From Saprospiraceae bacterium (GTDB lineage Bacteria; Bacteroidota; Bacteroidia; Chitinophagales; Saprospiraceae): a DNA stretch of 64,000 nt. The stretch lies in contig JBBANM010000030.1 in NCBI GenBank assembly GCA_040401995.1, positions 3,390 through 67,389 on the forward strand, written 5' to 3'. Below are positions 1 to 64,000 of this stretch, piece after piece; within the stretch, counting starts at the first letter, position 1, and every line of letters starts with the position of its first letter. The notes under the pieces are model-generated. The model saw only the letters and a program-made list of their open reading frames with translations, made no database searches and was not told the DNA's origin. The translations under genes and the position numbers were made by a program.

Positions 1-40
1 TCATATAATTACTGGAAACTAGCTCAAACGGCAGGTAAAT

Positions 41-727
41 TTAGTCTGGACAAACAAATTGAAACCCAATTCCATGTACGTTTTCGATGCGGATGCGTTC
101 ATCTTTTTGTAAGTACTTGCGTAGGCGGGAAACAAATACATCCAAACTGCGCCCTAAAAAGTAGTCGTCTTCGCCCCAAAGTTGTTCTAAAATTGCCGCA
201 CGCCGTACCACCTGATGCCGGTTAGCAGCAAAATAGGAAAGCAAATTGGCTTCTTTTTGCGTTAAACGCCGCTCTTGGCCAAATCCATTAAGAATCAAGT
301 TAGCGGGATGGAAATCATATTGCCCAATGCGTAAAATAGACGGCGTAGGTGCATTGACTACATGCCGCCGCCGCAAAAAAATATCAATCTTTAGCAACAA
401 CTCTTCAATACTAAATGGCTTGGTAAGGTAATCGTCGGCGCCAATCTTCAAGCCATGGATGCGATCCTCTTTGAGCGATTTGGCGGTGATGAATAATATA
501 GGCGTCTCTTTGTCGTATTTGCGGATTTCCTCCGCGATGGTAAACCCATCTACCTCTGGAAGCATCACATCCAGAATGCAAAGATCAAACCGCTGTACAC
601 GCACTGCCTCCAAGGCTTTTTGGCCATCCTCAAAACAAGTAATTTGATAGCCTTCTTGTTCCAGATTATCTCGGGTTACAAAACTTAGGCTAGGATCGTC
701 CTCTACATATAAAAGGTGGGCTTTCAT
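41..727 (-). CDS. OmpR/PhoB-type two-component response regulator (receiver + winged-helix domain)
   Basis: 228-aa ORF. Receiver motifs 'LLYVEDDP', 'DLCILDVMLPEVDG', 'TKPF'. C-terminal winged helix 'LTQKEANLLSYF...DVFVSRLRKYL'. Its start overlaps the upstream kinase stop by 4 nt. Confidence 0.9.
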   Translation of the reverse strand: MKAHLLYVEDDPSLSFVTRDNLEQEGYQITCFEDGQKALEAVRVQRFDLCILDVMLPEVDGFTIAEEIRKYDKETPILFITAKSLKEDRIHGLKIGADDYLTKPFSIEELLLKIDIFLRRRHVVNAPTPSILRIGQYDFHPANLILNGFGQERRLTQKEANLLSYFAANRHQVVRRAAILEQLWGEDDYFLGRSLDVFVSRLRKYLQKDERIRIENVHGIGFQFVCPD

Positions 728-2037
728 TCCGATGATTGATTTGAGCTGTAGTAAGGTATTTTGATCAAAAACATACTTCCAATGCCGATTTCACTCAGCA
801 AAACGATTTTATAGCCATGTGCTGTACACACCCGGCGTACGTAATACAACCCCAGTCCAAAACCTTTCACGTTGTGCACATTGCCGGTGGGCACGCGATA
901 AAATTTTTCAAATACCTTCCCCTGGTGTTCTTTGGCAATCCCAATACCGTTATCGGCGATCGACAGATGAACCTCTTGCCCAACGATCCCTAGTTTGATG
1001 GTGATTTCGGGTATGGTGCGACAGTATTTTGTAGCATTGTCGATTAGGCTGTGCAATAAATTAGTCAGGTGGAAGCGATCGGCCCAAACCGGGCTGATGT
1101 CGTTTAATTCCAAGTGGATTGCCCCCCCTTTTTCTTGTACGCGTATACTCTCGCTCAGCGCCACTGTACGAATCAGTTCCGCCAAATCCAGTGGTTCTTT
1201 GCTCAATAAAAAGTGGTTTTGCTCAAAACGCGCTACCTGAAGCACGCGCTCTACTTGCGCATTAAGCCGACTATTTTGCTCGCGAATGATTCCGGCATAC
1301 TGAAACAAACGCTGATCGGCCTGCACATGATGGTTGTTCAAAAAAACATCGGCAGCAATCTGAATAGTCGATAACGGAGTTTTGAACTCATGGGTCATGT
1401 TGTTGATGAAATCTTTTTGCATTTCCGTTAAGCGTTTTTGTCGCAAAATGACAAATAAGGAATAAGCAAAAAATAACACAGTGATGAACAAAATACCGCT
1501 CAAGATCGCCGACAATTGCATTTTTCCAAACAAATAATTAGCACGAGTGGGAAACCTAACGCCAAAATAATAGGTAAATTCATGATCGGTGGGAAAAACA
1601 CCCAATTTTAAATCCCGTTTGCTTTTGGAAGAATAGCTACAGTAGTCGCCATAAACCATTTGTCGATTGGAGCAATCAAAAACCGCGTATTCAAAATCGA
1701 TGTTCAAGGCCATCGCTTCCAGTTCCCTTTGTAAAAAAAACTCCAACACGCTGGGGTCGATCTCAAACTCAGTGTTGACGATATAATAGTTGTTGCTCCG
1801 TTTTTTGATGAGGTTGCGCGGCGGCAGGGTGACGCTGTTGTAATCGGCCAGCGAGCGAGCTACCCGATACAATGCCCGATTGACTTTAATGTTGAATTCC
1901 TCTTCGTTGTTGTTCCAAGTATTCAGCACCCAATATGTTTGCAAGGCAATTATGCCAAGGATGGCAATGACCCCCAATACAAACACCCGAAGAATCTGAA
2001 TATCTTTCATTTGGCAAAGGTAAACCGAACTATTCAT
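724..2037 (-). CDS. Sensor histidine kinase (HisKA + HATPase_c)
   Basis: 437-aa ORF. Two hydrophobic segments, H-box 'NMTHEFKTPLSTI', N-box 'LIDNATKY', G-boxes 'DNGIGI' and 'GFGLGLYYV'. An alternative ATG lies at 2010. Confidence 0.9.
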   Translation of the reverse strand: MNSSVYLCQMKDIQILRVFVLGVIAILGIIALQTYWVLNTWNNNEEEFNIKVNRALYRVARSLADYNSVTLPPRNLIKKRSNNYYIVNTEFEIDPSVLEFFLQRELEAMALNIDFEYAVFDCSNRQMVYGDYCSYSSKSKRDLKLGVFPTDHEFTYYFGVRFPTRANYLFGKMQLSAILSGILFITVLFFAYSLFVILRQKRLTEMQKDFINNMTHEFKTPLSTIQIAADVFLNNHHVQADQRLFQYAGIIREQNSRLNAQVERVLQVARFEQNHFLLSKEPLDLAELIRTVALSESIRVQEKGGAIHLELNDISPVWADRFHLTNLLHSLIDNATKYCRTIPEITIKLGIVGQEVHLSIADNGIGIAKEHQGKVFEKFYRVPTGNVHNVKGFGLGLYYVRRVCTAHGYKIVLLSEIGIGSMFLIKIPYYSSNQSSE

Positions 2038-2071
2038 CCCCAGTAAACGGATTAACAGCTCGTTAACAAAG

Positions 2072-2105
2072 TTTGTTGGGCATTAGCAAAGATGTACTAA
2101 CTTTG
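2072..2105 (+). promoter_or_regulatory. Candidate Bacteroidota-type promoter (TTTG ... TAnnTTTG) for the DUF1573 gene
   Basis: 'tttg' at 2072-2075 and 'taactttg' at 2098-2105 (exact TAnnTTTG), 37 nt upstream of the ATG at 2142. The spacer is 22 nt, slightly longer than the canonical 19-21. Confidence 0.35.
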
Positions 2106-2141
2106 TACACCGAACATTTTCCATAAGAAAACCAACAAATC

Positions 2142-2573
2142 ATGAGAATCGTACTTGCTTTGTTTTTGTTCATTGGCAGTTACACCTTATCACTAGCTCA
2201 AACGGAGACCAATTTGACTGCAACGCCCAATGCTAAACACAAACAAAAAAAAGCAGAAAAGAAAAAAGGGGGTGCTGTTATTTGGGACAAATTGGAACAT
2301 GATTTTGGTACCATCAAACAAGATGTGCCAGCAAAGGCAGTTTTTAAGCTTAAAAATAAAACCAAATTGCCCCTTTTACTTACTACCGTACAAGCTTCTT
2401 GCGGTTGTACTGCCACCGGCTATAGCAAAAAAACCATCAAACCCGGAAAAAGTACCGAAATCAGTGCTACCTATGATGCTCATGTCAAAGGGCCTTTTAC
2501 TAAAACCATCTCCGTATTGACCAATTTGAGTACCGAGCAGGTGATTTTGCGAATCCGCGGCACTGTAGAATAA
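2142..2573 (+). CDS. DUF1573 domain protein, secreted
   Basis: 143 aa with a signal peptide. 'WDKLEHDFGTIKQD...FKLKN...LLLTTVQASCGCTA' is the characteristic DUF1573 core. Confidence 0.8.
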   Translation: MRIVLALFLFIGSYTLSLAQTETNLTATPNAKHKQKKAEKKKGGAVIWDKLEHDFGTIKQDVPAKAVFKLKNKTKLPLLLTTVQASCGCTATGYSKKTIKPGKSTEISATYDAHVKGPFTKTISVLTNLSTEQVILRIRGTVE

Positions 2574-2686
2574 GTCGGCCACGATGAAGAAATGTCGCGA
2601 TTATTCAAAAAAACCAACGTGAATATTGTCGCTTCATCCCCTTTCAACACTTAATACAAGATTCTTGCTGAAAAAACACAGAAAAG

Positions 2687-3646
2687 ATGTATTTTTGCGG
2701 CAAGTTAACTAGGGCCGCAATTTTGATACAACATCGCATTAACCGGATTATCGTTTTTTTCCTATTTGCTTGTCTATGGGGCAACACCTTATTAGCACAA
2801 CAGGAGGAGAACCCTTTTGAGTTGACCTATCGACTCAAAAGGCAGATTGCTGTGTTGGATCCTGCGGTTAAGGCCAATCCATTTGAGATTCTGGTTCGAC
2901 CCAATAAAAACAAGGTCGTTTTGAACCCCCAGCCTGGCGCTACTGCTTTTACTCCTCGTCCGGCCGCGCCGCGCATACGCAAGCCCATTTCGCCAGAAGC
3001 CATGTTACAACGGGTGAAATTTGGCGTTGTTACCGGAACTTTACTTTTTCTAGCGTTTTTAATGACGCTGCTGCGCAATCAAGTCCAAAAAACAGCTCAG
3101 GCATTTTTGAGCGACAACTGGCTCAATCAGCTCTTCCGCGAACAAGCGGGTAGAGGCATTTTGCCTTTTTTGTTGTTGTATAGCTTGTTCATGCTCAATG
3201 CGGGCATCTTCTTGTTCTTTTTGCTGCGCTATTTCCAGGTCAATTTACCGGGAAATTTTCTTTTGCAGATATCCGGGTGTATCGGAATTATAATTATCGC
3301 TTTTTTGTTGAAACATATCGTGATTTCGATGATAGGATATATTTTTCCTGTGCATAAAGAAACTGAGAGATACAATTTTTTGATTATAGTTTTTGGGATC
3401 ATCATTGGCTTGGCACTGGTACCGATCAACGTTTTGCTGGCCTATGGGCCTCCAAACATCGCGCCTTTCCTGGTGTTTGGCGCCTTAGCGTTTCTGGGAG
3501 CAACTTATGTTTTCCGAACGCTGCGGAGTCTGATCATCGCTAATCGTTTTTTGATGTTTTACCAATTTCACTTTTTGTTGTATATTTGCACCGTTGAGAT
3601 TGCACCTATTTTAGTTGGCCTAAAGTTGGCGCTCAACTTCAACTAA
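2687..3646 (+). CDS. DUF4271-like multi-pass membrane protein
   Basis: 319 aa with several C-terminal hydrophobic helices. It lies immediately upstream of hemD, the arrangement I know for DUF4271 in Bacteroidota. Confidence 0.65.
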   Translation: MYFCGKLTRAAILIQHRINRIIVFFLFACLWGNTLLAQQEENPFELTYRLKRQIAVLDPAVKANPFEILVRPNKNKVVLNPQPGATAFTPRPAAPRIRKPISPEAMLQRVKFGVVTGTLLFLAFLMTLLRNQVQKTAQAFLSDNWLNQLFREQAGRGILPFLLLYSLFMLNAGIFLFFLLRYFQVNLPGNFLLQISGCIGIIIIAFLLKHIVISMIGYIFPVHKETERYNFLIIVFGIIIGLALVPINVLLAYGPPNIAPFLVFGALAFLGATYVFRTLRSLIIANRFLMFYQFHFLLYICTVEIAPILVGLKLALNFN

Positions 3647-3691
3647 AGTAGATAATTTGCAATTTGCGGTAGATTACCAAAAATAATTTGC

Positions 3692-4477
3692 ATGGCAGCT
3701 AACGTAATGGTACAATTGGAAACCTTTAAACGTGTAAAAACGATACTCGTTTCCCAACCTAAACCAGACCGATCTCCTTATTACGATCTGGAGAAGCGAT
3801 ACAACCTACAAATCGACTGGCGTACTTTTAGCCACGTTGAAGCGGTAGACGCAAAAGATTTTCGGCGCCAACGCATTCGCCTGGAAGAATACACAGCGGT
3901 AATCTTGAACAGCAAAAATGCAGTGGACCACTTCTTTCGCGTATGTGAAGAGATGCGCGTGAAAATGTCGCAAGAAACCAAGTACTTCTGCTTGACCGAA
4001 GCCATCGCCAACTACTTGCAGAAGTTCATCGTTTACCGGAAAAGAAAGGTGTTTGTCGGCACCCGCGTCATTGAAGATTTAGGAGCTTACCTTAAAAAAC
4101 ACAAAGGGGAAAAGTTTTTACTGCCTTGTTCCAACCTTGGCGCTAAAGACATCAGCAAGTACCTCGACGACAATGGGCTCAATTGGAAAGAAGCCAACAT
4201 GTACAACACCGTAAGTTCTGACCTCTCCGACTTGAGCGATGTGACTTATGATGTACTGGTGTTTTTCAGCCCCTTGTGCATCCAGTCGCTGTACGATAAC
4301 TTCCCCGATTTCAAGCAAAATGATACCCGCATCGCTGTTTTTGGCAATACCACCAAAAAAGCAGTAGAAGAACGCGGTCTCACTGTCAACATCAATGCGC
4401 CAGCGCCAGAGATTCCGTCGATGACCCGCGCCTTGGAGTTGTACCTACTTAAATCCAATAAGGAAGACAACCAATAA
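3692..4477 (+). CDS. hemD: Uroporphyrinogen-III synthase
   Basis: 261 aa. 'ILVSQPKP...SPYYDLEKRYNLQIDWRTFSHVEAV...AVILNSKNAVDHFFRVCEEMRV' closely matches Bacteroidota HemD N-termini as I recall them. Confidence 0.75.
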   Translation: MAANVMVQLETFKRVKTILVSQPKPDRSPYYDLEKRYNLQIDWRTFSHVEAVDAKDFRRQRIRLEEYTAVILNSKNAVDHFFRVCEEMRVKMSQETKYFCLTEAIANYLQKFIVYRKRKVFVGTRVIEDLGAYLKKHKGEKFLLPCSNLGAKDISKYLDDNGLNWKEANMYNTVSSDLSDLSDVTYDVLVFFSPLCIQSLYDNFPDFKQNDTRIAVFGNTTKKAVEERGLTVNINAPAPEIPSMTRALELYLLKSNKEDNQ

Positions 4478-4528
4478 TGCTGTAACCGATCGTTTTTGAT
4501 CGCTTACAGTACGTTTTTCCACGCAAAA

Positions 4529-4568
4529 CCCTGATAAATGCCTTTCGTTTATCAGGGTTTTTTATTTT
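4529..4568 (+). terminator. Rho-independent terminator after hemD
   Basis: Stem 'ccctgataaa' (4529-4538) pairs with 'tttatcaggg' (4548-4557), followed by 'ttttttatttt'. Confidence 0.7.
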
Positions 4569-4601
4569 CAACCTTCCCTTCCACGGTTTGTTAATGCTTT
4601 T

Positions 4602-5237
4602 ATGAAAAACGATTTTATCCAGCTCATCGAAACGCGTCTTCAACAACCGCTACCTGGCGAAGCGGCGCAGTTTCGAATGGCACATCCTCAACGACGCACT
4701 AGTTTAGCTACCCCGCCACAAGCAACGGCTTCGGCGGTACTGGCGCTTTTTTTTCCAAAAAATGAAGCGTGGCACCTGGTTTTTATTGAACGTGAATCCA
4801 GCAACCACAACGACAAACACAAGGGGCAAATCAGTTTCCCTGGTGGCCGTTTTGATGATACGGATGTTGTTCTGGATCGTACCGCTTTGCGGGAAGCAGA
4901 GGAAGAAGTAGGCGTTGATCCCAGCACGGTTCGCCTCTTGGGTCAACTTACCGAGTTGTACATCCCCATCAGCAATTTTAAAGTGAATCCGTATGTGGGC
5001 GTAGTGGATTATCATCCCAAATTTAAACCGCAGGTTTCGGAGGTTAAATCCATTCTTGAAGTCCCTTTCCAACATTTTCAAGATCCAAAAAATGAAGGCC
5101 TCACCACGGTAACGGTTGGCAATAACTTAGTTCTGAAAGACATCCCTTATTTTGACATCGAGGGAAAAACGCTCTGGGGCGCCACCGCAATGATGTTGAG
5201 CGAATTGCTGGAGATTGTCGGAAATTCGCCCATTTGA
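4602..5237 (+). CDS. NUDIX hydrolase (CoA pyrophosphatase-like)
   Basis: 211 aa. Nudix box 'FPGGRFDDTDVVLDRTALREAEEEVGV'. Confidence 0.8.
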   Translation: MKNDFIQLIETRLQQPLPGEAAQFRMAHPQRRTSLATPPQATASAVLALFFPKNEAWHLVFIERESSNHNDKHKGQISFPGGRFDDTDVVLDRTALREAEEEVGVDPSTVRLLGQLTELYIPISNFKVNPYVGVVDYHPKFKPQVSEVKSILEVPFQHFQDPKNEGLTTVTVGNNLVLKDIPYFDIEGKTLWGATAMMLSELLEIVGNSPI

Positions 5238-5252
5238 TTGTGCTTCTCATTA

Positions 5253-5409
5253 GGAATGGGTGAATAATAAAGTGCCATTTTAGCCGCCGCTATTTTGCAG
5301 TCAATCGACTATCTTTTGAGGCGAATAGCAGCGCTATTTAACGAAAAAGATAGGAAGAGTGGCGGTGAAAGAGCAAGGATAAAGTGGTAGTTTATTGTTT
5401 AACCATTCC
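5253..5409 (+). mobile_element. 157-bp MITE copy 1 (forward orientation, apical subfamily A)
   Basis: Nested palindrome 'ggaatgggtgaataataaagtg...tttattgtttaaccattcc'. It is flanked by 'tta' at 5250-5252 and 'tta' at 5410-5412. Confidence 0.8.
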
Positions 5410-5442
5410 TTAACTTGGCGGCAGATTTAAAAATCCCTTGCT

Positions 5443-8400
5443 ATGACTGCCATTTCTGCCTACGTCCCCAAAAATAAGATCCGCCTCGTAACCGCCGCTT
5501 CGCTTTTTGACGGTCATGATGCGGCCATCAACATCATGCGGCGCATGCTCCAAAGCTCGGGCGCAGAAGTCATCCACCTCGGGCACAACCGCTCAGTGCA
5601 AGACATTGTGGATACTGCTATTCAAGAGGATGTGCAAGGTATTGCACTCACTTCCTACCAAGGCGGGCACAACGAGTTTTTTAGATACATGTACGATCTG
5701 TTACGGGAAAAAGGCGCCGGGCACATCAAGATTTTTGGCGGCGGGGGCGGCACTATTTTGCCTACCGAAATCGAAGAACTCCAACAATATGGCATCGCCC
5801 GCATCTACGCTCCCGACGACGGCCGACGCATGGGACTCCAAGGCATGATCAACGATTTATTATCGCAGTGCGACTTTCCGGTAGGGCAAAAACTAGACAG
5901 CGAATTGGAAACCATCGGCAGCGATAACCCGCATGCCATCGCCCGACTTATTTCGGCCCTCGAAAATTATCCGGAAGCAAATCGCAACTGGCAAGAAAAA
6001 CTCCACCAGCAGGTTGCTTCCCAAAAAATTCCCGTACTGGGCATCACTGGCACCGGCGGCGCAGGAAAATCCAGCTTGGTGGATGAACTGGTGCGGCGTT
6101 TTTTATTGGATTTTCCCGACAAAAAAATTGGCATCCTTTCTGTTGATCCTTCCAAACGCAAAACCGGCGGCGCACTCTTGGGCGACCGCATCCGCATGAA
6201 CGCAGTGGCGAACCCACGTGTGTACATGCGCTCCCTCGCAACCCGCCAGGCCAATTTGGCGCTCTCCAAACATGTAGGTGGCGCGGTGGATGTGCTCAAA
6301 GCGGCAGGGTTTGACCTTATCTTACTCGAAACCTCCGGCATTGGCCAGTCCGATACTGAAATTGTTGAGCACTCTGATGCGGCCTTGTATGTGATGACGC
6401 CCGAATTTGGCGCCGCTACCCAGCTGGAAAAAATTGACATGATTGATTTTGCCGACCTCATCTCTATCAACAAATTCGACAAACGCGGTGCGCTTGATGC
6501 CCTCCGCGATGTACGCAAGCAATACCAACGCGCCCATTTGGCCTGGGAAAAACCCTTGGAGGAAATGCCCGTTTTTGGCACCATTGCCGCCCAATTCAAC
6601 GATCCAGGAATGAATGCCTTGTACAGCGGCATCCTCAATGTGTTGAGAGAAAAAACTGGTGTTATTTTTGCCAGCAGCCTGGTTGCATCAACGCAACTGT
6701 CGGAAAAGATCTACATCATCCCGCCCAGTCGGGTACGCTACTTGTCGGAAATTGCTGAAAAAATCCGTGAATATAATCATTGGACGGAACGGCAAGCAGA
6801 TTTGGCCAACGCCTACCAGGCACTGAGCACTACCGCTCAATTGTTGCCCGAGGAGAATGACGCCCAAGCAATCATCGAAAAACTGCTGGCCGAAAAAAAG
6901 ATGGACTTAGATCGTCGCAGCCTTCAAGTGTTGGAGCAATGGGAGCAAAAAAAGACCCAATACCAAGGTGAAGAATACATCTACCAAGTGCGGGGCAAAG
7001 ACATTCGGGTAAAAACTTATACCGAAAGTTTGTCGCACACCAAAATCCCCAAAGTAGCCACTCCAAGTTATCACAGTTGGGGCGATCGTTTGCGCTGGGC
7101 GTTTCAGGAAAATTATCCAGGTGAATTCCCTTACGCGGCAGGCGTTTTCCCTTTCAAACGTCAAAACGAAGACCCCACGCGCATGTTTGCGGGCGAGGGC
7201 GGCCCCGAGCGTACCAACCGCCGTTTTCATTACCTTTCTTTAGGCATGCCCGCCAACCGCTTGTCGACGGCTTTTGATTCCGTCACTTTGTACGGCGAAG
7301 ACCCCGATCTGCGTCCCGATATTTATGGCAAAATTGGCAACTCGGGCGTAAGCGTTTGTTGCTTGGACGATGTCAAAAAACTCTACTCCGGTTTTGACCT
7401 TAGCGATCCCAAAACCTCCGTGTCGATGACGATCAATGGCCCTGCTGCCACCATCGCTGCGTTTTTTATGAACGCCGCAGTTGATCAGCAATGCGAAAAA
7501 TACATTCGCGCCGAAGGGTTGGAACAAGAGGTAGAAAAAAAACTCCAGCAGCGCTATGAAGCTCGCGGCCTACAGCGCCCCCGTTATCAGGGCGACTTAC
7601 CGGAAGGCAATAACGGACTTGGGCTTTTACTACTCGGCGTCACTGGCGACCAGGTATTAGAGCCCGCTGTTTATGAAAAAATAAAAGCGCAGACCCTCTC
7701 CGCAGTGCGGGGTACCGTGCAAGCCGATATCCTCAAAGAAGACCAGGCGCAGAATACCTGTATTTTTTCCACTGAATTTTCACTGCGTTTGATGGGCGAT
7801 ATGCAAGCCTATTTCGTAGAGCAGCAGGTGCGCAATTTTTATTCGGTGTCCATTTCTGGTTACCATATTGCGGAAGCAGGCGCTAATCCCATTTCGCAAT
7901 TGGCGTTCACCTTATCCAATGGGTTTACTTTTGTGGAGTACTATCTTTCACGGGGCATGCACATCGACGATTTTGCCCCCAACCTGTCTTTCTTTTTTTC
8001 CAACGGCGTAGATCCAGAATATGCGGTGATTGGAAGGGTAGCGCGCAAAATTTGGGCCAAGGCGATGAAAGAAAAATACGGCGCCAACGAACGCTCGCAA
8101 ATGCTCAAATACCACATCCAGACCTCCGGTCGCTCGCTGCATGCTCAAGAAATTGCCTTCAACGACATTCGCACTACCCTGCAAGCTCTTTATGCCATTT
8201 ACGATAATTGCAATTCCCTGCATACCAACGCCTATGATGAAGCCATCACCACGCCAACCGAAGAAAGCGTGCGGCGGGCTTTGGCCATTCAGCTGATCAT
8301 CAACCACGAGTTGGGTTTGGCCAAAAACGAAAACCCACTCCAAGGTGCGTTCATCATCGAAACATTGACCGAATTGGTGGAGGAAGCGGTACTGGCCGAA

Positions 8401-8823
8401 TTTGACCGCATCACCGAACGCGGCGGGGTGCTGGGCGCCATGGAAACCATGTACCAACGCGGAAAAATCCAGGAAGAAAGCCTGTACTATGAAACCCTGA
8501 AACACAATGGCGAGCTGCCGATCATTGGGGTAAATACTTTTTTGAGCAGCGAGGGCTCCCCTACCGTTACGCCCAATCAAGTTATTCGCGCCAATACCGC
8601 CGAAAAGGAAGAACAAATCGCGGCTTTGGAGGGACTGAAAGCGGCACAAGCCCCCCTGTCAGGTTACCCGGAATTCACGGCAATAACCCGTCAAATCCAA
8701 ACCACTGCCCTACAAAACGACAACCTTTTTGCCACCTTGATGGAAGCAACAAAATGGTGCTCCCTGGGGCAGATTACCCAAGTACTGTATGAGGTTGGCG
8801 GCCAATACCGCCGAAACATGTAA
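5443..8823 (+). CDS. icmF: Fused isobutyryl-CoA mutase (B12-binding domain + MeaB-like GTPase + mutase domain)
   Basis: 1126 aa. N-terminal B12 motif '[11 protein letters not shown]', P-loop '[17 protein letters not shown]', and a long C-terminal methylmalonyl-CoA-mutase-like domain. Confidence 0.9.
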
Positions 8824-9110
8824 CCGTTTTTAGGGCATAAAAAAATTCATTACATCAACTTGTCAGGGTTGAGCTATTTTTTTTCGTCTCTACTACCAAT
8901 CAAAATAATACGTATCTTTGCTAGCGCACTCCGAAAAAAACACATCATCCCAATTCCCCTATTACTGATTACCTATTGGTTAATGGCAGCAAGCTTCATT
9001 AGCGGGTTGCACTGTACTTGAGCAAGACTACTTCTTGATTTTAGGTTTTGAGACATTGCATTTCAATGTTTTAACGCTTGCTTATTCACCAAACATCAGT
9101 CCAGTTTTAA

Positions 9111-10202
9111 ATGGAAAAAATCAAATTCGCTAGTCTCGATACTAGTCAGCGGGACTTCAGTCTTGCGCTACGCCGCAATGTTAATGCTTATTTCAAGGAG
9201 CGCGGCATCTCTACCAAAGCCAATTCGACCATGATCGTGAAATCGATCGTTATGTTGAGCGTCTACTTGATACCATTTGTATTGATCCTCACCGTACCTA
9301 TGAGTCCTTGGGTTGCATTGGCTTTAACCATAATCATGGGGCTGGGCGTATCTGGAATTGGTATGAGCGTGATGCACGATGCTTTACACGGCGCTTACTC
9401 CAATCACAAATGGGTCAATCGCCTAATGGGCAGCACTTTATATCTTTTAGGCAGCAATGTTTTCAATTGGAAGATACAACACAACGTTTTGCACCATTCC
9501 TTTACCAACATCGATGGACAAGACGAAGACATAGGCAACAAAGGCCCCATCCGTTTGTCGGATCACAAACCTTTGAAGAAGATCCACTATTATCAGCATA
9601 TCCACGCCTTTTTCTTTTATGGCTTGATGACCATTTTTAAGTTGGTTAAAGAATTCATCAATTTGGGGAAATACCTCAAAATAGAGCAGGCTGGCGAAGA
9701 AAAAACCAACCCAGTGGTGGAATACACCAAGATGATTGGCTTCAAGGTCGTTTACCTTTTGCTGATCATCGGTTTACCGTTGTGGCTAACCTCGTTTAGC
9801 TGGTGGCAGGTGTTGGTGGGTTTCATCGCGATGCACTGGGTGGCAGGTTTGGTGCTGAGTACAGTTTTCCAATTGGCCCACGTGGTAGAAGGCGCCGAGC
9901 AACCTTTACCTAGTCCAACCGGCTTGATGGAAAACGACTGGGTGGTTCATGAGTTATTGACCACTGCCAACTTTGCGCGCGACAACCGGTTTTTGAACTG
10001 GTGTCTCGGGGGGTTGAATTTCCAGATCGAACACCACTTGTTTCCGCATATTTGCCATGTACACTACCGCAATATTTCACCAATTGTGGAGCGCACCGCG
10101 CAGGAGTACGGTTTTTCTTACAACCTGAAACCTTCGTTTAGCAATGCACTGGTATCGCATGTGCGGAGGTTGAAGGAATTGGGACGGGAGAAGGCGTCGT
10201 GA
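9111..10202 (+). CDS. Membrane fatty-acid desaturase
   Basis: 363 aa. Three histidine boxes 'HDALHG', 'HNVLHH' and 'QIEHHLFP', plus hydrophobic helices. Confidence 0.85.
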   Translation: MEKIKFASLDTSQRDFSLALRRNVNAYFKERGISTKANSTMIVKSIVMLSVYLIPFVLILTVPMSPWVALALTIIMGLGVSGIGMSVMHDALHGAYSNHKWVNRLMGSTLYLLGSNVFNWKIQHNVLHHSFTNIDGQDEDIGNKGPIRLSDHKPLKKIHYYQHIHAFFFYGLMTIFKLVKEFINLGKYLKIEQAGEEKTNPVVEYTKMIGFKVVYLLLIIGLPLWLTSFSWWQVLVGFIAMHWVAGLVLSTVFQLAHVVEGAEQPLPSPTGLMENDWVVHELLTTANFARDNRFLNWCLGGLNFQIEHHLFPHICHVHYRNISPIVERTAQEYGFSYNLKPSFSNALVSHVRRLKELGREKAS

Positions 10203-10232
10203 GGATAAAATAATCGCAATGATTGCCGATAA

Positions 10233-10276
10233 AAAAGGGGAGGGAACCGCATTGGTTTTCTCCCCTTTTGTGTTTG
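10233..10276 (+). terminator. Rho-independent terminator after the desaturase gene
   Basis: Stem 'aaaaggggag' (10233-10242) pairs with 'ctcccctttt' (10260-10269), then 'gtgtttg'. Confidence 0.6.
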
Positions 10277-10407
10277 AAAAGGAATTACCATTAAAAACAG
10301 CAACATTGAAAAAGATGTAGTATTTTGATTGCAAGAAAAAAATATAGAAACAGAAAGATCAATCATAGCAGCAAAGCGAATCATTCACCAAAATAAATAG
10401 CCTCCAA

Positions 10408-10767
10408 ATGTCTAGAAAAATTGTCTCCATTGAATCCGATGACCTCGGCACGCTCTATTTTGAAGCCAATGACTACAACGTAGCCGATACTGGAAACTCC
10501 CGCGGAAGTGGTGGTTTAGAAAAAATTGGTCGCAAAGACGTCCCCGATGGCCGCTTCGAAACCGCACTGGGCACCATTAAAAAAGTAGCCGAAAAAGTGG
10601 TAGCGCAAATTCGAAGCATCGAAAACATTCCTGATGAAGTGGAATGCAAAATTGGCGTCACCTTTAGCGCGGATGCCAATGTCATTTTTTCTAAGATTGG
10701 CACCGAATGCAATCTGGAGCTCACCTTAAAATGGATCAAAGAAAAACCTGCTAAACCACAAGCTTAA
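10408..10767 (+). CDS. Small cytoplasmic protein resembling trypsin-co-occurring (Trypco2 / CU044_2847-like) partner proteins
   Basis: 119 aa with no signal peptide or TM segment. The layout is 'IVSIESDDLGTLYFEA', then a Gly/Ser/Arg/Lys linker, then 'PDEVECKIGVTFSADANVIFSKIGTECNLELTLKW'. Its stop TAA (10765-10767) overlaps the ATG of the next gene. Confidence 0.7.
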   Translation: MSRKIVSIESDDLGTLYFEANDYNVADTGNSRGSGGLEKIGRKDVPDGRFETALGTIKKVAEKVVAQIRSIENIPDEVECKIGVTFSADANVIFSKIGTECNLELTLKWIKEKPAKPQA

Positions 10768-11336
10768 TGGACATTCGCCATTGTATAGTCAGAGTAGGTA
10801 CGGGTAGTGGCATACTGGTACTGGGTAAAGATGATATTTCCTACATTCTTACCTGTGCGCATGTTTTGGGTGAAAATCATGAAGCTGTTGAAGTTGCATT
10901 TTGTGATGAAGAAGCCGCGTTTTCTCAAAAGACCACCACTTCTGTAATTGACTTTTGCCCAATTAAGGAGGAAGACATTGCTTTATTGGCCTGTCCTCCC
11001 ATTGTACCCCTACACTATCAATCTATCAAATTATTGAATTCATTGCATGGGCGAGGCTTACCTACGTTTACCTTTGGTTTTCCAATAAGTTTTGGAACAA
11101 ATGGTCGCGCTGATCGGTGCAAGATTGAAAATTTAGAGACCAAGACCAATGGCGGCTTCGATTTATTAACATTAAGTGAAGGTCAGGCACTCAAAGGTGG
11201 ATTTAGTGGTGGTCCACTATTGGACGCGCAGTACCGACACTGCTTGGGCATATTGCGTGATCTCGAAAAACCTGATGAATACACGAGCGAAGCTTTAGCC
11301 TATGCCTATGCCGCAGAGCGGATTGTGGAAAGATTT
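10767..11336 (+). other. Domain: trypsin-like (S1/Trypsin_2-type) protease module, aa 1-190
   Basis: The His32 codon 'cat' lies at 10860-10862. All three catalytic residues sit in canonical sequence contexts. Confidence 0.8.
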
Positions 11337-13652
11337 GAAAAATACCTTACCCTACAAACGCTTCACCCTTACCAAGCTGAATTACGCGCCATGTATCAAG
11401 AAGTGGTGTTAAACGACTCTAAAGGCATGACACTGGCCGATGTTTATATTGAACCGCATTATGGGATCCACCAAAATGGTTTTCCTAAAGATGATGAACG
11501 AATCAAAAATTTAGATAACCCATTTTTTCAAGTTGACAAGAGCCTTCACCACGATCTCATCACATTTTTTAAAGGTGGTAAAAGTCTTCTTTCACTTGAA
11601 GTAAAGCAATCAACTGTAATCCTTCTGTTGGGCGCCCCAGGACAGGGAAAAACCTCTTTTTGTAAACGAGTGATTTATGACTTAACCAGTGAAAAAACGA
11701 ATCCGTTTGGTCAAATCTACTGGTTAAGATTACGAGACATCCCAAACCCTATTGATTTAGCCATTTATCCTGAAAAAATCATCCTTGAGGAATTAAAAAC
11801 AAAAGTCACGGATTTAGAAATTAACTGGAAAAATTCCTTATTGATATTTGACGGCCTGGATGAGCTTTACATACAAGAAGGTTTTGGCAGCAGTAAAATT
11901 GACGAGATTTGTAAAAGCCTGGAAAACATGGCAGAGCGAAAAATAGGGTTACAAATTTTAATTACCTCTCGGTATGGATATGTTGATTTAGAGGCCTTAA
12001 AACAAAGAAACATTTTAATTCTGCGCTTGGAAGACTTGTCAGAAACTCAGCAAGAGCATTGGCTGACAAAATACCGTTTCTTTCATGAAGAGTCACCCTT
12101 AAAAATTGCCAACCTTAGGAAATATCGAGAACACCGATCTATTCAAGAATTGTTAGGGCAACCGATATTGCTACACATGATTGCCACTTTAAAAGAAGAT
12201 GCCAGCAATAAACCAAATCGAGCGGCTATTTATGGTTCATTAGTCAGTCAATTAGTCGAACGCCCTTGGTCAGCAAAAGGGCAGATCAATTTATTAAAAG
12301 ACATTGATTTAGATGAAAAAACACTAAGGCATGCTCTACAAGACATAGCCCATGCCATTTTTATCTCAGGCAAGGGGTATTTACGAAAAGAAGAATTAGA
12401 AAAATTACCAAAAGTTGAAACGATTCTGAATAAAATTCAGCAGCAAAATTTAAGCAATGACCTATTATGGCGAATTGTGATGAGTGCTAGTTACATGACT
12501 GACAAAAATAGAACAGCTGCTGATTTAGAAAATTCAGAAGATCAATCGGCCTATGGCATCGAATTTTTACACAAATCAATGTATGAATATCTTTGTGCAG
12601 AAAAAATTTGGCGAGATATTTTAAACGGATTTTTGGGTAAAGGGGATGATGGACAATGGAAAATTCGTGACGGTAACAGCGCATTAAATTTAGCACATGA
12701 CTTATTTTCAAGTGCCCCATTAAGTCAAGAAGTTCATGGTTACTTAGTAGAAATCATTCAAAACCATCACCCAGAAATCGATAAAAGTACACTTTCATCA
12801 CGAATGCAGGATCAATTTGCATATTGTTTAGAGCGACATTTTCTATATCAGTTTCATTCAAGTTCTCAAAAGTTTCCAATCCAAATGGCAATATCAACCT
12901 TTAAAGGCTATTGGAGTATTCTTAGTAACCTAGGTCAAAAAGTCAACTATATTGATTCAATATCGATATCTTCCCAATTCATATCATTAGTCCAAACTTC
13001 TTTCTTCAATACAATTTATAAGGATAATCTCAATTTAAGCTTTCAAAAACTGACTGGTTGTGAATTAACTGGTTCAAATTTTAATAATTCAAATATGTAT
13101 CATGTGGATTTATCCGAAGCTTTAATAGATCGCTCTTTCTTTTTTTCAGCAAATCTAGAAAGAGCTAATTTGAAAAAAGCTAACTTATTTCTATCTGTAT
13201 TAATCCATGCAAATCTAAATTATTCGGACCTATCTAAAGCAACTTTGAATGAAACAAATATGATGAGTTCAAATATCGTTAACGCAGATATGAGAGGTAC
13301 AAATTTAAGCGGTGCGAATTTATTCGATTCTTATTTAACTCATTCAGACTTAAGTAAAGCAATCTTATTAAAAACTATATTAAGTGATGCTGATCTTAGC
13401 TATGCTAATTTGAGCAATGCTCTTTTAACAAAAGCCGATTTGACAAATGCTAATTTAACAGGAGCCAAATTAAATAATGCATATTTGATTGGAACCAAAT
13501 TAAGAAGTGCCATTTTTACTTTAGAGCAACTCTTATCTACAAAATCTTTATATCAAGCAACGGGGATACCAGATGAGATGAAAAATGAATTAGAAGCACT
13601 GAAGCCATCCCTTTTTGATTTGCCTCAAATAGACGACAATGAATTCACATAA
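10767..13652 (+). CDS. Trypsin-like serine protease / NACHT-type STAND NTPase / pentapeptide-repeat fusion protein
   Basis: 961 aa. Protease triad contexts 'LTCAHVL' (H32), 'EEDIALL' (D70), 'GGFSGGPLL' (S147). Walker A 'GAPGQGKTS', Walker B 'LLIFDGLDEL', and 'ILITSR'. The C-terminus carries about 30 A(D/N)LXX repeats. Confidence 0.9.
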   Translation: MDIRHCIVRVGTGSGILVLGKDDISYILTCAHVLGENHEAVEVAFCDEEAAFSQKTTTSVIDFCPIKEEDIALLACPPIVPLHYQSIKLLNSLHGRGLPTFTFGFPISFGTNGRADRCKIENLETKTNGGFDLLTLSEGQALKGGFSGGPLLDAQYRHCLGILRDLEKPDEYTSEALAYAYAAERIVERFEKYLTLQTLHPYQAELRAMYQEVVLNDSKGMTLADVYIEPHYGIHQNGFPKDDERIKNLDNPFFQVDKSLHHDLITFFKGGKSLLSLEVKQSTVILLLGAPGQGKTSFCKRVIYDLTSEKTNPFGQIYWLRLRDIPNPIDLAIYPEKIILEELKTKVTDLEINWKNSLLIFDGLDELYIQEGFGSSKIDEICKSLENMAERKIGLQILITSRYGYVDLEALKQRNILILRLEDLSETQQEHWLTKYRFFHEESPLKIANLRKYREHRSIQELLGQPILLHMIATLKEDASNKPNRAAIYGSLVSQLVERPWSAKGQINLLKDIDLDEKTLRHALQDIAHAIFISGKGYLRKEELEKLPKVETILNKIQQQNLSNDLLWRIVMSASYMTDKNRTAADLENSEDQSAYGIEFLHKSMYEYLCAEKIWRDILNGFLGKGDDGQWKIRDGNSALNLAHDLFSSAPLSQEVHGYLVEIIQNHHPEIDKSTLSSRMQDQFAYCLERHFLYQFHSSSQKFPIQMAISTFKGYWSILSNLGQKVNYIDSISISSQFISLVQTSFFNTIYKDNLNLSFQKLTGCELTGSNFNNSNMYHVDLSEALIDRSFFFSANLERANLKKANLFLSVLIHANLNYSDLSKATLNETNMMSSNIVNADMRGTNLSGANLFDSYLTHSDLSKAILLKTILSDADLSYANLSNALLTKADLTNANLTGAKLNNAYLIGTKLRSAIFTLEQLLSTKSLYQATGIPDEMKNELEALKPSLFDLPQIDDNEFT
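11590..12206 (+). other. Domain: NACHT-like P-loop NTPase module, aa ~275-480
   Basis: Walker A is encoded at 11631-11654 ('ggcgccccaggacagggaaaaacc'). Walker B is 'LLIFDGLDEL' at aa 358-367. 'GQPILLHMI' lies at aa 464-472. Confidence 0.75.
13026..13514 (+). other. Domain: pentapeptide-repeat beta-helix, aa ~754-916
   Basis: Runs such as 'ANLERANLKKANL', 'TNLSGANLFDSYLTHSDLSKAILLKTILSDADLSYANLSNALLTKADLTNANLTGAKLNNAYL'. Confidence 0.85.
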
Positions 13653-13693
13653 AAAAGCCACTCAAGATTTCCTATCCCAAGCGGCTCTTTTTT
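13651..13693. terminator. Weak candidate bidirectional terminator between convergent genes
   Basis: 'aaaaaagcc' ... 'ggctctttttt', an imperfect stem with an A-tract and a T-tract. It lies in a 61-nt gap between convergent stops. Confidence 0.3.
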
Positions 13694-13713
13694 ATTTATT
13701 CTCACCTCTCTTT

Positions 13714-16536
13714 CTAATACCTAACCAACTTCTCCACCCGCTGCTGTCCATTCGACACCAAACGAACAAAATACATCCCAGCAGGGTGATCCAGCAGATC
13801 AAGCGGTACATCTGCCCGGCGCGTATTTGGAACTTGGGTTGCATATAAGATCTGCCCCATCGAGTTGATCAATTGCACCTGCAGGTTGGCGGTTTCTTTC
13901 AATTGCACTTGTAGTAAAGTAGTTTGACTAGTTGGGTTGGGCATCAACACCACTTTGTCGATGTTGGTTACTTCATTCAAACCCGTGATCGTGCCCACCA
14001 CCGCGCGCTGCACATCCGTACACCCGAAGCGGTCGGTAACCGTTACCGTGTAAGCGCCGCCCTTCAAGCCAGTAAGTTGCTTGGTGGTAGCGCCGTTGCT
14101 CCATTTGTAGGTATAAGGCCCCGCGTAAGGATCAGCAACAACGAGTGCTGTACCGTCGAAGATACCCGATTGGCTGGCCGTTGCCAAAACATTGGAGAAC
14201 GGCGAAGTACAACGAATCACGTTGATGTTGTCGATATCGATCCAGTAATCGCCTTGCCCCCAAGTGGCCAAAAAGCGCACTTGCACATACTTGCCGGAAT
14301 AAGCACCAAGCTTCACGGTGAGGCGGCGCAATGCAGTAGAAGGCACATGATTGGCGCGACTAATGATCGATACCGTAGTAAATGTTTTGCCACAATCGCT
14401 GGATACTTGAATGTCAATGCGGTCATTTGCGCTTAAATCTGTAGGTGTTACATTACCAGCGCTAGAATTTACAATCCGGTACTGGAAGGTTAAGCTGTCG
14501 TTGGCAGCAAGCGGGCCAAACACCGGCGTGGTGGCTTTAGCCGTCAAACGGCTGCTAGTGAGATTAGCCGATAAAACAAAGGTAGTATTGCCCCGGTCTT
14601 TGTTAACCACCAAGCTGTTATCCACTACCCAATCGGTTGGAACGCCGCCGCGTTCAAAGTTTTCGGCATAGGGCAATGGGTAAGCAATATAAAAGGTATA
14701 CACTGCGGTATCATTCAAAGGAGCTGCTTCGCCTACCACCCATGCTTTGATGGAGTAGCGACCAGGCGTGCTGGAATTGAATGGTGCGCGAAAAGTATAA
14801 GCGCGTTTGGCGGCAATTGGAATACTGAGGTTGCCCACGTTTTCAGTTACCACGGCGCCATTGTTCACGCGGTAGGCAACGTTGAAAGCCGTTACCGGCG
14901 CAGTGCTTAGGTTGCCCACGTTAAAGGCTACTTGATCGGTAGTGCTGCCGCAAGCATCCGTTGCGGTATTGCGTACATCAGTGCCGACAAAATCGCGATC
15001 GGCAACTGAAACACTAAAGTTATCCAGCGCAATGCCTTCGTAGCTATTGGCAAAATCTGATTGCAGCACCATACGCAGGCGCACATCCTTGGCCGTGGAC
15101 GTACCCGGGAGCGGGTGCGAGGCCGTGAACCAACCACTGAAACCGCCGTTACCCGTCCATACTTGTTTGGCGCGGTCGTTGTACCAGTTGATGCCAGAAT
15201 CGGTAGCGCCCAATTTCGCCCAACTCTTCCCGCCATCGGTGCTCAATTCCACCCAAGCCGCATCGCAGCAACTTTCTAGATCCAACTGCATCGCAAAGGA
15301 GAAAGTAGGATCGCGCTTAATGGAAGTAAAATTGAAACAAGGCGATAACAAGTAACTTTTTTCATTGAGTTTATAGTTGCCGCTCAAGTTGGTAGTCCAT
15401 ACTTGATTGCCGCTAAAAGCCTGATTGAGCACCCGTTTGTTGGGGGCGCCAAAAGCCCAGGTGGAATTGACGCTATTGGTATCCACCAGCCAACCGCTGA
15501 ATTTGCTTTCCAAATTGGTAAAGTAAGGCAGGGTGGAAATCGAAGGTACGCTGATGATGCGCACCCGAGTGGTATCATTCGTTTTGAGACTATCGCTTTT
15601 TAGGGCAGTCCAGGATTCGATGAGGTATTCCCCGGGGGTGGCAAAATTGGAAGTGGCATCAAAAACCGTCACTTTAGCGCTGTCTTTGCTAACAATCCCG
15701 GTATACAAGCCATCGGCAGGCATTTTCACGCCTGCTGCTTTGCCATTTACGGCATAATCAAAAGGGATCAAAGATTGCGGGTTGCCGCCATAATTGCGAA
15801 TCAGCACTTTGACCGAATCGGCGGAGGTCAATCCACAACTGCTGAGGGGGGCAACTATTTTGGAAACGCCCACGTCGTTGGCCCAGAGGGTTTTGAAGAA
15901 ATAAGGCCCAAGTACTCTACTGGTATCGCCAGGTTTGCAAACCACCGAGAGGTAAAACTGGTATCTCTTGTTTTCCTTGAGTTTAGATAAAGTCAGGGAG
16001 CCGAGCGGGGTGCGAATCACCTGACCCTTGCCGCGACGGAATCCCAGCGTGTCATATTCCACTTGATATACGCCATTGGTTACATTGGGCAACCAGCTAA
16101 TGCGCGAGGTAAAGGCGCGTACATCTTCAATTTTTATCTGTGATACCGGCGGCGGCGCGCAAGTAGGACATACGATTTTCGTTCTGAATACCACGCCAGG
16201 CAGTGGAAAAGGGCTACCCGATACAAAAACCGTGCGGTTTTCTTGATCCACCAGGGTGTAGCTGGCTTCGGAATCAAATTTGCCTTTAAAAAAAGCGAGC
16301 TGAAGGCTGTCGTTGTTGTTGAAGTACAACAAAAACTGCTGTCGACTGCCATTGGTCAAGGTGTAATCGGTATTTACCCCATTGACTCTTACTTGCAATC
16401 GAGCACCGTTCCAGCCATCGCCTTGGGTATCTTGCAGTTCCAAAGTGTAAACACAAGGCGCAGTTTGCGCAGAAACTGCCCAGGAGGACAAGCCAATCAT
16501 AAATAGTACCAAAAGTAAAGCCTTCACGCGTTGCAT
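13714..16536 (-). CDS. Large secreted multi-domain protein with T9SS C-terminal sorting domain (SprB-like repeat, MAM/anchor-J-like region)
   Basis: Signal peptide 'MQRVKALLLVLFMIGLSSWAVSAQ' from the ATG at 16536 (the ORF extends to 16602). 'GPYTYKWSNGATTKQLTGLKGGAYTVTVTDRFGC'. C-terminal domain 'LMPNPTSQTT...GMYFVRLVSNGQQRVEKLVRY'. Confidence 0.8.
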   Translation of the reverse strand: MQRVKALLLVLFMIGLSSWAVSAQTAPCVYTLELQDTQGDGWNGARLQVRVNGVNTDYTLTNGSRQQFLLYFNNNDSLQLAFFKGKFDSEASYTLVDQENRTVFVSGSPFPLPGVVFRTKIVCPTCAPPPVSQIKIEDVRAFTSRISWLPNVTNGVYQVEYDTLGFRRGKGQVIRTPLGSLTLSKLKENKRYQFYLSVVCKPGDTSRVLGPYFFKTLWANDVGVSKIVAPLSSCGLTSADSVKVLIRNYGGNPQSLIPFDYAVNGKAAGVKMPADGLYTGIVSKDSAKVTVFDATSNFATPGEYLIESWTALKSDSLKTNDTTRVRIISVPSISTLPYFTNLESKFSGWLVDTNSVNSTWAFGAPNKRVLNQAFSGNQVWTTNLSGNYKLNEKSYLLSPCFNFTSIKRDPTFSFAMQLDLESCCDAAWVELSTDGGKSWAKLGATDSGINWYNDRAKQVWTGNGGFSGWFTASHPLPGTSTAKDVRLRMVLQSDFANSYEGIALDNFSVSVADRDFVGTDVRNTATDACGSTTDQVAFNVGNLSTAPVTAFNVAYRVNNGAVVTENVGNLSIPIAAKRAYTFRAPFNSSTPGRYSIKAWVVGEAAPLNDTAVYTFYIAYPLPYAENFERGGVPTDWVVDNSLVVNKDRGNTTFVLSANLTSSRLTAKATTPVFGPLAANDSLTFQYRIVNSSAGNVTPTDLSANDRIDIQVSSDCGKTFTTVSIISRANHVPSTALRRLTVKLGAYSGKYVQVRFLATWGQGDYWIDIDNINVIRCTSPFSNVLATASQSGIFDGTALVVADPYAGPYTYKWSNGATTKQLTGLKGGAYTVTVTDRFGCTDVQRAVVGTITGLNEVTNIDKVVLMPNPTSQTTLLQVQLKETANLQVQLINSMGQILYATQVPNTRRADVPLDLLDHPAGMYFVRLVSNGQQRVEKLVRY

Positions 16537-16857
16537 AGGGATGGTTTTTATTGCTTTTTCCACATGTTCTAGCCGGAGCAAGTAAAGATTTTTTAAAAGC
16601 ATGCGCTGGTATTTTTTTGTTTAAAAAGTGTCTTGTATTTTGCCAAACAAAGAAACACTACCAAATTTGGCGGTGCTAGTGTTTTTGAGCCCGTACCCAA
16701 CACTTTTTTTGAGTGGTTAAAAATAGCAATTATCACAAAGTGATTTTGACTAGAATGTAGGAAAACTAAAAAAGACTGAACATTTTCGTTAAGGCTCTGT
16801 TCTAAAAAAAACGCAAATTCTTCATCACCAGTATCGAAGGTAAAAATATCGCAGGTT

Positions 16858-17763
16858 GTGGCAGTTTATTCAATCCGAGATTTAGAGAAATTGTCAGGCA
16901 TAAAAGCCCACACCATCCGTATTTGGGAACAGCGATATGGCATTATCGCCCCTAAGCGTACCAAAACCAATATTCGCTACTATCAAGATTCTGATCTTAA
17001 ATTTTTGCTCAATGTAGCGCTCCTCAATAAAAATGGGATCAAAATATCGCACATTGCCAAAATGGCGCGCGAAGAAGTAGCGGAAAAGATAGCCGCCATC
17101 TCTGAAGACAACTTTGAATATAGCACCCAATTAGACGCACTCACCCTTTCGATGATCGAAATGGATGAGTTGAAATTTGACCGCATCATTTCCATCAATA
17201 TTCAACAATTGGGTTTTGAGCGCACCATGTTGGAGATCATCTACCCGTTTTTGGATAAACTCAGCGTGCTCTGGCTTACGGGTTCAATCACTCCGGTACA
17301 GGAGAACTTCATCAGTCATTTGATTCGTCAAAAAACGATCGTTGCCATTGATAGCGCCCCGCTGACGACCAATCGACATGCGCCCAAGTTCATTATTTAC
17401 TTGCCCGAGGGGGAACGGCAAGAACTTAGCTTGCTGTTTATGCACTACATTTTGCGCTCCCGACAAAATTACGTGATCAATTTGGGGCATGAAATTTCGA
17501 TGATTGACCTCAAAGACGCGTACAAGGTGCAACGCCCCGATTTTTTATTTACCATGATCACCGAAACCTGGACCCAAGAACCCGTGCAGCGGTATATTGA
17601 TAAACTGGCCGAAAATTTTCCAAATTGCCAGATCCTCGTTTCCGGTTATCAGGTAGTGGCACAAGCGGTGAATCCGCCAGTCAATGTCTCCATTCTCAGA
17701 AGTTTGGATCATACGCTGGCTTTTTTGGACGAAATGCGCCAACCTGCAATGCGAGCACTATAG
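16858..17763 (+). CDS. MerR-family transcriptional regulator with C-terminal B12-binding-like (CarH/LitR-type) domain
   Basis: 301 aa with a GTG start. HTH 'YSIRDLEKLSGIKAHTIRIWEQRYGII'. The C-terminal Rossmann-like segment is 'FIIYLPEGERQELSLLFMHYILRS...VINLG'. Confidence 0.75.
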   Translation: MAVYSIRDLEKLSGIKAHTIRIWEQRYGIIAPKRTKTNIRYYQDSDLKFLLNVALLNKNGIKISHIAKMAREEVAEKIAAISEDNFEYSTQLDALTLSMIEMDELKFDRIISINIQQLGFERTMLEIIYPFLDKLSVLWLTGSITPVQENFISHLIRQKTIVAIDSAPLTTNRHAPKFIIYLPEGERQELSLLFMHYILRSRQNYVINLGHEISMIDLKDAYKVQRPDFLFTMITETWTQEPVQRYIDKLAENFPNCQILVSGYQVVAQAVNPPVNVSILRSLDHTLAFLDEMRQPAMRAL

Positions 17764-17826
17764 GATTTTACGCCTAGTGTTACCGTCTTTTTGCTTAGTT
17801 TTACCTGGCAAAAAAATCCCTATATC

Positions 17827-18384
17827 ATGGCATTTACTGAATCAACCATGCTGCCTGTTGGTACGATGGCTCCTGATTTTACGTTATTGGACACCGTTTC
17901 TGGTGCAATACGCTCACTCCAAGATTTAGCTTCTCCTAAAGCTACGGTCATTGCCTTTATTTGCAATCACTGTCCGTATGTGTTGCACGTGAACCCTGAA
18001 TTTGTACGCATCGCCCACGATTACCAAGCAAAAGGGGTCAACTTTATCGGCATCAGTTCCAATGATGTTGTCGCTTATCCGCAAGACGGGCCTGAGCAAA
18101 TGACCCTCAAAGCTGCTGAATTTGGTTATTCTTTCCCCTACCTATATGATCCGACCCAAGAAGTTGCTCGTGCGTATGACGCGGCTTGCACGCCTGATTT
18201 TTACGTTTTTGACGGGCAATTGCGCTTGGCTTACCGAGGCCGCATTGATGATTCGCGCCCCAAAAACGAAATACCTTTAAGTGGAAAAGATTTACGGGCT
18301 GCCCTCGACGCTATTTTAGCTGGCGAGCCAGCGGCGGAAACCCAATATCCTAGCGGTGGGTGCAATATCAAGTGGAAAGAATAA
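17827..18384 (+). CDS. Thioredoxin-fold thiol-disulfide oxidoreductase (AhpC/TSA-like)
   Basis: 'MAPDFTLLD' and CxxC 'FICNHCPYV'. The ATG at 17827 is preferred over the TTG at 17791. Confidence 0.8.
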   Translation: MAFTESTMLPVGTMAPDFTLLDTVSGAIRSLQDLASPKATVIAFICNHCPYVLHVNPEFVRIAHDYQAKGVNFIGISSNDVVAYPQDGPEQMTLKAAEFGYSFPYLYDPTQEVARAYDAACTPDFYVFDGQLRLAYRGRIDDSRPKNEIPLSGKDLRAALDAILAGEPAAETQYPSGGCNIKWKE

Positions 18385-18421
18385 AAAATGGCGTCTCTTA
18401 ATCGAGAGACGCCATTTTTTT
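18384..18421. terminator. Bidirectional rho-independent terminator
   Basis: 'aaaaaatggcgtctct' / 'agagacgccatttttttt'. The 10-bp GC-rich stem (18389-18398 / 18405-18414) has an A-tract and a T-tract and lies between convergent genes. Confidence 0.75.
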
Positions 18422-20100
18422 TATCGATTGATTACATTTTTGAAACGCGGTCTGCGCGGAGTGATATCGCCCAGTTTTTCCTTTTTCATTTTTTCGTAAT
18501 CCGAGTAGTTGCCTTCAAAAAACACCACTTCGGCGTTGTCTTCAAAAGCAATGATGTGGGTAGCCAAGCGGTCGATGAACCAACGATCGTGCGAGATCAC
18601 CAAGATACAACCAGCAAAACTTTCCAGCGCATCTTCCAATGCCCGCAAGGTATTGATATCGATATCATTGGTAGGTTCATCCAGCAGCAGTACGTTGCCG
18701 CCTTCGCGCAAAGTGATGGCCAGGTGAACGCGGTTGCGCTCCCCACCAGAAAGCACGCCTAATTTTTTCTGCTGGGCATCGCCACTGAAGTTGAATTTAC
18801 TGATGTAAGCACGTGAATTGACGGTGGCTTTGCCCACGGTAATCATGTCCTGCCCTTCAGAAATAACGTCGTACACCGATTTATTCACATTTTGTAAATC
18901 GGCGTGCGACTGATCAACATACGACAACTGCACAGTTTCGCCGACGGCTACTTCCCCGCTATCCGGTTGTTCCTGCCCCATGATGATACGGAACATGGTA
19001 CTTTTTCCAACCCCGTTGGGTCCAATGATACCCACTACCGCGTTTTTTGGAATCGAGATATTGAGGTCTTCAAACAGTACACGGTTGCCAAACGCTTTGT
19101 TGACGTGTTTGAGGTCGATCACATTGTCGCCCAAACGCGGCCCAGGAGGAATAAAAAGTTCCAATTTGGCTTCCTTTTCTTTGCCTTCCTCTTCCGCCAT
19201 TTTTTCATAAGCCCCCAAACGTGCCTTACCTTTTGCCTGACGTGCTTTTGGGGCCATGCGAATCCATTCGAGCTCGCGCTCTAAGGTTTTGCGGCGTTTG
19301 GATTCCGTTTTTTCTTCTTGCTCAAGGCGTTTGGCTTTTTGCTCCAACCATGAAGAATAGTTACCTTGCCAAGGAATGCCTTCCCCGCGATCCAATTCCA
19401 AAATCCATCCAGCAACGTTGTCGAGGAAGTAACGGTCGTGCGTTACCGCGATTACAGTACCCGGGAAATTTTGCAAATATTGCTCCAACCAGTCCACCGA
19501 TTCGGCATCCAAGTGGTTGGTAGGTTCATCCAAAAGCAAAATATCGGGATTGCTCAAAAGCAGCCGGCAAAGCGCCACCCGGCGACGTTCGCCACCTGAA
19601 AGCACTTTAATCGAGGCGTCGCCTTCCGGGCAACGCAAGGCTTCCATTGCGGTTTCCAAACGGTGATCCAGCTCCCAAGCATTGTTATTTTCCAGCGCTT
19701 CCATCAACTCGCCTTGGCGGTCGATGAGGCGCATCATCTCATCATCTTCGAGGGGTTCGCAGAGTTTGAGGTTGATTTCTTCGTATTCTTTGAGTTGATC
19801 CACTACATCCTGTACGGCTTCCTCTACGATTTGGCGTACGGTTTTGGTTTCGTCAAGCATAGGCTCTTGCTCCAAAAAACCAATTTTGTAAGACCCATCA
19901 AAGTTGATTTTGCCTTGATAATTGGGCTCTAAGCCGGCAATGATTTTCAGCAGGGTCGATTTACCAGAACCGTTAAGACCCAGTACGCCGATTTTAGCGC
20001 CATAAAAAAAGGATAACCAAATGTTTTTAAGAACCTGTTTGGTAGGGGGGTAAGTTTTGGTAACCCCCTCCATTGAAAAGATAATTTTTTCTCCGGCCAT
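18421..20100 (-). CDS. ettA: Energy-dependent translational throttle protein (ABC-F ATPase)
   Basis: 'MAGEKIIFSMEGVTKTYPPTKQVLKNIWLSFFYGAKIGVLGLNGSGKSTLLKIIAG', with two ABC cassettes. The ATG at 20100 is preferred over 20136. Confidence 0.9.
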   Translation of the reverse strand: MAGEKIIFSMEGVTKTYPPTKQVLKNIWLSFFYGAKIGVLGLNGSGKSTLLKIIAGLEPNYQGKINFDGSYKIGFLEQEPMLDETKTVRQIVEEAVQDVVDQLKEYEEINLKLCEPLEDDEMMRLIDRQGELMEALENNNAWELDHRLETAMEALRCPEGDASIKVLSGGERRRVALCRLLLSNPDILLLDEPTNHLDAESVDWLEQYLQNFPGTVIAVTHDRYFLDNVAGWILELDRGEGIPWQGNYSSWLEQKAKRLEQEEKTESKRRKTLERELEWIRMAPKARQAKGKARLGAYEKMAEEEGKEKEAKLELFIPPGPRLGDNVIDLKHVNKAFGNRVLFEDLNISIPKNAVVGIIGPNGVGKSTMFRIIMGQEQPDSGEVAVGETVQLSYVDQSHADLQNVNKSVYDVISEGQDMITVGKATVNSRAYISKFNFSGDAQQKKLGVLSGGERNRVHLAITLREGGNVLLLDEPTNDIDINTLRALEDALESFAGCILVISHDRWFIDRLATHIIAFEDNAEVVFFEGNYSDYEKMKKEKLGDITPRRPRFKNVINR

Positions 20101-20335
20101 ATTGCAAATTGTTGGGAATGTTGAAAATGAACTCAAATATTAATACGCATTGGGATTTTTATTTGTACATCAAAAAAAATCCGAACCCGCTCTTACTTGT
20201 GGCGGGTAAATATCGGGATTTTGCTTTGAATGATAAAGACGTTTTTGCTTTTAATCGTTTTTCTTTTGGCTGGCGCGTATTTTGTATTTTTGCGCACGTC
20301 TTCCCAGGTATTGAGGAACGGTCAAACAAACGAAT

Positions 20336-21217
20336 ATGAACCAAAGACTACGCATTTTTACATGGTTACTGCTCATTCTTGGGTTGAATGGCTGTGTAAG
20401 TAATAAAAAAGTAGCGGCATTGACTGCTAATTATCAGGCTGAAATTGGTCAGCTCAACGAGCAATTGCGCAATGCTCACGACGAGCTGTCGCGCCTGCAG
20501 ATCAAAATTGCCGAAAGTAAAGGCGCTAATGATGCGCTTTTACTGAGCCAAGACAAATACCTCAAACGCATCGATCAATTGGAAGATGAAATTGACGTAG
20601 CACAAAACAAAGCGGTGAATCAGCAATCTTCGCTGGGTGATGCCATCTCGCAACGGGAAAAAAAGATCAACGGCTTGGAACAACAGCTTGCGAGCGTGCG
20701 CGATGCCTTGAAACAACACGACACCGACAATGATAAACTGGCGCAAATGCTCCGCGATTCTTTCATAAATCTTTCTCCTGCCCAGTACAATATTGCCATT
20801 GAAGACGGACAAGTGGTGGTGGCTTTTACCGAATCGCTGTTGTTTCGCAACGGTGCGGCCAATAAATTAGAGCCTTTGGGCTTGGTATCGCTAGCGGTGT
20901 TGGCGCGGGTGCTCAATGCCAATCCGCGGGCTTTCATTCAGGTGGTTGGGCATGTTGATAATTTACCTGCTTCCCGCAAAAATCAAGACAGCTGGGATTT
21001 TACCGCTTTACGGGCCGCAGTGGTCGTTCGGCATTTGGTCAACAACTTGGAAATTCTTCCCAACCGCGTTTTGGCTGGCGGAAAAGGTGAATTTGATCCC
21101 GCTACTTCCAATGAAACCAGCGAAGGGCAATCGCGAAACCGCAGGGTAGAGTTCAATATTTTTTTCCAATCAGAGCAAGTGATCAAGCAAATCAAACAGC
21201 TTACCGATCGTAAGTAA
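20336..21217 (+). CDS. OmpA/MotB-family protein with N-terminal coiled coil
   Basis: 293 aa. Lipoprotein-like signal 'LLILGLNGC', a heptad-rich region, and a C-terminal OmpA motif 'NRRVEFNI'. Confidence 0.8.
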   Translation: MNQRLRIFTWLLLILGLNGCVSNKKVAALTANYQAEIGQLNEQLRNAHDELSRLQIKIAESKGANDALLLSQDKYLKRIDQLEDEIDVAQNKAVNQQSSLGDAISQREKKINGLEQQLASVRDALKQHDTDNDKLAQMLRDSFINLSPAQYNIAIEDGQVVVAFTESLLFRNGAANKLEPLGLVSLAVLARVLNANPRAFIQVVGHVDNLPASRKNQDSWDFTALRAAVVVRHLVNNLEILPNRVLAGGKGEFDPATSNETSEGQSRNRRVEFNIFFQSEQVIKQIKQLTDRK

Positions 21218-21302
21218 AAATTTAGCGAAAATTCGCTAAATTCTGTAAAAAGCCGTAGTTTCGGGGTGGAAATCGATTTTTTTAGAACCAATACCTACGG
21301 TC

Positions 21303-22487
21303 ATGATATTCAGTTTATCGGAAGAGCATTTGGCGGTACGCGAAGCCGCAAGAGAATTTGCGCAAAAAGAACTTAAGCCAGGCGTCATTGAGCGCGACTC
21401 CAAAATGGAATACCCCTATGAGCAAATACGCCGCATGGGCGAGCTGGGTTTTTTGGGGATGATGACCTCCCCCGAATATGGCGGCGGCGGAATGGATACG
21501 CTTTCCTATGTATTGGCCATGGAAGAAATCTCCAAAGTAGACAACTCCTGCTCGGTCATCATGTCGGTCAACAATTCTTTGGTTTGCTGGGGGATTGAAA
21601 CCTATGGCAATGAAGAGCAAAAAGCGAAATACCTTCCAAAGTTGGCCACTGGCGAATGGATTGGCTCATTTTGTCTTTCCGAGCCAGAAGCCGGAAGCGA
21701 CGCCACTAGTCAGCGCACAACTGCTGTTGACATGGGCGATTACTACCTACTTAATGGTACCAAAAACTGGATTACCAACGGCAGTACTTCGAAATTGCAC
21801 TTGGTTATCGCCCAAACCCATCCTGATCTAGGGCATCGCGGCATAAATTGCTTGATTGTTGAAGCAGACTCTCCGGGGATAGCCATTGGCGCCAAAGAAG
21901 ACAAATTAGGCATCCGCTCATCGGATACGCACTCCATCATGTACAGTGATGTTAAAGTACCCAAAAGCAATCGCATTGGCATCGACGGGTTTGGTTTCAA
22001 ATTTGCGATGTATACTCTAGCTGGTGGTCGTATCGGTATCGCTGCACAAGCTTTGGGTATTGCTGGTGGCGCCTATGAGCTGGCCGTAGCTTATGCAAAA
22101 CAACGAGAAACATTTGGCAAACCCATCAGTCAGCACCAAGCCATCGCTTTCAAATTGGCGGACATGGCGACGGAGATTGAAGCAGCCAAATTGATGGTTT
22201 ACCGCGCAGCCTGGTTGAAAGACCAACACATGGATTATACTAGCGCCGGAGCAATGGCCAAATTGTTTGCTTCGGAAGTAGCGATGCGCCATACCGTTGA
22301 GGCGGTACAAATACATGGCGGGTATGGTTTTGTAAAAGAATACCATGTGGAGCGCCTGATGCGCGATGCCAAGATTACGCAGATTTACGAGGGCACTAGC
22401 GAGGTGCAACGCATCGTTATCTCCCGGGAGTTGTTGAGTAATCATCTGTATTTGCCAATTGAGGAAGCTGTTGGTACCGCGCATTAA
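21303..22487 (+). CDS. Acyl-CoA dehydrogenase (short/branched-chain type)
   Basis: 394 aa. 'CLSEPEAGSDA', 'QIHGGYGFVKEYHVERLMRDAKITQIYEGTSEVQR'. Confidence 0.9.
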   Translation: MIFSLSEEHLAVREAAREFAQKELKPGVIERDSKMEYPYEQIRRMGELGFLGMMTSPEYGGGGMDTLSYVLAMEEISKVDNSCSVIMSVNNSLVCWGIETYGNEEQKAKYLPKLATGEWIGSFCLSEPEAGSDATSQRTTAVDMGDYYLLNGTKNWITNGSTSKLHLVIAQTHPDLGHRGINCLIVEADSPGIAIGAKEDKLGIRSSDTHSIMYSDVKVPKSNRIGIDGFGFKFAMYTLAGGRIGIAAQALGIAGGAYELAVAYAKQRETFGKPISQHQAIAFKLADMATEIEAAKLMVYRAAWLKDQHMDYTSAGAMAKLFASEVAMRHTVEAVQIHGGYGFVKEYHVERLMRDAKITQIYEGTSEVQRIVISRELLSNHLYLPIEEAVGTAH

Positions 22488-22636
22488 AACAATCAAGGCT
22501 TAAAAAAGTAGACTTGTGCAATTAGGTGGAGGAAATTCATTCAACTCTCTTCATTTATTCTTGTTTATTTATCTTGGCAGCTCCATTTTCAGAGTGTGTT
22601 TGGATTTTTTTATCATGCTGCTTTAAAAATAATTGA

Positions 22637-23779
22637 ATGAAGGGCTCCTTCACGATTGCTCGATTGTTTAGAATTCCGGTTAAGATTCACTGGAGTTTCA
22701 GTCTTATATTTTTGTACTTGGGTTACATTGGCTATACCGAATCTTGGGATACGCCAACCATTGTGATTTCAGTTAGTATTGTGCTGTCGCTTTTTGTGTG
22801 CGTTGTGCTGCACGAGTTTGGGCACGCGCTCACTGCTCGCTTGTACGGGGTACAAACCCGCGACATCATCCTATCCCCCATTGGCGGCGTTGCAAGATTG
22901 GATCATTTGCCAGAAAAACCCTGGCAGGAATTCATGGTAGCAGTAGCCGGCCCAATGGTAAATGTGGTAATTGCCGCCTTGCTATCGATTCGCTATTTCG
23001 CCTTTCCATTGGACATTCGCATACGTTTGTTCAACGGCCTGATGCATCCGAATAGCAATACATTTTTGCCCAATTTATCGCAGTTTGATTTTTTCCTGAT
23101 CATCCTGTTGTTTTTGAATGTTACTTTGGCTTTGTTCAATTTGCTACCCGCCTTCCCAATGGACGGCGGAAGAATTCTGCGGGCACTGTTGTCGCTGCCT
23201 TTGGGTCGCTTGCGGGCTACGCACTTGGCGGCGCGCATTGGTCAAGCAATGGCCATCATGATCATTTTGGTGGGCATTTTTTACCGCCCAAGTTTGACGT
23301 ATGTTTTGGTAGGAGCTTTTGTTTTTGTCACGGCTGGCAATGAGTATCGAATGGTCTACATTGAAAGTTTGCTAGAAGATTACAAGGTCAATGCATTGTT
23401 GCGAGGGCAATTTACCCGAGTTTATGCCACCGATCAGTTGAGTGTGTTATTGCCAGTGTTACATTCAGGGGTAGAAAAAAACTTTTTGGTTTTTGATCAA
23501 TGGCAAAATTTGGTAGGCGTGTTGCCCGAATACCGCATCCTTGATGCACAACGCAAGAATGATACAACCGCGTTGGTAAGTAAATACATGCTTCCTGAGC
23601 TTAACCCATTGCTGGGAAGCGAATCTTTGCGCCATGCCTTTTATACCCTCCAATCTTCAAATGTAGGGGCTTCTCCGGTTTACAACCAATTCAATCGCCT
23701 GATTGGCATGGTTGATGCCCGTGAAATGACTTCTTTTTTGAAGTCTAAAACCCGGAAATTGTGGTGGAAGAGGGCTTAA
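22637..23779 (+). CDS. M50 site-2 protease family membrane metalloprotease with C-terminal CBS-like region
   Basis: 380 aa. 'HEFGHALTAR' and 'NLLPAFPMDGGRILRA'. The stop TAA (23777-23779) coincides with a MITE target-site duplication. Confidence 0.85.
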   Translation: MKGSFTIARLFRIPVKIHWSFSLIFLYLGYIGYTESWDTPTIVISVSIVLSLFVCVVLHEFGHALTARLYGVQTRDIILSPIGGVARLDHLPEKPWQEFMVAVAGPMVNVVIAALLSIRYFAFPLDIRIRLFNGLMHPNSNTFLPNLSQFDFFLIILLFLNVTLALFNLLPAFPMDGGRILRALLSLPLGRLRATHLAARIGQAMAIMIILVGIFYRPSLTYVLVGAFVFVTAGNEYRMVYIESLLEDYKVNALLRGQFTRVYATDQLSVLLPVLHSGVEKNFLVFDQWQNLVGVLPEYRILDAQRKNDTTALVSKYMLPELNPLLGSESLRHAFYTLQSSNVGASPVYNQFNRLIGMVDAREMTSFLKSKTRKLWWKRA

Positions 23780-23936
23780 GGAACGGGTGAATAATAAAGT
23801 GTTATTTTAGCCGCAGTTATTTTGCCGCCAATCGACTATCTTTTGAGGCGCAATGTGGGGCATTGCAACGAAAAAGATAGGAAGAGTGGCGGTGAAAGAC
23901 CAAGGCAAAAGTGATACTTTATTGTTTACCCGTTCC
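23780..23936 (+). mobile_element. 157-bp MITE copy 2 (forward orientation, apical subfamily B)
   Basis: 'ggaacgggtgaataataaagtg...ctttattgtttacccgttcc'. It is flanked by 'taa' at 23777-23779 and 'taa' at 23937-23939. Confidence 0.85.
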
Positions 23937-23967
23937 TAAATTAAGCTAGTGATTTTTTCACAAAGAA

Positions 23968-24008
23968 CGGGCTGTTTTCAAATTTAATGAAAACAGCCCG
24001 CTTTTTTT
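23968..24008. terminator. Bidirectional terminator hairpin
   Basis: Stem 'cgggctgttttc' (23968-23979) pairs with 'gaaaacagcccg' (23989-24000), followed by 'cttttttt'. It lies between the convergent M50 gene and the 24026 gene. Confidence 0.65.
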
Positions 24009-24025
24009 CAACTCTTTTCAGCTTT

Positions 24026-24484
24026 TTATTTTGCTACCCTTATCATTTCAGCATCGTTGAGGATGTACATCAATTGATTCACATCGTTGCTATTGAGTTC
24101 CAACTTGCCTTTGATGATGATGGCTTCGGTAGTGTACTTAATGGCGTCTTTAGCATACACCTCCATGACCGATTCTGGACCAGCGCCGCCACAGAAGAAA
24201 CACATGTTGTAAGGGAAAGCGGAAAAAACAAATTCTTTGCTCCCCTTATACCCCTCCACCGGGATGATGTACCCCTTAATTTCTACCAATTTTCCTTGTA
24301 AGTTTTTTATTTCTGGACTAAAAATGGGGACGTCCACTTTAAAACCCAGCATATCGTCGTACTGTTTTTTAAACGTGACTTTACCCAAAGTACTCCAAAG
24401 GCTTTTCGCATCTTGCGCATTCCCACTCGTAGCTATCGTCAGGAACAGGAATGAAATAAATCCCGCAAAAAATATTTTTTTCAT
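24026..24484 (-). CDS. Hypothetical secreted protein (possibly DUF3299-like)
   Basis: 152 aa with signal peptide 'MKKIFFAGFISFLFLTIATSGNAQ'. No motif I can assign firmly. Confidence 0.6.
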   Translation of the reverse strand: MKKIFFAGFISFLFLTIATSGNAQDAKSLWSTLGKVTFKKQYDDMLGFKVDVPIFSPEIKNLQGKLVEIKGYIIPVEGYKGSKEFVFSAFPYNMCFFCGGAGPESVMEVYAKDAIKYTTEAIIIKGKLELNSNDVNQLMYILNDAEMIRVAK

Positions 24485-24503
24485 GCTGTATGCTTTTTAT
24501 TAA

Positions 24504-24660
24504 GGAACGGGTGAATAATAAAGTGTCATTTTAGCCGCCGTTATTTTGCTGCCAATCGACTATCTTTTGAGGCGCAATGTGGGGCATTGCAACGAAAAAG
24601 ATAGGAAGAGTGGCGGTGAAAGAGCAAGGCAAAAGTGATACTTTATTGTTTACCCGTTCC
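24504..24660 (+). mobile_element. 157-bp MITE copy 3 (forward orientation, apical subfamily B)
   Basis: Nearly identical to copy 2. It is flanked by 'taa' at 24501-24503 and 'taa' at 24661-24663. Confidence 0.85.
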
Positions 24661-24690
24661 TAAGCTACTAAATTAAGCTTTTTTGGGTGC

Positions 24691-26070
24691 TTATCGCCTT
24701 TTTATAAACCTGCGTTTATTCCTTGACTTATTTCGCCCATTTTGTTCCTCTATTTCACCAAAAACGACATTCAAGCCCAACCTTACATTAGCTGAAATAT
24801 TATTGAGTTTGAACAATGCTGGCAGATTATCGGTAGCGCCAATAAGCTGTATGGGGCCGAGTTTTAGTTTAAAATTTGCCCCAAAATTATTGTACGCATT
24901 GTTGCGAATGGCGTAGATCCCGCCAATGGTTAAAGTTTCGCTTAAACGCATCGACGCACTCAATCCGATGGCCGGCGAAGTGATACCCCGATAACGGTCG
25001 CTGTACAACAATGCGCCCAATCGCCAGTTTTCTCCAAGATTAAAAGCGGCGCTCAAATAAGCCGTAAGCGGTAGAGATGTAATGTACGGAGATTGGGTTT
25101 GCACCACTTTCACCTTGGCTTCCAAGGTGTCAACTATTTTATTGAGGTTAAAACTGTCTTTGAATATTTTCGGAAAAATGTCCAAGCCATCATAGTTATA
25201 ATTTCCCCTTACGGTTAGATTGGAGACATTGTTTTGCCAACGAATGCTACCCAAATTCAGCACACTCCCCGAAATATCCAAGGGACCAAATTTACCTGAA
25301 AAACCAAAATCCAGCGCGTAGCCATAGTTGGAAGTCCAGGCACGACTGCCAGTAAAACCGCCAAAGTCGATTTTTGGCGTAAAACTGGAAAAGTTTTTGA
25401 ACCCCCAATCGCCAGTAGCATTCATGGCAAAATCGGATTGCAAACTGATTTGATAAACATCGCTGCTAGTCGTCAATCGCAAATCATTACGAATGGAAGA
25501 AACGTCGCCAAATCCATTTAAGACCTTAAATCGTGCGCCAAAAGTAAACATCGGGCTGGGTGAATAAGCCAATCCTAGGGCAATTTCATGATAGCCTTGG
25601 TTGACAAAATTGGGGGCAATTTGAATCGTTTGCCCAATAAATTGTGCATTGCCTTTCCAAGCCAATTGCGCCAATTCGCGGGGATATTGTACAAAAGAAT
25701 TGAACCGAATGGTATGCCCCGCCGAAAAAAACCACTTTCCAGCGCGTACGCCTATGCCAATTGTGCCTACGTCCAACCGGTTGCGGATGTAGTTTTGGGC
25801 AGCTAGTTTACTGATGGCATTGTCGATATTGAGTACGGTTTTTCCTTGAGCATTTTTCGATACCAAATCTCCGTACTGAAAACCGGTTGCTTGCGTGTAC
25901 CCATATACGCTAGGCAAGGCGATGGTCACTTTTTGATCGGGCAACAAGCTTGGATTGGTAAGATTGGCTTGCCAAGTTCCTTGCAAAAAATGGGAGCCGA
26001 GATCCAATTGTGCTTGCAATGAGGCCGAAAAATAAAACAGAATGCTTAAAGAAAGTAGCGTTCTTTTCAT
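24691..26070 (-). CDS. Putative outer-membrane beta-barrel protein (DUF5723-like)
   Basis: 459 aa with signal peptide 'LSILFYFSASLQAQ'. Alternating hydrophobic beta-strand pattern rich in G/S/N/F/Y, with a basic C-terminal tail. Confidence 0.65.
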   Translation of the reverse strand: MKRTLLSLSILFYFSASLQAQLDLGSHFLQGTWQANLTNPSLLPDQKVTIALPSVYGYTQATGFQYGDLVSKNAQGKTVLNIDNAISKLAAQNYIRNRLDVGTIGIGVRAGKWFFSAGHTIRFNSFVQYPRELAQLAWKGNAQFIGQTIQIAPNFVNQGYHEIALGLAYSPSPMFTFGARFKVLNGFGDVSSIRNDLRLTTSSDVYQISLQSDFAMNATGDWGFKNFSSFTPKIDFGGFTGSRAWTSNYGYALDFGFSGKFGPLDISGSVLNLGSIRWQNNVSNLTVRGNYNYDGLDIFPKIFKDSFNLNKIVDTLEAKVKVVQTQSPYITSLPLTAYLSAAFNLGENWRLGALLYSDRYRGITSPAIGLSASMRLSETLTIGGIYAIRNNAYNNFGANFKLKLGPIQLIGATDNLPALFKLNNISANVRLGLNVVFGEIEEQNGRNKSRNKRRFIKRR

Positions 26071-26172
26071 GGGTTTTGTGTTTAGTAAGCAGAAAAATTA
26101 ACTTTCCGATTTTGGGTTTTGAATAGGAAGTCGAACGGTTCATTTCAAGTGAGCTTCCTATTCAAAAGCTTA

Positions 26173-26329
26173 GGAACGGTTGAATAATAAATTACCACTT
26201 TACCCTTGCTCTTTCGCCGACACTCTTCCTATCTTTTTCGTTACAATGCTCCACATTGCGCCTCAAAAGATAGTCGATTGGCAACAAAATAGCGGCGGCT
26301 AAAATGTCAATTTATTAATCACCTGTTCC
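26173..26329 (-). mobile_element. 157-bp MITE copy 4 (reverse orientation, apical subfamily B)
   Basis: Reverse complement of the family consensus. It is flanked by 'tta' at 26170-26172 and 'tta' at 26330-26332. Confidence 0.8.
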
Positions 26330-26366
26330 TTATCAAAAAATCGGGAGTTAATTTTTTGCGTCATAG

Positions 26367-27902
26367 TTAGTTTGATTTTACGCCGACTATTGCGCCAACT
26401 TTTACTTTTACCAATTGATCAGCTAAGGCTCGTACTGCTTTACCTGGGTTACTCAATTCAGTAGAGAGCGACAAGGAAATTTGAACTTTTTTGGCTGCAC
26501 GAATTTTTTCAAAGCGTATGGAATCCACATTGGCAAAGGTAGTTTTGGTTATGCTGGTAGTCGCAATCCCTTGGGAATTGGCTGGCGCCCCTTGCAAAAG
26601 TCTTTGAGCGCCCATCAAAAGCGAGTCGATGGTTTTTCCTTTGGAGTCCAAGAAATAGGCTTGTACTGTAGCATCAAGGGGCAGCGCATTTTCCGTTACC
26701 ACTTTAAATTGTACTCGATCTACATTTTTAAGCTTACTCAAATCAAGCGCAACATCCGTTTTGTAGGCAAAATTGCTCACTCTACCATATAAGGGTAAGT
26801 CAACCAACACTTGGGCTAAGTAAAATCCATCGTCGGTTACAAAGCCTTTGATATTGCCATTCGGATTGGTTACGGCATCGATATTAAAAACGACCTTAAC
26901 GGGACTAGAACCAAGTAGATCGATAATATTGGAATTATTGCGGTCAAAAAAGAAGGTATCGTATTTTACTTTTCCGCGTTCACTAAGCAAAGGATAGGGC
27001 AAATCAATACCATTTGCAACGTAATCACTCACTAATTTAATCTGACTGCCATCAAAGTTGATTACCTGAAAGTCTTTGACAATTGTTTTTGCTGGCACGC
27101 CGAATGAATTTTGAAAATAGAACGTGGCCCGGGGGTCAGCAAATCTAAAATTACCCTGTAAGTAGCTTTTGAAAAAATCAATGCTAATGCTATCCTTACC
27201 TCCGGTGTAAACCAATGTGCCAAAAAAGCCCTCGGCGTAGCTAAATGCCAGATTTGAAAATTTGTAGATAAACAACTCAGGTTTGACGGTTTTTCCGCTG
27301 CTAGTTACGGCGGTATAATTGAGGTTGACCACACCTTTGTCGGGGATAAAAGCATATCCACTCATAGATACAGGAGCATTCTGATTGGTGCCAATTGGTT
27401 TTTGACCACTACCACTGTATGCTGGCACATCCTTAACAATGGTAAAAGGTTTGCCATTATTCAACAATTGCGGAATGGTGATGGTCACCTTAAGCGGTTC
27501 GTTGGAAGGGTTTTCAAAATAATAAACAAAATCGCCTGATTTCATATCAACCCGATCCAGCCTTACACCGGTTGGCAAAGAAAAAGGCAACTCCAAACTA
27601 GGAGACAATGCTGGGATGATAGGCGGAATTGAATTTCCGATGGTGGAAAACACTTCATTGCTGGTGCGCTTGATGATGTCACCACGATACTGAAACCGAA
27701 TTGAACCGTTGGGGTTAATGAAGACATCTTTTAAATTGGCAACATTATTGATGATTTCCCGTGCCGTCGTTTCGGTATTGATAATCGAAAAGGCCAAATC
27801 GCTTTGATAGTTGAGCGGCTCAACATCTTTTAAATCTTTAATTTGTTGACATCCTAGTAGGGATAATAAAAACAGAATCCACAGCGTACTGGTAATCTTC
27901 AT
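26367..27902 (-). CDS. Hypothetical lipoprotein
   Basis: Lipobox 'MKITSTLWILFLLSLLGCQQ' from the ATG at 27902 (the ORF extends to 27998). About 510 aa, beta-rich, family not recognised. Confidence 0.65.
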   Translation of the reverse strand: MKITSTLWILFLLSLLGCQQIKDLKDVEPLNYQSDLAFSIINTETTAREIINNVANLKDVFINPNGSIRFQYRGDIIKRTSNEVFSTIGNSIPPIIPALSPSLELPFSLPTGVRLDRVDMKSGDFVYYFENPSNEPLKVTITIPQLLNNGKPFTIVKDVPAYSGSGQKPIGTNQNAPVSMSGYAFIPDKGVVNLNYTAVTSSGKTVKPELFIYKFSNLAFSYAEGFFGTLVYTGGKDSISIDFFKSYLQGNFRFADPRATFYFQNSFGVPAKTIVKDFQVINFDGSQIKLVSDYVANGIDLPYPLLSERGKVKYDTFFFDRNNSNIIDLLGSSPVKVVFNIDAVTNPNGNIKGFVTDDGFYLAQVLVDLPLYGRVSNFAYKTDVALDLSKLKNVDRVQFKVVTENALPLDATVQAYFLDSKGKTIDSLLMGAQRLLQGAPANSQGIATTSITKTTFANVDSIRFEKIRAAKKVQISLSLSTELSNPGKAVRALADQLVKVKVGAIVGVKSN

Positions 27903-28173
27903 TTGTTTGGGATTGAGAGCAATGAAAAAATGAACCATGAATGTGTTCAAAGCATTAAACGTTTTTTTAACGACAAAGGGTGTAATTTCGTCCTTCAAAA
28001 ATATTTGTTATTGAAATATCATTTGTTGACATGAAGGTCGTAACTCGTTTCACCTTTTATTTCGATAGGAAAGCAGTAATATTCATTCAGCAAATATTTT
28101 GTACAGGAAAAAACAGTAACTTAAATCTGTTTTTTAATTTTTATACTTCTGCACGATAAGAGTTGTAGCACTT

Positions 28174-29355
28174 ATGCAAAAAAATATAGTCCACGCAGCC
28201 GCTAGTTTTGTCCGTAAATTTTACGACGAACATCAGGATGCGCGCTTGGTTTTTCACAACTATCAATTGGCGCACCAAACTGCGGCTTTGGTAGTCGAAA
28301 TCGCCCAAGCTGACCACATTTCTGCTGAAGAAACCGAAGCAGCTGCATTGGCTGCTTGGTTTTTGCCATTGGGATTTACTTTGGATTATCGCCATCCGCT
28401 CAACGCAAGTTTGCAGGAAATGGGTCGCTTTTTTTTGATTCATCCTTATCCCGATGCGCAACGCATCAAAGTTGTACAGACTTTACAAACGATTGGCAAC
28501 ACCCAAACGCCGGCCAGCGCGGAAGAAAGATTGCTTAATGATGCATTTTTTATTGCTGCTTACTTGATCGATAGCGAAAACCGTAGTGCTTTGCTAAAAT
28601 TAGAATGGAAACTCGTAGAAAAACGAGAATTCAAAAAAATGGACTGGCTGGAACTTCGAATCCAGCAGTTGTTGACGATCAAATTGCAAAAACATTATTC
28701 CAAACTGACTTACGAACCCCAACTTGCGCAGCAATTGCTAGCATTGACGGAAGCACAAAGCAAAGCGGAAAAAAAACAAGTCAAAAAGGGCGACAAAACT
28801 CGATTCCAATATGCCGAAGAACCTGATACTGCCCGGCAAGCACAATCTTTTTTTCGCATCAACTACCGCAACCACATCAATTTAAGCTCTATTGCCGACA
28901 ATAAGGCCAATATCATGATCAGCGTAAATGCTATCCTGATCAGTGTGATGATTTCATTTTTATCGTACCGCAATGCTGCTGCTACCAACCCGATGATTCT
29001 GCTGCCGGTGGTGATTTTTTTAGTAACGGGGTTGGCATCGCTGATCTTTGCAGTTTTATCAGCTCGCCCAAAGGTAACTAACTTGAACTCGAAGGCTGGT
29101 CTTAGCAAAACTGAGATCGTCCGCAACGTGGTATTTTTTGGCAATTTTGTGCCCTTGTCGATAGATGATTATGAAGAAGCGATGGATACGGTATTCCGCA
29201 ATAGCGAATTGTACATCGGCAATCTTACCCGAGATTTGTATTTCCTGGGTAAGGTGCTTGACAAAAAATACCGATTCCTGACGGCTTCGTACAATATTTT
29301 TATGGTGGGTTTTGTAGTTACAGTGGCTACTTTTTTGTGGGTATTGTTTGCTTGA
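28174..29355 (+). CDS. HD-like N-terminal domain fused to a DUF5706 / Pycsar-effector-like transmembrane domain
   Basis: 393 aa. N-terminus 'FHNYQLAHQTAALV...AAWFLPLGF'. C-terminus 'INLSSIADNKANIMISVNAILISVMISFL' plus two more TM helices. Confidence 0.65.
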   Translation: MQKNIVHAAASFVRKFYDEHQDARLVFHNYQLAHQTAALVVEIAQADHISAEETEAAALAAWFLPLGFTLDYRHPLNASLQEMGRFFLIHPYPDAQRIKVVQTLQTIGNTQTPASAEERLLNDAFFIAAYLIDSENRSALLKLEWKLVEKREFKKMDWLELRIQQLLTIKLQKHYSKLTYEPQLAQQLLALTEAQSKAEKKQVKKGDKTRFQYAEEPDTARQAQSFFRINYRNHINLSSIADNKANIMISVNAILISVMISFLSYRNAAATNPMILLPVVIFLVTGLASLIFAVLSARPKVTNLNSKAGLSKTEIVRNVVFFGNFVPLSIDDYEEAMDTVFRNSELYIGNLTRDLYFLGKVLDKKYRFLTASYNIFMVGFVVTVATFLWVLFA

Positions 29356-29476
29356 ATCAATAATGCAGCAACCAAAAAACATCGTTTACGTTAAAAAAAA
29401 ATTAATATCAAAATGCCTGATATTTTTTAACTTTCGCAACCCGTTGAGCAAGTGAAAATATGAAAACCCTCTTATT

Positions 29477-30796
29477 ATGAAAACGCGTATTGGTTGGACT
29501 TTTCTTTTTTTGGTATTTACGCTTCCTGCATGGGCTCAAATGCAGGAAAAAGAATTGAAATTGGCTTATATCGAACAATTCAAACTGCTGGCGGTAAGCG
29601 AAATGGAACGTTCAGGAGTGCCGGCTAGCATTAAACTGGGTCAGGGCTTGCTGGAGTCGCGCTGGGGTACCAGCGATCTGGCTTCCAAGGCCAACAACCA
29701 TTTTGGGATCAAATGTGGCGGTATTTGGGATGGTCCTACCTACTACAAAAAAGACGACGATACCGATGCCAATGGCAATCTCATCAATTCTTGTTTTCGC
29801 AGCTATGCAAGTGCAATGCAATGTTTTATGGATCACTCCAACTTTTTATTGGATCCCCGCAAAGTAGAACGGTATGGTTTTTTATTTGAATTGCCCCGTA
29901 CCGATTATCGCTCTTGGGCAGAAGGACTAAAAAAAGCGGGGTATGCAACCGATGGCACTTACCACCATAAATTGATCAAAATCATTGAAGAGTTTTCTTT
30001 GTTTCAATACGATTCGCTGTCTACTGCTCAGGTGATGGCCTCGATGGGAACGATCCCTTCGGGCACTTTGGCCATGGAACGGCCGCCAATACAGCTCAAA
30101 AATAGCTCCGTTCTTGTGTTCAATGATGTAGAATATGTGCAATCCGTACCTGATCAAACCATCCGCGATGTCGCTACTAGGCACTCTATTTCAGTAAAAA
30201 CACTATTGCACTACAACGATAATTTGTATACAGCTGATGTCCCCTTGCCAATTGGTTCACGGGTGTTTTTGCAGCCCAAACGCAAGAGTTTCCGTGGCAA
30301 AACCCGTTTTCACTTGGTGAAAAATGGCGATAACATGGGCTCCATCTCCAATCTTTATGCCGTTTCTTTGGATGCGCTTTATCAACGCAACCGTATGACG
30401 CCCGGAGAGGAACCGTTATCCGATGAAAAAATAAAATTACGGGGTGGTAAAGGTAAAACGCCAAAATTGGATACCCCGGCAAAACCACCTGTTTTTTCAC
30501 AACCCCCTGTTTATAATCCTACTTTAAATACTGGCGGCGGCTCAAATCCAATGGGCGAATCGACCAGTAAACCGATTCCTAGCAAACCCAATACCGAACA
30601 GGCCCAGCCTACCAACCCTTCCAATAGTGCGATTGCGCATCCGGTAACAGCACCGCAATATTACTTGGTGCTACATGAAGAAACGCTGGATAGTATTGCT
30701 CAAAAACTCAATACCACAACTGATACCTTGCGAAAAATCAACAATCTAGCTCCCGATGCCGCTGTACGCCCAGGCATGAGAATTCGAATTAGATAG
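29477..30796 (+). CDS. Peptidoglycan N-acetylglucosaminidase (FlgJ-like glucosaminidase domain) with LysM repeats
   Basis: 439 aa with a signal peptide. 'GVPASIKLGQGLLESRWGTSDLASKANNHFGIKC'. LysM-like 'HLVKNGDNMGSISNLYAVSLDAL' and 'YLVLHEETLDSIAQKLNTTTDTLRKINNL'. Confidence 0.85.
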   Translation: MKTRIGWTFLFLVFTLPAWAQMQEKELKLAYIEQFKLLAVSEMERSGVPASIKLGQGLLESRWGTSDLASKANNHFGIKCGGIWDGPTYYKKDDDTDANGNLINSCFRSYASAMQCFMDHSNFLLDPRKVERYGFLFELPRTDYRSWAEGLKKAGYATDGTYHHKLIKIIEEFSLFQYDSLSTAQVMASMGTIPSGTLAMERPPIQLKNSSVLVFNDVEYVQSVPDQTIRDVATRHSISVKTLLHYNDNLYTADVPLPIGSRVFLQPKRKSFRGKTRFHLVKNGDNMGSISNLYAVSLDALYQRNRMTPGEEPLSDEKIKLRGGKGKTPKLDTPAKPPVFSQPPVYNPTLNTGGGSNPMGESTSKPIPSKPNTEQAQPTNPSNSAIAHPVTAPQYYLVLHEETLDSIAQKLNTTTDTLRKINNLAPDAAVRPGMRIRIR

Positions 30797-30871
30797 ACTA
30801 AAGATCCCAAAAAACCATTATTTTTGACTGACCTTCACGGTGCACATTCAGTAACCTACATCAACACGATC

Positions 30872-32551
30872 ATGAGCGATTTTCGTCCCTGGCTTAAGTA
30901 CTACCCGCATGGCGTTCCGGCCAATATCAACCCTGAGGAATACCTTACCCTGGTTGATCTTTTTGAATCTTGTTTTGAAAAATTCAAAGACAAGATGGCT
31001 TTCTCCTGCATGGGCAAAGAAATTACTTATGCTGAAGTAGATCGTTATTCAGCTCATTTTGGCGCTTACCTACTAAGTCGTGGTTTGGAACCGGGCGATA
31101 AAATTGCGCTCATGATGCCCAATTTGTTGCAATATCCGATTGCTTTGTTTGGCGCTTTGCGCGCGGGTTTGATTGTGGTCAACACCAATCCGCTGTATAC
31201 GCCCCGCGAAATGAAACATCAATTTGTAGATTCAGAGGCGAAAGCAATTGTTATTGCTGAAAATTTTGCCGCGAATTTGCAAAAAATCATCGCCGAAACG
31301 CAGATCAAAACGGTGATCACCACCAGTATTGGCGAAATGCTGGGTTTTCCTAAAAAACTAGTGGTCAATTTCGTTATTCGCAATTTGCGCCGCATGGTGC
31401 CTCGCTACGAACTTTTTAATGCGGTTTCTTTTACCGAAGCGCTTACCCAAGGCAAAAAATTCAAATTGCCTGCGCACCCTGGCAAACCTGATGACGTAAT
31501 CCTGCTGCAATATACGGGAGGGACTACTGGCCTGTCCAAAGGCGCCATGCTCACCAACCGCAACATGGTTTCCAATATGCTCCAAATTCGGGCTTGGGCT
31601 TCGCCTTACTTGGCAGAAGGCAAAGAAATTGCCCTTTGCCCGCTGCCCTTGTACCATATTTTTGCCTTCACAGTCAACTGTTTGGCCATGATGAGTTTTG
31701 GAGCGCTATCGGTGCTGGTAACCAATGCGCGCGATATCCCTTCGGTCATAAAAACCATGAAATCCTACAAGGTTTCATTGATGACGGGAGTGAATACGCT
31801 TTTTAATGCATTGATCAACAATCCAGAATTTGCTAAGCTTGATTTTAGTAGTCTGAAAGTTGCGTCGGGCGGTGGGATGGCAGTACAAAGATCAGTTGCC
31901 GAACAATGGCAACGCATTACCGGTTGCGTGCTTTCTGAAGGGTACGGCATGACGGAGTCCTCACCCGTTGTTACGACCAATCCTTATGATAAATCGGGTC
32001 AAATTGGCACCATCGGCATTCCAATGCCATCAACTGATGTACGCATTGTCGATGATCAAGGACATATAGTTGGCCCCAATCAGATCGGCGAATTGCAGGT
32101 GAAAGGGCCGCAGGTAATGAAAGGGTATTACAACCAACCTGCCGAAACCGCCAATACCATTGTGGATGGGTGGTTGCTAACTGGCGATATTGGCTTGATG
32201 CAAGAAGATGGTTTTTTCCGCATCGTCGACCGCAAAAAAGACATGATCTTGGTTTCTGGTTTTAATGTATTCCCCAATGAGGTGGAGGATGTCATTGCCT
32301 CCCACCCAAAGGTGCTTGAAGTGGCCGTTATTGGAGTTGGAGATGCTAAATCGGGGGAGGTTGTCAAGGCTTTTGTGGTAAAAAAAGACAAATCCTTGGA
32401 CAAGGACGAGTTGTTGGCGTATTGCAAAGAAAACCTGACGGCTTATAAAATCCCTAAGCAAATTGAATTCCGCACTGAATTACCCAAAACGAATGTAGGT
32501 AAAATCTTGCGGCGTGCCCTCAAGGAAGGGGAAGCTACTCAAGAGGCTTGA
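30872..32551 (+). CDS. fadD: Long-chain fatty-acid--CoA ligase
   Basis: AMP-binding motif 'LQYTGGTTGLSKGAML', 'GYGMTESSP', 'GDIGLMQEDGFFRIVDRKKDMI'. The ATG at 30872 is preferred over the TTG at 30824. Confidence 0.9.
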   Translation: MSDFRPWLKYYPHGVPANINPEEYLTLVDLFESCFEKFKDKMAFSCMGKEITYAEVDRYSAHFGAYLLSRGLEPGDKIALMMPNLLQYPIALFGALRAGLIVVNTNPLYTPREMKHQFVDSEAKAIVIAENFAANLQKIIAETQIKTVITTSIGEMLGFPKKLVVNFVIRNLRRMVPRYELFNAVSFTEALTQGKKFKLPAHPGKPDDVILLQYTGGTTGLSKGAMLTNRNMVSNMLQIRAWASPYLAEGKEIALCPLPLYHIFAFTVNCLAMMSFGALSVLVTNARDIPSVIKTMKSYKVSLMTGVNTLFNALINNPEFAKLDFSSLKVASGGGMAVQRSVAEQWQRITGCVLSEGYGMTESSPVVTTNPYDKSGQIGTIGIPMPSTDVRIVDDQGHIVGPNQIGELQVKGPQVMKGYYNQPAETANTIVDGWLLTGDIGLMQEDGFFRIVDRKKDMILVSGFNVFPNEVEDVIASHPKVLEVAVIGVGDAKSGEVVKAFVVKKDKSLDKDELLAYCKENLTAYKIPKQIEFRTELPKTNVGKILRRALKEGEATQEA

Positions 32552-32571
32552 TCTCAAGTATAAAACGCCAC

Positions 32572-32625
32572 AAAAAAAATTGCACATCAAATAGGATTGC
32601 CTTATCCGATGTGCAATTTTTTTTC
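32572..32625. terminator. Bidirectional terminator hairpin overlapping the 3' end of the ABC ATPase gene
   Basis: A-tract, stem 'attgcacatc' (32579-32588) pairing with 'gatgtgcaat' (32608-32617), then a T-tract. The right arm lies inside the last codons of the minus-strand gene that ends at 32602. Confidence 0.6.
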
Positions 32626-33975
32626 CTGGATCCAAGCTTTGTGATCAATACTGGTCAGAATTTCCGATTGCTCGTGCGCAATTTGCAAAAACGTGCGATC
32701 TGGAGTTGCCAAACGGGTGAATAGCTTTTGCACCAAGTTGGTTTTTTCTTCATCCAGCCCTTGAAAAGGCTCATCCAAAATAATCACCGGAGGGTTCAAC
32801 ACCAATGCTCGGGCAATCATCACCAATTTTTTTTCACCTGCCGACAGCTGTCCGAGGCTAACTTGTTCAAAAGCGCTCAATCCCAAAGCGGCTAAAAGCG
32901 TATGGATATAATCGTTTTCTTCGTCCGTTGCTCGGCGCGTGAGCACCTGCGTACCCGTAAGGCCCGACCGCGCTACCGCCCACACCGTAGCCGTTTGCGG
33001 CCAATAATTTTGAACTTCGGGGGATACCAGTCCTATCCGTGATTTGATTTGCCAGATGCTTTCCCCCGATCCGCGTTTTTTGTCAAAAACCGTAATATCA
33101 TAGCCATAAGCGCTGGGGTTATCCGCGTAAAAAAAACTAGTGAGCGTTGTTTTTCCTGAACCATTTGCCCCTTGCAACAGCCATTTTTCTCCTTTCCGGA
33201 TTGTCCAGTTTACATTTTCAAGCAATGTTTTTCCGCCTACCATGATGTCGGTATCACGGATTTGAAAAGCCGTTTCAAAATCTGCCTTAAACCCTGAAAT
33301 GATCGGAAGTTCTACCGGTTTGGATAATCCGGTGCGCGAATGGAAAGGAGCTAAACGTATAACCTGAACATTTTCATGGGGTTTGAAATGGGATTTTACC
33401 GTTAACACCACCAAGCAGACGTTTTTTCCCTGATGGAATTGCTGCAAAAAATTCGAAAGCTCCCGGGCAGAAGCGGTATCTAAACCCGTAAAAGGGTTAT
33501 CCAGCAGATAAATTTGGGCAGGCTTGAGGAGCGTTTTGGCAATGAGCACTTTACGTGTTTCGCCGCTCGACAAATCGATCAGTTCACGTTGCAACAAGTA
33601 TTCAGGAAAACCCATTTTCACAAAATCATCCGCTGCTGGATTCGCTTGATGCCGCTTGAGAAAATCGATCACTTTGATGGATTCACCGCGAGCGCCCGAT
33701 TGGTAGCGCTCTTGGTAATAAGATTTGTCGTATTGAAAAACCGAGCCATCCGCAGTGAAATCGGTATAGGAAATATCCTTGAAACTTAGGTGCCGGATCA
33801 CCCTGTCAGGAGTGAATACTTTTCCACACAATACCCTTGCCAAGTAAGATTTTCCAGAACCGTTGGGGCCTACAATTTCGTAGAGCCGATTGGGCTCAAG
33901 GCGAAAAGAAACCGGAGTATCCCCCACCTTGAGCTGATCAACTTGAATGAGTGGCGTCATTCTATTTATCCTCAA
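32602..33975 (-). CDS. Tandem ABC ATPase without fused permease (ModF-like)
   Basis: 457 aa. Two Walker A motifs 'GPNGSGKS' and 'GANGSGKT'. Signatures 'LSSGETRK' and 'LSAGEKK'. Confidence 0.85.
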   Translation of the reverse strand: MRINRMTPLIQVDQLKVGDTPVSFRLEPNRLYEIVGPNGSGKSYLARVLCGKVFTPDRVIRHLSFKDISYTDFTADGSVFQYDKSYYQERYQSGARGESIKVIDFLKRHQANPAADDFVKMGFPEYLLQRELIDLSSGETRKVLIAKTLLKPAQIYLLDNPFTGLDTASARELSNFLQQFHQGKNVCLVVLTVKSHFKPHENVQVIRLAPFHSRTGLSKPVELPIISGFKADFETAFQIRDTDIMVGGKTLLENVNWTIRKGEKWLLQGANGSGKTTLTSFFYADNPSAYGYDITVFDKKRGSGESIWQIKSRIGLVSPEVQNYWPQTATVWAVARSGLTGTQVLTRRATDEENDYIHTLLAALGLSAFEQVSLGQLSAGEKKLVMIARALVLNPPVIILDEPFQGLDEEKTNLVQKLFTRLATPDRTFLQIAHEQSEILTSIDHKAWIQEKKLHIG

Positions 33976-34444
33976 TGGCTTTGTCCCAACAATCGATGAT
34001 GGATTTCAAGATCACAAAAATAGGTTCGCGACCTTCTTTAGTGACAAAGCTTTCTTCATCTTCTTGCAAGGCATCCTCCAAAAAAGCCAACAAATCTTCT
34101 TGGTTGGCGGTGTCGAAAAAAATGTCGAGGCGATCTTTGAAACGCTTAGCTTCTATATGCTCCAATTTGCTCCAGTTGACTTCTTCTGCTTCAGCGATGG
34201 CTTCGGCAGAAATTTCGGGCATATTGGGGTGAACCCGGCGAACCGCGTCCCACATGATCAATAACAAGTAATGGATGTAGTCCAGTTCTTCTTCGGTGAA
34301 AGCCGTAGAATCATCGTCATTCAGATAAGACAGTATGGCGGGTTGTTTTTGCTCTAAATCGGCAAGTACCTCATCGTACTTATCATCGTCATCGCTGATT
34401 ACATCTACCGCTGCATCGATTAATTTATCGTCAATGTATTTCAT
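33962..34444 (-). CDS. Hypothetical highly acidic cytoplasmic protein
   Basis: About 160 aa from the ATG at 34444, rich in D/E. Its stop overlaps the ABC ATPase start by 14 nt. Confidence 0.55.
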   Translation of the reverse strand: MKYIDDKLIDAAVDVISDDDDKYDEVLADLEQKQPAILSYLNDDDSTAFTEEELDYIHYLLLIMWDAVRRVHPNMPEISAEAIAEAEEVNWSKLEHIEAKRFKDRLDIFFDTANQEDLLAFLEDALQEDEESFVTKEGREPIFVILKSIIDCWDKAIEDK

Positions 34445-34553
34445 GGCAAAAAGAGTTGATGGGTGAACCAAACTGCTGACACGTAAAAACGTTTTTGAAG
34501 CATTCTTGGCACATTGAAAAAATATCGCTGCAAATTACCAGGATTTTGTAGGA

Positions 34554-36959
34554 TTAGTTATCCTTTAGATCAAAAAACATCACTTCAACCCTTTGGTTTT
34601 TGCAACGCGCCTGTACCGTATCATTTTTATCGATCTGGTTGGTCTTGCCCAAGCCCCGATAATGCACCCGAAGGGGATCCAAACCCCGATTAATGAGTTG
34701 TTCGGCAAGTACCTGTCCACGCTCGGAAGTAATAGCCGATGCAAATTCATAAGTTAGATTGTTGTGGGTATAAACACTGAGATTTACACCAATGCGAGGG
34801 TTAGCTTTTAAATACTCAATCAAGCGATCGAGCTCGTGAAATGAGTTGGTGTCCAAAATGGCCGTATTGGCTTCAAAAAAAATATTTTCCATCAGAATAG
34901 GTCCCCGGCGACTCAAAGAATTGAGCTCTACATCCAAGATCTGATCGTTTTTTCCCACCACAAAAAGCGTATCCTGATCCGCTTTTTGTTTTGTAGTAAC
35001 TCCATTACCTACTATCCGGCGCAATTGTTTTTCGATGTTTTTTTGCGCTTCAAGCTTCCCCTGCAGGTTATTGCTGGCAAAAACACGTTCAATTTTTTTG
35101 TAATCCAATTCAACCTGTTTTTTCAAATAGGTATCCATCGAGGCTCGAAATGTTTTGATTAGCTCCTTTTCAACTTTTGATTTGATCAGGTCATTTAGTT
35201 TACGGGCAAAGGGCTCTTCCCAATCTTGGTACTTTGGGCGTATAAATCGATCAATGAATATTTCTGTCGAGGCATTTAAGGGATGCTCCTCTAACTCATT
35301 GAGTGCTTTGATCAGCCAAGGATTAAGCGTACTCAACTCTTTGGCAGTAAATTGTTTTTCCTTAAATGACCGAAAAGCATCTGGTCGTAGTTCTTTGGAA
35401 AACTTGAGTAGCGTTGGGGTTAGCAATTCAAGACGGATTTGGTTTTTTATTTTTTTATAAAACCCTTTGAAATCAGCTTCCTCGCTGACTTTACTCAATA
35501 CGGGGCTTTTGGTTGATCCATGAAACTCTAAAGCTTCTTGGGCAAAAGTGGCATCGTATTGCTTTTTTAGCCCTAAAATCTCTTGATCAAAATCTTGGGT
35601 AACGTCCTCCCTGTTTTGATTGGCAATGATTTGGTTTTTTTTATTCTGGATATTCGCCAGGCTAGATTCAAAATCTTTCCCGAATAAGTCGATGTCTTTA
35701 TCTAGGCCATCAATAGAGAGTTGCAAGCTTTCAATTTCTTTCTCACGAATTTGGTAGTTGGGGTCTTTCTCCTGCAACTCTTTGAGCTCTTCCGAAGTTC
35801 GGTCTTCAGTTTCAAGTACAATGTTCCCTGGGTTAAAGGTGTAACTGGTGGAGAAAAAACTGTCTTGTGTTGCATACAAACCTATCGCAACCGAAGGCGA
35901 AAACACCATTTTGTACTTGCCATCTCGACCCACTGGAAGGATACTTTCTTTTATTTCGCCGCCGTTGGTTTGTAAATTGTAGAAATGCAGTTGCGCCGCC
36001 ATGGGTAAATGGGTATTTTTTTCTCTGACAATGCCTTCAAGCAAAATTACTGGCTGAGGCCGTAGCAACTCAGGAATGGCATTTTGAAAAATCATGGAGC
36101 TACCCTTCTTTTCTTGAACAGAAAAAATGCCGATCTCTCCGGCTACATCAGTTGAAAAAAACGCTTCGTCGGCAGGCGAATTGATGCCAGCTCCAAGATT
36201 GATGGGCATGCTCCATTTTTCCCAGCTATTATCACTCCGGCGGCTCATGAAAATATCTTGACCGCCCAATCCATCTTTCCGGCCATTGGAAGAGAAATAT
36301 AAGGTGCTACCATCTGGAGCAAAAAAAACCGTGCTTTCATCGCCTTCAGAATTGATCAGCGGACCCAGGTTTTTCAACGTACCCCAATTCAGGTGATCCT
36401 TGCGTTGCGCGATGTAAATATCGGTTTTGCCCCAGCCATCATCCGGATAATAGATACAAGCAAACAGCCAGTTTTCATCGATGGATACAAAAGCATGTCG
36501 GATTTCAGCCAACGAATCCAGGTTTTCGATAGACATTGTTTGTGGATACTGCCAACTGCGCCCGTTTCTTTCGGTTAGTGCAATTTCTGTTTTCCCTTGT
36601 TGGTTTTTTTGGCATAAAAAAAGCCGATTTCCATCCAAGCTCACCGAAAAAATCTGATTTTCCGACTCGTTATTGATCGGCGGGCCTAAATTGAGCGCAT
36701 TCCGCCATTGTCCATTGTAATTCAAATCCGACTCCCAAATATCGCTTAGGTCATCAAACCCAAAATTAGCGGGATGCCCGCCGCGCGAGAAAAAGATGGC
36801 GTCTCCTGCGGGGATGATCAAGGGTGCATATTCGCTATACGTAGAGGAAAAAATGGGTGTTCGGGAAGAGATGGACGGCGTATATTGTCCGCTTAACCGA
36901 ATGGACAGCAGACAAAAAAGCAGCAGTTTTTGTATTAAATTTTTCCAACCTTTCATCAA
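34554..36959 (-). CDS. OmpA-family protein with TolB-like beta-propeller repeats and a coiled-coil region
   Basis: 801 aa. Repeated 'E..P..S.DG..L.F' PD40-like units, a central charged coiled coil, and a C-terminal OmpA motif 'NQRVEVMFFD'. Confidence 0.8.
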   Translation of the reverse strand: MMKGWKNLIQKLLLFCLLSIRLSGQYTPSISSRTPIFSSTYSEYAPLIIPAGDAIFFSRGGHPANFGFDDLSDIWESDLNYNGQWRNALNLGPPINNESENQIFSVSLDGNRLFLCQKNQQGKTEIALTERNGRSWQYPQTMSIENLDSLAEIRHAFVSIDENWLFACIYYPDDGWGKTDIYIAQRKDHLNWGTLKNLGPLINSEGDESTVFFAPDGSTLYFSSNGRKDGLGGQDIFMSRRSDNSWEKWSMPINLGAGINSPADEAFFSTDVAGEIGIFSVQEKKGSSMIFQNAIPELLRPQPVILLEGIVREKNTHLPMAAQLHFYNLQTNGGEIKESILPVGRDGKYKMVFSPSVAIGLYATQDSFFSTSYTFNPGNIVLETEDRTSEELKELQEKDPNYQIREKEIESLQLSIDGLDKDIDLFGKDFESSLANIQNKKNQIIANQNREDVTQDFDQEILGLKKQYDATFAQEALEFHGSTKSPVLSKVSEEADFKGFYKKIKNQIRLELLTPTLLKFSKELRPDAFRSFKEKQFTAKELSTLNPWLIKALNELEEHPLNASTEIFIDRFIRPKYQDWEEPFARKLNDLIKSKVEKELIKTFRASMDTYLKKQVELDYKKIERVFASNNLQGKLEAQKNIEKQLRRIVGNGVTTKQKADQDTLFVVGKNDQILDVELNSLSRRGPILMENIFFEANTAILDTNSFHELDRLIEYLKANPRIGVNLSVYTHNNLTYEFASAITSERGQVLAEQLINRGLDPLRVHYRGLGKTNQIDKNDTVQARCKNQRVEVMFFDLKDN

Positions 36960-37024
36960 AATAAAGCAATAACCTACTTACGAAATCCAATTTACCTTAT
37001 ATATATTGAGCCCAGTGTATTTAA

Positions 37025-37181
37025 GGAACGGTTAAGCAGTAAAGTATCCATTTATCCTTGCTCTTTCATCGCCACTCTTCCTATCTTTTTCGTTAAATAG
37101 CGCTGCTGTTCGCCTCAAAAGATAGTCGATTGGCAGCAAAATAGCGGCGGCTAAAACGACACTTTATTATTCACTCGTTCC
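37025..37181 (-). mobile_element. 157-bp MITE copy 5 (reverse orientation, apical subfamily A)
   Basis: Reverse complement of the family consensus. It is flanked by 'taa' at 37022-37024 and 'taa' at 37182-37184. Confidence 0.8.
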
Positions 37182-37346
37182 TAAGACTCTAAATAACTAC
37201 AATCTGCTGTATGGATTGGCGCAATTGAAAAGATTTTTATATAAACAGGGTTGGCGCAACTTCGTTTAAATCGTATTTTCGAGGCAAAAGCCCTAGTTTT
37301 AGAGGTTCCTAATTTTTCCATCGGATCAATCCTAAGGTTAAACAAT

Positions 37347-39401
37347 ATGAGTAAACCATCAAAAAGTAGAAAAATACCCGTTGGCTCAAGAACGCCCAAT
37401 ACGCCAAAAATCACCCCAAAGCCAAAGGCTCAACCTACCGCGATCATACCGGAAGGTTCTGAAATCCAACTTACCCGCTTACACCTGATGGTTATTCTGT
37501 TTTGGAGTGTGCTGCTGTACATCAATACATTGGGGCATCAATTTGCCTTAGATGACGCGATTGTATGGTATGATAATGAGTTTACGCTAAAAGGTTTCAG
37601 CGGTTTGCCTGAAATTTTTTCGAATGATACGTTTCGCGGTTTTTTTAAAGTGGAGGGAAAGGATTACCTAGTAGTGGGCGGGCGTTACCGACCACTTACC
37701 CAGGCCATGTTTGCCATCGAGTTGAGTTTGTTTGGCAACTCGCCTTTTTGGGGGCATTTGTTCAATGTTTTATGGTACAGCATCACCTGCTTGGCCATTT
37801 ACCAATTGCTGGTTCAATTATTTGCATTGCGGTTTGAGCGATCTTTTTCGGCGTGGCTGGCTTTTGCCATTACCCTATTGTTTGCCGCTCACCCTACTCA
37901 TACCGAGGCCGTGGCCAACATCAAAGGGCGTGATGAAATCATCGCTTTGCTTGGTTCTGTTGGCGCGTTGTATTGTTCCATCCAAGCTTTTCAGCGTAAA
38001 AAAATCTATTGGGAGTTTCTGGCTGGAGGAATTTTTTTCCTCGCTTTGCTGGCTAAGGAAAATGCCATTACTTTTTTGATGATTGTGCCCTTTACTTTTT
38101 ACTTTTTTACCGATGCAAAACCACTTCAGATTGCAAAACATGGATTGGCCTTTGTCATTGCCGCTGCTGTTTTTTTAGTGCTGCGTACCTCGGTTATTCC
38201 CCTAAAATTTGGCGTTGCTACCAATGAGCTGATGAATAACCCCTTCCTTAAATTGGTAGGCAATACCTATGTGCCCTTCACCAGCGGAGAACGTTTGGCT
38301 ACTATTTTTTATACCCTAAGCAAATATGTTCAATTGTTTCTGGTACCCCATCCCCTTACCCATGATTATTACCCCAAACAGATTGCCATGATGACTTGGG
38401 GCGATAGTAAGGCTTTGCTGGGGTTTTTCTTGTACGTAGGCATGGGCGTGTATGCGACGGTAGGATTACGGAAAAAAAATATGATTGCCTATGGCATCTG
38501 GTTTTATTTGTTCACGCTTTTCATTGTGTCCAATTTGCCATTTGCCGTGGGTACCAATATGTCGGAGCGTTTTTTATTTATGCCTTCCTTAGGACTTTGC
38601 TTGGCATTCGTGATGGCGGTCGTTCAAGTTTTTTATGGCAAAAATCCAAGTTTAGCGGGTGCCCGACCTACCGTGCTTTTAACGGTTATTGGTTTGCTAG
38701 CGGTAGGTTACAGCGTAAAAACGATCAGTCGAAACCCAGCCTGGAAAGACAACTTTACGCTTTTTACTACGGATGTAAAAACCTCGCCCAATAGCGCCAA
38801 ATTGCAAAACGCGATGGGTGGTGAATTGATCACTCAAGCCACCACCAATGGAAAATATGCTGCCCAAAAAACCCAAATGCTCCTTGAAGCAGAACAACAC
38901 CTCCAAAAAGCGGTAAGCATCCACCCTGGTTACAAAGATGCTTTTTTGCTTTTGGGCAATTGCTACGTTTTTTTGGAACAATATGAAAAAGCGATTGCCG
39001 CCTACAACAACGCGAGGAGCTTGACGCCAAACGACGCTTCGGTATTGGGGAATCTGGCGCTAGCTTACCGCGCTGCTGGTAAATACTACGGCGAACAACG
39101 CGGTGATGTGCAAAAAGCGTTTGGCTTTTTGCAACAAGCTTATGCCCTTAATGCCAAAGATTATGAAACGATCCGGCTACTGGGGGTGGCATATGGCGTT
39201 TCTGGTAATGCGCAAAAAGCGGTGGAGTATTTTTTGAAAGGCGTGGAAATGCAGCCCAAAAATGCTTTTGCCTGGTTTGAATTGGGAGTAGGGTATCAAA
39301 ATGGCGCCCAGCCGGCTAAAGCAAAAGAAGCTTTTGACCAAGCCAAAAAATTGGATGCCGATATCGAGCAAAAATTCTATAAAACACCAGCCAAGAAATA
39401 G
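37347..39401 (+). CDS. Multi-pass membrane protein with C-terminal TPR repeats (TMTC/PMT-like glycosyltransferase architecture)
   Basis: About 685 aa from the ATG at 37347 (TTG ORF from 37251). About 10 hydrophobic helices are followed by TPR units ('AFLLLGNCY...YEKAIAAYNNA'). Confidence 0.75.
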   Translation: MSKPSKSRKIPVGSRTPNTPKITPKPKAQPTAIIPEGSEIQLTRLHLMVILFWSVLLYINTLGHQFALDDAIVWYDNEFTLKGFSGLPEIFSNDTFRGFFKVEGKDYLVVGGRYRPLTQAMFAIELSLFGNSPFWGHLFNVLWYSITCLAIYQLLVQLFALRFERSFSAWLAFAITLLFAAHPTHTEAVANIKGRDEIIALLGSVGALYCSIQAFQRKKIYWEFLAGGIFFLALLAKENAITFLMIVPFTFYFFTDAKPLQIAKHGLAFVIAAAVFLVLRTSVIPLKFGVATNELMNNPFLKLVGNTYVPFTSGERLATIFYTLSKYVQLFLVPHPLTHDYYPKQIAMMTWGDSKALLGFFLYVGMGVYATVGLRKKNMIAYGIWFYLFTLFIVSNLPFAVGTNMSERFLFMPSLGLCLAFVMAVVQVFYGKNPSLAGARPTVLLTVIGLLAVGYSVKTISRNPAWKDNFTLFTTDVKTSPNSAKLQNAMGGELITQATTNGKYAAQKTQMLLEAEQHLQKAVSIHPGYKDAFLLLGNCYVFLEQYEKAIAAYNNARSLTPNDASVLGNLALAYRAAGKYYGEQRGDVQKAFGFLQQAYALNAKDYETIRLLGVAYGVSGNAQKAVEYFLKGVEMQPKNAFAWFELGVGYQNGAQPAKAKEAFDQAKKLDADIEQKFYKTPAKK

Positions 39402-39430
39402 TCTGGTTGTATAGGAAAACGCACCAAACA

Positions 39431-39466
39431 AAAAGGGCAAGATTTCAGCTGAAACCTTGCCCTTTT
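39431..39466. terminator. Bidirectional terminator between the TPR membrane protein gene and secA
   Basis: Stem 'aaaagggcaag' (39431-39441) pairs with 'cttgccctttt' (39456-39466). Confidence 0.7.
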
Positions 39467-39493
39467 ACTATTACCAAAATACTCAAGTACTAA

Positions 39494-42400
39494 TTAAGCA
39501 CTTAGACCTTTACCATGGCATTGCTTGTATTTTTTACCGCTTCCGCAAGGACAAGGGTCGTTGCGACCAATTTTGACTTCCTTCCGTACGGGTTGTTGTT
39601 TTTGTTGTGGCGTAGTAGCGCCTGCTGATTCCGCAGCGCGGCGACGGGAATTGTCTTCTTGCTCGCGTGAGCGGTTGGTCTGCGTTTTGGAATAATTGGA
39701 GCGTTGTTCCCGAGCCTGTTCTAGGGTTGTGCCGTCAGAAAAAACCAAGGTTCCTCTTGATAAGTACGACGTCACTTCCAAGTTGATGTCCATGATCAAA
39801 GTCTCGAACAAGTTGTAAGCCTCCAATTTATACACCACCAAAGGATCTTTCTGAGCAAAAGAAGCAGATTGTACCGATTCTTTTAGTTCATCCATTTCAC
39901 GAAGATGCTCTTTCCATTTTTCATCGATAATGGCCAATGAAACCGCCTTTTCGATGTCGGTGATGATTGATCTACCATTGGATTTTACAGCGTCTTCAAT
40001 TTCGGCAGTGATGACGAACGGATTGGTGCGGCCATCAGTAAACGGCACCATGATGCGTTTGTAAATGTGCCCTTGGTTTTGACTTACCTCTTGGATATGC
40101 GGCAACAATGCTTCAATGATGTGCTGGCTTTTCCGTTGGTAGTACTCGTAGAATTGATTGTAAAAAGTAGTGCTCAACTCCGCAACAGGTGCTTCCGCAA
40201 AGTAAGCTTCGCTTATTTCTGGATCAATTCCCAACACCCCAATACTTTCTCTTCTAAACGTATTGAAGTTACCAGCCTGTCGGTGATCGCGCACAAGACT
40301 ATCGATCATAGATTCAAACATGGTATTGAGATCCAGCGCCAAACGCTCGCCGGTAAGGGCATTATCGCGTTTTTTGTAGATGGCTTCGCGCTGAATGTTC
40401 ATCACGTCGTCATATTCCAAAAGACGCTTGCGAATACCAAAGTTGTTTTCTTCTACTTTTTTCTGGGCCCGCTCAATGGATTTGGTCACCATAGAGTGCT
40501 GAATCATTTCACCGTCTTTATGCCCTAGGCGATCCATTACTCCGGCAATGCGCTCGGACTGGAACAGACGCATCAAGTTGTCTTCCAATGACACATAAAA
40601 CTGCGAAGAACCGGGATCCCCTTGACGACCTGAACGACCGCGCAACTGTCGGTCAACCCGCCGTGATTCGTGGCGTTCGGTACCAATGATGGCCAAGCCG
40701 CCCGCTTGTTTTACTTCTTCGGTCAACTTGATATCCGTACCACGACCAGCCATGTTGGTAGCAATGGTAACTTTTCCGGGTCGACCCGCTTCGGCAACAA
40801 TTTCGGCTTCGCGCTGGTGCTGTTTGGCGTTCAAAACGTTGTGATCCAATCCGCGCAAACTAAGCATGCGGCTCAGTTTTTCAGAAATATCTACCGTAGT
40901 GGTACCCACCAATACCGGCCGTTTGGCATCGGTCAATTTGACAATTTCGTCAATAACTGCATTGAATTTTTCGCGACTGGTTTTGAAAACCAAATCGTCG
41001 CGGTCTTCCCGGATAGCCTGCTTATTAGTAGGAATAACAACTACATCAAGTTTGTAGATTTCCCAAAGTTCACTTGCTTCGGTTTCCGCCGTACCGGTCA
41101 TACCGGCCAATTTATGGTACATGCGGAAAAAGTTTTGCAAAGTTACGGTAGCATAAGTTTGCGTATGCTCGCCCACTTTCACATTTTCCTTGGCTTCCAA
41201 GGCTTGGTGCAAGCCGTCAGAATAACGACGGCCTTCCATCAAACGCCCCGTTTGCTCATCGACAATTTTTACCTGGCCATCAATAACTACATATTCTTCG
41301 TTGATTTCAAACAAAGTATAAGCCTTGAGCAATTGATACAGGGTATGGAGGCGACGGGTTTTGAGAGCAAAATCTTGAGATAGCTTAAGTTTCTGCTCTT
41401 CTTTTTCCTCCTTGGCGAGCTGCTCGTGTCTGTCAATTTCGATGAGTTCGCTTGCCAAATCTGGAAGGATGAAGAAATGGCCATCGGTACTACCAATTGA
41501 AAGGTAGTCAACCCCCTTATCAGTCAATTCAACGGAGCGGTTTTTTTCATCGATTACAAAATACAATTCCGCATCGACCAAGTGCATGTTGCGCGATTGC
41601 TCCTGCATGTAGTAGTTTTCAGCTTTTTGCAGCAACACTTTTACACCGTCTTCGCTCAAAAATTTGATCAAAGGCCGCGTTTTTGGTAAACAGCGGTAGG
41701 CACGCAGCAAGGCCATACCTGCATTGCCTTCATCGACGCCAACTTTACCAGCAGCATAGAGTTTTTTGGCCTCAGCTACATATTCAGAGGCGAGTTTTCG
41801 CTGTACGTTGATTAGTTTCTCTACATAAGGTTTGAGCTCAATGTATTCCTGGTCTTCGTTGGCCTGAGTTACTGGACCAGAAATGATGAGCGGCGTACGC
41901 GCATCGTCAATCAAAACCGAGTCAACCTCATCCACCATTGCGTAGTGGTGCTTGGTCTGTACTTTCTCGTCGATGGAGCGCACCATATTGTCGCGCAGAT
42001 AATCAAAACCAAACTCGTTGTTGGTGCCGTAGGTGATGTCGCAGTTGTAAGCGTTGATGCGGTCGTCGGAGTGGGGTTGGTATTTATCGATACAATCTAC
42101 GGTGAGGAACAAAAACTCAAAAATGGGGCCTACCCATTCTGAATCTCGGCGCGCCAAATAGTCGTTAACAGTAACGATGTGTACGCCCAATCCTGCCAAT
42201 CCATTGAGATAGGCCGGTAAAGTAGCCACCAAAGTTTTACCTTCACCGGTAGCCATCTCCGCAATTTTACCATCGTGAAGCACCATACCACCAATCATCT
42301 GCACATCATAGTGCACCATATCCCAGGTGATGTCGCCACCAGCGGCTTTCCACTTGTTTTTCCAAGTAGCTTGATCCCCTTGAATAGTGATATAGAGATT

Positions 42401-42841
42401 TTTACCTGGTCGAGCAGCTAAATCGCGGTCGTGCTGGGTAGCAGTAACAATGATTGTTTCATTTTCTTTAAATCGGCGAGCTGTTTCACGCACCACTGCA
42501 AAAGCCTCGGGTAAAATCTCTTTCAGTACGATTTCCAGTTGCTCATCGCGTTCTTTGCGAATATTATCGACCTGTAGGAACAAGACTTCTTTCTGATTGA
42601 GGTCTTCTTCTTCCATAGCCTGATTGCGAAGTCCTTCAATTTCGGCATCGATTTCACTCAAAAAATGAGAGATGCGCTCGCGGAATTGAAGCGTTTTGCC
42701 ACGCAATTCATCGTTGCTTAAGGTCTTGAACTGCTCTTCCGCTTCAAGAATCAACTCGACGTTATTGGCATATGCTTTAACATCGCGCTCGTACTTGGTA
42801 CCGAAGATTTTTTGGATAGATTTCCCGAGAAAACCGAACAT
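39494..42841 (-). CDS. secA: Preprotein translocase ATPase SecA
   Basis: 1115 aa. '[15 protein letters not shown]', '[12 protein letters not shown]', and the C-terminal zinc motif '[14 protein letters not shown]'. Confidence 0.95.
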
Positions 42842-42970
42842 ATCTGTTGTCTTTAATCTTGAATTTCTGATGAATGGGGCTGGGATTTTTGATTAGGCTA
42901 TCAACCTTATAAAAAAACCATGCACTCCAAATTTGCCCGCAAAGATAACATATATTTACCTTGTGGGGTA

Positions 42971-43132
42971 AGAGCTTGTTCAGAATTCTGCTTCGAGCTA
43001 CAAAAGGCCAAAATTCACCCCAATTTCGTTACAAAAATGCTAATATAGCGCTGCCACACTCCGCTTTTTGCGCCTCATTGGTGCAAATTTTTGCTCATTT
43101 TCGCCATCGAACCAGAATCCTGAACAAGCTCT
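42971..43132. repeat. Long-range inverted repeat (20-nt arms, 122-nt spacer)
   Basis: 'agagcttgttcagaattctg' (42971-42990) versus 'cagaatcctgaacaagctct' (43113-43132). 19 of 20 positions are complementary. Confidence 0.6.
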
Positions 43133-43297
43133 AAGTAAATCATTACGGACTACAAAAGAACGCCTAAATTCATACCAATCATCTACAAGGTTTATTTTGC
43201 TGTCACATTGGCAGCTATTCAAAACAATTGATGGCCTCGTTTGGTTGTTTTGGTCTATAAAAATTACAGTTTACTTGTTTTTAAGCGCCTATTTGAC

Positions 43298-44053
43298 ATG
43301 AAGCATTTTTTTTCAAAGTTATTGTTCGTTGGATGTTGCGCCTTAGCGTGTACATGTGAGCGGGCGCCGGAAGGTAGAGACATCCGGGAGTATTATTTCC
43401 CCCTTAAATCACTGACCGATGGGGTGGTTTATGAATTCCACCCGGTTCATAATGATACTTTGCCCACTGCATATTGGTATTTCAGATCCATTTTGCAAGG
43501 CGACGGGCATTTTTTGACCGCTACATATTATGATGCCAAGTTAATTCAGCAGCAGCACACCCGTGAACGCTTGGTGGACAATGGCGTTTTGCTGGACGAC
43601 ATGTACGTGTACGAAAAAGACTCCACTCAAGCCTCTGGTCAGATTCAAGTACCCATTAAAATCATCGCGGGGAATTTGTTCCCTTTTTTCATCAAAAAAA
43701 CCAACGGAGTTTGGCTGTATCGAGTAGAATGGGACTCTAAAACCGATATTGGCGCACACTACTCGGTGATTCGCAATCGTAGATTTGCGGGCGACACCAC
43801 TTTTGAAATGAATGGTACTACTTATCCCGCTATACAATTCAAGTTGAAAGAAGCTTTTGAATACGATAAAGAGGGCGTGCTGGCGCCGCCGCCTTATACT
43901 GGTTTGGAGATTTATGCAAAAGGCATTGGCTTGGTATATTACCGCAAAGAAGTAAGCACCACCGATGTGTTGGAATATCGACTAGCCGAGCGCTATGGTA
44001 TGTCAAAATTAGAAAAGCAGTTTCGCCAACAAATAAAAAGGAATGAGCAATAA
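43298..44053 (+). CDS. Hypothetical lipoprotein
   Basis: Lipobox-like 'MKHFFSKLLFVGCCALACTC' from the ATG at 43298. About 250 aa, family not recognised. Confidence 0.6.
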   Translation: MKHFFSKLLFVGCCALACTCERAPEGRDIREYYFPLKSLTDGVVYEFHPVHNDTLPTAYWYFRSILQGDGHFLTATYYDAKLIQQQHTRERLVDNGVLLDDMYVYEKDSTQASGQIQVPIKIIAGNLFPFFIKKTNGVWLYRVEWDSKTDIGAHYSVIRNRRFAGDTTFEMNGTTYPAIQFKLKEAFEYDKEGVLAPPPYTGLEIYAKGIGLVYYRKEVSTTDVLEYRLAERYGMSKLEKQFRQQIKRNEQ

Positions 44054-44055
44054 CT

Positions 44056-45678
44056 TCAATATGGGATCACGATAAACCGCTGCCATTCCGTGTTATTTTT
44101 GCTGTACAGTTGCGCCCAATAAACGCCTGCTGGCCAGTCACTGACCAATAGTGCAGGAATGTTTTTTTGCTGCACCATTAAGCGCCCCCACTGATCATAA
44201 ACCCGGATATCAAAATCTTGATTCCCGGGGGCGTCAATGTGTAGTACATCCTTGACCGGATTGGGGTAAAGGTAAAATCGCCCTATGTTTTGGACTTTTT
44301 CTTGTACCGCAGTGGTGGTTGGAAAAAGTGATCCTAAAAAAAGGTCAAAACTGTTTGCTGATGGCAAATCATAATTTCCCAATTTTGCAAACCCTTGATA
44401 AGCACCGCCAACCAGTAGCGAGTCGAATCCAATGGCTGCCAAACCATAGGGGTAAATGCCCGCGCTGGCTGTAAGCAATTGCAGCCATTGTCCTTTTCCA
44501 AGGGTATCCAATGCGGCTATAAAACCTTGAAACTGATCCCCCACAGTGATTGAAAGGTTATCAACTTTTAGACTTCCTTGAAAATACCCACTCAAATACA
44601 AGCGCCCCCGAGAAAGTGACAATTGGGTGATTTGTTGTACCAATTCTCCACCAATTACTTTGGCACGTAGAGGCACCCCGCTACTCGAATACTGGGCAAT
44701 AAAAACATCGGCGTTACCATCTCTACTTTGTACGTTGATGTTATTGCCAAAACGCAGTACCCCCACTATGTTTCCGGCCATAAAAAGATTACCGCTGGCA
44801 TCGCTTTCCATGCTTATAGGCGCGGCATCATATACGCCGCCCGCTTTTCGCGACCATTGCTCTTTCCCGTTTTGATCCCAACAAGCCACAAAAACATCCT
44901 GATCATTGGTATTGGCAGTGAAAGTTGTATCCCGAAATTGAATGGTTTCATCAAAACTACCCGTCATGCCGATGCGCGCTTGCGGGAGCATGGCCAGCGC
45001 GGCGGCACGTGTATTGCCTTTGCCATCTAATGTTTTGACCCATTGTAAATTACCCTTGCTGCTAAATTTTGCTAAAAAAGCAGCACTTAAAGCTGCGGTA
45101 TACAATTTTTGATTGGCTATTTGTAAGGTATCATTAAAATACCCGCAGAGATAAAAACTTCCGTCTGGCGCCAGCGCCAAATCTGTTGCGTTCTTGATTC
45201 CACTTCCTTCAATGTTGGTAACCCACAGCAATTTGCCATTGGCATTGTAATTCGCGAGGAATAAGGCCTTCCCACCATTTTTGGTTTCTGATACAGGACC
45301 TTCTAATATTAATTTGCTCCAATAAGACCCGGCACAAATCAATCCGCCACTGGGCAAGGCAATTTGTGCAGCAATTTCATCATCTTGTATGCTCCCGCCG
45401 TGAGCAAAATAACGGTACTGCCCCGCACGGTCGCGGCGCAACAACAAAATATCTTCGCCGCCACCGCTGTTTAGAACATGGGCATCAAACACCAATTGTC
45501 CCCGAAAAGCCATGCTCGCAAAGCAAATCGATTGGTCATTGCAAGCAATATTCGTCAGCAAATCATTTTCTTTGCTGCCAAGCGTTTGCGTTTGTTGCCA
45601 CGTTTGCGCATTTACTGGCTGGATCACCGCTTGCAACAAAACCCAAAACACAAAAACAGCTCTTGCGTGCTTACTCAT
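44056..45678 (-). CDS. Secreted beta-propeller-like repeat protein with T9SS C-terminal sorting domain
   Basis: 540 aa with signal peptide 'VFVFWVLLQAVIQPVNAQ'. Repeated 'G...D.....DG...' units. C-terminal domain 'FYLYPNPVKDVLHI...GVYWAQLYS'. Confidence 0.75.
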   Translation of the reverse strand: MSKHARAVFVFWVLLQAVIQPVNAQTWQQTQTLGSKENDLLTNIACNDQSICFASMAFRGQLVFDAHVLNSGGGEDILLLRRDRAGQYRYFAHGGSIQDDEIAAQIALPSGGLICAGSYWSKLILEGPVSETKNGGKALFLANYNANGKLLWVTNIEGSGIKNATDLALAPDGSFYLCGYFNDTLQIANQKLYTAALSAAFLAKFSSKGNLQWVKTLDGKGNTRAAALAMLPQARIGMTGSFDETIQFRDTTFTANTNDQDVFVACWDQNGKEQWSRKAGGVYDAAPISMESDASGNLFMAGNIVGVLRFGNNINVQSRDGNADVFIAQYSSSGVPLRAKVIGGELVQQITQLSLSRGRLYLSGYFQGSLKVDNLSITVGDQFQGFIAALDTLGKGQWLQLLTASAGIYPYGLAAIGFDSLLVGGAYQGFAKLGNYDLPSANSFDLFLGSLFPTTTAVQEKVQNIGRFYLYPNPVKDVLHIDAPGNQDFDIRVYDQWGRLMVQQKNIPALLVSDWPAGVYWAQLYSKNNTEWQRFIVIPY

Positions 45679-45724
45679 TGGTTAAATTTCGAAGCTATAT
45701 TTGCAAAAAAATATTGACATCATC

Positions 45725-46738
45725 ATGAAAAATAAAGGATTACTCGGGATTTGGTTGGTCATTGCCCTCACAATCATCGGTATGGGTTGTAAAAAAAAGG
45801 AAGCCGAAGCAGTGGCCATTGCCCCGACCGGCAATTCGTCGATCGATAAACTATCCGTAGCTATTGCCAATAACCCCAACGATCCAAAGTTGTTTTTTGC
45901 TCGAGCAAAAGCATTTTATGACAACGAGGGCTATGACGAAGCCATTCAAGATTTGCAACGCGCCCTCCGCAAAGATTCTACAAATGTGGATTACCTCCAT
46001 TTGCTAGCGGATGTTTATTTGGATTATTTCAAGTCTTACCAAGCCTTAAAAACCATGGAAAAGGTGGTGCGTTTATATCCTGAACGAATTCCATCTTTGC
46101 TAAAAATGAGCGAATTTCAGTTGATTTTAAAAAATTCTGATGCTTCGCTCAAAACGCTAGATCAAGTCCTCAAAATTGACCCGCAAAATGCCGAGGCATA
46201 TTTTATGCTGGGTATGAATTTTAAGGAAAAAAAGGACACCGCGCGTGCCATCAATAGTTTTCAAACTGCCGTAGAAAACGATCCCGATTTGGTTGATGCC
46301 TGGATCAATTTAGGGCAACTACACGCCGGACTCAAAAACGACATCGCTGCCCGCTATTTTGAAAGCGCACTTCGCATCCAACCCAATAGTTTGACCGCCA
46401 TTCATGCTAAGGCTTACTATTTACAAGAAAAAGGCGATCTTAAAGGCGCATTGGCTTTGTTTAAAAAAATGGCCGCCATCGATCCGCAAAATGAAGTTGC
46501 CTATTATAATGCAGGATTGCTTTATCTTGATTTGGATTCTTTGCAATCAGCTTATCGGCAGTTTGATTTAACGCTAAAAGTTGCTCCATTGCACATCCGT
46601 GCTTTTTACTTCCGCGGATTGGCTGCTGAAATGCTCGGCAACCCCAAACAAGCAAAAGCAGACTATACTCAGGCATTAAAATTAGCGCCCGATTACATCA
46701 AACCGAAAGAGGGGCTTGCACGTTTGGACAAAAAATAA
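45725..46738 (+). CDS. TPR-repeat lipoprotein
   Basis: Lipobox 'LTIIGMGCKK' followed by consecutive TPR units ('AYFMLGMNFKEKKDTARAINSFQTAVENDP'). The ATG at 45725 is preferred over the TTG at 45701. Confidence 0.8.
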   Translation: MKNKGLLGIWLVIALTIIGMGCKKKEAEAVAIAPTGNSSIDKLSVAIANNPNDPKLFFARAKAFYDNEGYDEAIQDLQRALRKDSTNVDYLHLLADVYLDYFKSYQALKTMEKVVRLYPERIPSLLKMSEFQLILKNSDASLKTLDQVLKIDPQNAEAYFMLGMNFKEKKDTARAINSFQTAVENDPDLVDAWINLGQLHAGLKNDIAARYFESALRIQPNSLTAIHAKAYYLQEKGDLKGALALFKKMAAIDPQNEVAYYNAGLLYLDLDSLQSAYRQFDLTLKVAPLHIRAFYFRGLAAEMLGNPKQAKADYTQALKLAPDYIKPKEGLARLDKK

Positions 46739-46815
46739 CCGACTTAAAATTTATTTCCTCTGCAACCTTTTTTAACATCTCCTGTCCATTGAGGGGTATG
46801 AAAAAATAAGGTAAC

Positions 46816-47481
46816 ATGGAAAGTAAGACCCGTAAGGCGCTTTCAGCAGCAGGAAAAATATTGCCATTGGAGGCGGGCGCCAAAAAATCGGGTCATTACC
46901 AAACCCATAAGATCGTACCATTGGATTACAACAACACACACCGAGAACTGGTAGAAAAATGCAAACGAGGCGACAGACCGTCGCAATTCGAGCTCTATCG
47001 TCTTTACTCAAAGGCTATGTACAACGTTTGTTTGCGCATGCTAAGAGACGAGTCTGACGCGGAGGATGTGTTGCAAAATGCTTTTATCGATATTTTCACC
47101 AAGCTGAGCAGCTTTAAGTTTGAATCTTCGATAGGGGCATGGATAAAAAAGGTGGTGGTTAACAACTGCATCAATTTTTTAAAAAAACGCCGGCTTCAGA
47201 TTACCGAAATTGAAGAAAAACACGGGCACATTATATCAGAAGAGGAAACCCATGGTGATGAATTCTTTGGCATGAATGTAGAAAACGTCAAAAAAGCCTT
47301 AGGTTCTTTACCAGATGGTTATCGGGTAGTTTTTTCTTTGTATTTGCTTGAAGGGTATGATCATCAAGAAATTGGCGAGATACTTGGGATTAGCGAAGCT
47401 ACTTCTAAGTCACAGTACAGCAGAGCAAAACAAAAATTAAAAGACCTACTCAACAACCAGCGTCAGGTATCCAACTACTAG
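46816..47481 (+). CDS. ECF-type RNA polymerase sigma-70 factor
   Basis: 221 aa. Region 2 'ELYRLYSKAMYNVCLRMLRDESDAEDVLQNAFIDIF'. Region 4 'EGYDHQEIGEILGISEATSKSQYSRAKQKL'. There is a ~40-aa N-terminal extension. Confidence 0.9.
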   Translation: MESKTRKALSAAGKILPLEAGAKKSGHYQTHKIVPLDYNNTHRELVEKCKRGDRPSQFELYRLYSKAMYNVCLRMLRDESDAEDVLQNAFIDIFTKLSSFKFESSIGAWIKKVVVNNCINFLKKRRLQITEIEEKHGHIISEEETHGDEFFGMNVENVKKALGSLPDGYRVVFSLYLLEGYDHQEIGEILGISEATSKSQYSRAKQKLKDLLNNQRQVSNY

Positions 47482-47541
47482 CCTACTGCTGATCTTGGAA
47501 ATCAATTCCAGATTAGCAGGTGACTACAAAACAATTGCGCC

Positions 47542-48090
47542 ATGCAAAGGGACAATTTAGAACAATTTATTTTTGAAAATCGCGAATCCTTTGACGATTC
47601 CACTCCAAGCCTCAAGGTTTGGGGAGAAATCGATCGGGCCATAAGCGCGCCCAAACTAAAAACCATGAAGCTGCGGTCTTTAATGCGTATTGCGGCAGCC
47701 ATTGCCTTACTCCTGATCACCGGAGGCGTTGTTGGAAGCTATTTGTCTCGGTCACAACACGAAGACACAGCCACCATTATTGACGCGGTTGCCCCCGAAT
47801 ACATGGAAATGGAACAATACTACCAGGATCAGATCAATACCAAGGTGAAACAGTTGACTCAGTACGATCCCAACTCACCAGTACTCAAAGACCTGAAACA
47901 GATGGATCAGGCCATGACGGAACTTAAAGATGAATTGAAAAACGCGCCGAAAGGCAAAGAAGAAGAGATTGTGGCAACCATGATCCAAACATACCAAACC
48001 AAAGTGGCCATTCTTGAACGCGTACTGGAATACATGCGCCAAGCAAAACCACAAAATTCAAAATCAACGAGCAATGAAATCAGCATGTAA
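47542..48090 (+). CDS. Putative anti-sigma factor (single-pass membrane protein)
   Basis: 182 aa with one TM helix 'IAAAIALLLITGGVVGSYL'. It lies directly downstream of the ECF sigma gene. Confidence 0.6.
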   Translation: MQRDNLEQFIFENRESFDDSTPSLKVWGEIDRAISAPKLKTMKLRSLMRIAAAIALLLITGGVVGSYLSRSQHEDTATIIDAVAPEYMEMEQYYQDQINTKVKQLTQYDPNSPVLKDLKQMDQAMTELKDELKNAPKGKEEEIVATMIQTYQTKVAILERVLEYMRQAKPQNSKSTSNEISM

Positions 48091-49195
48091 TTGGAGCGGG
48101 ATACTTTTAGGGCTAGCGTTGACCGTATTGGCTCTTCCAGCATGGGCTTTTGGCGAATACACCAAAACCATCAAGAAAGAATTTGATATCAACGCCACAG
48201 GTACAACCTACTTGATCAACAAATACGGCAAAACAGATGTGAAAATCTGGGACAAAAACCGGGTAAAGATTTCTGTTACCATCGTTGTTAATGCCTCAAC
48301 AGAAGCTAATGCTCAAACTGTTTTTGATCGCATAAAAATCAATTTTTCAAATGCTGCAGACTACGCCAAAGCGGAAACCAGTATTGAATCTTCTTCTCGG
48401 AGTTGGTTTTCTAACATGACGAACAATGGCAAATCCGACTACCGCATCAATTATGAGGTATACATGCCGGCCACCTGCAATTTGAACGTCAATCAAAAAT
48501 ATGGCGATCTCTATGCTGCCGCTATCACTGGGAAAGCCGATGTGGAAGTAAAATATGGCAATTTCAAATTGGAAGAAGTAGGCGATGATTCAAAAATTGT
48601 TCTCGCTTATGGTCACGGAGCTGTTGTAAAAGGCAAGGACTTGAATCTAGACATTAGCTACGGCGAGCTCAATGTTGGTGAAAGCGCCAATATAACCCTC
48701 GACTCTCATTATTCAACTTTCAACTTGGATAAAATTGGTTCTGTCTCTGGTGATACCAAATACGACAACTTCAACATTGGCAACATGCAAGGGCTAAAAT
48801 TGGATGGCCAATACGATAATTTTAAGATCGGCGAAGCTACTACCGTGGAAATGAATTGTCAGTATACTCAGGTTTCGGTAACTAAGATTTGGAAATCGAT
48901 TGATTTGGATTTGAATTATGGCAGCGCCAAAGTACGCTTGGCAAAAAATGTAAGCAGTGCCAGCATCAACGGTAATTATACCGACGTAAGCGTGACAACA
49001 GAGCCTGGCGCCACCATGCAAATGGAAGTCAACTCTAATTATGCCCCTATCCGTTACCCCAGCGAGTTTGAGGCCACTACGGATTCCAAAAAAGGCTCTA
49101 CTCATTATGTGAAAGGCTTTATGGGTAAATCATCTGGCGGGGTTGTGTTAAAAGCTACCCTCAATTATGGAGGATTTAAGTTGATAAAAGAATAA
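48074..49195 (+). CDS. DUF4097-like beta-strand-repeat (putative adhesin) protein
   Basis: Signal peptide 'ILLGLALTVLALPAWA' from the ATG at 48074. Repeated 'YG.....' beta-strand units. It overlaps the anti-sigma gene by 17 nt. Confidence 0.6.
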   Translation: MKSACNWSGILLGLALTVLALPAWAFGEYTKTIKKEFDINATGTTYLINKYGKTDVKIWDKNRVKISVTIVVNASTEANAQTVFDRIKINFSNAADYAKAETSIESSSRSWFSNMTNNGKSDYRINYEVYMPATCNLNVNQKYGDLYAAAITGKADVEVKYGNFKLEEVGDDSKIVLAYGHGAVVKGKDLNLDISYGELNVGESANITLDSHYSTFNLDKIGSVSGDTKYDNFNIGNMQGLKLDGQYDNFKIGEATTVEMNCQYTQVSVTKIWKSIDLDLNYGSAKVRLAKNVSSASINGNYTDVSVTTEPGATMQMEVNSNYAPIRYPSEFEATTDSKKGSTHYVKGFMGKSSGGVVLKATLNYGGFKLIKE

Positions 49196-49200
49196 TGGAT

Positions 49201-49427
49201 TGCTTTTTGGTTATATTCGTTGCGGATCGTGATTTGTAAAAAATGTAAAAGTTTGGGTCGCTCACATTTCGGCCAAAAAAGGTCAAATTTTAGCCATTCT
49301 TCGCCTCTTTTTTCAGCCGATGCCCTGCATCACCTTCAAAAAGGAGGCTCGACTGCCAAAAATTTGCCTGCTTTTTTGGCTCGAAACCGCTGACCTAAAC
49401 TTTTACTAATGAATATAACCAAAAGCA
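49201..49427. repeat. 227-bp nested palindromic intergenic element (single copy in this window)
   Basis: Outer arms are 'tgctttttggttatattcgtt' (49201-49221) and 'aatgaatataaccaaaagca' (49408-49427). Inner arms are 'gtaaaagtttgggtc' (49245-49259) and 'gacctaaacttttac' (49392-49406). Confidence 0.6.
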
Positions 49428-49433
49428 TACCCT

Positions 49434-50837
49434 ATGACCATTAAATTTTGTGGCGCAGCTAGAGAAGTTACGGGCAGTTGTCATTTAATTACGCTCGATA
49501 GCGGTTTTACTATTCTACTGGATTGTGGTTTGTACCAAGGCCACGATCATGCTTTCGAAGATTTCAATAACAAATGGCTTTTTGACCCTAGCACACTTAA
49601 TTGTTTGGTGTTGTCTCATGCCCACATCGACCATACCGGTCGCATTCCTAAATTGGTAAAAGATGGATTTACCGGTAAGATCCACAGTACTCATGCCACG
49701 CGTAGCCTTTCCAATCTCATGTTGCTTGATAGCGCAATGATCCAAGAACGGGAAGCGCAATATCAAAACCACGACAAATCTGGCCAAAGTGAAGATGAGC
49801 AAAGCGACGCGCCACTTTATACCACCGAAGATGTAAAAAATACGATCGAACTTTTTTCATCCTATCCTTATAATGAATGGTTTCCCATCCACGAGAACGT
49901 GGAGGTACAATTTAGAGATGCCGGCCATATTTTGGGTAGCGCCAATGTAACCCTCCGCATTCAAGAAAATGGCGTTACTAAAATGCTTGGATTCACCGGC
50001 GATATTGGCCGCCCCAATCGCCCCATTCTTCGTGATCCACAACCCATGCCTGAGGTAGAGTTCTTGATCAGCGAATCCACTTATGGCGATCGGGAACATC
50101 AAAGCGCTCCGGAAGAGACGGAACACTTTACCAAAATCATTCTGGACACTTGTGTGGAAAGAAAAGGAAAATTATTGATTCCTGCCTTTAGCGTGGGTCG
50201 CACCCAGGAAATCGTTTTCATACTCGATAAATTGGCATCAGTCGGGAAATTACCCCATATCCCTGTTTACGTAGACAGTCCCCTGGCCGTAAACGCCACC
50301 ATGATTTTTGGATCCCATCCCGAATGTTTTGATGACGACCTATCTTCTTATATCCTTACCGATCCCAATCCTTTTGGTTTTAACGGATTGCATTACATCC
50401 AAAAAGTGGAAGATTCTAAAGCTTTAGCGGAATCACATGTGCCTTGCATCATCATCAGTTCTTCGGGTATGATCAATGCCGGTAGAATCAAACACCATGT
50501 TTTTAACGAGATCGACAAGCCGAACAATACCCTCTTAATCGTTGGCTATTGCTCTCCTGAAACGCCATGTGGCAGACTACGCGAGGGGGCAGATCACATC
50601 AAATTATTTGGCCAAACCAAACAGGTACGCGCCAAAATCGAGACCATGGACTCTTTTTCTGCGCACGGCGACCGAAAGGAAATGCTGGCTTTTTTGCAGA
50701 ATCAAAAAAACAGCGCCAAAAGGATTTTTCTCGTTCACGGAGATTACAAAGTTCAGCAGTCCTATGCTGATCTGCTTCTAAAAGATGGTTTTGCACAGGT
50801 TGATATTCCCACCTTGGGAGAAGAGGTTAAATTGTAA
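49434..50837 (+). CDS. MBL-fold beta-CASP family hydrolase (RNA-metabolising metallo-beta-lactamase type)
   Basis: 467 aa. 'LVLSHAHIDHTGRIP', and later 'SAHGD' (a beta-CASP motif C-like His). Confidence 0.85.
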   Translation: MTIKFCGAAREVTGSCHLITLDSGFTILLDCGLYQGHDHAFEDFNNKWLFDPSTLNCLVLSHAHIDHTGRIPKLVKDGFTGKIHSTHATRSLSNLMLLDSAMIQEREAQYQNHDKSGQSEDEQSDAPLYTTEDVKNTIELFSSYPYNEWFPIHENVEVQFRDAGHILGSANVTLRIQENGVTKMLGFTGDIGRPNRPILRDPQPMPEVEFLISESTYGDREHQSAPEETEHFTKIILDTCVERKGKLLIPAFSVGRTQEIVFILDKLASVGKLPHIPVYVDSPLAVNATMIFGSHPECFDDDLSSYILTDPNPFGFNGLHYIQKVEDSKALAESHVPCIIISSSGMINAGRIKHHVFNEIDKPNNTLLIVGYCSPETPCGRLREGADHIKLFGQTKQVRAKIETMDSFSAHGDRKEMLAFLQNQKNSAKRIFLVHGDYKVQQSYADLLLKDGFAQVDIPTLGEEVKL

Positions 50838-50848
50838 CCCCGATTGCC

Positions 50849-52045
50849 ATGAATCCATATGTTGAAAAATTGTATCGGCTTGCGGGAAAACCATCACGCA
50901 ATATTATCGGGTTGATGTCTGGTACTTCCTTGGATGGACTTGACGTGGCTCTTTGTGAAATTAGGGGATCTGGAAGCGATACTCAGGTTGTGCTTCAGCA
51001 ATTCACCACTGTTCCTTTTGATCCTTTCATCAAAGCAGAAATTCGCAAAGTTTTTGCCCAGCGCCACATTGATTTTCAACACCTTTGCTTGCTGCATCCT
51101 TTTATTGGCAAGGTTCACGGCGAATTGATCAATCGATGTTTGGCAAAATGGAATATACCCGCCGAACAAATCGATTTGGTAGCCAGCCACGGCCAGACGG
51201 TTTTTCATGCTCCAAAAATTCAGCACCAAATCGAGGGCTATGAAAATGCCACGTTACAAATTGGCGATGGCGATCATGTAGCTGTAACCACGGGTATTAT
51301 AACGCTTAGTGATTTTCGGATGCGACACATCGCGGCAGGAGGAGAAGGAGCGCCATTGGCGGTTTACGGGGATTATTTCGTTTTTTCCAAACCTGGCGAG
51401 GATCGTATTCTGCTCAATATGGGCGGCATTGCCAACTTTACATTTCTTGCTGGTGATATGGATGCCAGCAAAGTATTCACTTCGGATACTGGCCCTGGAA
51501 ATACCCTGCTTGATGCCGTGACGCGCCGTTTTTTTCCTGAAAAAGATTATGATGAAGACGGCAAATTGGCATTTGCTGGCGAGGTTTTACCGCAATTGCT
51601 TGCTGCTCTAAAAGATCAAGAGTTTTTTGCAGTACCATTCCCTAAAACTACTGGACCGGAAGTGTTCAATATCGAATTTTTGCAGCGCGCTCAGGCGATC
51701 ACGCATACGCAGGATGCACGCCCGCAAGACCTTCTCCGCACTCTTGTGCAATTAAGTGCTGAAACCATTGCGGCTGGTATACAAGCCACCATAGGCACCA
51801 AACCTACTCAACTCTTTATGAGCGGCGGCGGCATGCACAATCCAGCATTAGTAACATCCCTGCAAAAATTGTTGCCGCAATGTATTTTTAGAAAGACTGA
51901 CGAGTTGGGGATCCCTGGAGATGCCAAAGAAGCTGTATTATTTGCCATTTTAGCCAATGAAACCGTAGCAGGAGGCACTACATCTTTTGGAAATCGACAC
52001 AAAGTCCCTTCCGTATCGATGGGGAAAATATCTTGGCCAGCCTAG
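50849..52045 (+). CDS. anmK: Anhydro-N-acetylmuramic acid kinase
   Basis: 398 aa. 'IIGLMSGTSLDGLDVALCEI', 'NMGGIANFT', 'DTGPGNTLLD'. Confidence 0.9.
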   Translation: MNPYVEKLYRLAGKPSRNIIGLMSGTSLDGLDVALCEIRGSGSDTQVVLQQFTTVPFDPFIKAEIRKVFAQRHIDFQHLCLLHPFIGKVHGELINRCLAKWNIPAEQIDLVASHGQTVFHAPKIQHQIEGYENATLQIGDGDHVAVTTGIITLSDFRMRHIAAGGEGAPLAVYGDYFVFSKPGEDRILLNMGGIANFTFLAGDMDASKVFTSDTGPGNTLLDAVTRRFFPEKDYDEDGKLAFAGEVLPQLLAALKDQEFFAVPFPKTTGPEVFNIEFLQRAQAITHTQDARPQDLLRTLVQLSAETIAAGIQATIGTKPTQLFMSGGGMHNPALVTSLQKLLPQCIFRKTDELGIPGDAKEAVLFAILANETVAGGTTSFGNRHKVPSVSMGKISWPA

Positions 52046-52132
52046 AATGCAAAAAGGATAAACTCAAACGACAATCAGCTTGCCTATTTTGAACTTATCC
52101 TTTTTACATCAATTATAAAAAGTGCTGATCTT

Positions 52133-52867
52133 CTAATCTTTCTTTTCGCTTTGAATACGGTTAAGTACCAATTGCGCTTTGATCAAAAAATCGGAATGGT
52201 GGAACATGTATTCGTTGTGAATCATCATCAAGCGTGCTGCATCATAAGCTGCCGATTTAGGAACAATCTGACGGGCAGCGATAGGGTGGAGCCAATATTC
52301 TAAGTTGTTGGAACGCAAATAAGAACGATCCATTTCGAAATTGGTCACTACCGATAACTTGTTCAAGGAGAAAAGGTAATCCGTTTCCTTGTTCATGTCT
52401 TTCTGCAAGTCGATGATGTTGTATCGGTCGAAGTGTGCACCTGAGCGTTCGCAGAGAAAGATATCCCGGCGACCATCAAAAACGACGACATCCCGAAATT
52501 TGTACTTTTGAAAGTTTTTCAGGAGGAAATTTTTGATTGGCATCTTTGAAGATCGCAGCTTGTTGAATTCTTCTTTCAGCTGATCTTCGTTCAACTTAAA
52601 TTCTTCATCGTATGGACGACGACGGTTGGTGCGTAGATTGATTACTTCCTTACCCCGCCCCATGGTGTGGCCCAGCTCATTGACCTTGGAAAAAACGCTA
52701 ACGATGTCAACGTTGGCCTGGTTCTCCCAGCTTTCCAAGAAAATTTTGTTGCTACCCGTTTCAAAGACCAAAAGCGCTATCTCGCTAATTGCGTAGAAAT
52801 TAGGGTAACCACCGTAGATGTTGCCATACTTTAGTTCTAAAAATGCTATACTTCTGTTCACGGTCAA
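52133..52867 (-). CDS. Hypothetical protein, possibly a degenerate DnaQ/DEDD-like exonuclease fold
   Basis: 244 aa with a TTG (52867) or GTG (52861) start. Motif-like segments are 'IAFLELKYG...AISEIALLVFE', 'VVVFDGRRDIFL' and 'KSAAYDAARLMMI'. Confidence 0.55.
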   Translation of the reverse strand: MTVNRSIAFLELKYGNIYGGYPNFYAISEIALLVFETGSNKIFLESWENQANVDIVSVFSKVNELGHTMGRGKEVINLRTNRRRPYDEEFKLNEDQLKEEFNKLRSSKMPIKNFLLKNFQKYKFRDVVVFDGRRDIFLCERSGAHFDRYNIIDLQKDMNKETDYLFSLNKLSVVTNFEMDRSYLRSNNLEYWLHPIAARQIVPKSAAYDAARLMMIHNEYMFHHSDFLIKAQLVLNRIQSEKKD

Positions 52868-53001
52868 AATAGGTTAATTGGTCTAGTAATGTTTAATCCC
52901 TTTGTTTTGTTTCCTCTGTCGGCTAAAAATAGCTTTTCTCGTGGTAATTTCAACGAAAATACAACAATAACTCATTTTGGAATGCAAAGATAGCATTGCC
53001 G

Positions 53002-54099
53002 TTAAATTAAAAAGTGCCCATTCTCATATATTTTTACCCCATCGGTAAATATTTGACCGCCATTTTTCATGTTGGTGATCATATCCCAATGTACCGCCGA
53101 CTCATTTTTGCCTCCGGTTTGCAAATACGATTGCCCAATGGCCAAGTGCACTGTACCGCCAATTTTTTCATCAAATAAAATGTTTCGAGTCATTTGATTG
53201 ATGTCGTAATTGGTACCGATGGCCGCTTCTCCAAATCTGCGCGTTCCTTCAATGGCAAATACTTGATCTAGGATTTCTTTGCCTCTTTTGGCTTCCCACT
53301 TCTCAATATAGCCATTTTTCACCCATAAAGTAGCTTCTTCTACCTCATGGCCATGATACAAAGCGGGAAAAGAAAAACGCACTACTCCATTGACTGAGTC
53401 CTCTACAGGCGAGGTATAAACTTCACCGGAAGGCATGTTGGTTTGGCCATCAGAGTTGATCCAGGTACGGCCTTGGGTAGAAAAAGTAAGGTCAATTCCA
53501 TCACCCAAATATCTTACTTCTTGGCACTGATTTAAGTGCTTCACAATATGTTCTTGCGATTTGCGCACCTTAATCCAGCTTTCTATGGGGTCGGCATCAT
53601 AAAGTTTACAGGCGCCAAAAACAAATTTTTCATATTCCTCCAGCGACATACCAGCCTCCTGCGCGCTCGCAAGGGTAGGAAACTGGCACAAATTGCGCTT
53701 TAACTCGCGGGTAGCGGTGCGTTGGAAATAGAGGGCGGATAATTTTTTATGCGCAGCTTGAGTGATGCGCGATTTAGCGCTGTCGACCCCGGAGTCGTCT
53801 TTGAGGTTGTAGGGTGCGCGGATGTACAAATAGGCATTGTACGTCTCCATAGCCGTCTTGTAAAGCGGCGAGATGTGCTCCAATTGTGCGCCACTTGACT
53901 CTTGGAAAAAAATACGGTTCTGCTCCCGAAAATCCAATTCAACATCCACCAATGCTCCAGCACGCAAAGCACTGCGGTAAACTTCACGCACCAAGGGCTC
54001 GGCTAGCAAAGTAGATCGGATAAAGAGTTTTTCGCCAGGCCGAAGTTCCATGCAATAATGGGTCAAAAGAGCGGCGTATTTTTCAAGTATTGTGTTCAT
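53002..54099 (-). CDS. M29-family aminopeptidase (AmpS/PepS-like)
   Basis: 365 aa. 'NMPSGEVYTSP', 'GEAAIGTN', 'IGGTVHLAIGQSY', 'HWDMI'. Confidence 0.85.
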   Translation of the reverse strand: MNTILEKYAALLTHYCMELRPGEKLFIRSTLLAEPLVREVYRSALRAGALVDVELDFREQNRIFFQESSGAQLEHISPLYKTAMETYNAYLYIRAPYNLKDDSGVDSAKSRITQAAHKKLSALYFQRTATRELKRNLCQFPTLASAQEAGMSLEEYEKFVFGACKLYDADPIESWIKVRKSQEHIVKHLNQCQEVRYLGDGIDLTFSTQGRTWINSDGQTNMPSGEVYTSPVEDSVNGVVRFSFPALYHGHEVEEATLWVKNGYIEKWEAKRGKEILDQVFAIEGTRRFGEAAIGTNYDINQMTRNILFDEKIGGTVHLAIGQSYLQTGGKNESAVHWDMITNMKNGGQIFTDGVKIYENGHFLI

Positions 54100-54127
54100 T
54101 TTTGGGCCGATTAAATCTCAAAATGTA

Positions 54128-55342
54128 TTACCAGTGCTGCGACTGATAAGGGTAGCGAATATGATATTGTTTTTTGATCAATTGCAAAACCTGACTGCGT
54201 AGTTCGTCAATATTTTCCTTGGTAAGCGCCGAAACAAAAATATTATCATGGTCAAAAAGGTGCTTTAGCGTCCCTTGCAACCCTTCCTCAATTTCAAATT
54301 TAGCTTCCGGTTCTAAAAAGGGATCGTAATAGAGCTCACGGTAACGGTCGATCTTGTTAAAAATAAACAGCGTGGGTTTGTCGTAGGCATTTAGTTCCTG
54401 CAATGTGCTGTTAACGGTGCGAATATGGTCTTCATGCTGGGGGTGCGAAATGTCGACCACATGCAATAAAATGTCGCTTTCCCGCACTTCATCCAGTGTA
54501 GATTTGAAGCTCTCGATCAAATGGTGCGGCAATTTGCGGATAAACCCTACGGTATCGGACAGCAAAAACGGAACCCCTTCCCAAGCTACTTTGCGAACGG
54601 TAGTATCCAGGGTGGCAAAAAGTTTGTTTTCTGCAAAAACATCAGATTTGGTCAACAGATTCATCAAAGTGGACTTGCCCACGTTGGTATAACCCACAAA
54701 CGCCACACGAATCAATTCTCCGCGATTTTTGCGTTGCGTGGTATTTTGAAGGTCAATTTTGTCCAATTTTTTCTTCAAAAACGCAATCTTATCGCGAATG
54801 ATCCGGCGATCCGTTTCGATTTCTTTTTCACCGGGTCCGCGCATCCCGATACCACCTCGCTGACGCTCCAAGTGCGTCCACAAACCACGCAGGCGGGGCA
54901 GTAGGTATTGCATTTGCGCCAATTCTACTTGCGTTTTTGCCTGAGCCGTTTGGGCGCGGGTGGCAAAAATATCCAGAATCAAACTACTGCGGTCAATGAT
55001 CTTGACCTTTAATTCTTCTTCCAGGATATTGGTTTGTTTGCCGGTAAGGTCATCGTCAAAAATGACCATACTTACTTTCGGGTGGGTTCTGACGTATTGC
55101 TGAATTTCTTCCAGTTTCCCTTTTCCGATAAAAGTTTTGGAATCAGGTTGCGCCATTTTTTGTACAAACCGCTTGATGCTTTCGGCGCCTGCTGTTTCGG
55201 CCAAAAACTCCAACTCATCGAGATATTCTTCAATCAGCGCTTCCGATTGTCCCTGCTGAATGATACCCACCAGAACCGCTTGTTCGGGTTCTTGTTTTAT
55301 CCCTGTTTTCTTCTTCTCTCCTAAATTCCAATCGCTTCCCAT
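54128..55342 (-). CDS. hflX: GTPase HflX
   Basis: G1 'VGYTNVGKSTLMN', G3 'DTVGFI', G4 'NKID', plus the N-terminal HflX domain. The ATG at 55342 is preferred over the TTG at 55366. Confidence 0.9.
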   Translation of the reverse strand: MGSDWNLGEKKKTGIKQEPEQAVLVGIIQQGQSEALIEEYLDELEFLAETAGAESIKRFVQKMAQPDSKTFIGKGKLEEIQQYVRTHPKVSMVIFDDDLTGKQTNILEEELKVKIIDRSSLILDIFATRAQTAQAKTQVELAQMQYLLPRLRGLWTHLERQRGGIGMRGPGEKEIETDRRIIRDKIAFLKKKLDKIDLQNTTQRKNRGELIRVAFVGYTNVGKSTLMNLLTKSDVFAENKLFATLDTTVRKVAWEGVPFLLSDTVGFIRKLPHHLIESFKSTLDEVRESDILLHVVDISHPQHEDHIRTVNSTLQELNAYDKPTLFIFNKIDRYRELYYDPFLEPEAKFEIEEGLQGTLKHLFDHDNIFVSALTKENIDELRSQVLQLIKKQYHIRYPYQSQHW

Positions 55343-55372
55343 AAATATTTTTTCGCTACACTTCAATCCTTA

Positions 55373-55402
55373 GGAATAGTTAAGCCATAAAGTATCCATT
55401 CC
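55373..55402. mobile_element. 30-bp internally deleted remnant of the MITE family
   Basis: 'ggaatagttaagccataaagtatccattcc' keeps both termini (compare the copy 5 left end 'ggaacggttaagcagtaaagtatccatt'). It is flanked by 'tta' at 55370-55372 and 'tta' at 55403-55405. Confidence 0.55.
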
Positions 55403-55433
55403 TTACACAATTAACAAAAACAGTTGACGCAGC

Positions 55434-56750
55434 TTAATGTTGCTCCAACCAGCTGGCGGGATTCAATCTTTGTTTTTCCCGCCACACCTCAAAATGAATT
55501 TCGGGTTTTTCCGCACTCACTCGACCAATTTCTTGACGGGCATTGATGGCTTCCCCCCGTTTTACAAAAACCTCCTGCATATTAGAATACACCGTATAAT
55601 ATTGTCCATGCTGGATGATAACGATATGTTGATAACCCGGTATAAATTGTGAACCAGCCACTTTGCCATCACAAACGGCCTTCACTTTCCCTAACCCCTG
55701 CGTACGGATATCAATTCCATTGTTGGTAACTTTAACATCTTTAAACTTGGGATGTTGAAAAGTCCCAAATCCGCGTACCACCTGGCCTTCCAAAGGCCAG
55801 GGAAGGCGACCGCGCTGTCCGGAAAAGGCAACACTTACGCCTGTTTCAGGTTCTAGAGGTTCATTTACCGGGCGGCTAGGAGCAATGTTTTCACTACTTC
55901 GTTCCCTAGTTTTTTCTCTATCTGCTACTACTGGAGTAACCGTTTCTACCGTTCGCGCTTTTTTCTTTTTGGCCGAAATTTCTGTTCGAATCACATTCTC
56001 GATAACCGAATTGAGTTTATTGTGGGCCGTTTCTTGGGTATTCAACTCGTTGAGCAATTTGCGTTCGTCGGTTTTTAAAGCTTTTAGAGTTTTGTTTTTA
56101 TCATCGAGTTCGGTAGTTAAGCCTTTTTTTTTTTGCTCCAAACTGCCCAATAAATTTTCCTTTTCGGCTTTACGAGCATTCAACTGTTTCATTTTTCCCT
56201 TTAAAGCAATCAGGGTTTCGGCAATTAACTTTGCTTGTTTTTTTCGGTAGCGCCCATACTGCCGAATGTATTGCCAGCGGCGCATGGCATCGTTGAGGCT
56301 TTTTGCCGAAAAAAGAAAAACCAAATAGCTTTGGTTCAATTTGTGGCGCAGGGCAACACGAACCATTTGAGCGTACTCCGTTTTGAGCTGTACCACATCA
56401 TCGTTAAGCGATTCAACAACTTCATCCGTTTTTTGAATGCTGGCCTCGGTGAAGTCAATTTCTTGGTGCAGAGTATTGATGAGCTGTTGGCGTCTTTTAA
56501 CTTGACCTTGCAGGGTCAAAAAGACACCGAGCATGGCTTCTTTGTTTTTCCTTGTTTCTTGAAGGCGGGAGTTGGTTTGATCAATCTCGTGAATAAGACT
56601 GCGCCGTCGATCTTCCAAGTCTTTGCGACTTTGGGCAGGAAGCCATGACCCAATACAAAATAGGCCGATCAACAAGATCCAAGCGGGCGGTGTATTATTT
56701 CCCTTTTTTAAATTTAGCCGGAACATCGAAAGGCATTGTCGTTGGAACAT
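55434..56750 (-). CDS. M23 peptidase / murein hydrolase activator (EnvC-like) with N-terminal coiled coil
   Basis: 438 aa. Long coiled coil, then the C-terminal M23 domain 'NNGIDIRT...GYQHIVIIQHGQYYTVYSNM'. An alternative ATG lies at 56726. Confidence 0.85.
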   Translation of the reverse strand: MFQRQCLSMFRLNLKKGNNTPPAWILLIGLFCIGSWLPAQSRKDLEDRRRSLIHEIDQTNSRLQETRKNKEAMLGVFLTLQGQVKRRQQLINTLHQEIDFTEASIQKTDEVVESLNDDVVQLKTEYAQMVRVALRHKLNQSYLVFLFSAKSLNDAMRRWQYIRQYGRYRKKQAKLIAETLIALKGKMKQLNARKAEKENLLGSLEQKKKGLTTELDDKNKTLKALKTDERKLLNELNTQETAHNKLNSVIENVIRTEISAKKKKARTVETVTPVVADREKTRERSSENIAPSRPVNEPLEPETGVSVAFSGQRGRLPWPLEGQVVRGFGTFQHPKFKDVKVTNNGIDIRTQGLGKVKAVCDGKVAGSQFIPGYQHIVIIQHGQYYTVYSNMQEVFVKRGEAINARQEIGRVSAEKPEIHFEVWREKQRLNPASWLEQH

Positions 56751-57480
56751 TGAGCGTTACCTGTGAAAATTGAATACCTATTTCTACCTTGCCAGTTTCC
56801 TGGCTATTGAATGATAGTTTACGAAGATAGGAAAAATCTTGCTTATCTGGCGTTTGATTGTACTCTTCAAAATCCAAATTTAGCTGCCGATCTGCTGCTG
56901 GTTCAATGTATTGCATGTTGCGCAGGCGAAAAGTTGCCGACTCTAACGAATAGCGCACTTCTTTGTCGGTTGATTTATCCAAAAGTTCTAATCGATCTCC
57001 GTTGGTATTGCTACTAAGATTGCGGGATAGAAAAAATGGATTGCCCAAAAGAATTTGCTGTAGGATGGTAAAGCTAGGCGGTAATTGGTATTCTTTGGCC
57101 AGGTATTCTAAGCCATAAGAAGCATAATCATCGTTGAAGCGATCAAGAATGTAAACGGAATCAGGAGTAATCAGCGCTCGGGCCACTTCAAAACCTAGTT
57201 TGCGCAATGAAATCCAAACGGCGCTGTCTTTTTGCATTTTGATCAAAGCGGTGCCTTGAATCGACAAGCTAGTGCTATGAAAGTCAATTTTTGCCTTTCC
57301 ATCCAGCCATTTTGCTTTGACCTGTTGCGTTTCAAGCTTGCGCAAAATTGCTTGGGTTGAGTTGGGGTTTTCTTCCGTTTTAGTTACTTTTTTGATGGTA
57401 TTGCATCCCATCAAGCCTAAGGCGGCAAAAAAAGCAAACGCGTAAAAAAGTCGGATCGAGAAAGACATAAGGTTATTCAT
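56695..57480 (-). CDS. DUF4292-like (LolB-like) lipoprotein
   Basis: 261 aa with lipobox 'FFAALGLMGC'. It sits between the TPR and M23 genes, the conserved Bacteroidota arrangement as I recall it. Confidence 0.65.
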   Translation of the reverse strand: MNNLMSFSIRLFYAFAFFAALGLMGCNTIKKVTKTEENPNSTQAILRKLETQQVKAKWLDGKAKIDFHSTSLSIQGTALIKMQKDSAVWISLRKLGFEVARALITPDSVYILDRFNDDYASYGLEYLAKEYQLPPSFTILQQILLGNPFFLSRNLSSNTNGDRLELLDKSTDKEVRYSLESATFRLRNMQYIEPAADRQLNLDFEEYNQTPDKQDFSYLRKLSFNSQETGKVEIGIQFSQVTLNVPTTMPFDVPAKFKKGK

Positions 57481-59164
57481 ATAGTTTTTTATCGGCTATT
57501 TTTTTCTTCAAAATGGCGGAAAAACTCCCGTTTTTGATGGCTTGTTCCCATTGCAATGATGCGCCATTGGTATCGCCTAATTTATAAAGTACATCTCCAA
57601 AATGCTCCAACAGCAGCGGATTGGCTTTATTTACCAAAGGTTCCAGCAAGACTTTGGCTTCTGCCAGGTTGTTGTTTTTGTATTTTGCCCGAGCAAGATA
57701 TTGTATAATTTCTGCTGATTGCCCATCCAATTCGTAAGCTTTTTGAGCGATGGTCAAGGCTTGTTCTATTGAATTGGCGCGCATGCTGAGGCTATAGGCT
57801 TGTCGGGCGAGCGTAATTGCCGAAGTGGGGTTGAGCTGCAATGCCTGGTTAAAAAGCGGATCTGCAGCCGTGAAATTTTCTTGCGCGCTAAAAACCAGGG
57901 CTTGTAAGCTGAGAATTTGTTGCCTCAAGGTCACATCTTTAGCACTAATGGGCAATGCCTGATCCAACCAATCGGCCGAGGCGGTATAATTGCTCAACAA
58001 AAAATTGGCCCACCCGGCCATTAAATACGGATAAGGCTTATTGGGGAAAATTTCAGTTGCTGCTGCACATTTTTGGGCTAATGTTTTGCAATCTCCAAGA
58101 GCTTGGTAGCATTGCAGTAATTTTTCCCAAACGGGATATTCGGCATCATCGAGCTCTAAAGCTTTGAAGTATTTTTCTGCTGCACTCTTACTGTTTCCGC
58201 CCATCCGATACACATCACCAGTGATTGCGAAAGCTTTAGCCTCAGAGGGGTGTACGCGTTCTAAAACAGCCGCTAAATCCAACAGACTTTGATCTGGCGT
58301 TTGAACTACTTTCAACAAAGGCTGTAATTTGGCTATTTTCAAATTGATGGCTACCGATGGATCTTCAAAAGAGGCCAGAAGGTTATTTAAAGGGGTGGTT
58401 GCACTGTTCTTAACCTCGGCAGTCAATGCCATTTTGGCGCGCGCCGATTTGGGGTCGATGTTTAAAATGGATTGATAAACAGATTTGGCTTGTGCTTTAT
58501 CACCAATTTTTTCAAAAAAATCGGCCAAAGCATAGTGATAGTCAATATTTTTTGGAAAAGCAGTCACGAGTCGCTGCAATTCTTTAGCTGCTTTTTTGTT
58601 ATCCCCTAAAGCTGCATAGATCGCATGTTTTTGACGCAGCGCTTCAGCATTTGTGCCCGTACGTTTTTCTAACTCATCTAATGCTTTGACCGCTGCGGAA
58701 GCTTCACCTGCTTTTTGCAACAGTTCAGCCCATTTAAAGTAATAGCTGGTTTGGGTAGGATATAACTTGATAAGTTCCTCATAAACTTTTGCCGCATCGG
58801 CTGATTTATCCATTTTCTGGTTGATATCAGCTACCAACAGGCGGTACCAAACGTTGGTTGGTTCAGATTGAACAGCTAGCTGCGCCAATCGCAGGGCTTC
58901 TTCGTAATGTTGGGCGTGCAAGTGTAGGCGTGCTGACTCGTAAGCAGCAAGAGCGTCATTGGGAATACGTTCTATTATTTTTTGATAAATACCTAGTGCT
59001 TTTTCTTCATTGCCAAGCATTTTTTCCCTGCTGGCTTCCACGACTAGTTTTTCAATCTCGATCCTGTCTTTACCAGGCTCGGTGACTTGGGCAACTAGTG
59101 TGCCTTGAAAAAAGATTACCATTAAAAAAAAGATTAAACCGCTGAACTGCTGCTTCCTACGCAT
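57473..59164 (-). CDS. TPR-repeat protein with N-terminal signal anchor
   Basis: 'MRRKQQFSGLIFFLMVIFFQGTLVAQ' from the ATG at 59164 (the ORF extends to 59230). There are more than 10 TPR units. Confidence 0.8.
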   Translation of the reverse strand: MRRKQQFSGLIFFLMVIFFQGTLVAQVTEPGKDRIEIEKLVVEASREKMLGNEEKALGIYQKIIERIPNDALAAYESARLHLHAQHYEEALRLAQLAVQSEPTNVWYRLLVADINQKMDKSADAAKVYEELIKLYPTQTSYYFKWAELLQKAGEASAAVKALDELEKRTGTNAEALRQKHAIYAALGDNKKAAKELQRLVTAFPKNIDYHYALADFFEKIGDKAQAKSVYQSILNIDPKSARAKMALTAEVKNSATTPLNNLLASFEDPSVAINLKIAKLQPLLKVVQTPDQSLLDLAAVLERVHPSEAKAFAITGDVYRMGGNSKSAAEKYFKALELDDAEYPVWEKLLQCYQALGDCKTLAQKCAAATEIFPNKPYPYLMAGWANFLLSNYTASADWLDQALPISAKDVTLRQQILSLQALVFSAQENFTAADPLFNQALQLNPTSAITLARQAYSLSMRANSIEQALTIAQKAYELDGQSAEIIQYLARAKYKNNNLAEAKVLLEPLVNKANPLLLEHFGDVLYKLGDTNGASLQWEQAIKNGSFSAILKKKIADKKLYE

Positions 59165-59268
59165 AAGACCATCATTTATCCCTGAAACTTGGCGCTTATA
59201 AAAAGTAATTTTTCCATAAGCGCCAAGCAATATACAACAAGCAGCCAGCTGATTAGGTTGCTTGCGTA

Positions 59269-60276
59269 TTATTTTTGAATCACTGTAAAGTCTCCAATGC
59301 TCAATTCTTGAAGGTGCGCCAAGTAATGTACCTGATTGCCCACCATCGATCTTGACAAAGTAGCAGAAGTGATTACCGTATCATTTTGTATAACGCTATC
59401 TTGTACAACCGAATTTTCTACCCGGCAATTGCTTCCCAAAGATACAAAAGGACCAACTACCGTATTGACCAGTTTGGTGTTGGCGCCAATGTGGCAAGGC
59501 GGGATCACCACACTATTTTCCAATACCACTCCAGGTTCCATTTGATTTTGGTCGCCTTGTTTCAATTCTAGTATTCGCCGATTGGTATCCAGAACATTGT
59601 CTTTGTTGCCACAATCTAGCCACTCATCAATGATAGCTGGACGAAATCGAGATCCTAGGTTTTTCATATTTTCCAAAACCGAAGTTATTTGGAACTCGCC
59701 TTTATCCCGCAAGTTATTATCGATCAAATATTGTATTTCCTGCCGAAAATAGTCGCCATCGCGGAAATAATAAATCCCTACAATGGCCATATCCGATACG
59801 AAGACAGGAGATTTTTCTACAAATTCCGTAATCACGTCATTCTCATCTACTTGAATGACCCCAAAGTTGGCCGGATTATCCACCCGTTTTACCCAAATGA
59901 TACCATCTTCTTCTTGGTTGAAAGAAAAATTAGCTTTAAACAAGGTGTCAGCAAAAACTACGATGGTTGGCCCGCTCAGGCTTTCTTTGGCACAATAAAT
60001 GGCATGTGCCGGACCCATAGGATCTTCTTGGTGGTAAATGGAGCACTTGGCGCCAACCCCTTCGGCAATTGCACAAAGCTGTTTTTCTACAGCTAAACCA
60101 AAATCACCAATCACAAAAGCGATTTCATCTATTTGAACATCCAAGGAGGCGCTGAAATCTTCAACAATCCATTGAACGATGGGCTTTCCGGCAATGGGAA
60201 TGAGCGGTTTAGGTACAGTCAGGGTGTGAGGGCGAAGTCTGGAACCACGCCCAGCCATGGGAATAATAATTTTCAT
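59269..60276 (-). CDS. Sugar-phosphate nucleotidyltransferase with C-terminal left-handed beta-helix
   Basis: 335 aa. 'MKIIIPMAGRGSRLRPHTLTVPKPLIPIAGKPIV'. The C-terminus carries hexapeptide-like repeats. Confidence 0.85.
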   Translation of the reverse strand: MKIIIPMAGRGSRLRPHTLTVPKPLIPIAGKPIVQWIVEDFSASLDVQIDEIAFVIGDFGLAVEKQLCAIAEGVGAKCSIYHQEDPMGPAHAIYCAKESLSGPTIVVFADTLFKANFSFNQEEDGIIWVKRVDNPANFGVIQVDENDVITEFVEKSPVFVSDMAIVGIYYFRDGDYFRQEIQYLIDNNLRDKGEFQITSVLENMKNLGSRFRPAIIDEWLDCGNKDNVLDTNRRILELKQGDQNQMEPGVVLENSVVIPPCHIGANTKLVNTVVGPFVSLGSNCRVENSVVQDSVIQNDTVITSATLSRSMVGNQVHYLAHLQELSIGDFTVIQK

Positions 60277-60560
60277 ACGTGATTTGAATTTAATTTAAGC
60301 GTTCTGTAAAATGCAGTTTTTTTGGTCTTGAACGATGTATTTTAATTAGAGTGTGTTTTGATTTTTAGTTAGGAAGCGAAAAAGAGTCAAAATTTGCAGC
60401 GCGAATAAAAAATCCGAACACACTTTAAATTACCAAAGTGTTTACGAATAATTTTTATAACTGTTTGATTTTCGCGGATAAAATAGTGGATAAAAACGGG
60501 ATTATTTCGCTACAAAGGGCTTCCCAATATAATTTATCCCAATTTCCATGCAACAAGGAC

Positions 60561-60606
60561 AAAAAAGAAGATGCCTTTGGAATCAAAACGAGTAGACTCC
60601 AAAGGC
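60561..60606 (-). terminator. Rho-independent terminator after pyk
   Basis: Stem 'gcctttgga' (60573-60581) pairs with 'tccaaaggc' (60598-60606). On the minus strand it is followed by 'cttcttttttg'. Confidence 0.6.
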
Positions 60607-60624
60607 AAAAATCTTTTCAAACCC

Positions 60625-62067
60625 TTATTCTACAATGGTAACTTTCATCATATTGGTACGATGTCTGCGTTCCAACGGCATGGTTGCCGTGTTCACAACG
60701 ATATCGCCTACATTAATAATCCCCTCATTTTTCAAGATTTGTGTCACATCCGTTATGGTTTCATCCGTAGTTGTAAAGCGGTCATAGTAGAAGCACTTCA
60801 CCCCCCACACTAAATTCAATGTGGCCAGCATGCTCATTTTATCTGAGAAAATGTAGATGCCCGTAGCATTATGAGGACGGTAGCTCGACAATTTGAATGC
60901 CGTGTAGCCAGAGCTCGTCATCCCAATGATGGCTTTTGCTTTAATATCTTCGGCTGTTTTAGCAGCATTGAAACATACCGCATCAGAAAGAAAAGTTCTA
61001 GACTTTGCGGAAGGAACCGGACGACGATCAGCAAAAGTGAAAAATTTCTCTGCTTCCTTGATGATTTTCACCATCGATTCCACCACTACTTTCGGGTGTT
61101 TACCTACTGAAGTTTCGCCGCTGAGCATTACGGCATCGGCACCATCCAATACCGCATTGGCAACGTCAGTTACCTCCGCACGGGTTGGAGTAGGACTGGT
61201 AATCATGCTATCCATCATTTGTGTGGCAACGATTACCGGGCGGGCACGTTGGATGCATTTTTTTACAATCATCTTTTGCAAACCAGGAACTTGCTCGATG
61301 GGTACTTCAATCCCAAGGTCGCCACGAGCTACCATGATACCGTTTGAAGCTTTGATGATTTTATCGATTTTCTCGATTGCTTCTGGTTTTTCGATTTTGG
61401 CAATGATCTTGGCTGGGTGACCGCGTTCATCCAAAATATTACGCAACTGGCGAATATCTTTTGCTGTGCGTACAAATGAAAGCGCGATCCAGTTGATCGG
61501 TTGTGTGAGCATAAACTCAAGGTCGATCAAGTCTTTTTCTGTCAAAGAAGGTAATGAAACCTTAGTATTGGGCAAGTTTACCCCTTTCCGAGAAGAAAGT
61601 GTGCCGCCAAAAAGCACTTTGAGTTTTACGGTGTCCACCCGATTGGTCTCCAATACCTCAAAAACCAGCTTCCCGTCGTCTACCAGAACCTTTTCGCCGG
61701 GCTTAACATCTTTGGGAAATTCCTGGTAACTCATATAAATACGCTCCATATTGCCTTCGCATTTCTCATTGACGAAGGTTACGATGTCGTTTTCCTTGAG
61801 TTCAAGCGCATTATTTTCAATCACGCCAACTCGAAGTTTTGGTCCTTGCAAATCGGCCAAAATGCCTACATGCATGCCATACTTTTCATTGATGTAGGTG
61901 ATGTGGTTGATTACTTGCAAGTGGTCCTCATGTGCGCCATGAGAAAAATTGAGCCGGAAAATGTTTACCCCAGCTCTAGCAAGCTCAAGTAAGGACTCAT
62001 AAGAGCTGATCGCCGGGCCAACTGTGGCGACAATCTTGGTGTTCTTTTCGTGTGCTGGATTTTCCAT
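60625..62067 (-). CDS. pyk: Pyruvate kinase
   Basis: 480 aa. 'TKIVATVGPA', 'NFSHG', 'IIAKIE', 'MVARGDLGIE', 'ATQMMDSM'. Confidence 0.95.
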   Translation of the reverse strand: MENPAHEKNTKIVATVGPAISSYESLLELARAGVNIFRLNFSHGAHEDHLQVINHITYINEKYGMHVGILADLQGPKLRVGVIENNALELKENDIVTFVNEKCEGNMERIYMSYQEFPKDVKPGEKVLVDDGKLVFEVLETNRVDTVKLKVLFGGTLSSRKGVNLPNTKVSLPSLTEKDLIDLEFMLTQPINWIALSFVRTAKDIRQLRNILDERGHPAKIIAKIEKPEAIEKIDKIIKASNGIMVARGDLGIEVPIEQVPGLQKMIVKKCIQRARPVIVATQMMDSMITSPTPTRAEVTDVANAVLDGADAVMLSGETSVGKHPKVVVESMVKIIKEAEKFFTFADRRPVPSAKSRTFLSDAVCFNAAKTAEDIKAKAIIGMTSSGYTAFKLSSYRPHNATGIYIFSDKMSMLATLNLVWGVKCFYYDRFTTTDETITDVTQILKNEGIINVGDIVVNTATMPLERRHRTNMMKVTIVE

Positions 62068-62315
62068 TAGTGCAATTAAAAGTGTTGAGTTTTTGAAAGG
62101 TCAGATGTTTCGGCTGCCAAGAAAACAAATTGTTGCTAACTAAGTGTAAAATATACAATAATTCTTTCGTAAAAGTAAGTTTATATCCCTTAAAATCAAA
62201 TAGTAGATACCCCTGTATTGTAGTTCCTGGAAAAAAAACCTTAAAAACTTTGTTTATCAAGGCAGTTCTATTTTACTTTGCAGGTGCATTCGTAAACCAA
62301 TAAAGCAAGTTTCTT

Positions 62316-62558
62316 ATGTCAAGCATTGCAGAAAGAGTAAGCAAAATCATCGTCGACAAGCTAGGTGTAGACGAATCGGAAATTACCCCAGAAGCTAACT
62401 TCACGAATGATCTGGGAGCTGACTCTCTGGACACGGTTGAGTTAATTATGGAGTTTGAGAAGGAATTCGATATTGCAATTCCCGATGAACAGGCTGAAAA
62501 TATTCAAACTGTTGGTCTAGCTATCAAGTATCTGGAAGAAAACCAGAAGAAGGCGTAA
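62316..62558 (+). CDS. acpP: Acyl carrier protein
   Basis: 80 aa. Phosphopantetheine site '[17 protein letters not shown]'. Confidence 0.95.
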
Positions 62559-62578
62559 TTCATTACACTTCGTTAAAT

Positions 62579-62620
62579 CCACGAGCTCATTTGATTATGT
62601 GGCTCGTGGGTTTATTTTTT
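62579..62620 (+). terminator. Hairpin terminator/attenuator between acpP and fabF
   Basis: Stem 'ccacgagc' (62579-62586) pairs with 'gctcgtgg' (62602-62609), followed by 'gtttatttttt'. Confidence 0.65.
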
Positions 62621-62674
62621 CAAGGATGTATTGTATTCTCAAGCTATTCTATTCAGCCCCACAAAAGCCCGAAT

Positions 62675-63928
62675 ATGAGAAGAGTTGTCGTAACTGGTTT
62701 GGGGGCGCTTACTCCCATCGGTAATACCCTTAATGAATACCTTTATGGCCTTCAGAATGGTGTAAGTGGCGCGGGGTTAATTACCCTTTTTGATGCAACC
62801 CAGTTCAAAACCCATTTTGCCTGCGAAGTCAAAAATTTTGATCCTGAAGTTTTTATTGATAAAAAAGAAGCGCGCCGGATCGACCGTTTTACCCAGTTTG
62901 CACTGGTAAGCGCCGACGAAGCCATTGTTGATTCTGGTTTGGATCAGATTTTAGATCAACTTGATGTCGATCGGATTGGCGTTATTTGGGCATCTGGAAT
63001 AGGCGGGTTGCGCTCATTAGAAGAAGAGATTGAAGGATTTTCAGCCGGCAATGGTACGCCGCGCTACAATCCTTTTATGATACCTAAAATGATTGCAGAT
63101 ATTGCCGCTGGGCAAATATCCATCAAATATGGTTTTAGAGGTATAAACTATGCTACCGTTTCTGCTTGTGCTTCTGCCTCACACGCCATTATGAATAGTT
63201 TCGATGCCATCCGATTGGGTCGGAATGATATCATCGTCACCGGCGGATCTGAAGCTGCAGTTACTAAAGCAGGAATTGGTGGGTTTAATGCCATGAAAGC
63301 ACTTTCTACTCGTAATGATAATTTCAAAACGGCTTCTCGTCCTTTTGATCTAGATCGCGATGGTTTTGTGCTTGGCGAAGGAGCTGGTTCCTTAATATTA
63401 GAAGATCTGGAACACGCAAAAAAACGCGGCGCCAAAATATATGCCGAAATCGTAGGCGGTGGTGCTACTGCGGATGCGTATCATGTAACTGCACCTCATC
63501 CCGAAGGATTGGGTGCTCAAAACGTGATGCGGGTAGCTTTAGCCGATGCTCATTTGACTATATCTGATATCGATTACATCAACGTACATGGTACTTCAAC
63601 ACCATTGGGCGATGTAGCCGAAGTTAGAGCTATTCAAAAAGTATTTGGCGATCATGCTTATTCGCTCAACATCAGCTCCACAAAATCGATGACGGGTCAT
63701 TTGCTGGGCGCAGCTGGCGCCATTGAAGCAATTGCCAGTATTTTGGCCATTGTGCACCAATTTGCCCCCCCTACTATCAATCATTTCACTGATGACCCCG
63801 AATTGGACAGCCGCCTAAACTTGACCTTTAACCAAGCTCAAGAGCGTAAGGTTAAGGCTGTAATGAGCAACACGTTTGGCTTTGGCGGCCACAACTCTTC
63901 AGTAGTATTCAAACAGTTTGAAGACTAA
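62675..63928 (+). CDS. fabF: 3-oxoacyl-ACP synthase II
   Basis: 'MRRVVVTGLGALTPIG', active-site 'SACASASHAI', 'NVHGTSTPLGD', 'SNTFGFGGHNSS'. The ATG at 62675 is preferred over 62591. Confidence 0.95.
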   Translation: MRRVVVTGLGALTPIGNTLNEYLYGLQNGVSGAGLITLFDATQFKTHFACEVKNFDPEVFIDKKEARRIDRFTQFALVSADEAIVDSGLDQILDQLDVDRIGVIWASGIGGLRSLEEEIEGFSAGNGTPRYNPFMIPKMIADIAAGQISIKYGFRGINYATVSACASASHAIMNSFDAIRLGRNDIIVTGGSEAAVTKAGIGGFNAMKALSTRNDNFKTASRPFDLDRDGFVLGEGAGSLILEDLEHAKKRGAKIYAEIVGGGATADAYHVTAPHPEGLGAQNVMRVALADAHLTISDIDYINVHGTSTPLGDVAEVRAIQKVFGDHAYSLNISSTKSMTGHLLGAAGAIEAIASILAIVHQFAPPTINHFTDDPELDSRLNLTFNQAQERKVKAVMSNTFGFGGHNSSVVFKQFED

Positions 63929-63941
63929 CGCTTGCTTGCTC

Positions 63942-63984
63942 CAGTAGACCGAATTTTATTATTTATTCGTTCTACTGTTTTTAT
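63942..63984 (+). terminator. Rho-independent terminator after fabF
   Basis: Stem 'cagtagaccgaa' (63942-63953) pairs with 'ttcgttctactg' (63966-63977) with one mismatch, followed by 'tttttat'. Confidence 0.6.
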
Positions 63985-64000
63985 TGAGCGCAATGTTCGG

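Follow-up and report, generated by a model that had tools for sequence, protein, structure and literature searches.

The window analysed here, a stretch of DNA of 64,000 nucleotides, contains several copies of a gene-less 157-bp element with inverted-repeat ends, which is very probably moved in trans by a DDE transposase and thereby acquires 3-bp T-W-A duplications. The family is real, it is undescribed as judged by comparison with Rfam, PLSDB and the literature, and its kind is well known. Its structure, target-site duplication, dispersal and high copy number were observed directly. An earlier note on the same DNA had interpreted the element as a MITE, and this interpretation was supported on each of the three points on which it was examined, namely the consistency of the flanking trinucleotides, the occurrence of empty sites and the comparison with described families.

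Copies in the window and in the host genome

Five 157-bp copies and one 30-bp remnant had been reported for the window, and their coordinates, lengths and strands all proved correct. An independent repeat search recovered the same copies with 82-98% identity, and a profile search of the window found exactly five copies and none beyond. For five 157-bp sequences that are about 90% alike a chance origin is excluded. Every copy in the window is intergenic, and no ORF of at least 80 aa lies inside any of the 157-bp copies.

Copy 1 (5250..5412, core 5253-5409, + strand) separates a CoA pyrophosphatase gene from icmF, whose start is 34 bp downstream of it, and is also present in a 95%-identical strain (L068). 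Its ends are of the GGAAT/ATTCC subfamily, and its apex is AATAGC/GCTATT. Copy 2 (23777..23939, core 23780-23936, + strand) is inserted between the stop codon of an M50 peptidase gene (22637-23779) and a terminator hairpin, the TAA at its left being this stop codon itself. Copy 3 (24501..24663, core 24504-24660, + strand) has a conserved 152-aa gene and a DUF5723 gene as neighbours, both on the - strand, and is therefore anti-oriented to local transcription. Copy 4 (26170..26332, core 26173-26329, - strand) is nested in another hairpin repeat, family B (26090-26169 plus 26333-26365), which occurs uninterrupted and 90% identical in a Haliscomenobacter MAG (L008:13769-13883). Copy 5 (37022..37184, core 37025-37181, - strand), with the apex AACAGC/GCTATT, is inserted in the intergenic region from which a PorE/OmpA-like gene (-) and a TPR gene (+) diverge. 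The remnant (55370..55405, core 55373-55402, - strand), situated between hflX and an EnvC-like gene, has an internal deletion that leaves 24 nt of the right arm and the terminal 6 nt, 30 bp in all. It was found ungapped in the X3 and X4 strains, and a similar 45-bp mini-copy flanked by TAA/TAA is present at L054:3581-3625.

Outside the window, a core 20-mer matched 16 element-bearing JGI metagenome contigs, which represent 13 new insertion sites and the L068 copy of site 1. The JGI metagenome insertions all adjoin housekeeping genes. In the metagenome runs X1 and X3 the summed contig depth over the element amounts to about 150-420 times the single-copy depth, and 175-294 distinct contigs of X1 fall on the left half of the element. 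The host, an uncultured freshwater Saprospiraceae/Haliscomenobacter-like Bacteroidota bacterium, carries a few hundred copies.

Target-site duplications and empty sites

A DDE transposase supplied in trans would make a 3-nt staggered cut in its target at T-W-A, so that a duplicated TTA or TAA would bracket each insertion. The flanks claimed for the window are indeed present, with TTA/TTA around copies 1, 4 and the remnant and TAA/TAA around copies 2, 3 and 5 (for copies 4, 5 and the remnant as read on the + strand). The flanking trinucleotides are identical in 6/6 cases in the window, with a chance probability below 1e-9. For 14 further copies, comprising JGI metagenome loci and one locus of a Lewinellaceae MAG, identical 3-bp flanks were found in 8; the flanks of another 2 match when a short deletion inside the right end is allowed for, those of 3 are one base apart, and 1 has a 1-nt insertion. 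Among all 20 elements, counting L012 and the metagenome loci along with the window, 14/20 show identical 3-bp flanks and 16/20 do so if a terminal deletion is allowed, while the other 4 are a single change away (one base in 3, a 1-nt insertion in 1). Of the 44-46 contig ends in each of the runs X1 and X3, about 42-43 (about 95%) read TAA or TTA beside the terminus; for X1 the ends are divided into about 22 with TAA, about 20 with TTA and 2 others, and X3 is similar. A lack of consistent TTA/TAA flanks among copies genome-wide, which the earlier note had named as evidence against a MITE, was not encountered in the metagenome copies and contig ends.

The end subfamily of a copy correlates with the orientation of its duplication (Fisher p = 0.011). 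This correlation is not accounted for by the MITE explanation and was counted against it.

Empty sites were sought as the earlier note had proposed, and were found for copies 1, 2, 3 and 5 in freshwater metagenome contigs. Two of them are exact, i.e. 157 + 3 bp are missing and a single TWA is left. Copy 3 is exactly absent from an X9 contig (record 26), where 24273-24502 is joined to 24663-25764 with a skip of 160 nt, and its absence from X4 record 18 is exact bar one base. Copy 1 is exactly absent from an X9 contig (joint 5252->5429, the intervening letters being the right flank) and is also absent in X4. Copy 5 is missing in X4 and in an X3 strain of about 99% identity, with a single TAA retained (joint 36992->37182, 28 letters between). 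An X9 contig lacks copy 2, and in a related MAG (L001) the site of this copy is empty, GCTTAA being followed directly by the terminator. At the site of copy 4, many contigs join 26167/26169 straight to 26333-26337. Exact empty sites, nesting in another repeat and internal-deletion derivatives are thus all directly observed. Since near-identical strains differ in their filled sites, the family is active or was so very recently, and the presence or absence of copies between strains that are 94-99% identical shows that individual copies are dispensable.

These data also bear on two other modes of transposition. Both TTA and TAA contain TA, as would fit a Stowaway-like MITE that is moved by an IS630/Tc1-mariner transposase and duplicates TA only, the third base being a coincidence or a part of the element. 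Several bacterial MITEs are of such a type, e.g. Correia and IS630-derived elements, and Correia elements duplicate TA. Nevertheless, this reading is extremely improbable for the present family: some copies would then require an additional T on their right and others an additional A on their left, 160 and not 159 nt are missing at the exact empty sites, and the termini of the element resemble IS5 ends. Furthermore, one pair of flanks (L054) is TTG/TTG, which has no TA and argues for a 3-bp and not a 2-bp duplication. A duplication of the TA dinucleotide was rejected on these grounds, i.e. the three duplicated bases, the TTG/TTG case and the 160-nt gaps.

Movement of a single-stranded DNA hairpin by a Y1 HUH transposase, as for REP/RAYT or IS200/IS605-derived palindrome-associated elements, would agree with the strand asymmetry of the element described below and with its potential to form a hairpin over the full length on both DNA strands (-40.7 and -33.1 kcal/mol). 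But Y1 elements insert beside a fixed tetra- or pentanucleotide and do not duplicate it, whereas here the right trinucleotide changes along with the left (TTA-TTA, TAA-TAA, TTG-TTG) and empty sites retain exactly one trinucleotide. Insertion also occurs in both orientations relative to target and genes, and a Y1 transposase domain is absent from the window ORFs scanned. We therefore give this mode hardly any credence; with true co-varying duplications and both insertion orientations, the element was not assigned to the REP/RAYT or IS200/IS605 type.

The hairpin and its conservation

The element as a whole forms one long hairpin with a predicted RNA folding energy of -86.5 kcal/mol (z = -13), and none of 200 shuffled sequences folded as well. 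Its terminal inverted repeats, in which GGAACGGGTGAATAATAAAGTG pairs with ...CTTTATTGTTTACCCGTTCC, are the outermost part of a pairing that runs along the whole element. The variation among copies follows this structure. Two apical variants exist as had been claimed, one in copies 1 and 5 and the other in copies 2-4, and the compensatory changes pointed out before in copy 1 (GGAATGG/CCATTCC) and copy 4 (AAATTG/TAATTT) were borne out. In a covariation analysis, compensatory double changes were found in 18/61 pairs, as compared to 7.2 +/- 1.7 in shuffles, 0/500 of which reached 18, and 95.4% of the cells are paired. Compensatory changes are present in both terminal repeats, for which transposase binding alone gives no explanation, and this too was counted against the MITE reading.

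RNA folding is 10-35 kcal/mol better in one orientation, and this holds for 15/15 copies; the consensus hairpin contains 9 G:U and 0 A:C pairs. The family has divergent relatives, of which a Lewinellaceae genome contains one. The superfamily spans at least two families of Saprospirales, and several features have been preserved in it despite the co-variation of the arms, namely the length, the apical stem-loop GGCGCATAGCAGCGCTACGCAAC and an internal A-G mismatch within the GCTATTTT/AAAAGAGC boxes.

Such a pattern would be expected if the element were primarily a functional structured RNA or ssDNA hairpin used by the host and spread by transposition; it might then act as an mRNA stabiliser, a processing site or a small RNA, and the conservation of the hairpin would reflect selection for host function. 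The folding preference for one strand with its G:U pairs, the compensatory changes and the apex and mismatch kept in divergent relatives all speak for this, as does the occurrence of MITE-bearing contigs in a metatranscriptome. Several observations weigh against it. Relative to tandem flanking genes, 6 copies are co-oriented and 4 anti-oriented, i.e. there is no bias, and copies are dispensable, being present or absent among closely related strains. The Lewinellaceae relative folds about equally well on either strand (-94.7 vs -90.1 kcal/mol), which suggests a founder effect as the source of the strand asymmetry. Rfam contains no match, and despite the hundreds of copies the metatranscriptome depth on the element is not above that of neighbouring genes. 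Covariation, finally, can arise likewise by quasipalindrome mutagenesis, in which template switching generates it in close inverted repeats. Taken as a whole, a primary host function, and with it selection on the hairpin for such a function, appears unlikely to us.

With the MITE interpretation, the full-length hairpin would be maintained by template switching between the arms together with descent from successful master copies, and its upkeep would not be due to host function; effects on the host would be incidental. There is a small chance that the 157-nt hairpin is more than the passive body of a MITE, the folded strand serving as substrate or cofactor of the mobilising enzyme, or serving the host. 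If a folded DNA or RNA strand were indeed such a substrate or cofactor, this would be a hairpin-dependent mode of transposition that still yields 3-bp duplications.

The putative transposase and related elements

The claim that the window encodes no transposase was upheld, as no such domain was detected by Pfam/NCBIfam scans of 49 ORFs, a set that takes in almost every non-nested ORF of the window with 140 aa or more. Neither the window nor any of the fetched loci (about 1 Mb) gave an IS5-InsH homologue by tblastn, and no X1 contigs were found that share the terminal repeat alone and then diverge. No autonomous partner with matching terminal repeats was found in these sequences, which counts against the MITE explanation. 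In one short comparison with the inverted repeat of E. coli K-12 IS5A (GGAAGGTGCGAATAAG), the left end of the element (GGAACGGGTGAATAAT) matches at 11/16 positions and the right end at 10/16. As a point against, E. coli IS5 itself generates 4-bp duplications. Because of the 3-bp TWA duplication and the termini that resemble the IS5 inverted repeat, we lean towards a mobilising transposase of the IS5 / PIF-Harbinger type. The link between TTA/TAA duplications and IS5/PIF-Harbinger elements made in the earlier note agrees with the literature (PMC4122938, PMC2213677, PMC4561436): PIF/Harbinger and IS5 elements produce 3-bp duplications, at TNA/TWA (PMC4122938, PMC2213677), the duplication of mPing is TTA/TAA (PMC4561436), and MITEs of IS5 type are already known in Bacteroidota (PMC4596501).

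No described family was matched. Rfam returned 0 matches when the whole window was scanned at the gathering threshold, and again 0 for the element at E <= 1; the PLSDB plasmids contained no match to the element, and the literature searched described nothing of the sort for this lineage. The Correia elements of Neisseria, ERIC/IRU of enterobacteria and RUP of S. pneumoniae are likewise about 100-160 bp long, present in hundreds of copies, intergenic, often co-transcribed and able to form long hairpins, but they have other termini, reside in other host phyla and share no sequence similarity with the present family. Correia and RUP duplications are TA or other.

MITE239, MITE464/PgRS, MITE700 and BrickBuilt of P. 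gingivalis, together with the ATR of N. meningitidis, are bacterial IS5-family MITEs of Bacteroidota and Neisseria; they have terminal repeats matching the IS5 family, are intergenic and in some cases form long stem-loops (PMC4596501). The P. gingivalis MITEs begin with GAGACC... or ACGTCA... and occur in tens of copies with irregular duplications (PMC4596501), whereas the present family begins with GGAAC, has hundreds of copies and shows a strict 3-bp TWA duplication, and no IS matching it was found. Tourist-like PIF/Harbinger MITEs such as mPing are similarly small and non-coding, with terminal inverted repeats, high copy number, a 3-bp TTA/TAA duplication and clean empty sites that keep one trinucleotide (PMC4561436, PMC2213677, PMC4122938). 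Tourist elements, however, are eukaryotic and require two element-encoded proteins; the present host is bacterial, the element is wholly one hairpin, and sequence similarity is absent.

Overall, this work documents a MITE family that is very abundant and currently mobile in its host, an uncultured freshwater lineage of the Saprospiraceae. To our knowledge, the mobile-element biology of the Saprospiraceae is almost unstudied. The element sites explain why assemblies of the host genome break there, and the filled and empty sites that differ among 94-99% identical strains are ready markers for strain tracking in lake metagenomes. The expression of adjoining genes may be altered by the insertions, since these are located at stop codons, in a divergent promoter region and upstream of icmF. 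The partner transposase, once identified, would provide an active 3-bp TWA-targeting system from the Bacteroidota.

Family A copies in the window and their empty sites

The earlier note had described a 157-bp hairpin MITE, here called family A, with five full copies at 5253-5409 (+; copy 1), 23780-23936 (+; copy 2), 24504-24660 (+; copy 3), 26173-26329 (-; copy 4) and 37025-37181 (-; copy 5), and a 30-bp remnant at 55373-55402 flanked by TTA/TTA. All positions, strands and flanking trinucleotides were confirmed. The copies were regained with 82-98% identity by an independent repeat search of the window, and a profile of 15 family members detected exactly these five full copies there. The two apical variants that had been distinguished are present, and the compensatory changes GGAATGG/CCATTCC and AAATTG/TAATTT were both seen. 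All copies in the window are intergenic, with a density of one per 13 kb, and the element folds as one long hairpin (RNA: -86.5 kcal/mol, z = -13.2).

Empty sites, as sought for a mobile element, were found for copies 1, 2, 3 and 5 in contigs of related strains from public metagenome runs or in the related MAG L001. In a contig of run X9, 24273-24502 continues directly at 24663, skipping exactly the 160 nt (157 + 3) of copy 3 and one duplication; copy 3 is also missing from an X4 contig, exact bar one base. Position 5252 is joined exactly to the right flank of copy 1 with a single TTA in an X9 contig, and an X4 contig likewise lacks this copy. Copy 5 is missing, with a single TAA remaining, from X4 and from the X3 strain, whose contig differs from the window at only 6/693 and 16/1265 flanking positions. 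Copy 2 is missing from X9 and from the syntenic L001, in which the TAA stop codon of the M50 peptidase gene is directly followed by the terminator. Copy 4 lies within another hairpin repeat (family B), which a Haliscomenobacter MAG contains without interruption at 90% identity; thus, copy 4 is a nested insertion. The 30-bp remnant is common to the X3 and X4 strains, and a similar 45-bp mini-copy flanked by TAA/TAA occurs on a metagenome contig (L054:3581-3625). Both retain the two termini and the duplication; deletion across the hairpin explains them best.

Beside copy 5, about half of the positions in the 29 nt to its left (36993-37021) differ from the X3 strain, which lacks this copy and is elsewhere about 99% identical, so that divergence is locally high next to the insertion. 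A composite transposon formed by copies 3 and 4, inverted around the DUF5723 gene, was rejected, since both copies carry a duplication of their own and the DUF5723 gene keeps its place in strains without copy 3. A rearrangement caused by the MITE, considered because the synteny with L001 stops at copy 3, was rejected on the same grounds.

Target sites and the mobilising enzyme

An exact 20-mer from the invariant core matched 19 JGI metagenome contigs, 16 of which bear family A; the other three (L067, L069, L072) are chance matches within a conserved gene. One contig (L068) shows the site of copy 1 in a strain with 95% identity, and three pairs look redundant or chimeric (L055/L062, L058/L065 and L063 with its two sources). 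L063 joins a left flank from L061 to a right part from L058 and is probably an assembly chimera across the repeat. After removal of these contigs and L068, 13 new insertion sites remained, every one adjoining housekeeping genes. Together with the 3-bp flanks and the empty sites, these many further sites support the MITE interpretation of the earlier note, and the finding of family A is real.

Identical 3-bp flanks were present in 14 of the 20 elements examined. Those of L054 and L058 also match when a right-end deletion of 12-13 nt is allowed, three pairs differ by one base and one has a 1-nt insertion. TAA or TTA stands at the junction in about 42-43 of the 44-46 contig ends that leave family A in runs X1 and X3. 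The flanks of L054 are TTG/TTG, and therefore the duplication comprises three bases and not the TA dinucleotide. An IS630-type enzyme, which would duplicate TA, thus fails on the data, as does a Y1 single-strand transposase, because the flanks are true duplications that vary together. A TTAA tetranucleotide target was rejected, as it fits only 5/12 sites.

Among the window and loci L054-L071, copies ending in GGAAT...ATTCC always have TTA flanks (4 loci), and those ending in GGAAC...GTTCC have TAA flanks in 9/11 cases (Fisher p = 0.011). Thus, subfamily and insertion orientation at the asymmetric target are correlated. In three insertions (window 23777-23779, L057:2760-2762 and L058:6661-6663) the target is the TAA stop codon of the adjoining gene, which stays intact through the duplication. 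At L064:953-973, the reading frame instead enters the element for 6 codons and then stops.

PIF/Harbinger elements are recognised by a 3-bp TTA/TAA duplication, which is stated for IS5 elements, too (PMC4122938, PMC2213677); mPing uses the same target and excises precisely (PMC4561436). MITEs whose ends are of the IS5 type have already been described in Bacteroidota (PMC4596501). The ends of family A, GGAACGGGTGAATAAT and GGAACGGGTAAACAAT, match the inverted repeats of IS5A from E. coli K-12, GGAAGGTGCGAATAAG and GGAAGGTGCGAACAAG, at 11/16 and 10/16 positions. From the duplication, these ends and the known Bacteroidota elements, we infer that the mobiliser would be a DDE transposase of the IS5/PIF-Harbinger type that acts in trans. 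In line with the earlier note, a domain scan of 49 ORFs of the window yielded no transposase domain. The terminal repeat of family A measures 22 nt. For a parent IS, which would be bounded by GGAAYGGGTGAATAAT, a fuzzy terminal-repeat search of all loci, tblastn with E. coli InsH, Pfam scans of the window and locus ORFs and inspection of a Haliscomenobacter hydrossis plasmid were negative. In two contig comparisons, no contigs left family A just past the terminal repeat, and two terminal-repeat matches in IMG/VR were dismissed as chance matches inside a phage gene. The partner transposase is thus still missing after searches of window, loci and contigs.

Maintenance of the hairpin

Over the 61 pairs of the hairpin in 15 copies, 95.4% of the cells are paired. 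Both-sided changes occur in 18 pairs versus 7.2 ± 1.7 in shuffles (0/500) and 2-7 in slid controls; one-sided changes are chiefly from G:U to G:C or A:U. The consensus contains nine G:U and no A:C pairs, and in every copy the RNA fold is stronger in one orientation by 10-35 kcal/mol. Single-stranded DNA of either strand folds, too (-40.7 and -33.1 kcal/mol). The both-sided changes, the presence of G:U without A:C pairs and the one-sided RNA folding could suggest a role of the hairpin as RNA. Four results argue against it: there is no orientation bias relative to tandem flanking genes (6 co-oriented, 4 anti-oriented), single copies are dispensable among near-identical strains, metatranscriptome contigs bear the element at a depth no higher than that of neighbouring genes, and a divergent relative lacks the strand asymmetry. 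In view of these results, the strand asymmetry would stem from the founder sequence, and the covariation may reflect template switching across inverted repeats that lie close together, along with the amplification of a few master copies.

Host, abundance and related repeats

When GTDB species genomes were scanned with proteins as guides, the window was placed in the Saprospirales, the closest relative being a 'Chitinophagales' MAG (M50 peptidase 83% identical at the amino-acid level), followed by Haliscomenobacter MAGs (53-56%). Family A is absent from the fetched flanks of these relatives. The invariant 20-mer had no match in 185,579 GTDB species genomes, which means that the GTDB representatives do not include the source species. 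Neighbouring genes include icmF, whose exact product was not found on record in a search for encoding contigs, secA, hflX, pyruvate kinase and several Bacteroidota DUFs, as well as T9SS-type proteins (a PorE-like protein and proteins with Por_Secre_tail domains). The window sequence occurs in freshwater, aquatic, pond and wetland metagenome runs, three of which contain 90-95% of its sampled words; in the freshwater sample of run X1 the organism reaches a depth of about 200x.

The region 10408-13652 holds a Trypco1 gene followed by a gene for a 961-aa trypsin-NACHT-pentapeptide protein that resembles a STAND NTPase of the defence type. Depth over this region drops to about 0-1 in each of the four runs from related strains, and it is therefore a strain-variable island. 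The product of gene 28174-29355 has a C-terminal PycTM domain (Pycsar effector); no adjoining cyclase was recognised, and the neighbouring 543-aa gene (26367-27998) had no match in Pfam and NCBIfam. The intergenic 71 nt at 52058-52128 are replaced by 79 unrelated letters in X3, X4 and X15 contigs.

The summed contig depth over family A is about 270x single copy in X1 (three copies in the shared query) and 250-420x in X3 (one copy), a rough measure to which related strains and families add and in which both arms may map to one query. The left half of the element is covered by 175-294 distinct contigs in X1. The depth points to a few hundred copies in each genome, which fits the density in the window.

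Two divergent members, both with TTA/TTA flanks, came out of a profile search of the fetched loci: L055:3239-3384 and, with 158 nt, L012:16235-16392 in a Lewinellaceae MAG. Together with a metagenome copy with co-varied arms (L066:1895-2051), they have in common a length of about 157 nt, a TTA or TAA duplication, which is TTA in all three, the boxes GCTATTTT and AAAAGAGC including a conserved A-G mismatch, and the apex GGCGCATAGCAGCGCTACGCAAC, like the variant of copies 1 and 5. Thus, the window family is a branch of a wider superfamily in the Saprospirales.

The window holds further repeats. Family B measures about 113 bp (26090-26169 and 26333-26365, with copy 4 in between) and contains AAAATCGGGA(A)GTTAATTTTTTGC in both arms. 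The Haliscomenobacter MAG with the intact copy (L008:13769-13883) has an M50 peptidase of only about 54% identity. Family B is multi-copy, as indicated by its depth and by numerous short joints. Family C, a third MITE-like family (42972-43131; 160 bp, TAA/TAA flanks, about 100x single-copy depth), has 25-nt terminal repeats (GAGCTTGTTCAGAATTCTGCTTCGA) and appears to be missing in an X15 contig (joint 42972 to 43143). Its GAG ends and 3-bp duplication resemble the IS5-family ends given for P. gingivalis (PMC4596501). Another long hairpin repeat at about 49245-49412 shows raised depth and contig breaks at 49285/49379. Between the centre of this repeat and the core of family A there is a weak alignment (about 65% identity in 73 nt; nhmmer E = 0.56), a hint that there may be families with a common core and different ends.

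Neither Rfam nor PLSDB (blastn) contained a match to family A, and literature searches for MITEs in Bacteroidota and Saprospiraceae yielded nothing on this lineage. The kind of element is well known; as far as these sources go, family A itself appears to be undescribed, and the earlier note had not recognised it as a described family either. Family A is notable for being so abundant, for having demonstrably moved in natural populations in recent times and for the strong maintenance of its hairpin.

Follow-up and report, generated by a model that had tools for sequence, protein, structure and literature searches.

The closest described counterpart of the locus reported here is SsPepco-SsAvs4 of Streptomyces subrutilus, in which SsPepco, whose gene adjoins that of an Avs4 with a trypsin protease, forms a beta-barrel pore licensed by proteolysis (Evans et al., 10.1101/2025.11.14.688446). 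Neither SsPepco nor the catalytic serine is dispensable for toxicity: the partner protease cuts SsPepco, cleavage licenses a pre-formed beta-barrel, and the exact truncation is toxic. The barrel is an SDS-resistant 9-10-mer, charged in its lumen and hydrophobic on the outside, and a conserved P1 isoleucine precedes the charged, proline-rich C-terminal tail. A nuclease domain can stand in for the protease-Pepco pair. The same study describes EACC1-caspase-Avs12, where a small propeptide adjoining a protease-STAND fusion is activated by a single cleavage that frees a C-terminal pore-forming part from an N-terminal autoinhibitory beta-fragment (10.1101/2025.11.14.688446).

Bacterial NACHT proteins with trypsin effectors and with pentapeptide sensors are already catalogued, as are Trypco1 and Trypco2. 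The available text of Kibby et al. (10.1101/2022.07.19.500537) places trypsin peptidases among the N-terminal effectors of bNACHT anti-phage proteins and pentapeptide repeats among their C-terminal 'superstructure-forming repeat' sensors; the representatives highlighted there come from clades such as the short-C-terminal clade 14, and among the tested bNACHT proteins in that text we found none that carries a trypsin effector, has a pentapeptide sensor or pairs with Trypco. Trypco-trypsin pairings were also reported, in a survey that catalogued Trypco1 and Trypco2, from the vWA-MoxR (VMAP) ternary systems, which are predicted to act in conflict (Kaur, Burroughs, Iyer and Aravind, eLife 2020, PMC7159879).

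We analyzed a 64,000-nucleotide window of a Saprospiraceae genome (GCA_040401995.1, JBBANM010000030.1:3390-67389) that holds a two-gene cassette, flanked on the left by a fatty-acid desaturase gene and on the right by the gene for a convergent Por_Secre_tail (T9SS) protein, both identified with Pfam. The features of the locus are as follows:

10212-13674, unstranded: strain-specific inserted segment of 3,463 bp with the whole cassette inside (blastn against sister genomes, GC content)
10233-10269, + strand: intrinsic-terminator-like hairpin, an inverted repeat with 16-bp arms, a 5-nt loop and a U-tract
10408-10767, + strand: Trypco1 (CU044_2847 family) gene, 119 aa (Pfam and NCBIfam profiles)
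10765-10769, + strand: TAATG stop/start overlap, in which TAA (10765-10767) shares 1 nt with ATG (10767-10769)
10767-11336, + strand: trypsin-like serine protease domain (Trypsin_2), aa 1-190 (Pfam, invariant triad)
11337-11603, + strand: conserved linker or pre-NACHT region, aa 191-279 (alignment, model)
11604-12086, + strand: NACHT nucleotide-binding domain, aa 280-440 (Pfam, invariant motifs, Foldseek)
12087-13016, + strand: NACHT helical and winged-helix modules, aa 441-750 (invariant columns, model, NLR fold matches)
13017-13514, + strand: pentapeptide-repeat right-handed beta-helix, aa 751-916 (Pfam, model)
13515-13652, + strand: C-terminal helical cap, aa 917-961, and stop codon (L942 and F950 invariant; model)
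13651-13693, unstranded: bidirectional terminator ancestral to the locus (fold energies, homology to the terminators of sister loci L036 and L034)

Both open reading frames start with ATG on the + strand, ORF A (10408-10767) encoding 119 aa and ORF B (10767-13652) 961 aa. The TAATG overlap probably couples translation of the two genes, and their co-expression is very likely; in relatives, the Trypco1 and protease genes overlap by as much as 17 nt or stand up to 52 nt apart. A first-pass annotation of this DNA had given the same ORF lengths, coordinates, 1-nt overlap and flanking genes. It had called the small protein 'Trypco-like', and ORF A indeed exceeds the curated cut-offs of both Pfam Trypco1 (PF19493; E 2e-17, 64 bits, cut-off 24.6, aligned over profile positions 3-96 of 98) and NCBIfam CU044_2847 (NF041216; E 4.6e-15, 56.1 bits against 23). 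Its predicted layout comprises a beta-hairpin (aa 4-20), a variable disordered linker (21-48), an amphipathic helix (49-69), amphipathic beta-strands (77-110) with W109 at their end and a 10-aa tail, IKEKPAKPQA, of which 40% is charged and 20% proline. The helix, which is internal rather than N-terminal, has a muH of 0.49 (p 0.04 against shuffles), and strands 77-88 and 100-110 follow a strict polar/hydrophobic alternation (z 3.2 and 2.1). The monomer model has a poor pLDDT of 52. W109 is invariant in all 162 family members; the tail beyond it has a median length of 8 aa (range 0-26, some members having just 0-2 aa), and residue 110 is K in 79, T in 17, S in 11, R in 9 and V in 8 of 160 sequences.

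The trypsin-NACHT-pentapeptide architecture that the first-pass annotation had read in ORF B held in every part. Trypsin_2 matches aa 13-162 (36.4 bits, cut-off 27.6) and NACHT aa 284-436 (38.2 bits, cut-off 26.7), so both families score above their curated cut-offs. The triad codons lie at 10860-10862 (H32), 10974-10976 (D70) and 11205-11207 (S147). The NACHT domain carries the Walker A motif GAPGQGKTS (G289-S297, with K295 at 11649-11651), the Walker B motif LLIFDGLDEL, and ILITSR with sensor-1 R402. NACHT domains have reportedly been defined, by Koonin and Aravind in 2000, by a Walker A GxxGxGK[ST], a Walker B D-G-x-D-E and a sensor-1 arginine; in NACHT Walker B, a small residue follows the Asp and acidic residues stand two positions further, and the motif found here is of this D-G-x-D-E type (D362/G363/D365/E366). 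H32, D70, S147, G289-S297, D362/G363/D365/E366 and R402 are invariant in 16 of 16 full-length homologues with 35-53% identity, and such invariance is far more than expected by chance. The NACHT motifs are also almost invariant among 46 homologues of the NACHT-pentapeptide chassis. Invariant positions extend into the linker (Q197, Y202, L206, Y210, D217, L223, D225 and F253), and an E599-F600-x-H602-x-S604-x-x-E607-Y608-L609-x-A611 motif, which we take to resemble the NLR winged-helix histidine motif 'FxHxSxQEF', is conserved in the 16 homologues and across the 46.

An AlphaFold2 model of ORF B (pLDDT 84.5) was compared with known structures using Foldseek, and the top PDB matches were NOD2 (5irm), NLRC4 (4kxf) and NLRP3, all autoinhibited structures (E 6e-15 to 1e-13, probability 1.00). 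As modeled, the NBD-helical-winged-helix fold is that of animal NLRs, and the domain order and this fold bear out the earlier reading of an effector-STAND-sensor protein. The protease domain is distantly HtrA/DegP-like (HtrA matches in the PDB at E ~5e-4); it matches the PADLOC LmuA-protease model (1.3e-14, aa 3-176) and shows only marginal similarity (E 0.075) to the protease of SsAvs4. Pfam Pentapeptide covers residues ~755-918 in five stretches (E 2.9e-32), and the model shows 31 evenly spaced beta rungs over aa 755-906, against the roughly 30 repeats counted previously. The beta-helix shares 30-38% identity with the closest homologues, compared with 54-62% for the protease and NACHT parts, and the pentapeptide region ranges from 121 to 424 aa among homologues. 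We propose that this domain, the fastest-diverging part of ORF B, is the sensor.

We found that Trypco1 lies directly upstream at 10 of 10 distinct loci with an ORF B-type protease N-terminus, and at 0 of the 19 loci whose NACHT-pentapeptide chassis bears another N-terminal module (Fisher exact p ~5e-8). The Trypco1-protease linkage is obligate. The alternatives on the same chassis are NNH3, NNH5, Schlafen/AlbA_2, CHAT and SMEK; since the chassis swaps its protease for these modules, the protease and Trypco1 together form the content of an effector slot.

The cassette resembles SsPepco-SsAvs4 in four respects: the gene for a ~117-119-aa protein directly precedes that of a large STAND NTPase and is co-expressed with it; a trypsin-like serine protease forms the N-terminus of the STAND protein; the small protein combines an amphipathic helix, alternating beta-strands and a charged, proline-rich C-terminal tail; and, in related proteins, protease and partner occupy an exchangeable effector slot. 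However, the small protein is Trypco1 (PF19493) here and Trypco2 (PF19631) there, and Trypco1 adds a 48-aa N-terminal hairpin and linker absent from SsPepco, while its tail is much shorter and lacks a family-wide P1 isoleucine. The NTPase is NACHT rather than Avs4, the sensor a pentapeptide beta-helix rather than a portal-binding TPR-like domain, and the host a member of the Bacteroidota rather than the Actinobacteria. SsPepco matches Trypco2 alone and the window protein Trypco1 alone, and hhalign comparison of Trypco1 (162 sequences) with Trypco2 (93) detected no significant similarity (probability 2.6-5%; P ~0.017 for a single comparison). We therefore rejected membership of the window protein in the Trypco2/SsPepco family. 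The isoleucine that Trypco2 keeps at P1 is variable across Trypco1; the window protein itself reads W109-I110/K111 (the slash marks the putative cut). A relaxed alignment of the two families is collinear. Because the published mechanism comes from Trypco2 and the window encodes Trypco1, it can be transferred by analogy only.

The cassette shares with bNACHT proteins the tripartite effector-NACHT-sensor plan and has a fold matching animal NLRs. By analogy with EACC1-caspase-Avs12, the Trypco1 layout of hairpin, disordered linker, helix and hairpin would permit a similar mode of activation, although the sequences are unrelated, the protease there is a cysteine and here a serine protease, and the likeness is one of layout only. 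As in the vWA-MoxR (VMAP) systems, a Trypco1 or Trypco2 gene adjoins a trypsin-like peptidase in a predicted conflict system; here, however, the protease is fused to NACHT-pentapeptide, there are two genes instead of three components, and no MoxR/vWA pair was detected by Pfam among 76 neighboring genes of the window and five related loci, so membership in these ternary systems was rejected. A VWA gene lies 2 kb away in one related locus (L030), without MoxR. The PADLOC scan suggested by the first-pass annotation recognized no system in the cassette: the 961-aa protein gave partial matches to LmuA-protease, RT-Protease, mad8 and IetA only, and no Avs model, so that membership in Avs/AVAST (Avs1-5) was rejected. 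Lamassu of the LmuA protease type was rejected as well, as the protease domain alone matches LmuA and no LmuB/SMC occurs among the neighbors.

Comparison with sister genomes showed that the cassette lies in a recent insertion. In blastn alignments with L034, homology stops at 10211/10212 and resumes at 13675, with 93-96% nucleotide identity in the flanks; in L036, 36 nt alone separate the matching blocks (85-86.5% identity). At the insertion position, blastn and gene maps of sister genomes show an empty site or another gene. GC content is 0.31-0.43 within the inserted segment, dipping to 0.31-0.36 in the cassette, versus 0.45-0.50 in the flanks. These data support an accessory, mobile cassette that was acquired recently and horizontally. 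Fold energies confirmed both hairpins that the first-pass annotation had placed around it; the right one, however, is not a cassette-specific element. The hairpin at 10233-10269 (-26.6 kcal/mol, z -4.4, none of 200 shuffles equally stable) is terminator-like and would end desaturase transcription, which implies a separate cassette promoter within 10270-10407; a search for a consensus promoter of the cassette found none. The 13651-13693 hairpin is strong on the - strand (-22.4, z -6.2) and weak on the + strand (-9.6), and its 3' arm shares homology with the L034 terminator and with the only terminator in the L036 empty site. It serves mainly the convergent T9SS cargo gene and predates the cassette. 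No defence genes surround the cassette across the 64-kb window, where all neighbors are housekeeping genes, and in the source genome it thus stands outside any defence island. The neighborhoods of related loci are conserved in none, nor are they limited to housekeeping synteny: a type III-B CRISPR-Cas operon encloses one relative, and the neighbors of others are a PIN toxin-antitoxin pair or an AAA_15/DUF4276 pair. The family is very rare (3 of 185,579 species representatives), and its named relatives are Saprospiraceae and Chitinophagales.

The empty site, the drop in GC, the N-terminal swaps and the CRISPR-Cas-embedded relative support the conflict-system reading of the first-pass annotation. 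That annotation knew of no experimental characterization, which is outdated for the module class since SsPepco-Avs4 was tested (10.1101/2025.11.14.688446); our literature search found no phage-protection test of any homologue of the cassette. It had also left the small partner as substrate or regulator. By likeness to SsPepco-SsAvs4, it most likely acts as both substrate and death effector, and we propose that it would form a pore. At rest, the 961-aa protein would be an autoinhibited, ADP-bound monomer. Binding of an invader-derived cue by the pentapeptide beta-helix and cap would trigger nucleotide exchange at NACHT and oligomerization, gathering the N-terminal trypsin-like domains into an active protease that would cut the co-translated 119-aa Trypco1. 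Uncut, this amphipathic helix and beta-hairpin protein would be harmless; once processed, it could form an oligomeric pore and damage the membrane, killing or arresting the cell ahead of phage progeny release. Candidate cleavage sites are directly past invariant W109 (W-I110/K-E-K in the window) and, in the disordered linker, a semi-conserved [VI]-[SGT]-[RK] motif (K-I40-G-R42).

The same NLR-like switch could operate with Trypco1 as an adaptor, chaperone or protease inhibitor, the protease itself degrading host or phage proteins. Dore et al. class Trypco1 as an adaptor-type domain, Kaur et al. (2020, PMC7159879) give it no function, its homology to the characterized Trypco2 is undetectable, and the family has no conserved P1 isoleucine and often a C-terminal tail of near nil; moreover, the protease domain resembles stand-alone effector proteases of the LmuA type. 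We nevertheless consider this division of labor unlikely, because single-domain effectors on the paralogous chassis have no partner gene whereas the protease always comes with Trypco1 (10/10 loci), an amphipathic helix with alternating strands suits a membrane-active protein better than an inhibitor, and the Trypco2 system is not toxic without its small protein, its protease-Pepco pair being replaceable by a nuclease domain. Another reading is a DNA-mimic role, in which the pentapeptide domain would not sense but act like Qnr/MfpA on gyrase or other DNA-binding proteins, either as an effector or guarding a host target. The window beta-helix has the fold of these proteins, NCBIfam models for Qnr and MfpA give matches at 1e-9 to 1e-12, and the helices of some homologues are strongly acidic (net charge -10 to -22). 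However, these matches score 31-46 bits against family cut-offs of 240-500, and with a net charge of 0 in the window we rejected membership in the Qnr/MfpA family; net charge spans -22 to +9 across the cassette family, and there is therefore no consistent DNA mimic. The domain also occupies the STAND/NLR sensor position, and no other part of the protein varies as much, making this role very improbable.

The switch might instead answer an endogenous cue, controlling programmed cell death, kin discrimination or a stress response in filamentous or gliding Bacteroidota. Such systems are linked to multicellular habits by Kaur et al. (PMC7159879), DnaK-like-fused protease-effector modules suggest stress-response roles (Evans et al., 10.1101/2025.11.14.688446), and the taxonomy of the named relatives and the lack of defence neighbors in the window would fit. 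Yet presence or absence of the cassette between near-identical genomes argues against a core developmental role, and the rarity of the family, the fast-evolving sensor and the relative inside a CRISPR-Cas operon also speak against this reading, so that we regard an endogenous function as improbable.

We therefore favor, with a probability of roughly 0.6, the reading of the cassette as an abortive-infection module of the bacterial NLR type that is self-contained, was acquired horizontally and would act through a protease-licensed Trypco1 pore. By analogy, this Saprospiraceae cassette would be a variant within a class of anti-phage systems for which experiments demonstrated the underlying logic in 2025.

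The first-pass annotation had placed two co-oriented genes between a desaturase gene and a T9SS cargo gene, and both were found exactly as called, joined by the proposed 1-nt overlap (TAATG at 10765-10769). The features of the locus are as follows:

10233-10269: left hairpin with a U-tract (-26.6 kcal/mol, z -4.4), predicted terminator of the desaturase gene
10408-10767, + strand: ORF A, Trypco1 gene, 119 aa
10767-13652, + strand: ORF B, protease-NACHT-pentapeptide STAND gene, 961 aa
13651-13693: right hairpin, stable on the - strand (-22.4 kcal/mol, z -6.2) but weak on the + strand (-9.6), identified as the locus's ancestral bidirectional terminator

A scan for promoters revealed neither a sigma-70-like site nor a Bacteroidota TAnnTTTG motif in 10270-10407.

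The small protein, previously described only as Trypco-like, is a clear member of the Trypco1 / CU044_2847 family (scores of 64 and 56 bits, with cut-offs of 24.6 and 23, respectively). Its large partner contains the three modules assigned to it on first reading, all above Pfam gathering scores: Trypsin_2 (residues 13-162), NACHT (284-436), and pentapeptide repeats (~755-918). Across 16 aligned full-length homologues (35-53% identity), the triad H32, D70, and S147, described on first reading as apparently intact, is invariant, as are the whole of Walker A (G289-S297), Walker B residues D362/G363/D365/E366, and R402. Therefore, both enzymatic activities are under purifying selection. An AlphaFold2 model of the 961-aa protein built from 46 sequences was confident (pLDDT 84.5, pTM 0.72), and the estimate of about 30 pentapeptide repeats corresponds in this model to 31 evenly spaced beta rungs (755-906) followed by a helical cap. 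The best solved-structure matches of the model are ADP-bound NOD2, NLRC4, and NLRP3 (E ~1e-14), and its repeat region matches pentapeptide solenoids.

The pentapeptide region and cap are the most divergent part of the protein within the full-architecture family. Compared with the closest homologues, it is 30-38% identical versus 54-62% for the protease and NACHT modules, a gap that may be somewhat overstated because repeat alignments are error-prone. Across full-architecture homologues, the pentapeptide region varies in length from 121 to 424 aa (alignment A2 of the homologue set, in which P0010 is 1205 aa long) and in net charge from -22 to +9, which suggests that repeat arrays have expanded and contracted and that the ligands differ. 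GC content is 0.45-0.50 in the flanks and drops to 0.31-0.36 in the large gene's 3' half. Within the cassette (10400-13650), it declines from ~0.43 where Trypco1 and the protease are encoded to 0.31 in the pentapeptide-coding part. This gradient may reflect the Asn/Leu/Ser-rich composition of the repeats or a chimeric gene whose effector and sensor halves have different origins.

The full protease-NACHT-pentapeptide architecture is rare, with only 16 clusters among 5.8 billion protein clusters and only three loci (two Saprospiraceae, one Chitinophagales) in 185,579 species representatives. Approximately 70 further clusters, nearly all from Bacteroidota, share the NACHT-pentapeptide chassis, with homology starting at about residue 185, and carry NNH3, NNH5, Schlafen/AlbA_2, CHAT, or SMEK in the N-terminal effector slot. 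Such effector swapping on a constant switch-and-sensor chassis is a signature of immune STAND proteins. Linkage of Trypco1 to the protease is obligate: its gene lies directly upstream in all 10 distinct protease-type loci (the window and contigs L001, L003, L004, L008, L024, L027, L029, L030, and L032), with the two genes overlapping by up to 17 nt or lying up to 52 nt apart, and beside none of the 19 loci in which the chassis has another N-terminus. In two of these loci, Trypco1 was called at 231 aa (L003:9322-10017) and 169 aa (L032:9490-9999) versus the usual ~115 aa, through either N-terminal extensions or miscalled starts.

Neighborhoods of the Trypco1-STAND pair are never conserved between loci. 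In a Chitinophagales MAG (L008:1973-20428), the pair is part of a type III-B CRISPR-Cas operon, where it is co-oriented with cmr1 and separated from it by 52 nt; the order is CorA-like, small TM ORF, Trypco1, STAND, Cmr1, Cas10, Cmr3, Cmr4, Cmr5, Cmr6, and Cas6, and a reverse transcriptase is encoded upstream. This embedding may represent defence-island clustering or a functional CRISPR accessory. Two Saprospiraceae-type loci carry a PIN_3 (VapC-like) toxin gene and a small upstream antitoxin-like ORF directly upstream of Trypco1 (L001:8992-9637 and L024:586-1231), and L029 has an AAA_15/AAA_21-DUF4276 pair nearby. Trypco1 was not found in IMG/VR or GenBank phages, and no copy of the full architecture was found on plasmids. 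A contig classed as viral (IMGVR_UViG_3300021341_000070, L026:8001-10235) encodes a homologue of the chassis that lacks the protease N-terminus (34% identity over residues 202-948). NACHT-pentapeptide proteins with 25-27% identity over 60-69% of the query also occur on the plasmids NZ_CP046706.1 (Nostoc) and NZ_CP064924.1 (Acaryochloris); thus, mobile replicons beyond Bacteroidota also carry this chassis type.

Apart from the cassette, the 64-kb window contains only housekeeping genes, which include HemD, NUDIX, an IcmF-like fused mutase, the desaturase, the T9SS cargo protein, MerR, AhpC, ABC-F, SecA, pyruvate kinase, and KAS. We considered and rejected a defence island in this genome, since the 42 neighboring genes scanned have housekeeping roles and gave only generic single-protein PADLOC hits. 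No tRNA genes or Rfam families were detected in the window, and no integrase or transposase within the insert (10212-13674). The fused mutase (5443-8823) is an ordinary 1126-aa protein with B12-binding, MeaB GTPase, and methylmalonyl-CoA-mutase parts, and is kept in all sister contigs.

We compared contigs whose desaturase is at least 90% identical to that of the window and which have the whole syntenic block in common. Two of them (L036 and L037, 85-86.5% nucleotide identity) have only 36 unmatched bases between the desaturase and the cargo-gene terminator, and the site is therefore empty. Two others (L034 and L035, 93-96% identity) have a different 2-kb segment at this position, encoding a 627-aa DUF4140/DUF4139/CarboxypepD_reg protein. 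Homology between the window and L034 stops at 10211/10212 and returns at 13675; therefore, the cassette is an accessory, strain-specific segment of 3,463 bp. The desaturase/T9SS cargo intergenic spot is thus a hotspot with three states and no integrase:

Window 10203-13693: Trypco1-STAND cassette
L036:10690-10727: empty
L034:11101-13145: DUF4140/DUF4139 gene

A 21-nt flanking repeat was evaluated as a mobile-element signature and rejected, as it shrinks to a match of ATAAAAAAG in the A-tract of the terminator, which may be due to chance or microhomology. The empty site contains one copy of this sequence, and the window insert has one at each end (10229-10237 and 13649-13657).

Trypco1 and Trypco2 have been named as mutually exclusive neighbors of trypsin-like peptidases in conflict systems (Kaur et al. 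2020, PMC7159879). In Streptomyces subrutilus, the SsPepco gene lies upstream of the protease-bearing SsAvs4, and its product forms SDS-resistant 9-10-mer beta-barrels; SsAvs4 removes a charged, proline-rich tail from SsPepco by cutting after its conserved I97, SsPepco truncated at exactly this point is lethal, and toxicity also requires an N-terminal amphipathic helix (Evans et al. 2025, 10.1101/2025.11.14.688446). We found that SsPepco, as given in the supplement of that work, is a Trypco2 protein (PF19631, E 5e-18) with no match to the Trypco1 profile. A deep alignment of 162 Trypco1 sequences, taken from a search that yielded 1,587 representatives, was likewise not significantly matched by hhalign to 93 Trypco2 sequences (probability 2.6-5%, P ~0.017). 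Homology of Trypco1 to SsPepco was not supported, with sequence-profile, deep profile-profile, core-restricted, local, global, and relaxed hhalign comparisons all non-significant, and the 119-aa protein was therefore not filed as a Pepco/Trypco2 member. The relaxed alignment is collinear (helix, strand, strand, strand). The AlphaFold2 monomer of Trypco1 was too poor for a fold search (pLDDT 52).

In its predicted physical features, the window Trypco1 resembles SsPepco: its helix is amphipathic (muH 0.49), its strands alternate strictly, and charged residues make up 40% of its tail and proline 20%. Unlike in SsPepco, the helix is preceded by a 48-aa N-terminal hairpin and disordered linker, the residue after the invariant W109 is Ile in the window but Lys in about half of the family, and the median tail length in the family is only 8 aa. 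The variable linker is enriched in a [VIL]-[SGTA]-[RK] motif (51 of 161 sequences versus 29.6 +/- 4.6 in shuffles). Trypco1 thus has two candidate cleavage sites, one C-terminal and one in the linker.

We read the cassette, with a probability of roughly 0.6, as an abortive-infection module of the NLR type. In this reading, the pentapeptide beta-helix with its cap would detect a cue, the NACHT module would oligomerize, the protease domains would be switched on by proximity, and Trypco1 would be cut and become membrane-toxic; its roles as substrate and pore are proposed by analogy with Trypco2. More speculatively, Trypco1 might have evolved independently as a protease-licensed pore, or be an extremely distant relative of the known one, and be activated unlike Trypco2, with a cut at the semi-conserved [VI]-[SGT]-[RK] of the disordered linker or directly after the invariant Trp freeing an autoinhibitory N-terminal beta-hairpin, much as in EACC1. 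The same tentative proposal would make the beta-helix a new NLR sensor class for a phage cue beyond known TPR, LRR, and WD40 recognition.

Other roles for the same parts appear less probable than this abortive-infection module. We regard it as unlikely that Trypco1 serves as an adaptor or regulator while the protease does the effector's work itself. That the system is a cell-death or stress switch of a non-antiviral kind seems improbable. A Qnr-like DNA mimic is the reading in which we place least credence: the window beta-helix was rejected as such on its net charge of 0, and all family-level scores fall far below cut-offs.

In Kibby et al. (10.1101/2022.07.19.500537), trypsin is listed among the effectors of bacterial NACHT proteins and pentapeptide repeats among their sensors. 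The cassette, which is proposed to work like SsPepco-SsAvs4, lies outside the Trypco2 and Avs families, and PADLOC Avs models gave no hit to it; its proteins are a Trypco1 member and a bacterial NACHT member. Each part had already been catalogued computationally, and the logic of this module class is now experimentally supported. What is new is the specific combination, Trypco1 as a family without prior characterization, and a pentapeptide sensor without a known ligand.

In practice, such a compact two-gene system would offer a cleavage rule readable by mass spectrometry and a trigger that could be found by co-expression screens like those previously applied to Avs proteins. Should the model hold, the empty, alternative-cargo, and cassette-bearing sites (85-96% flank identity) offer a natural with/without comparison that shows how such modules enter Bacteroidota chromosomes without integrases. 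The cassette would also provide a bacterial NLR with a pentapeptide beta-helix as its sensor. Moreover, Trypco1 (~1,600 clusters at 50% identity) would be a second small-protein family of protease-licensed death effectors, of which Trypco2 is the only tested small-barrel example.
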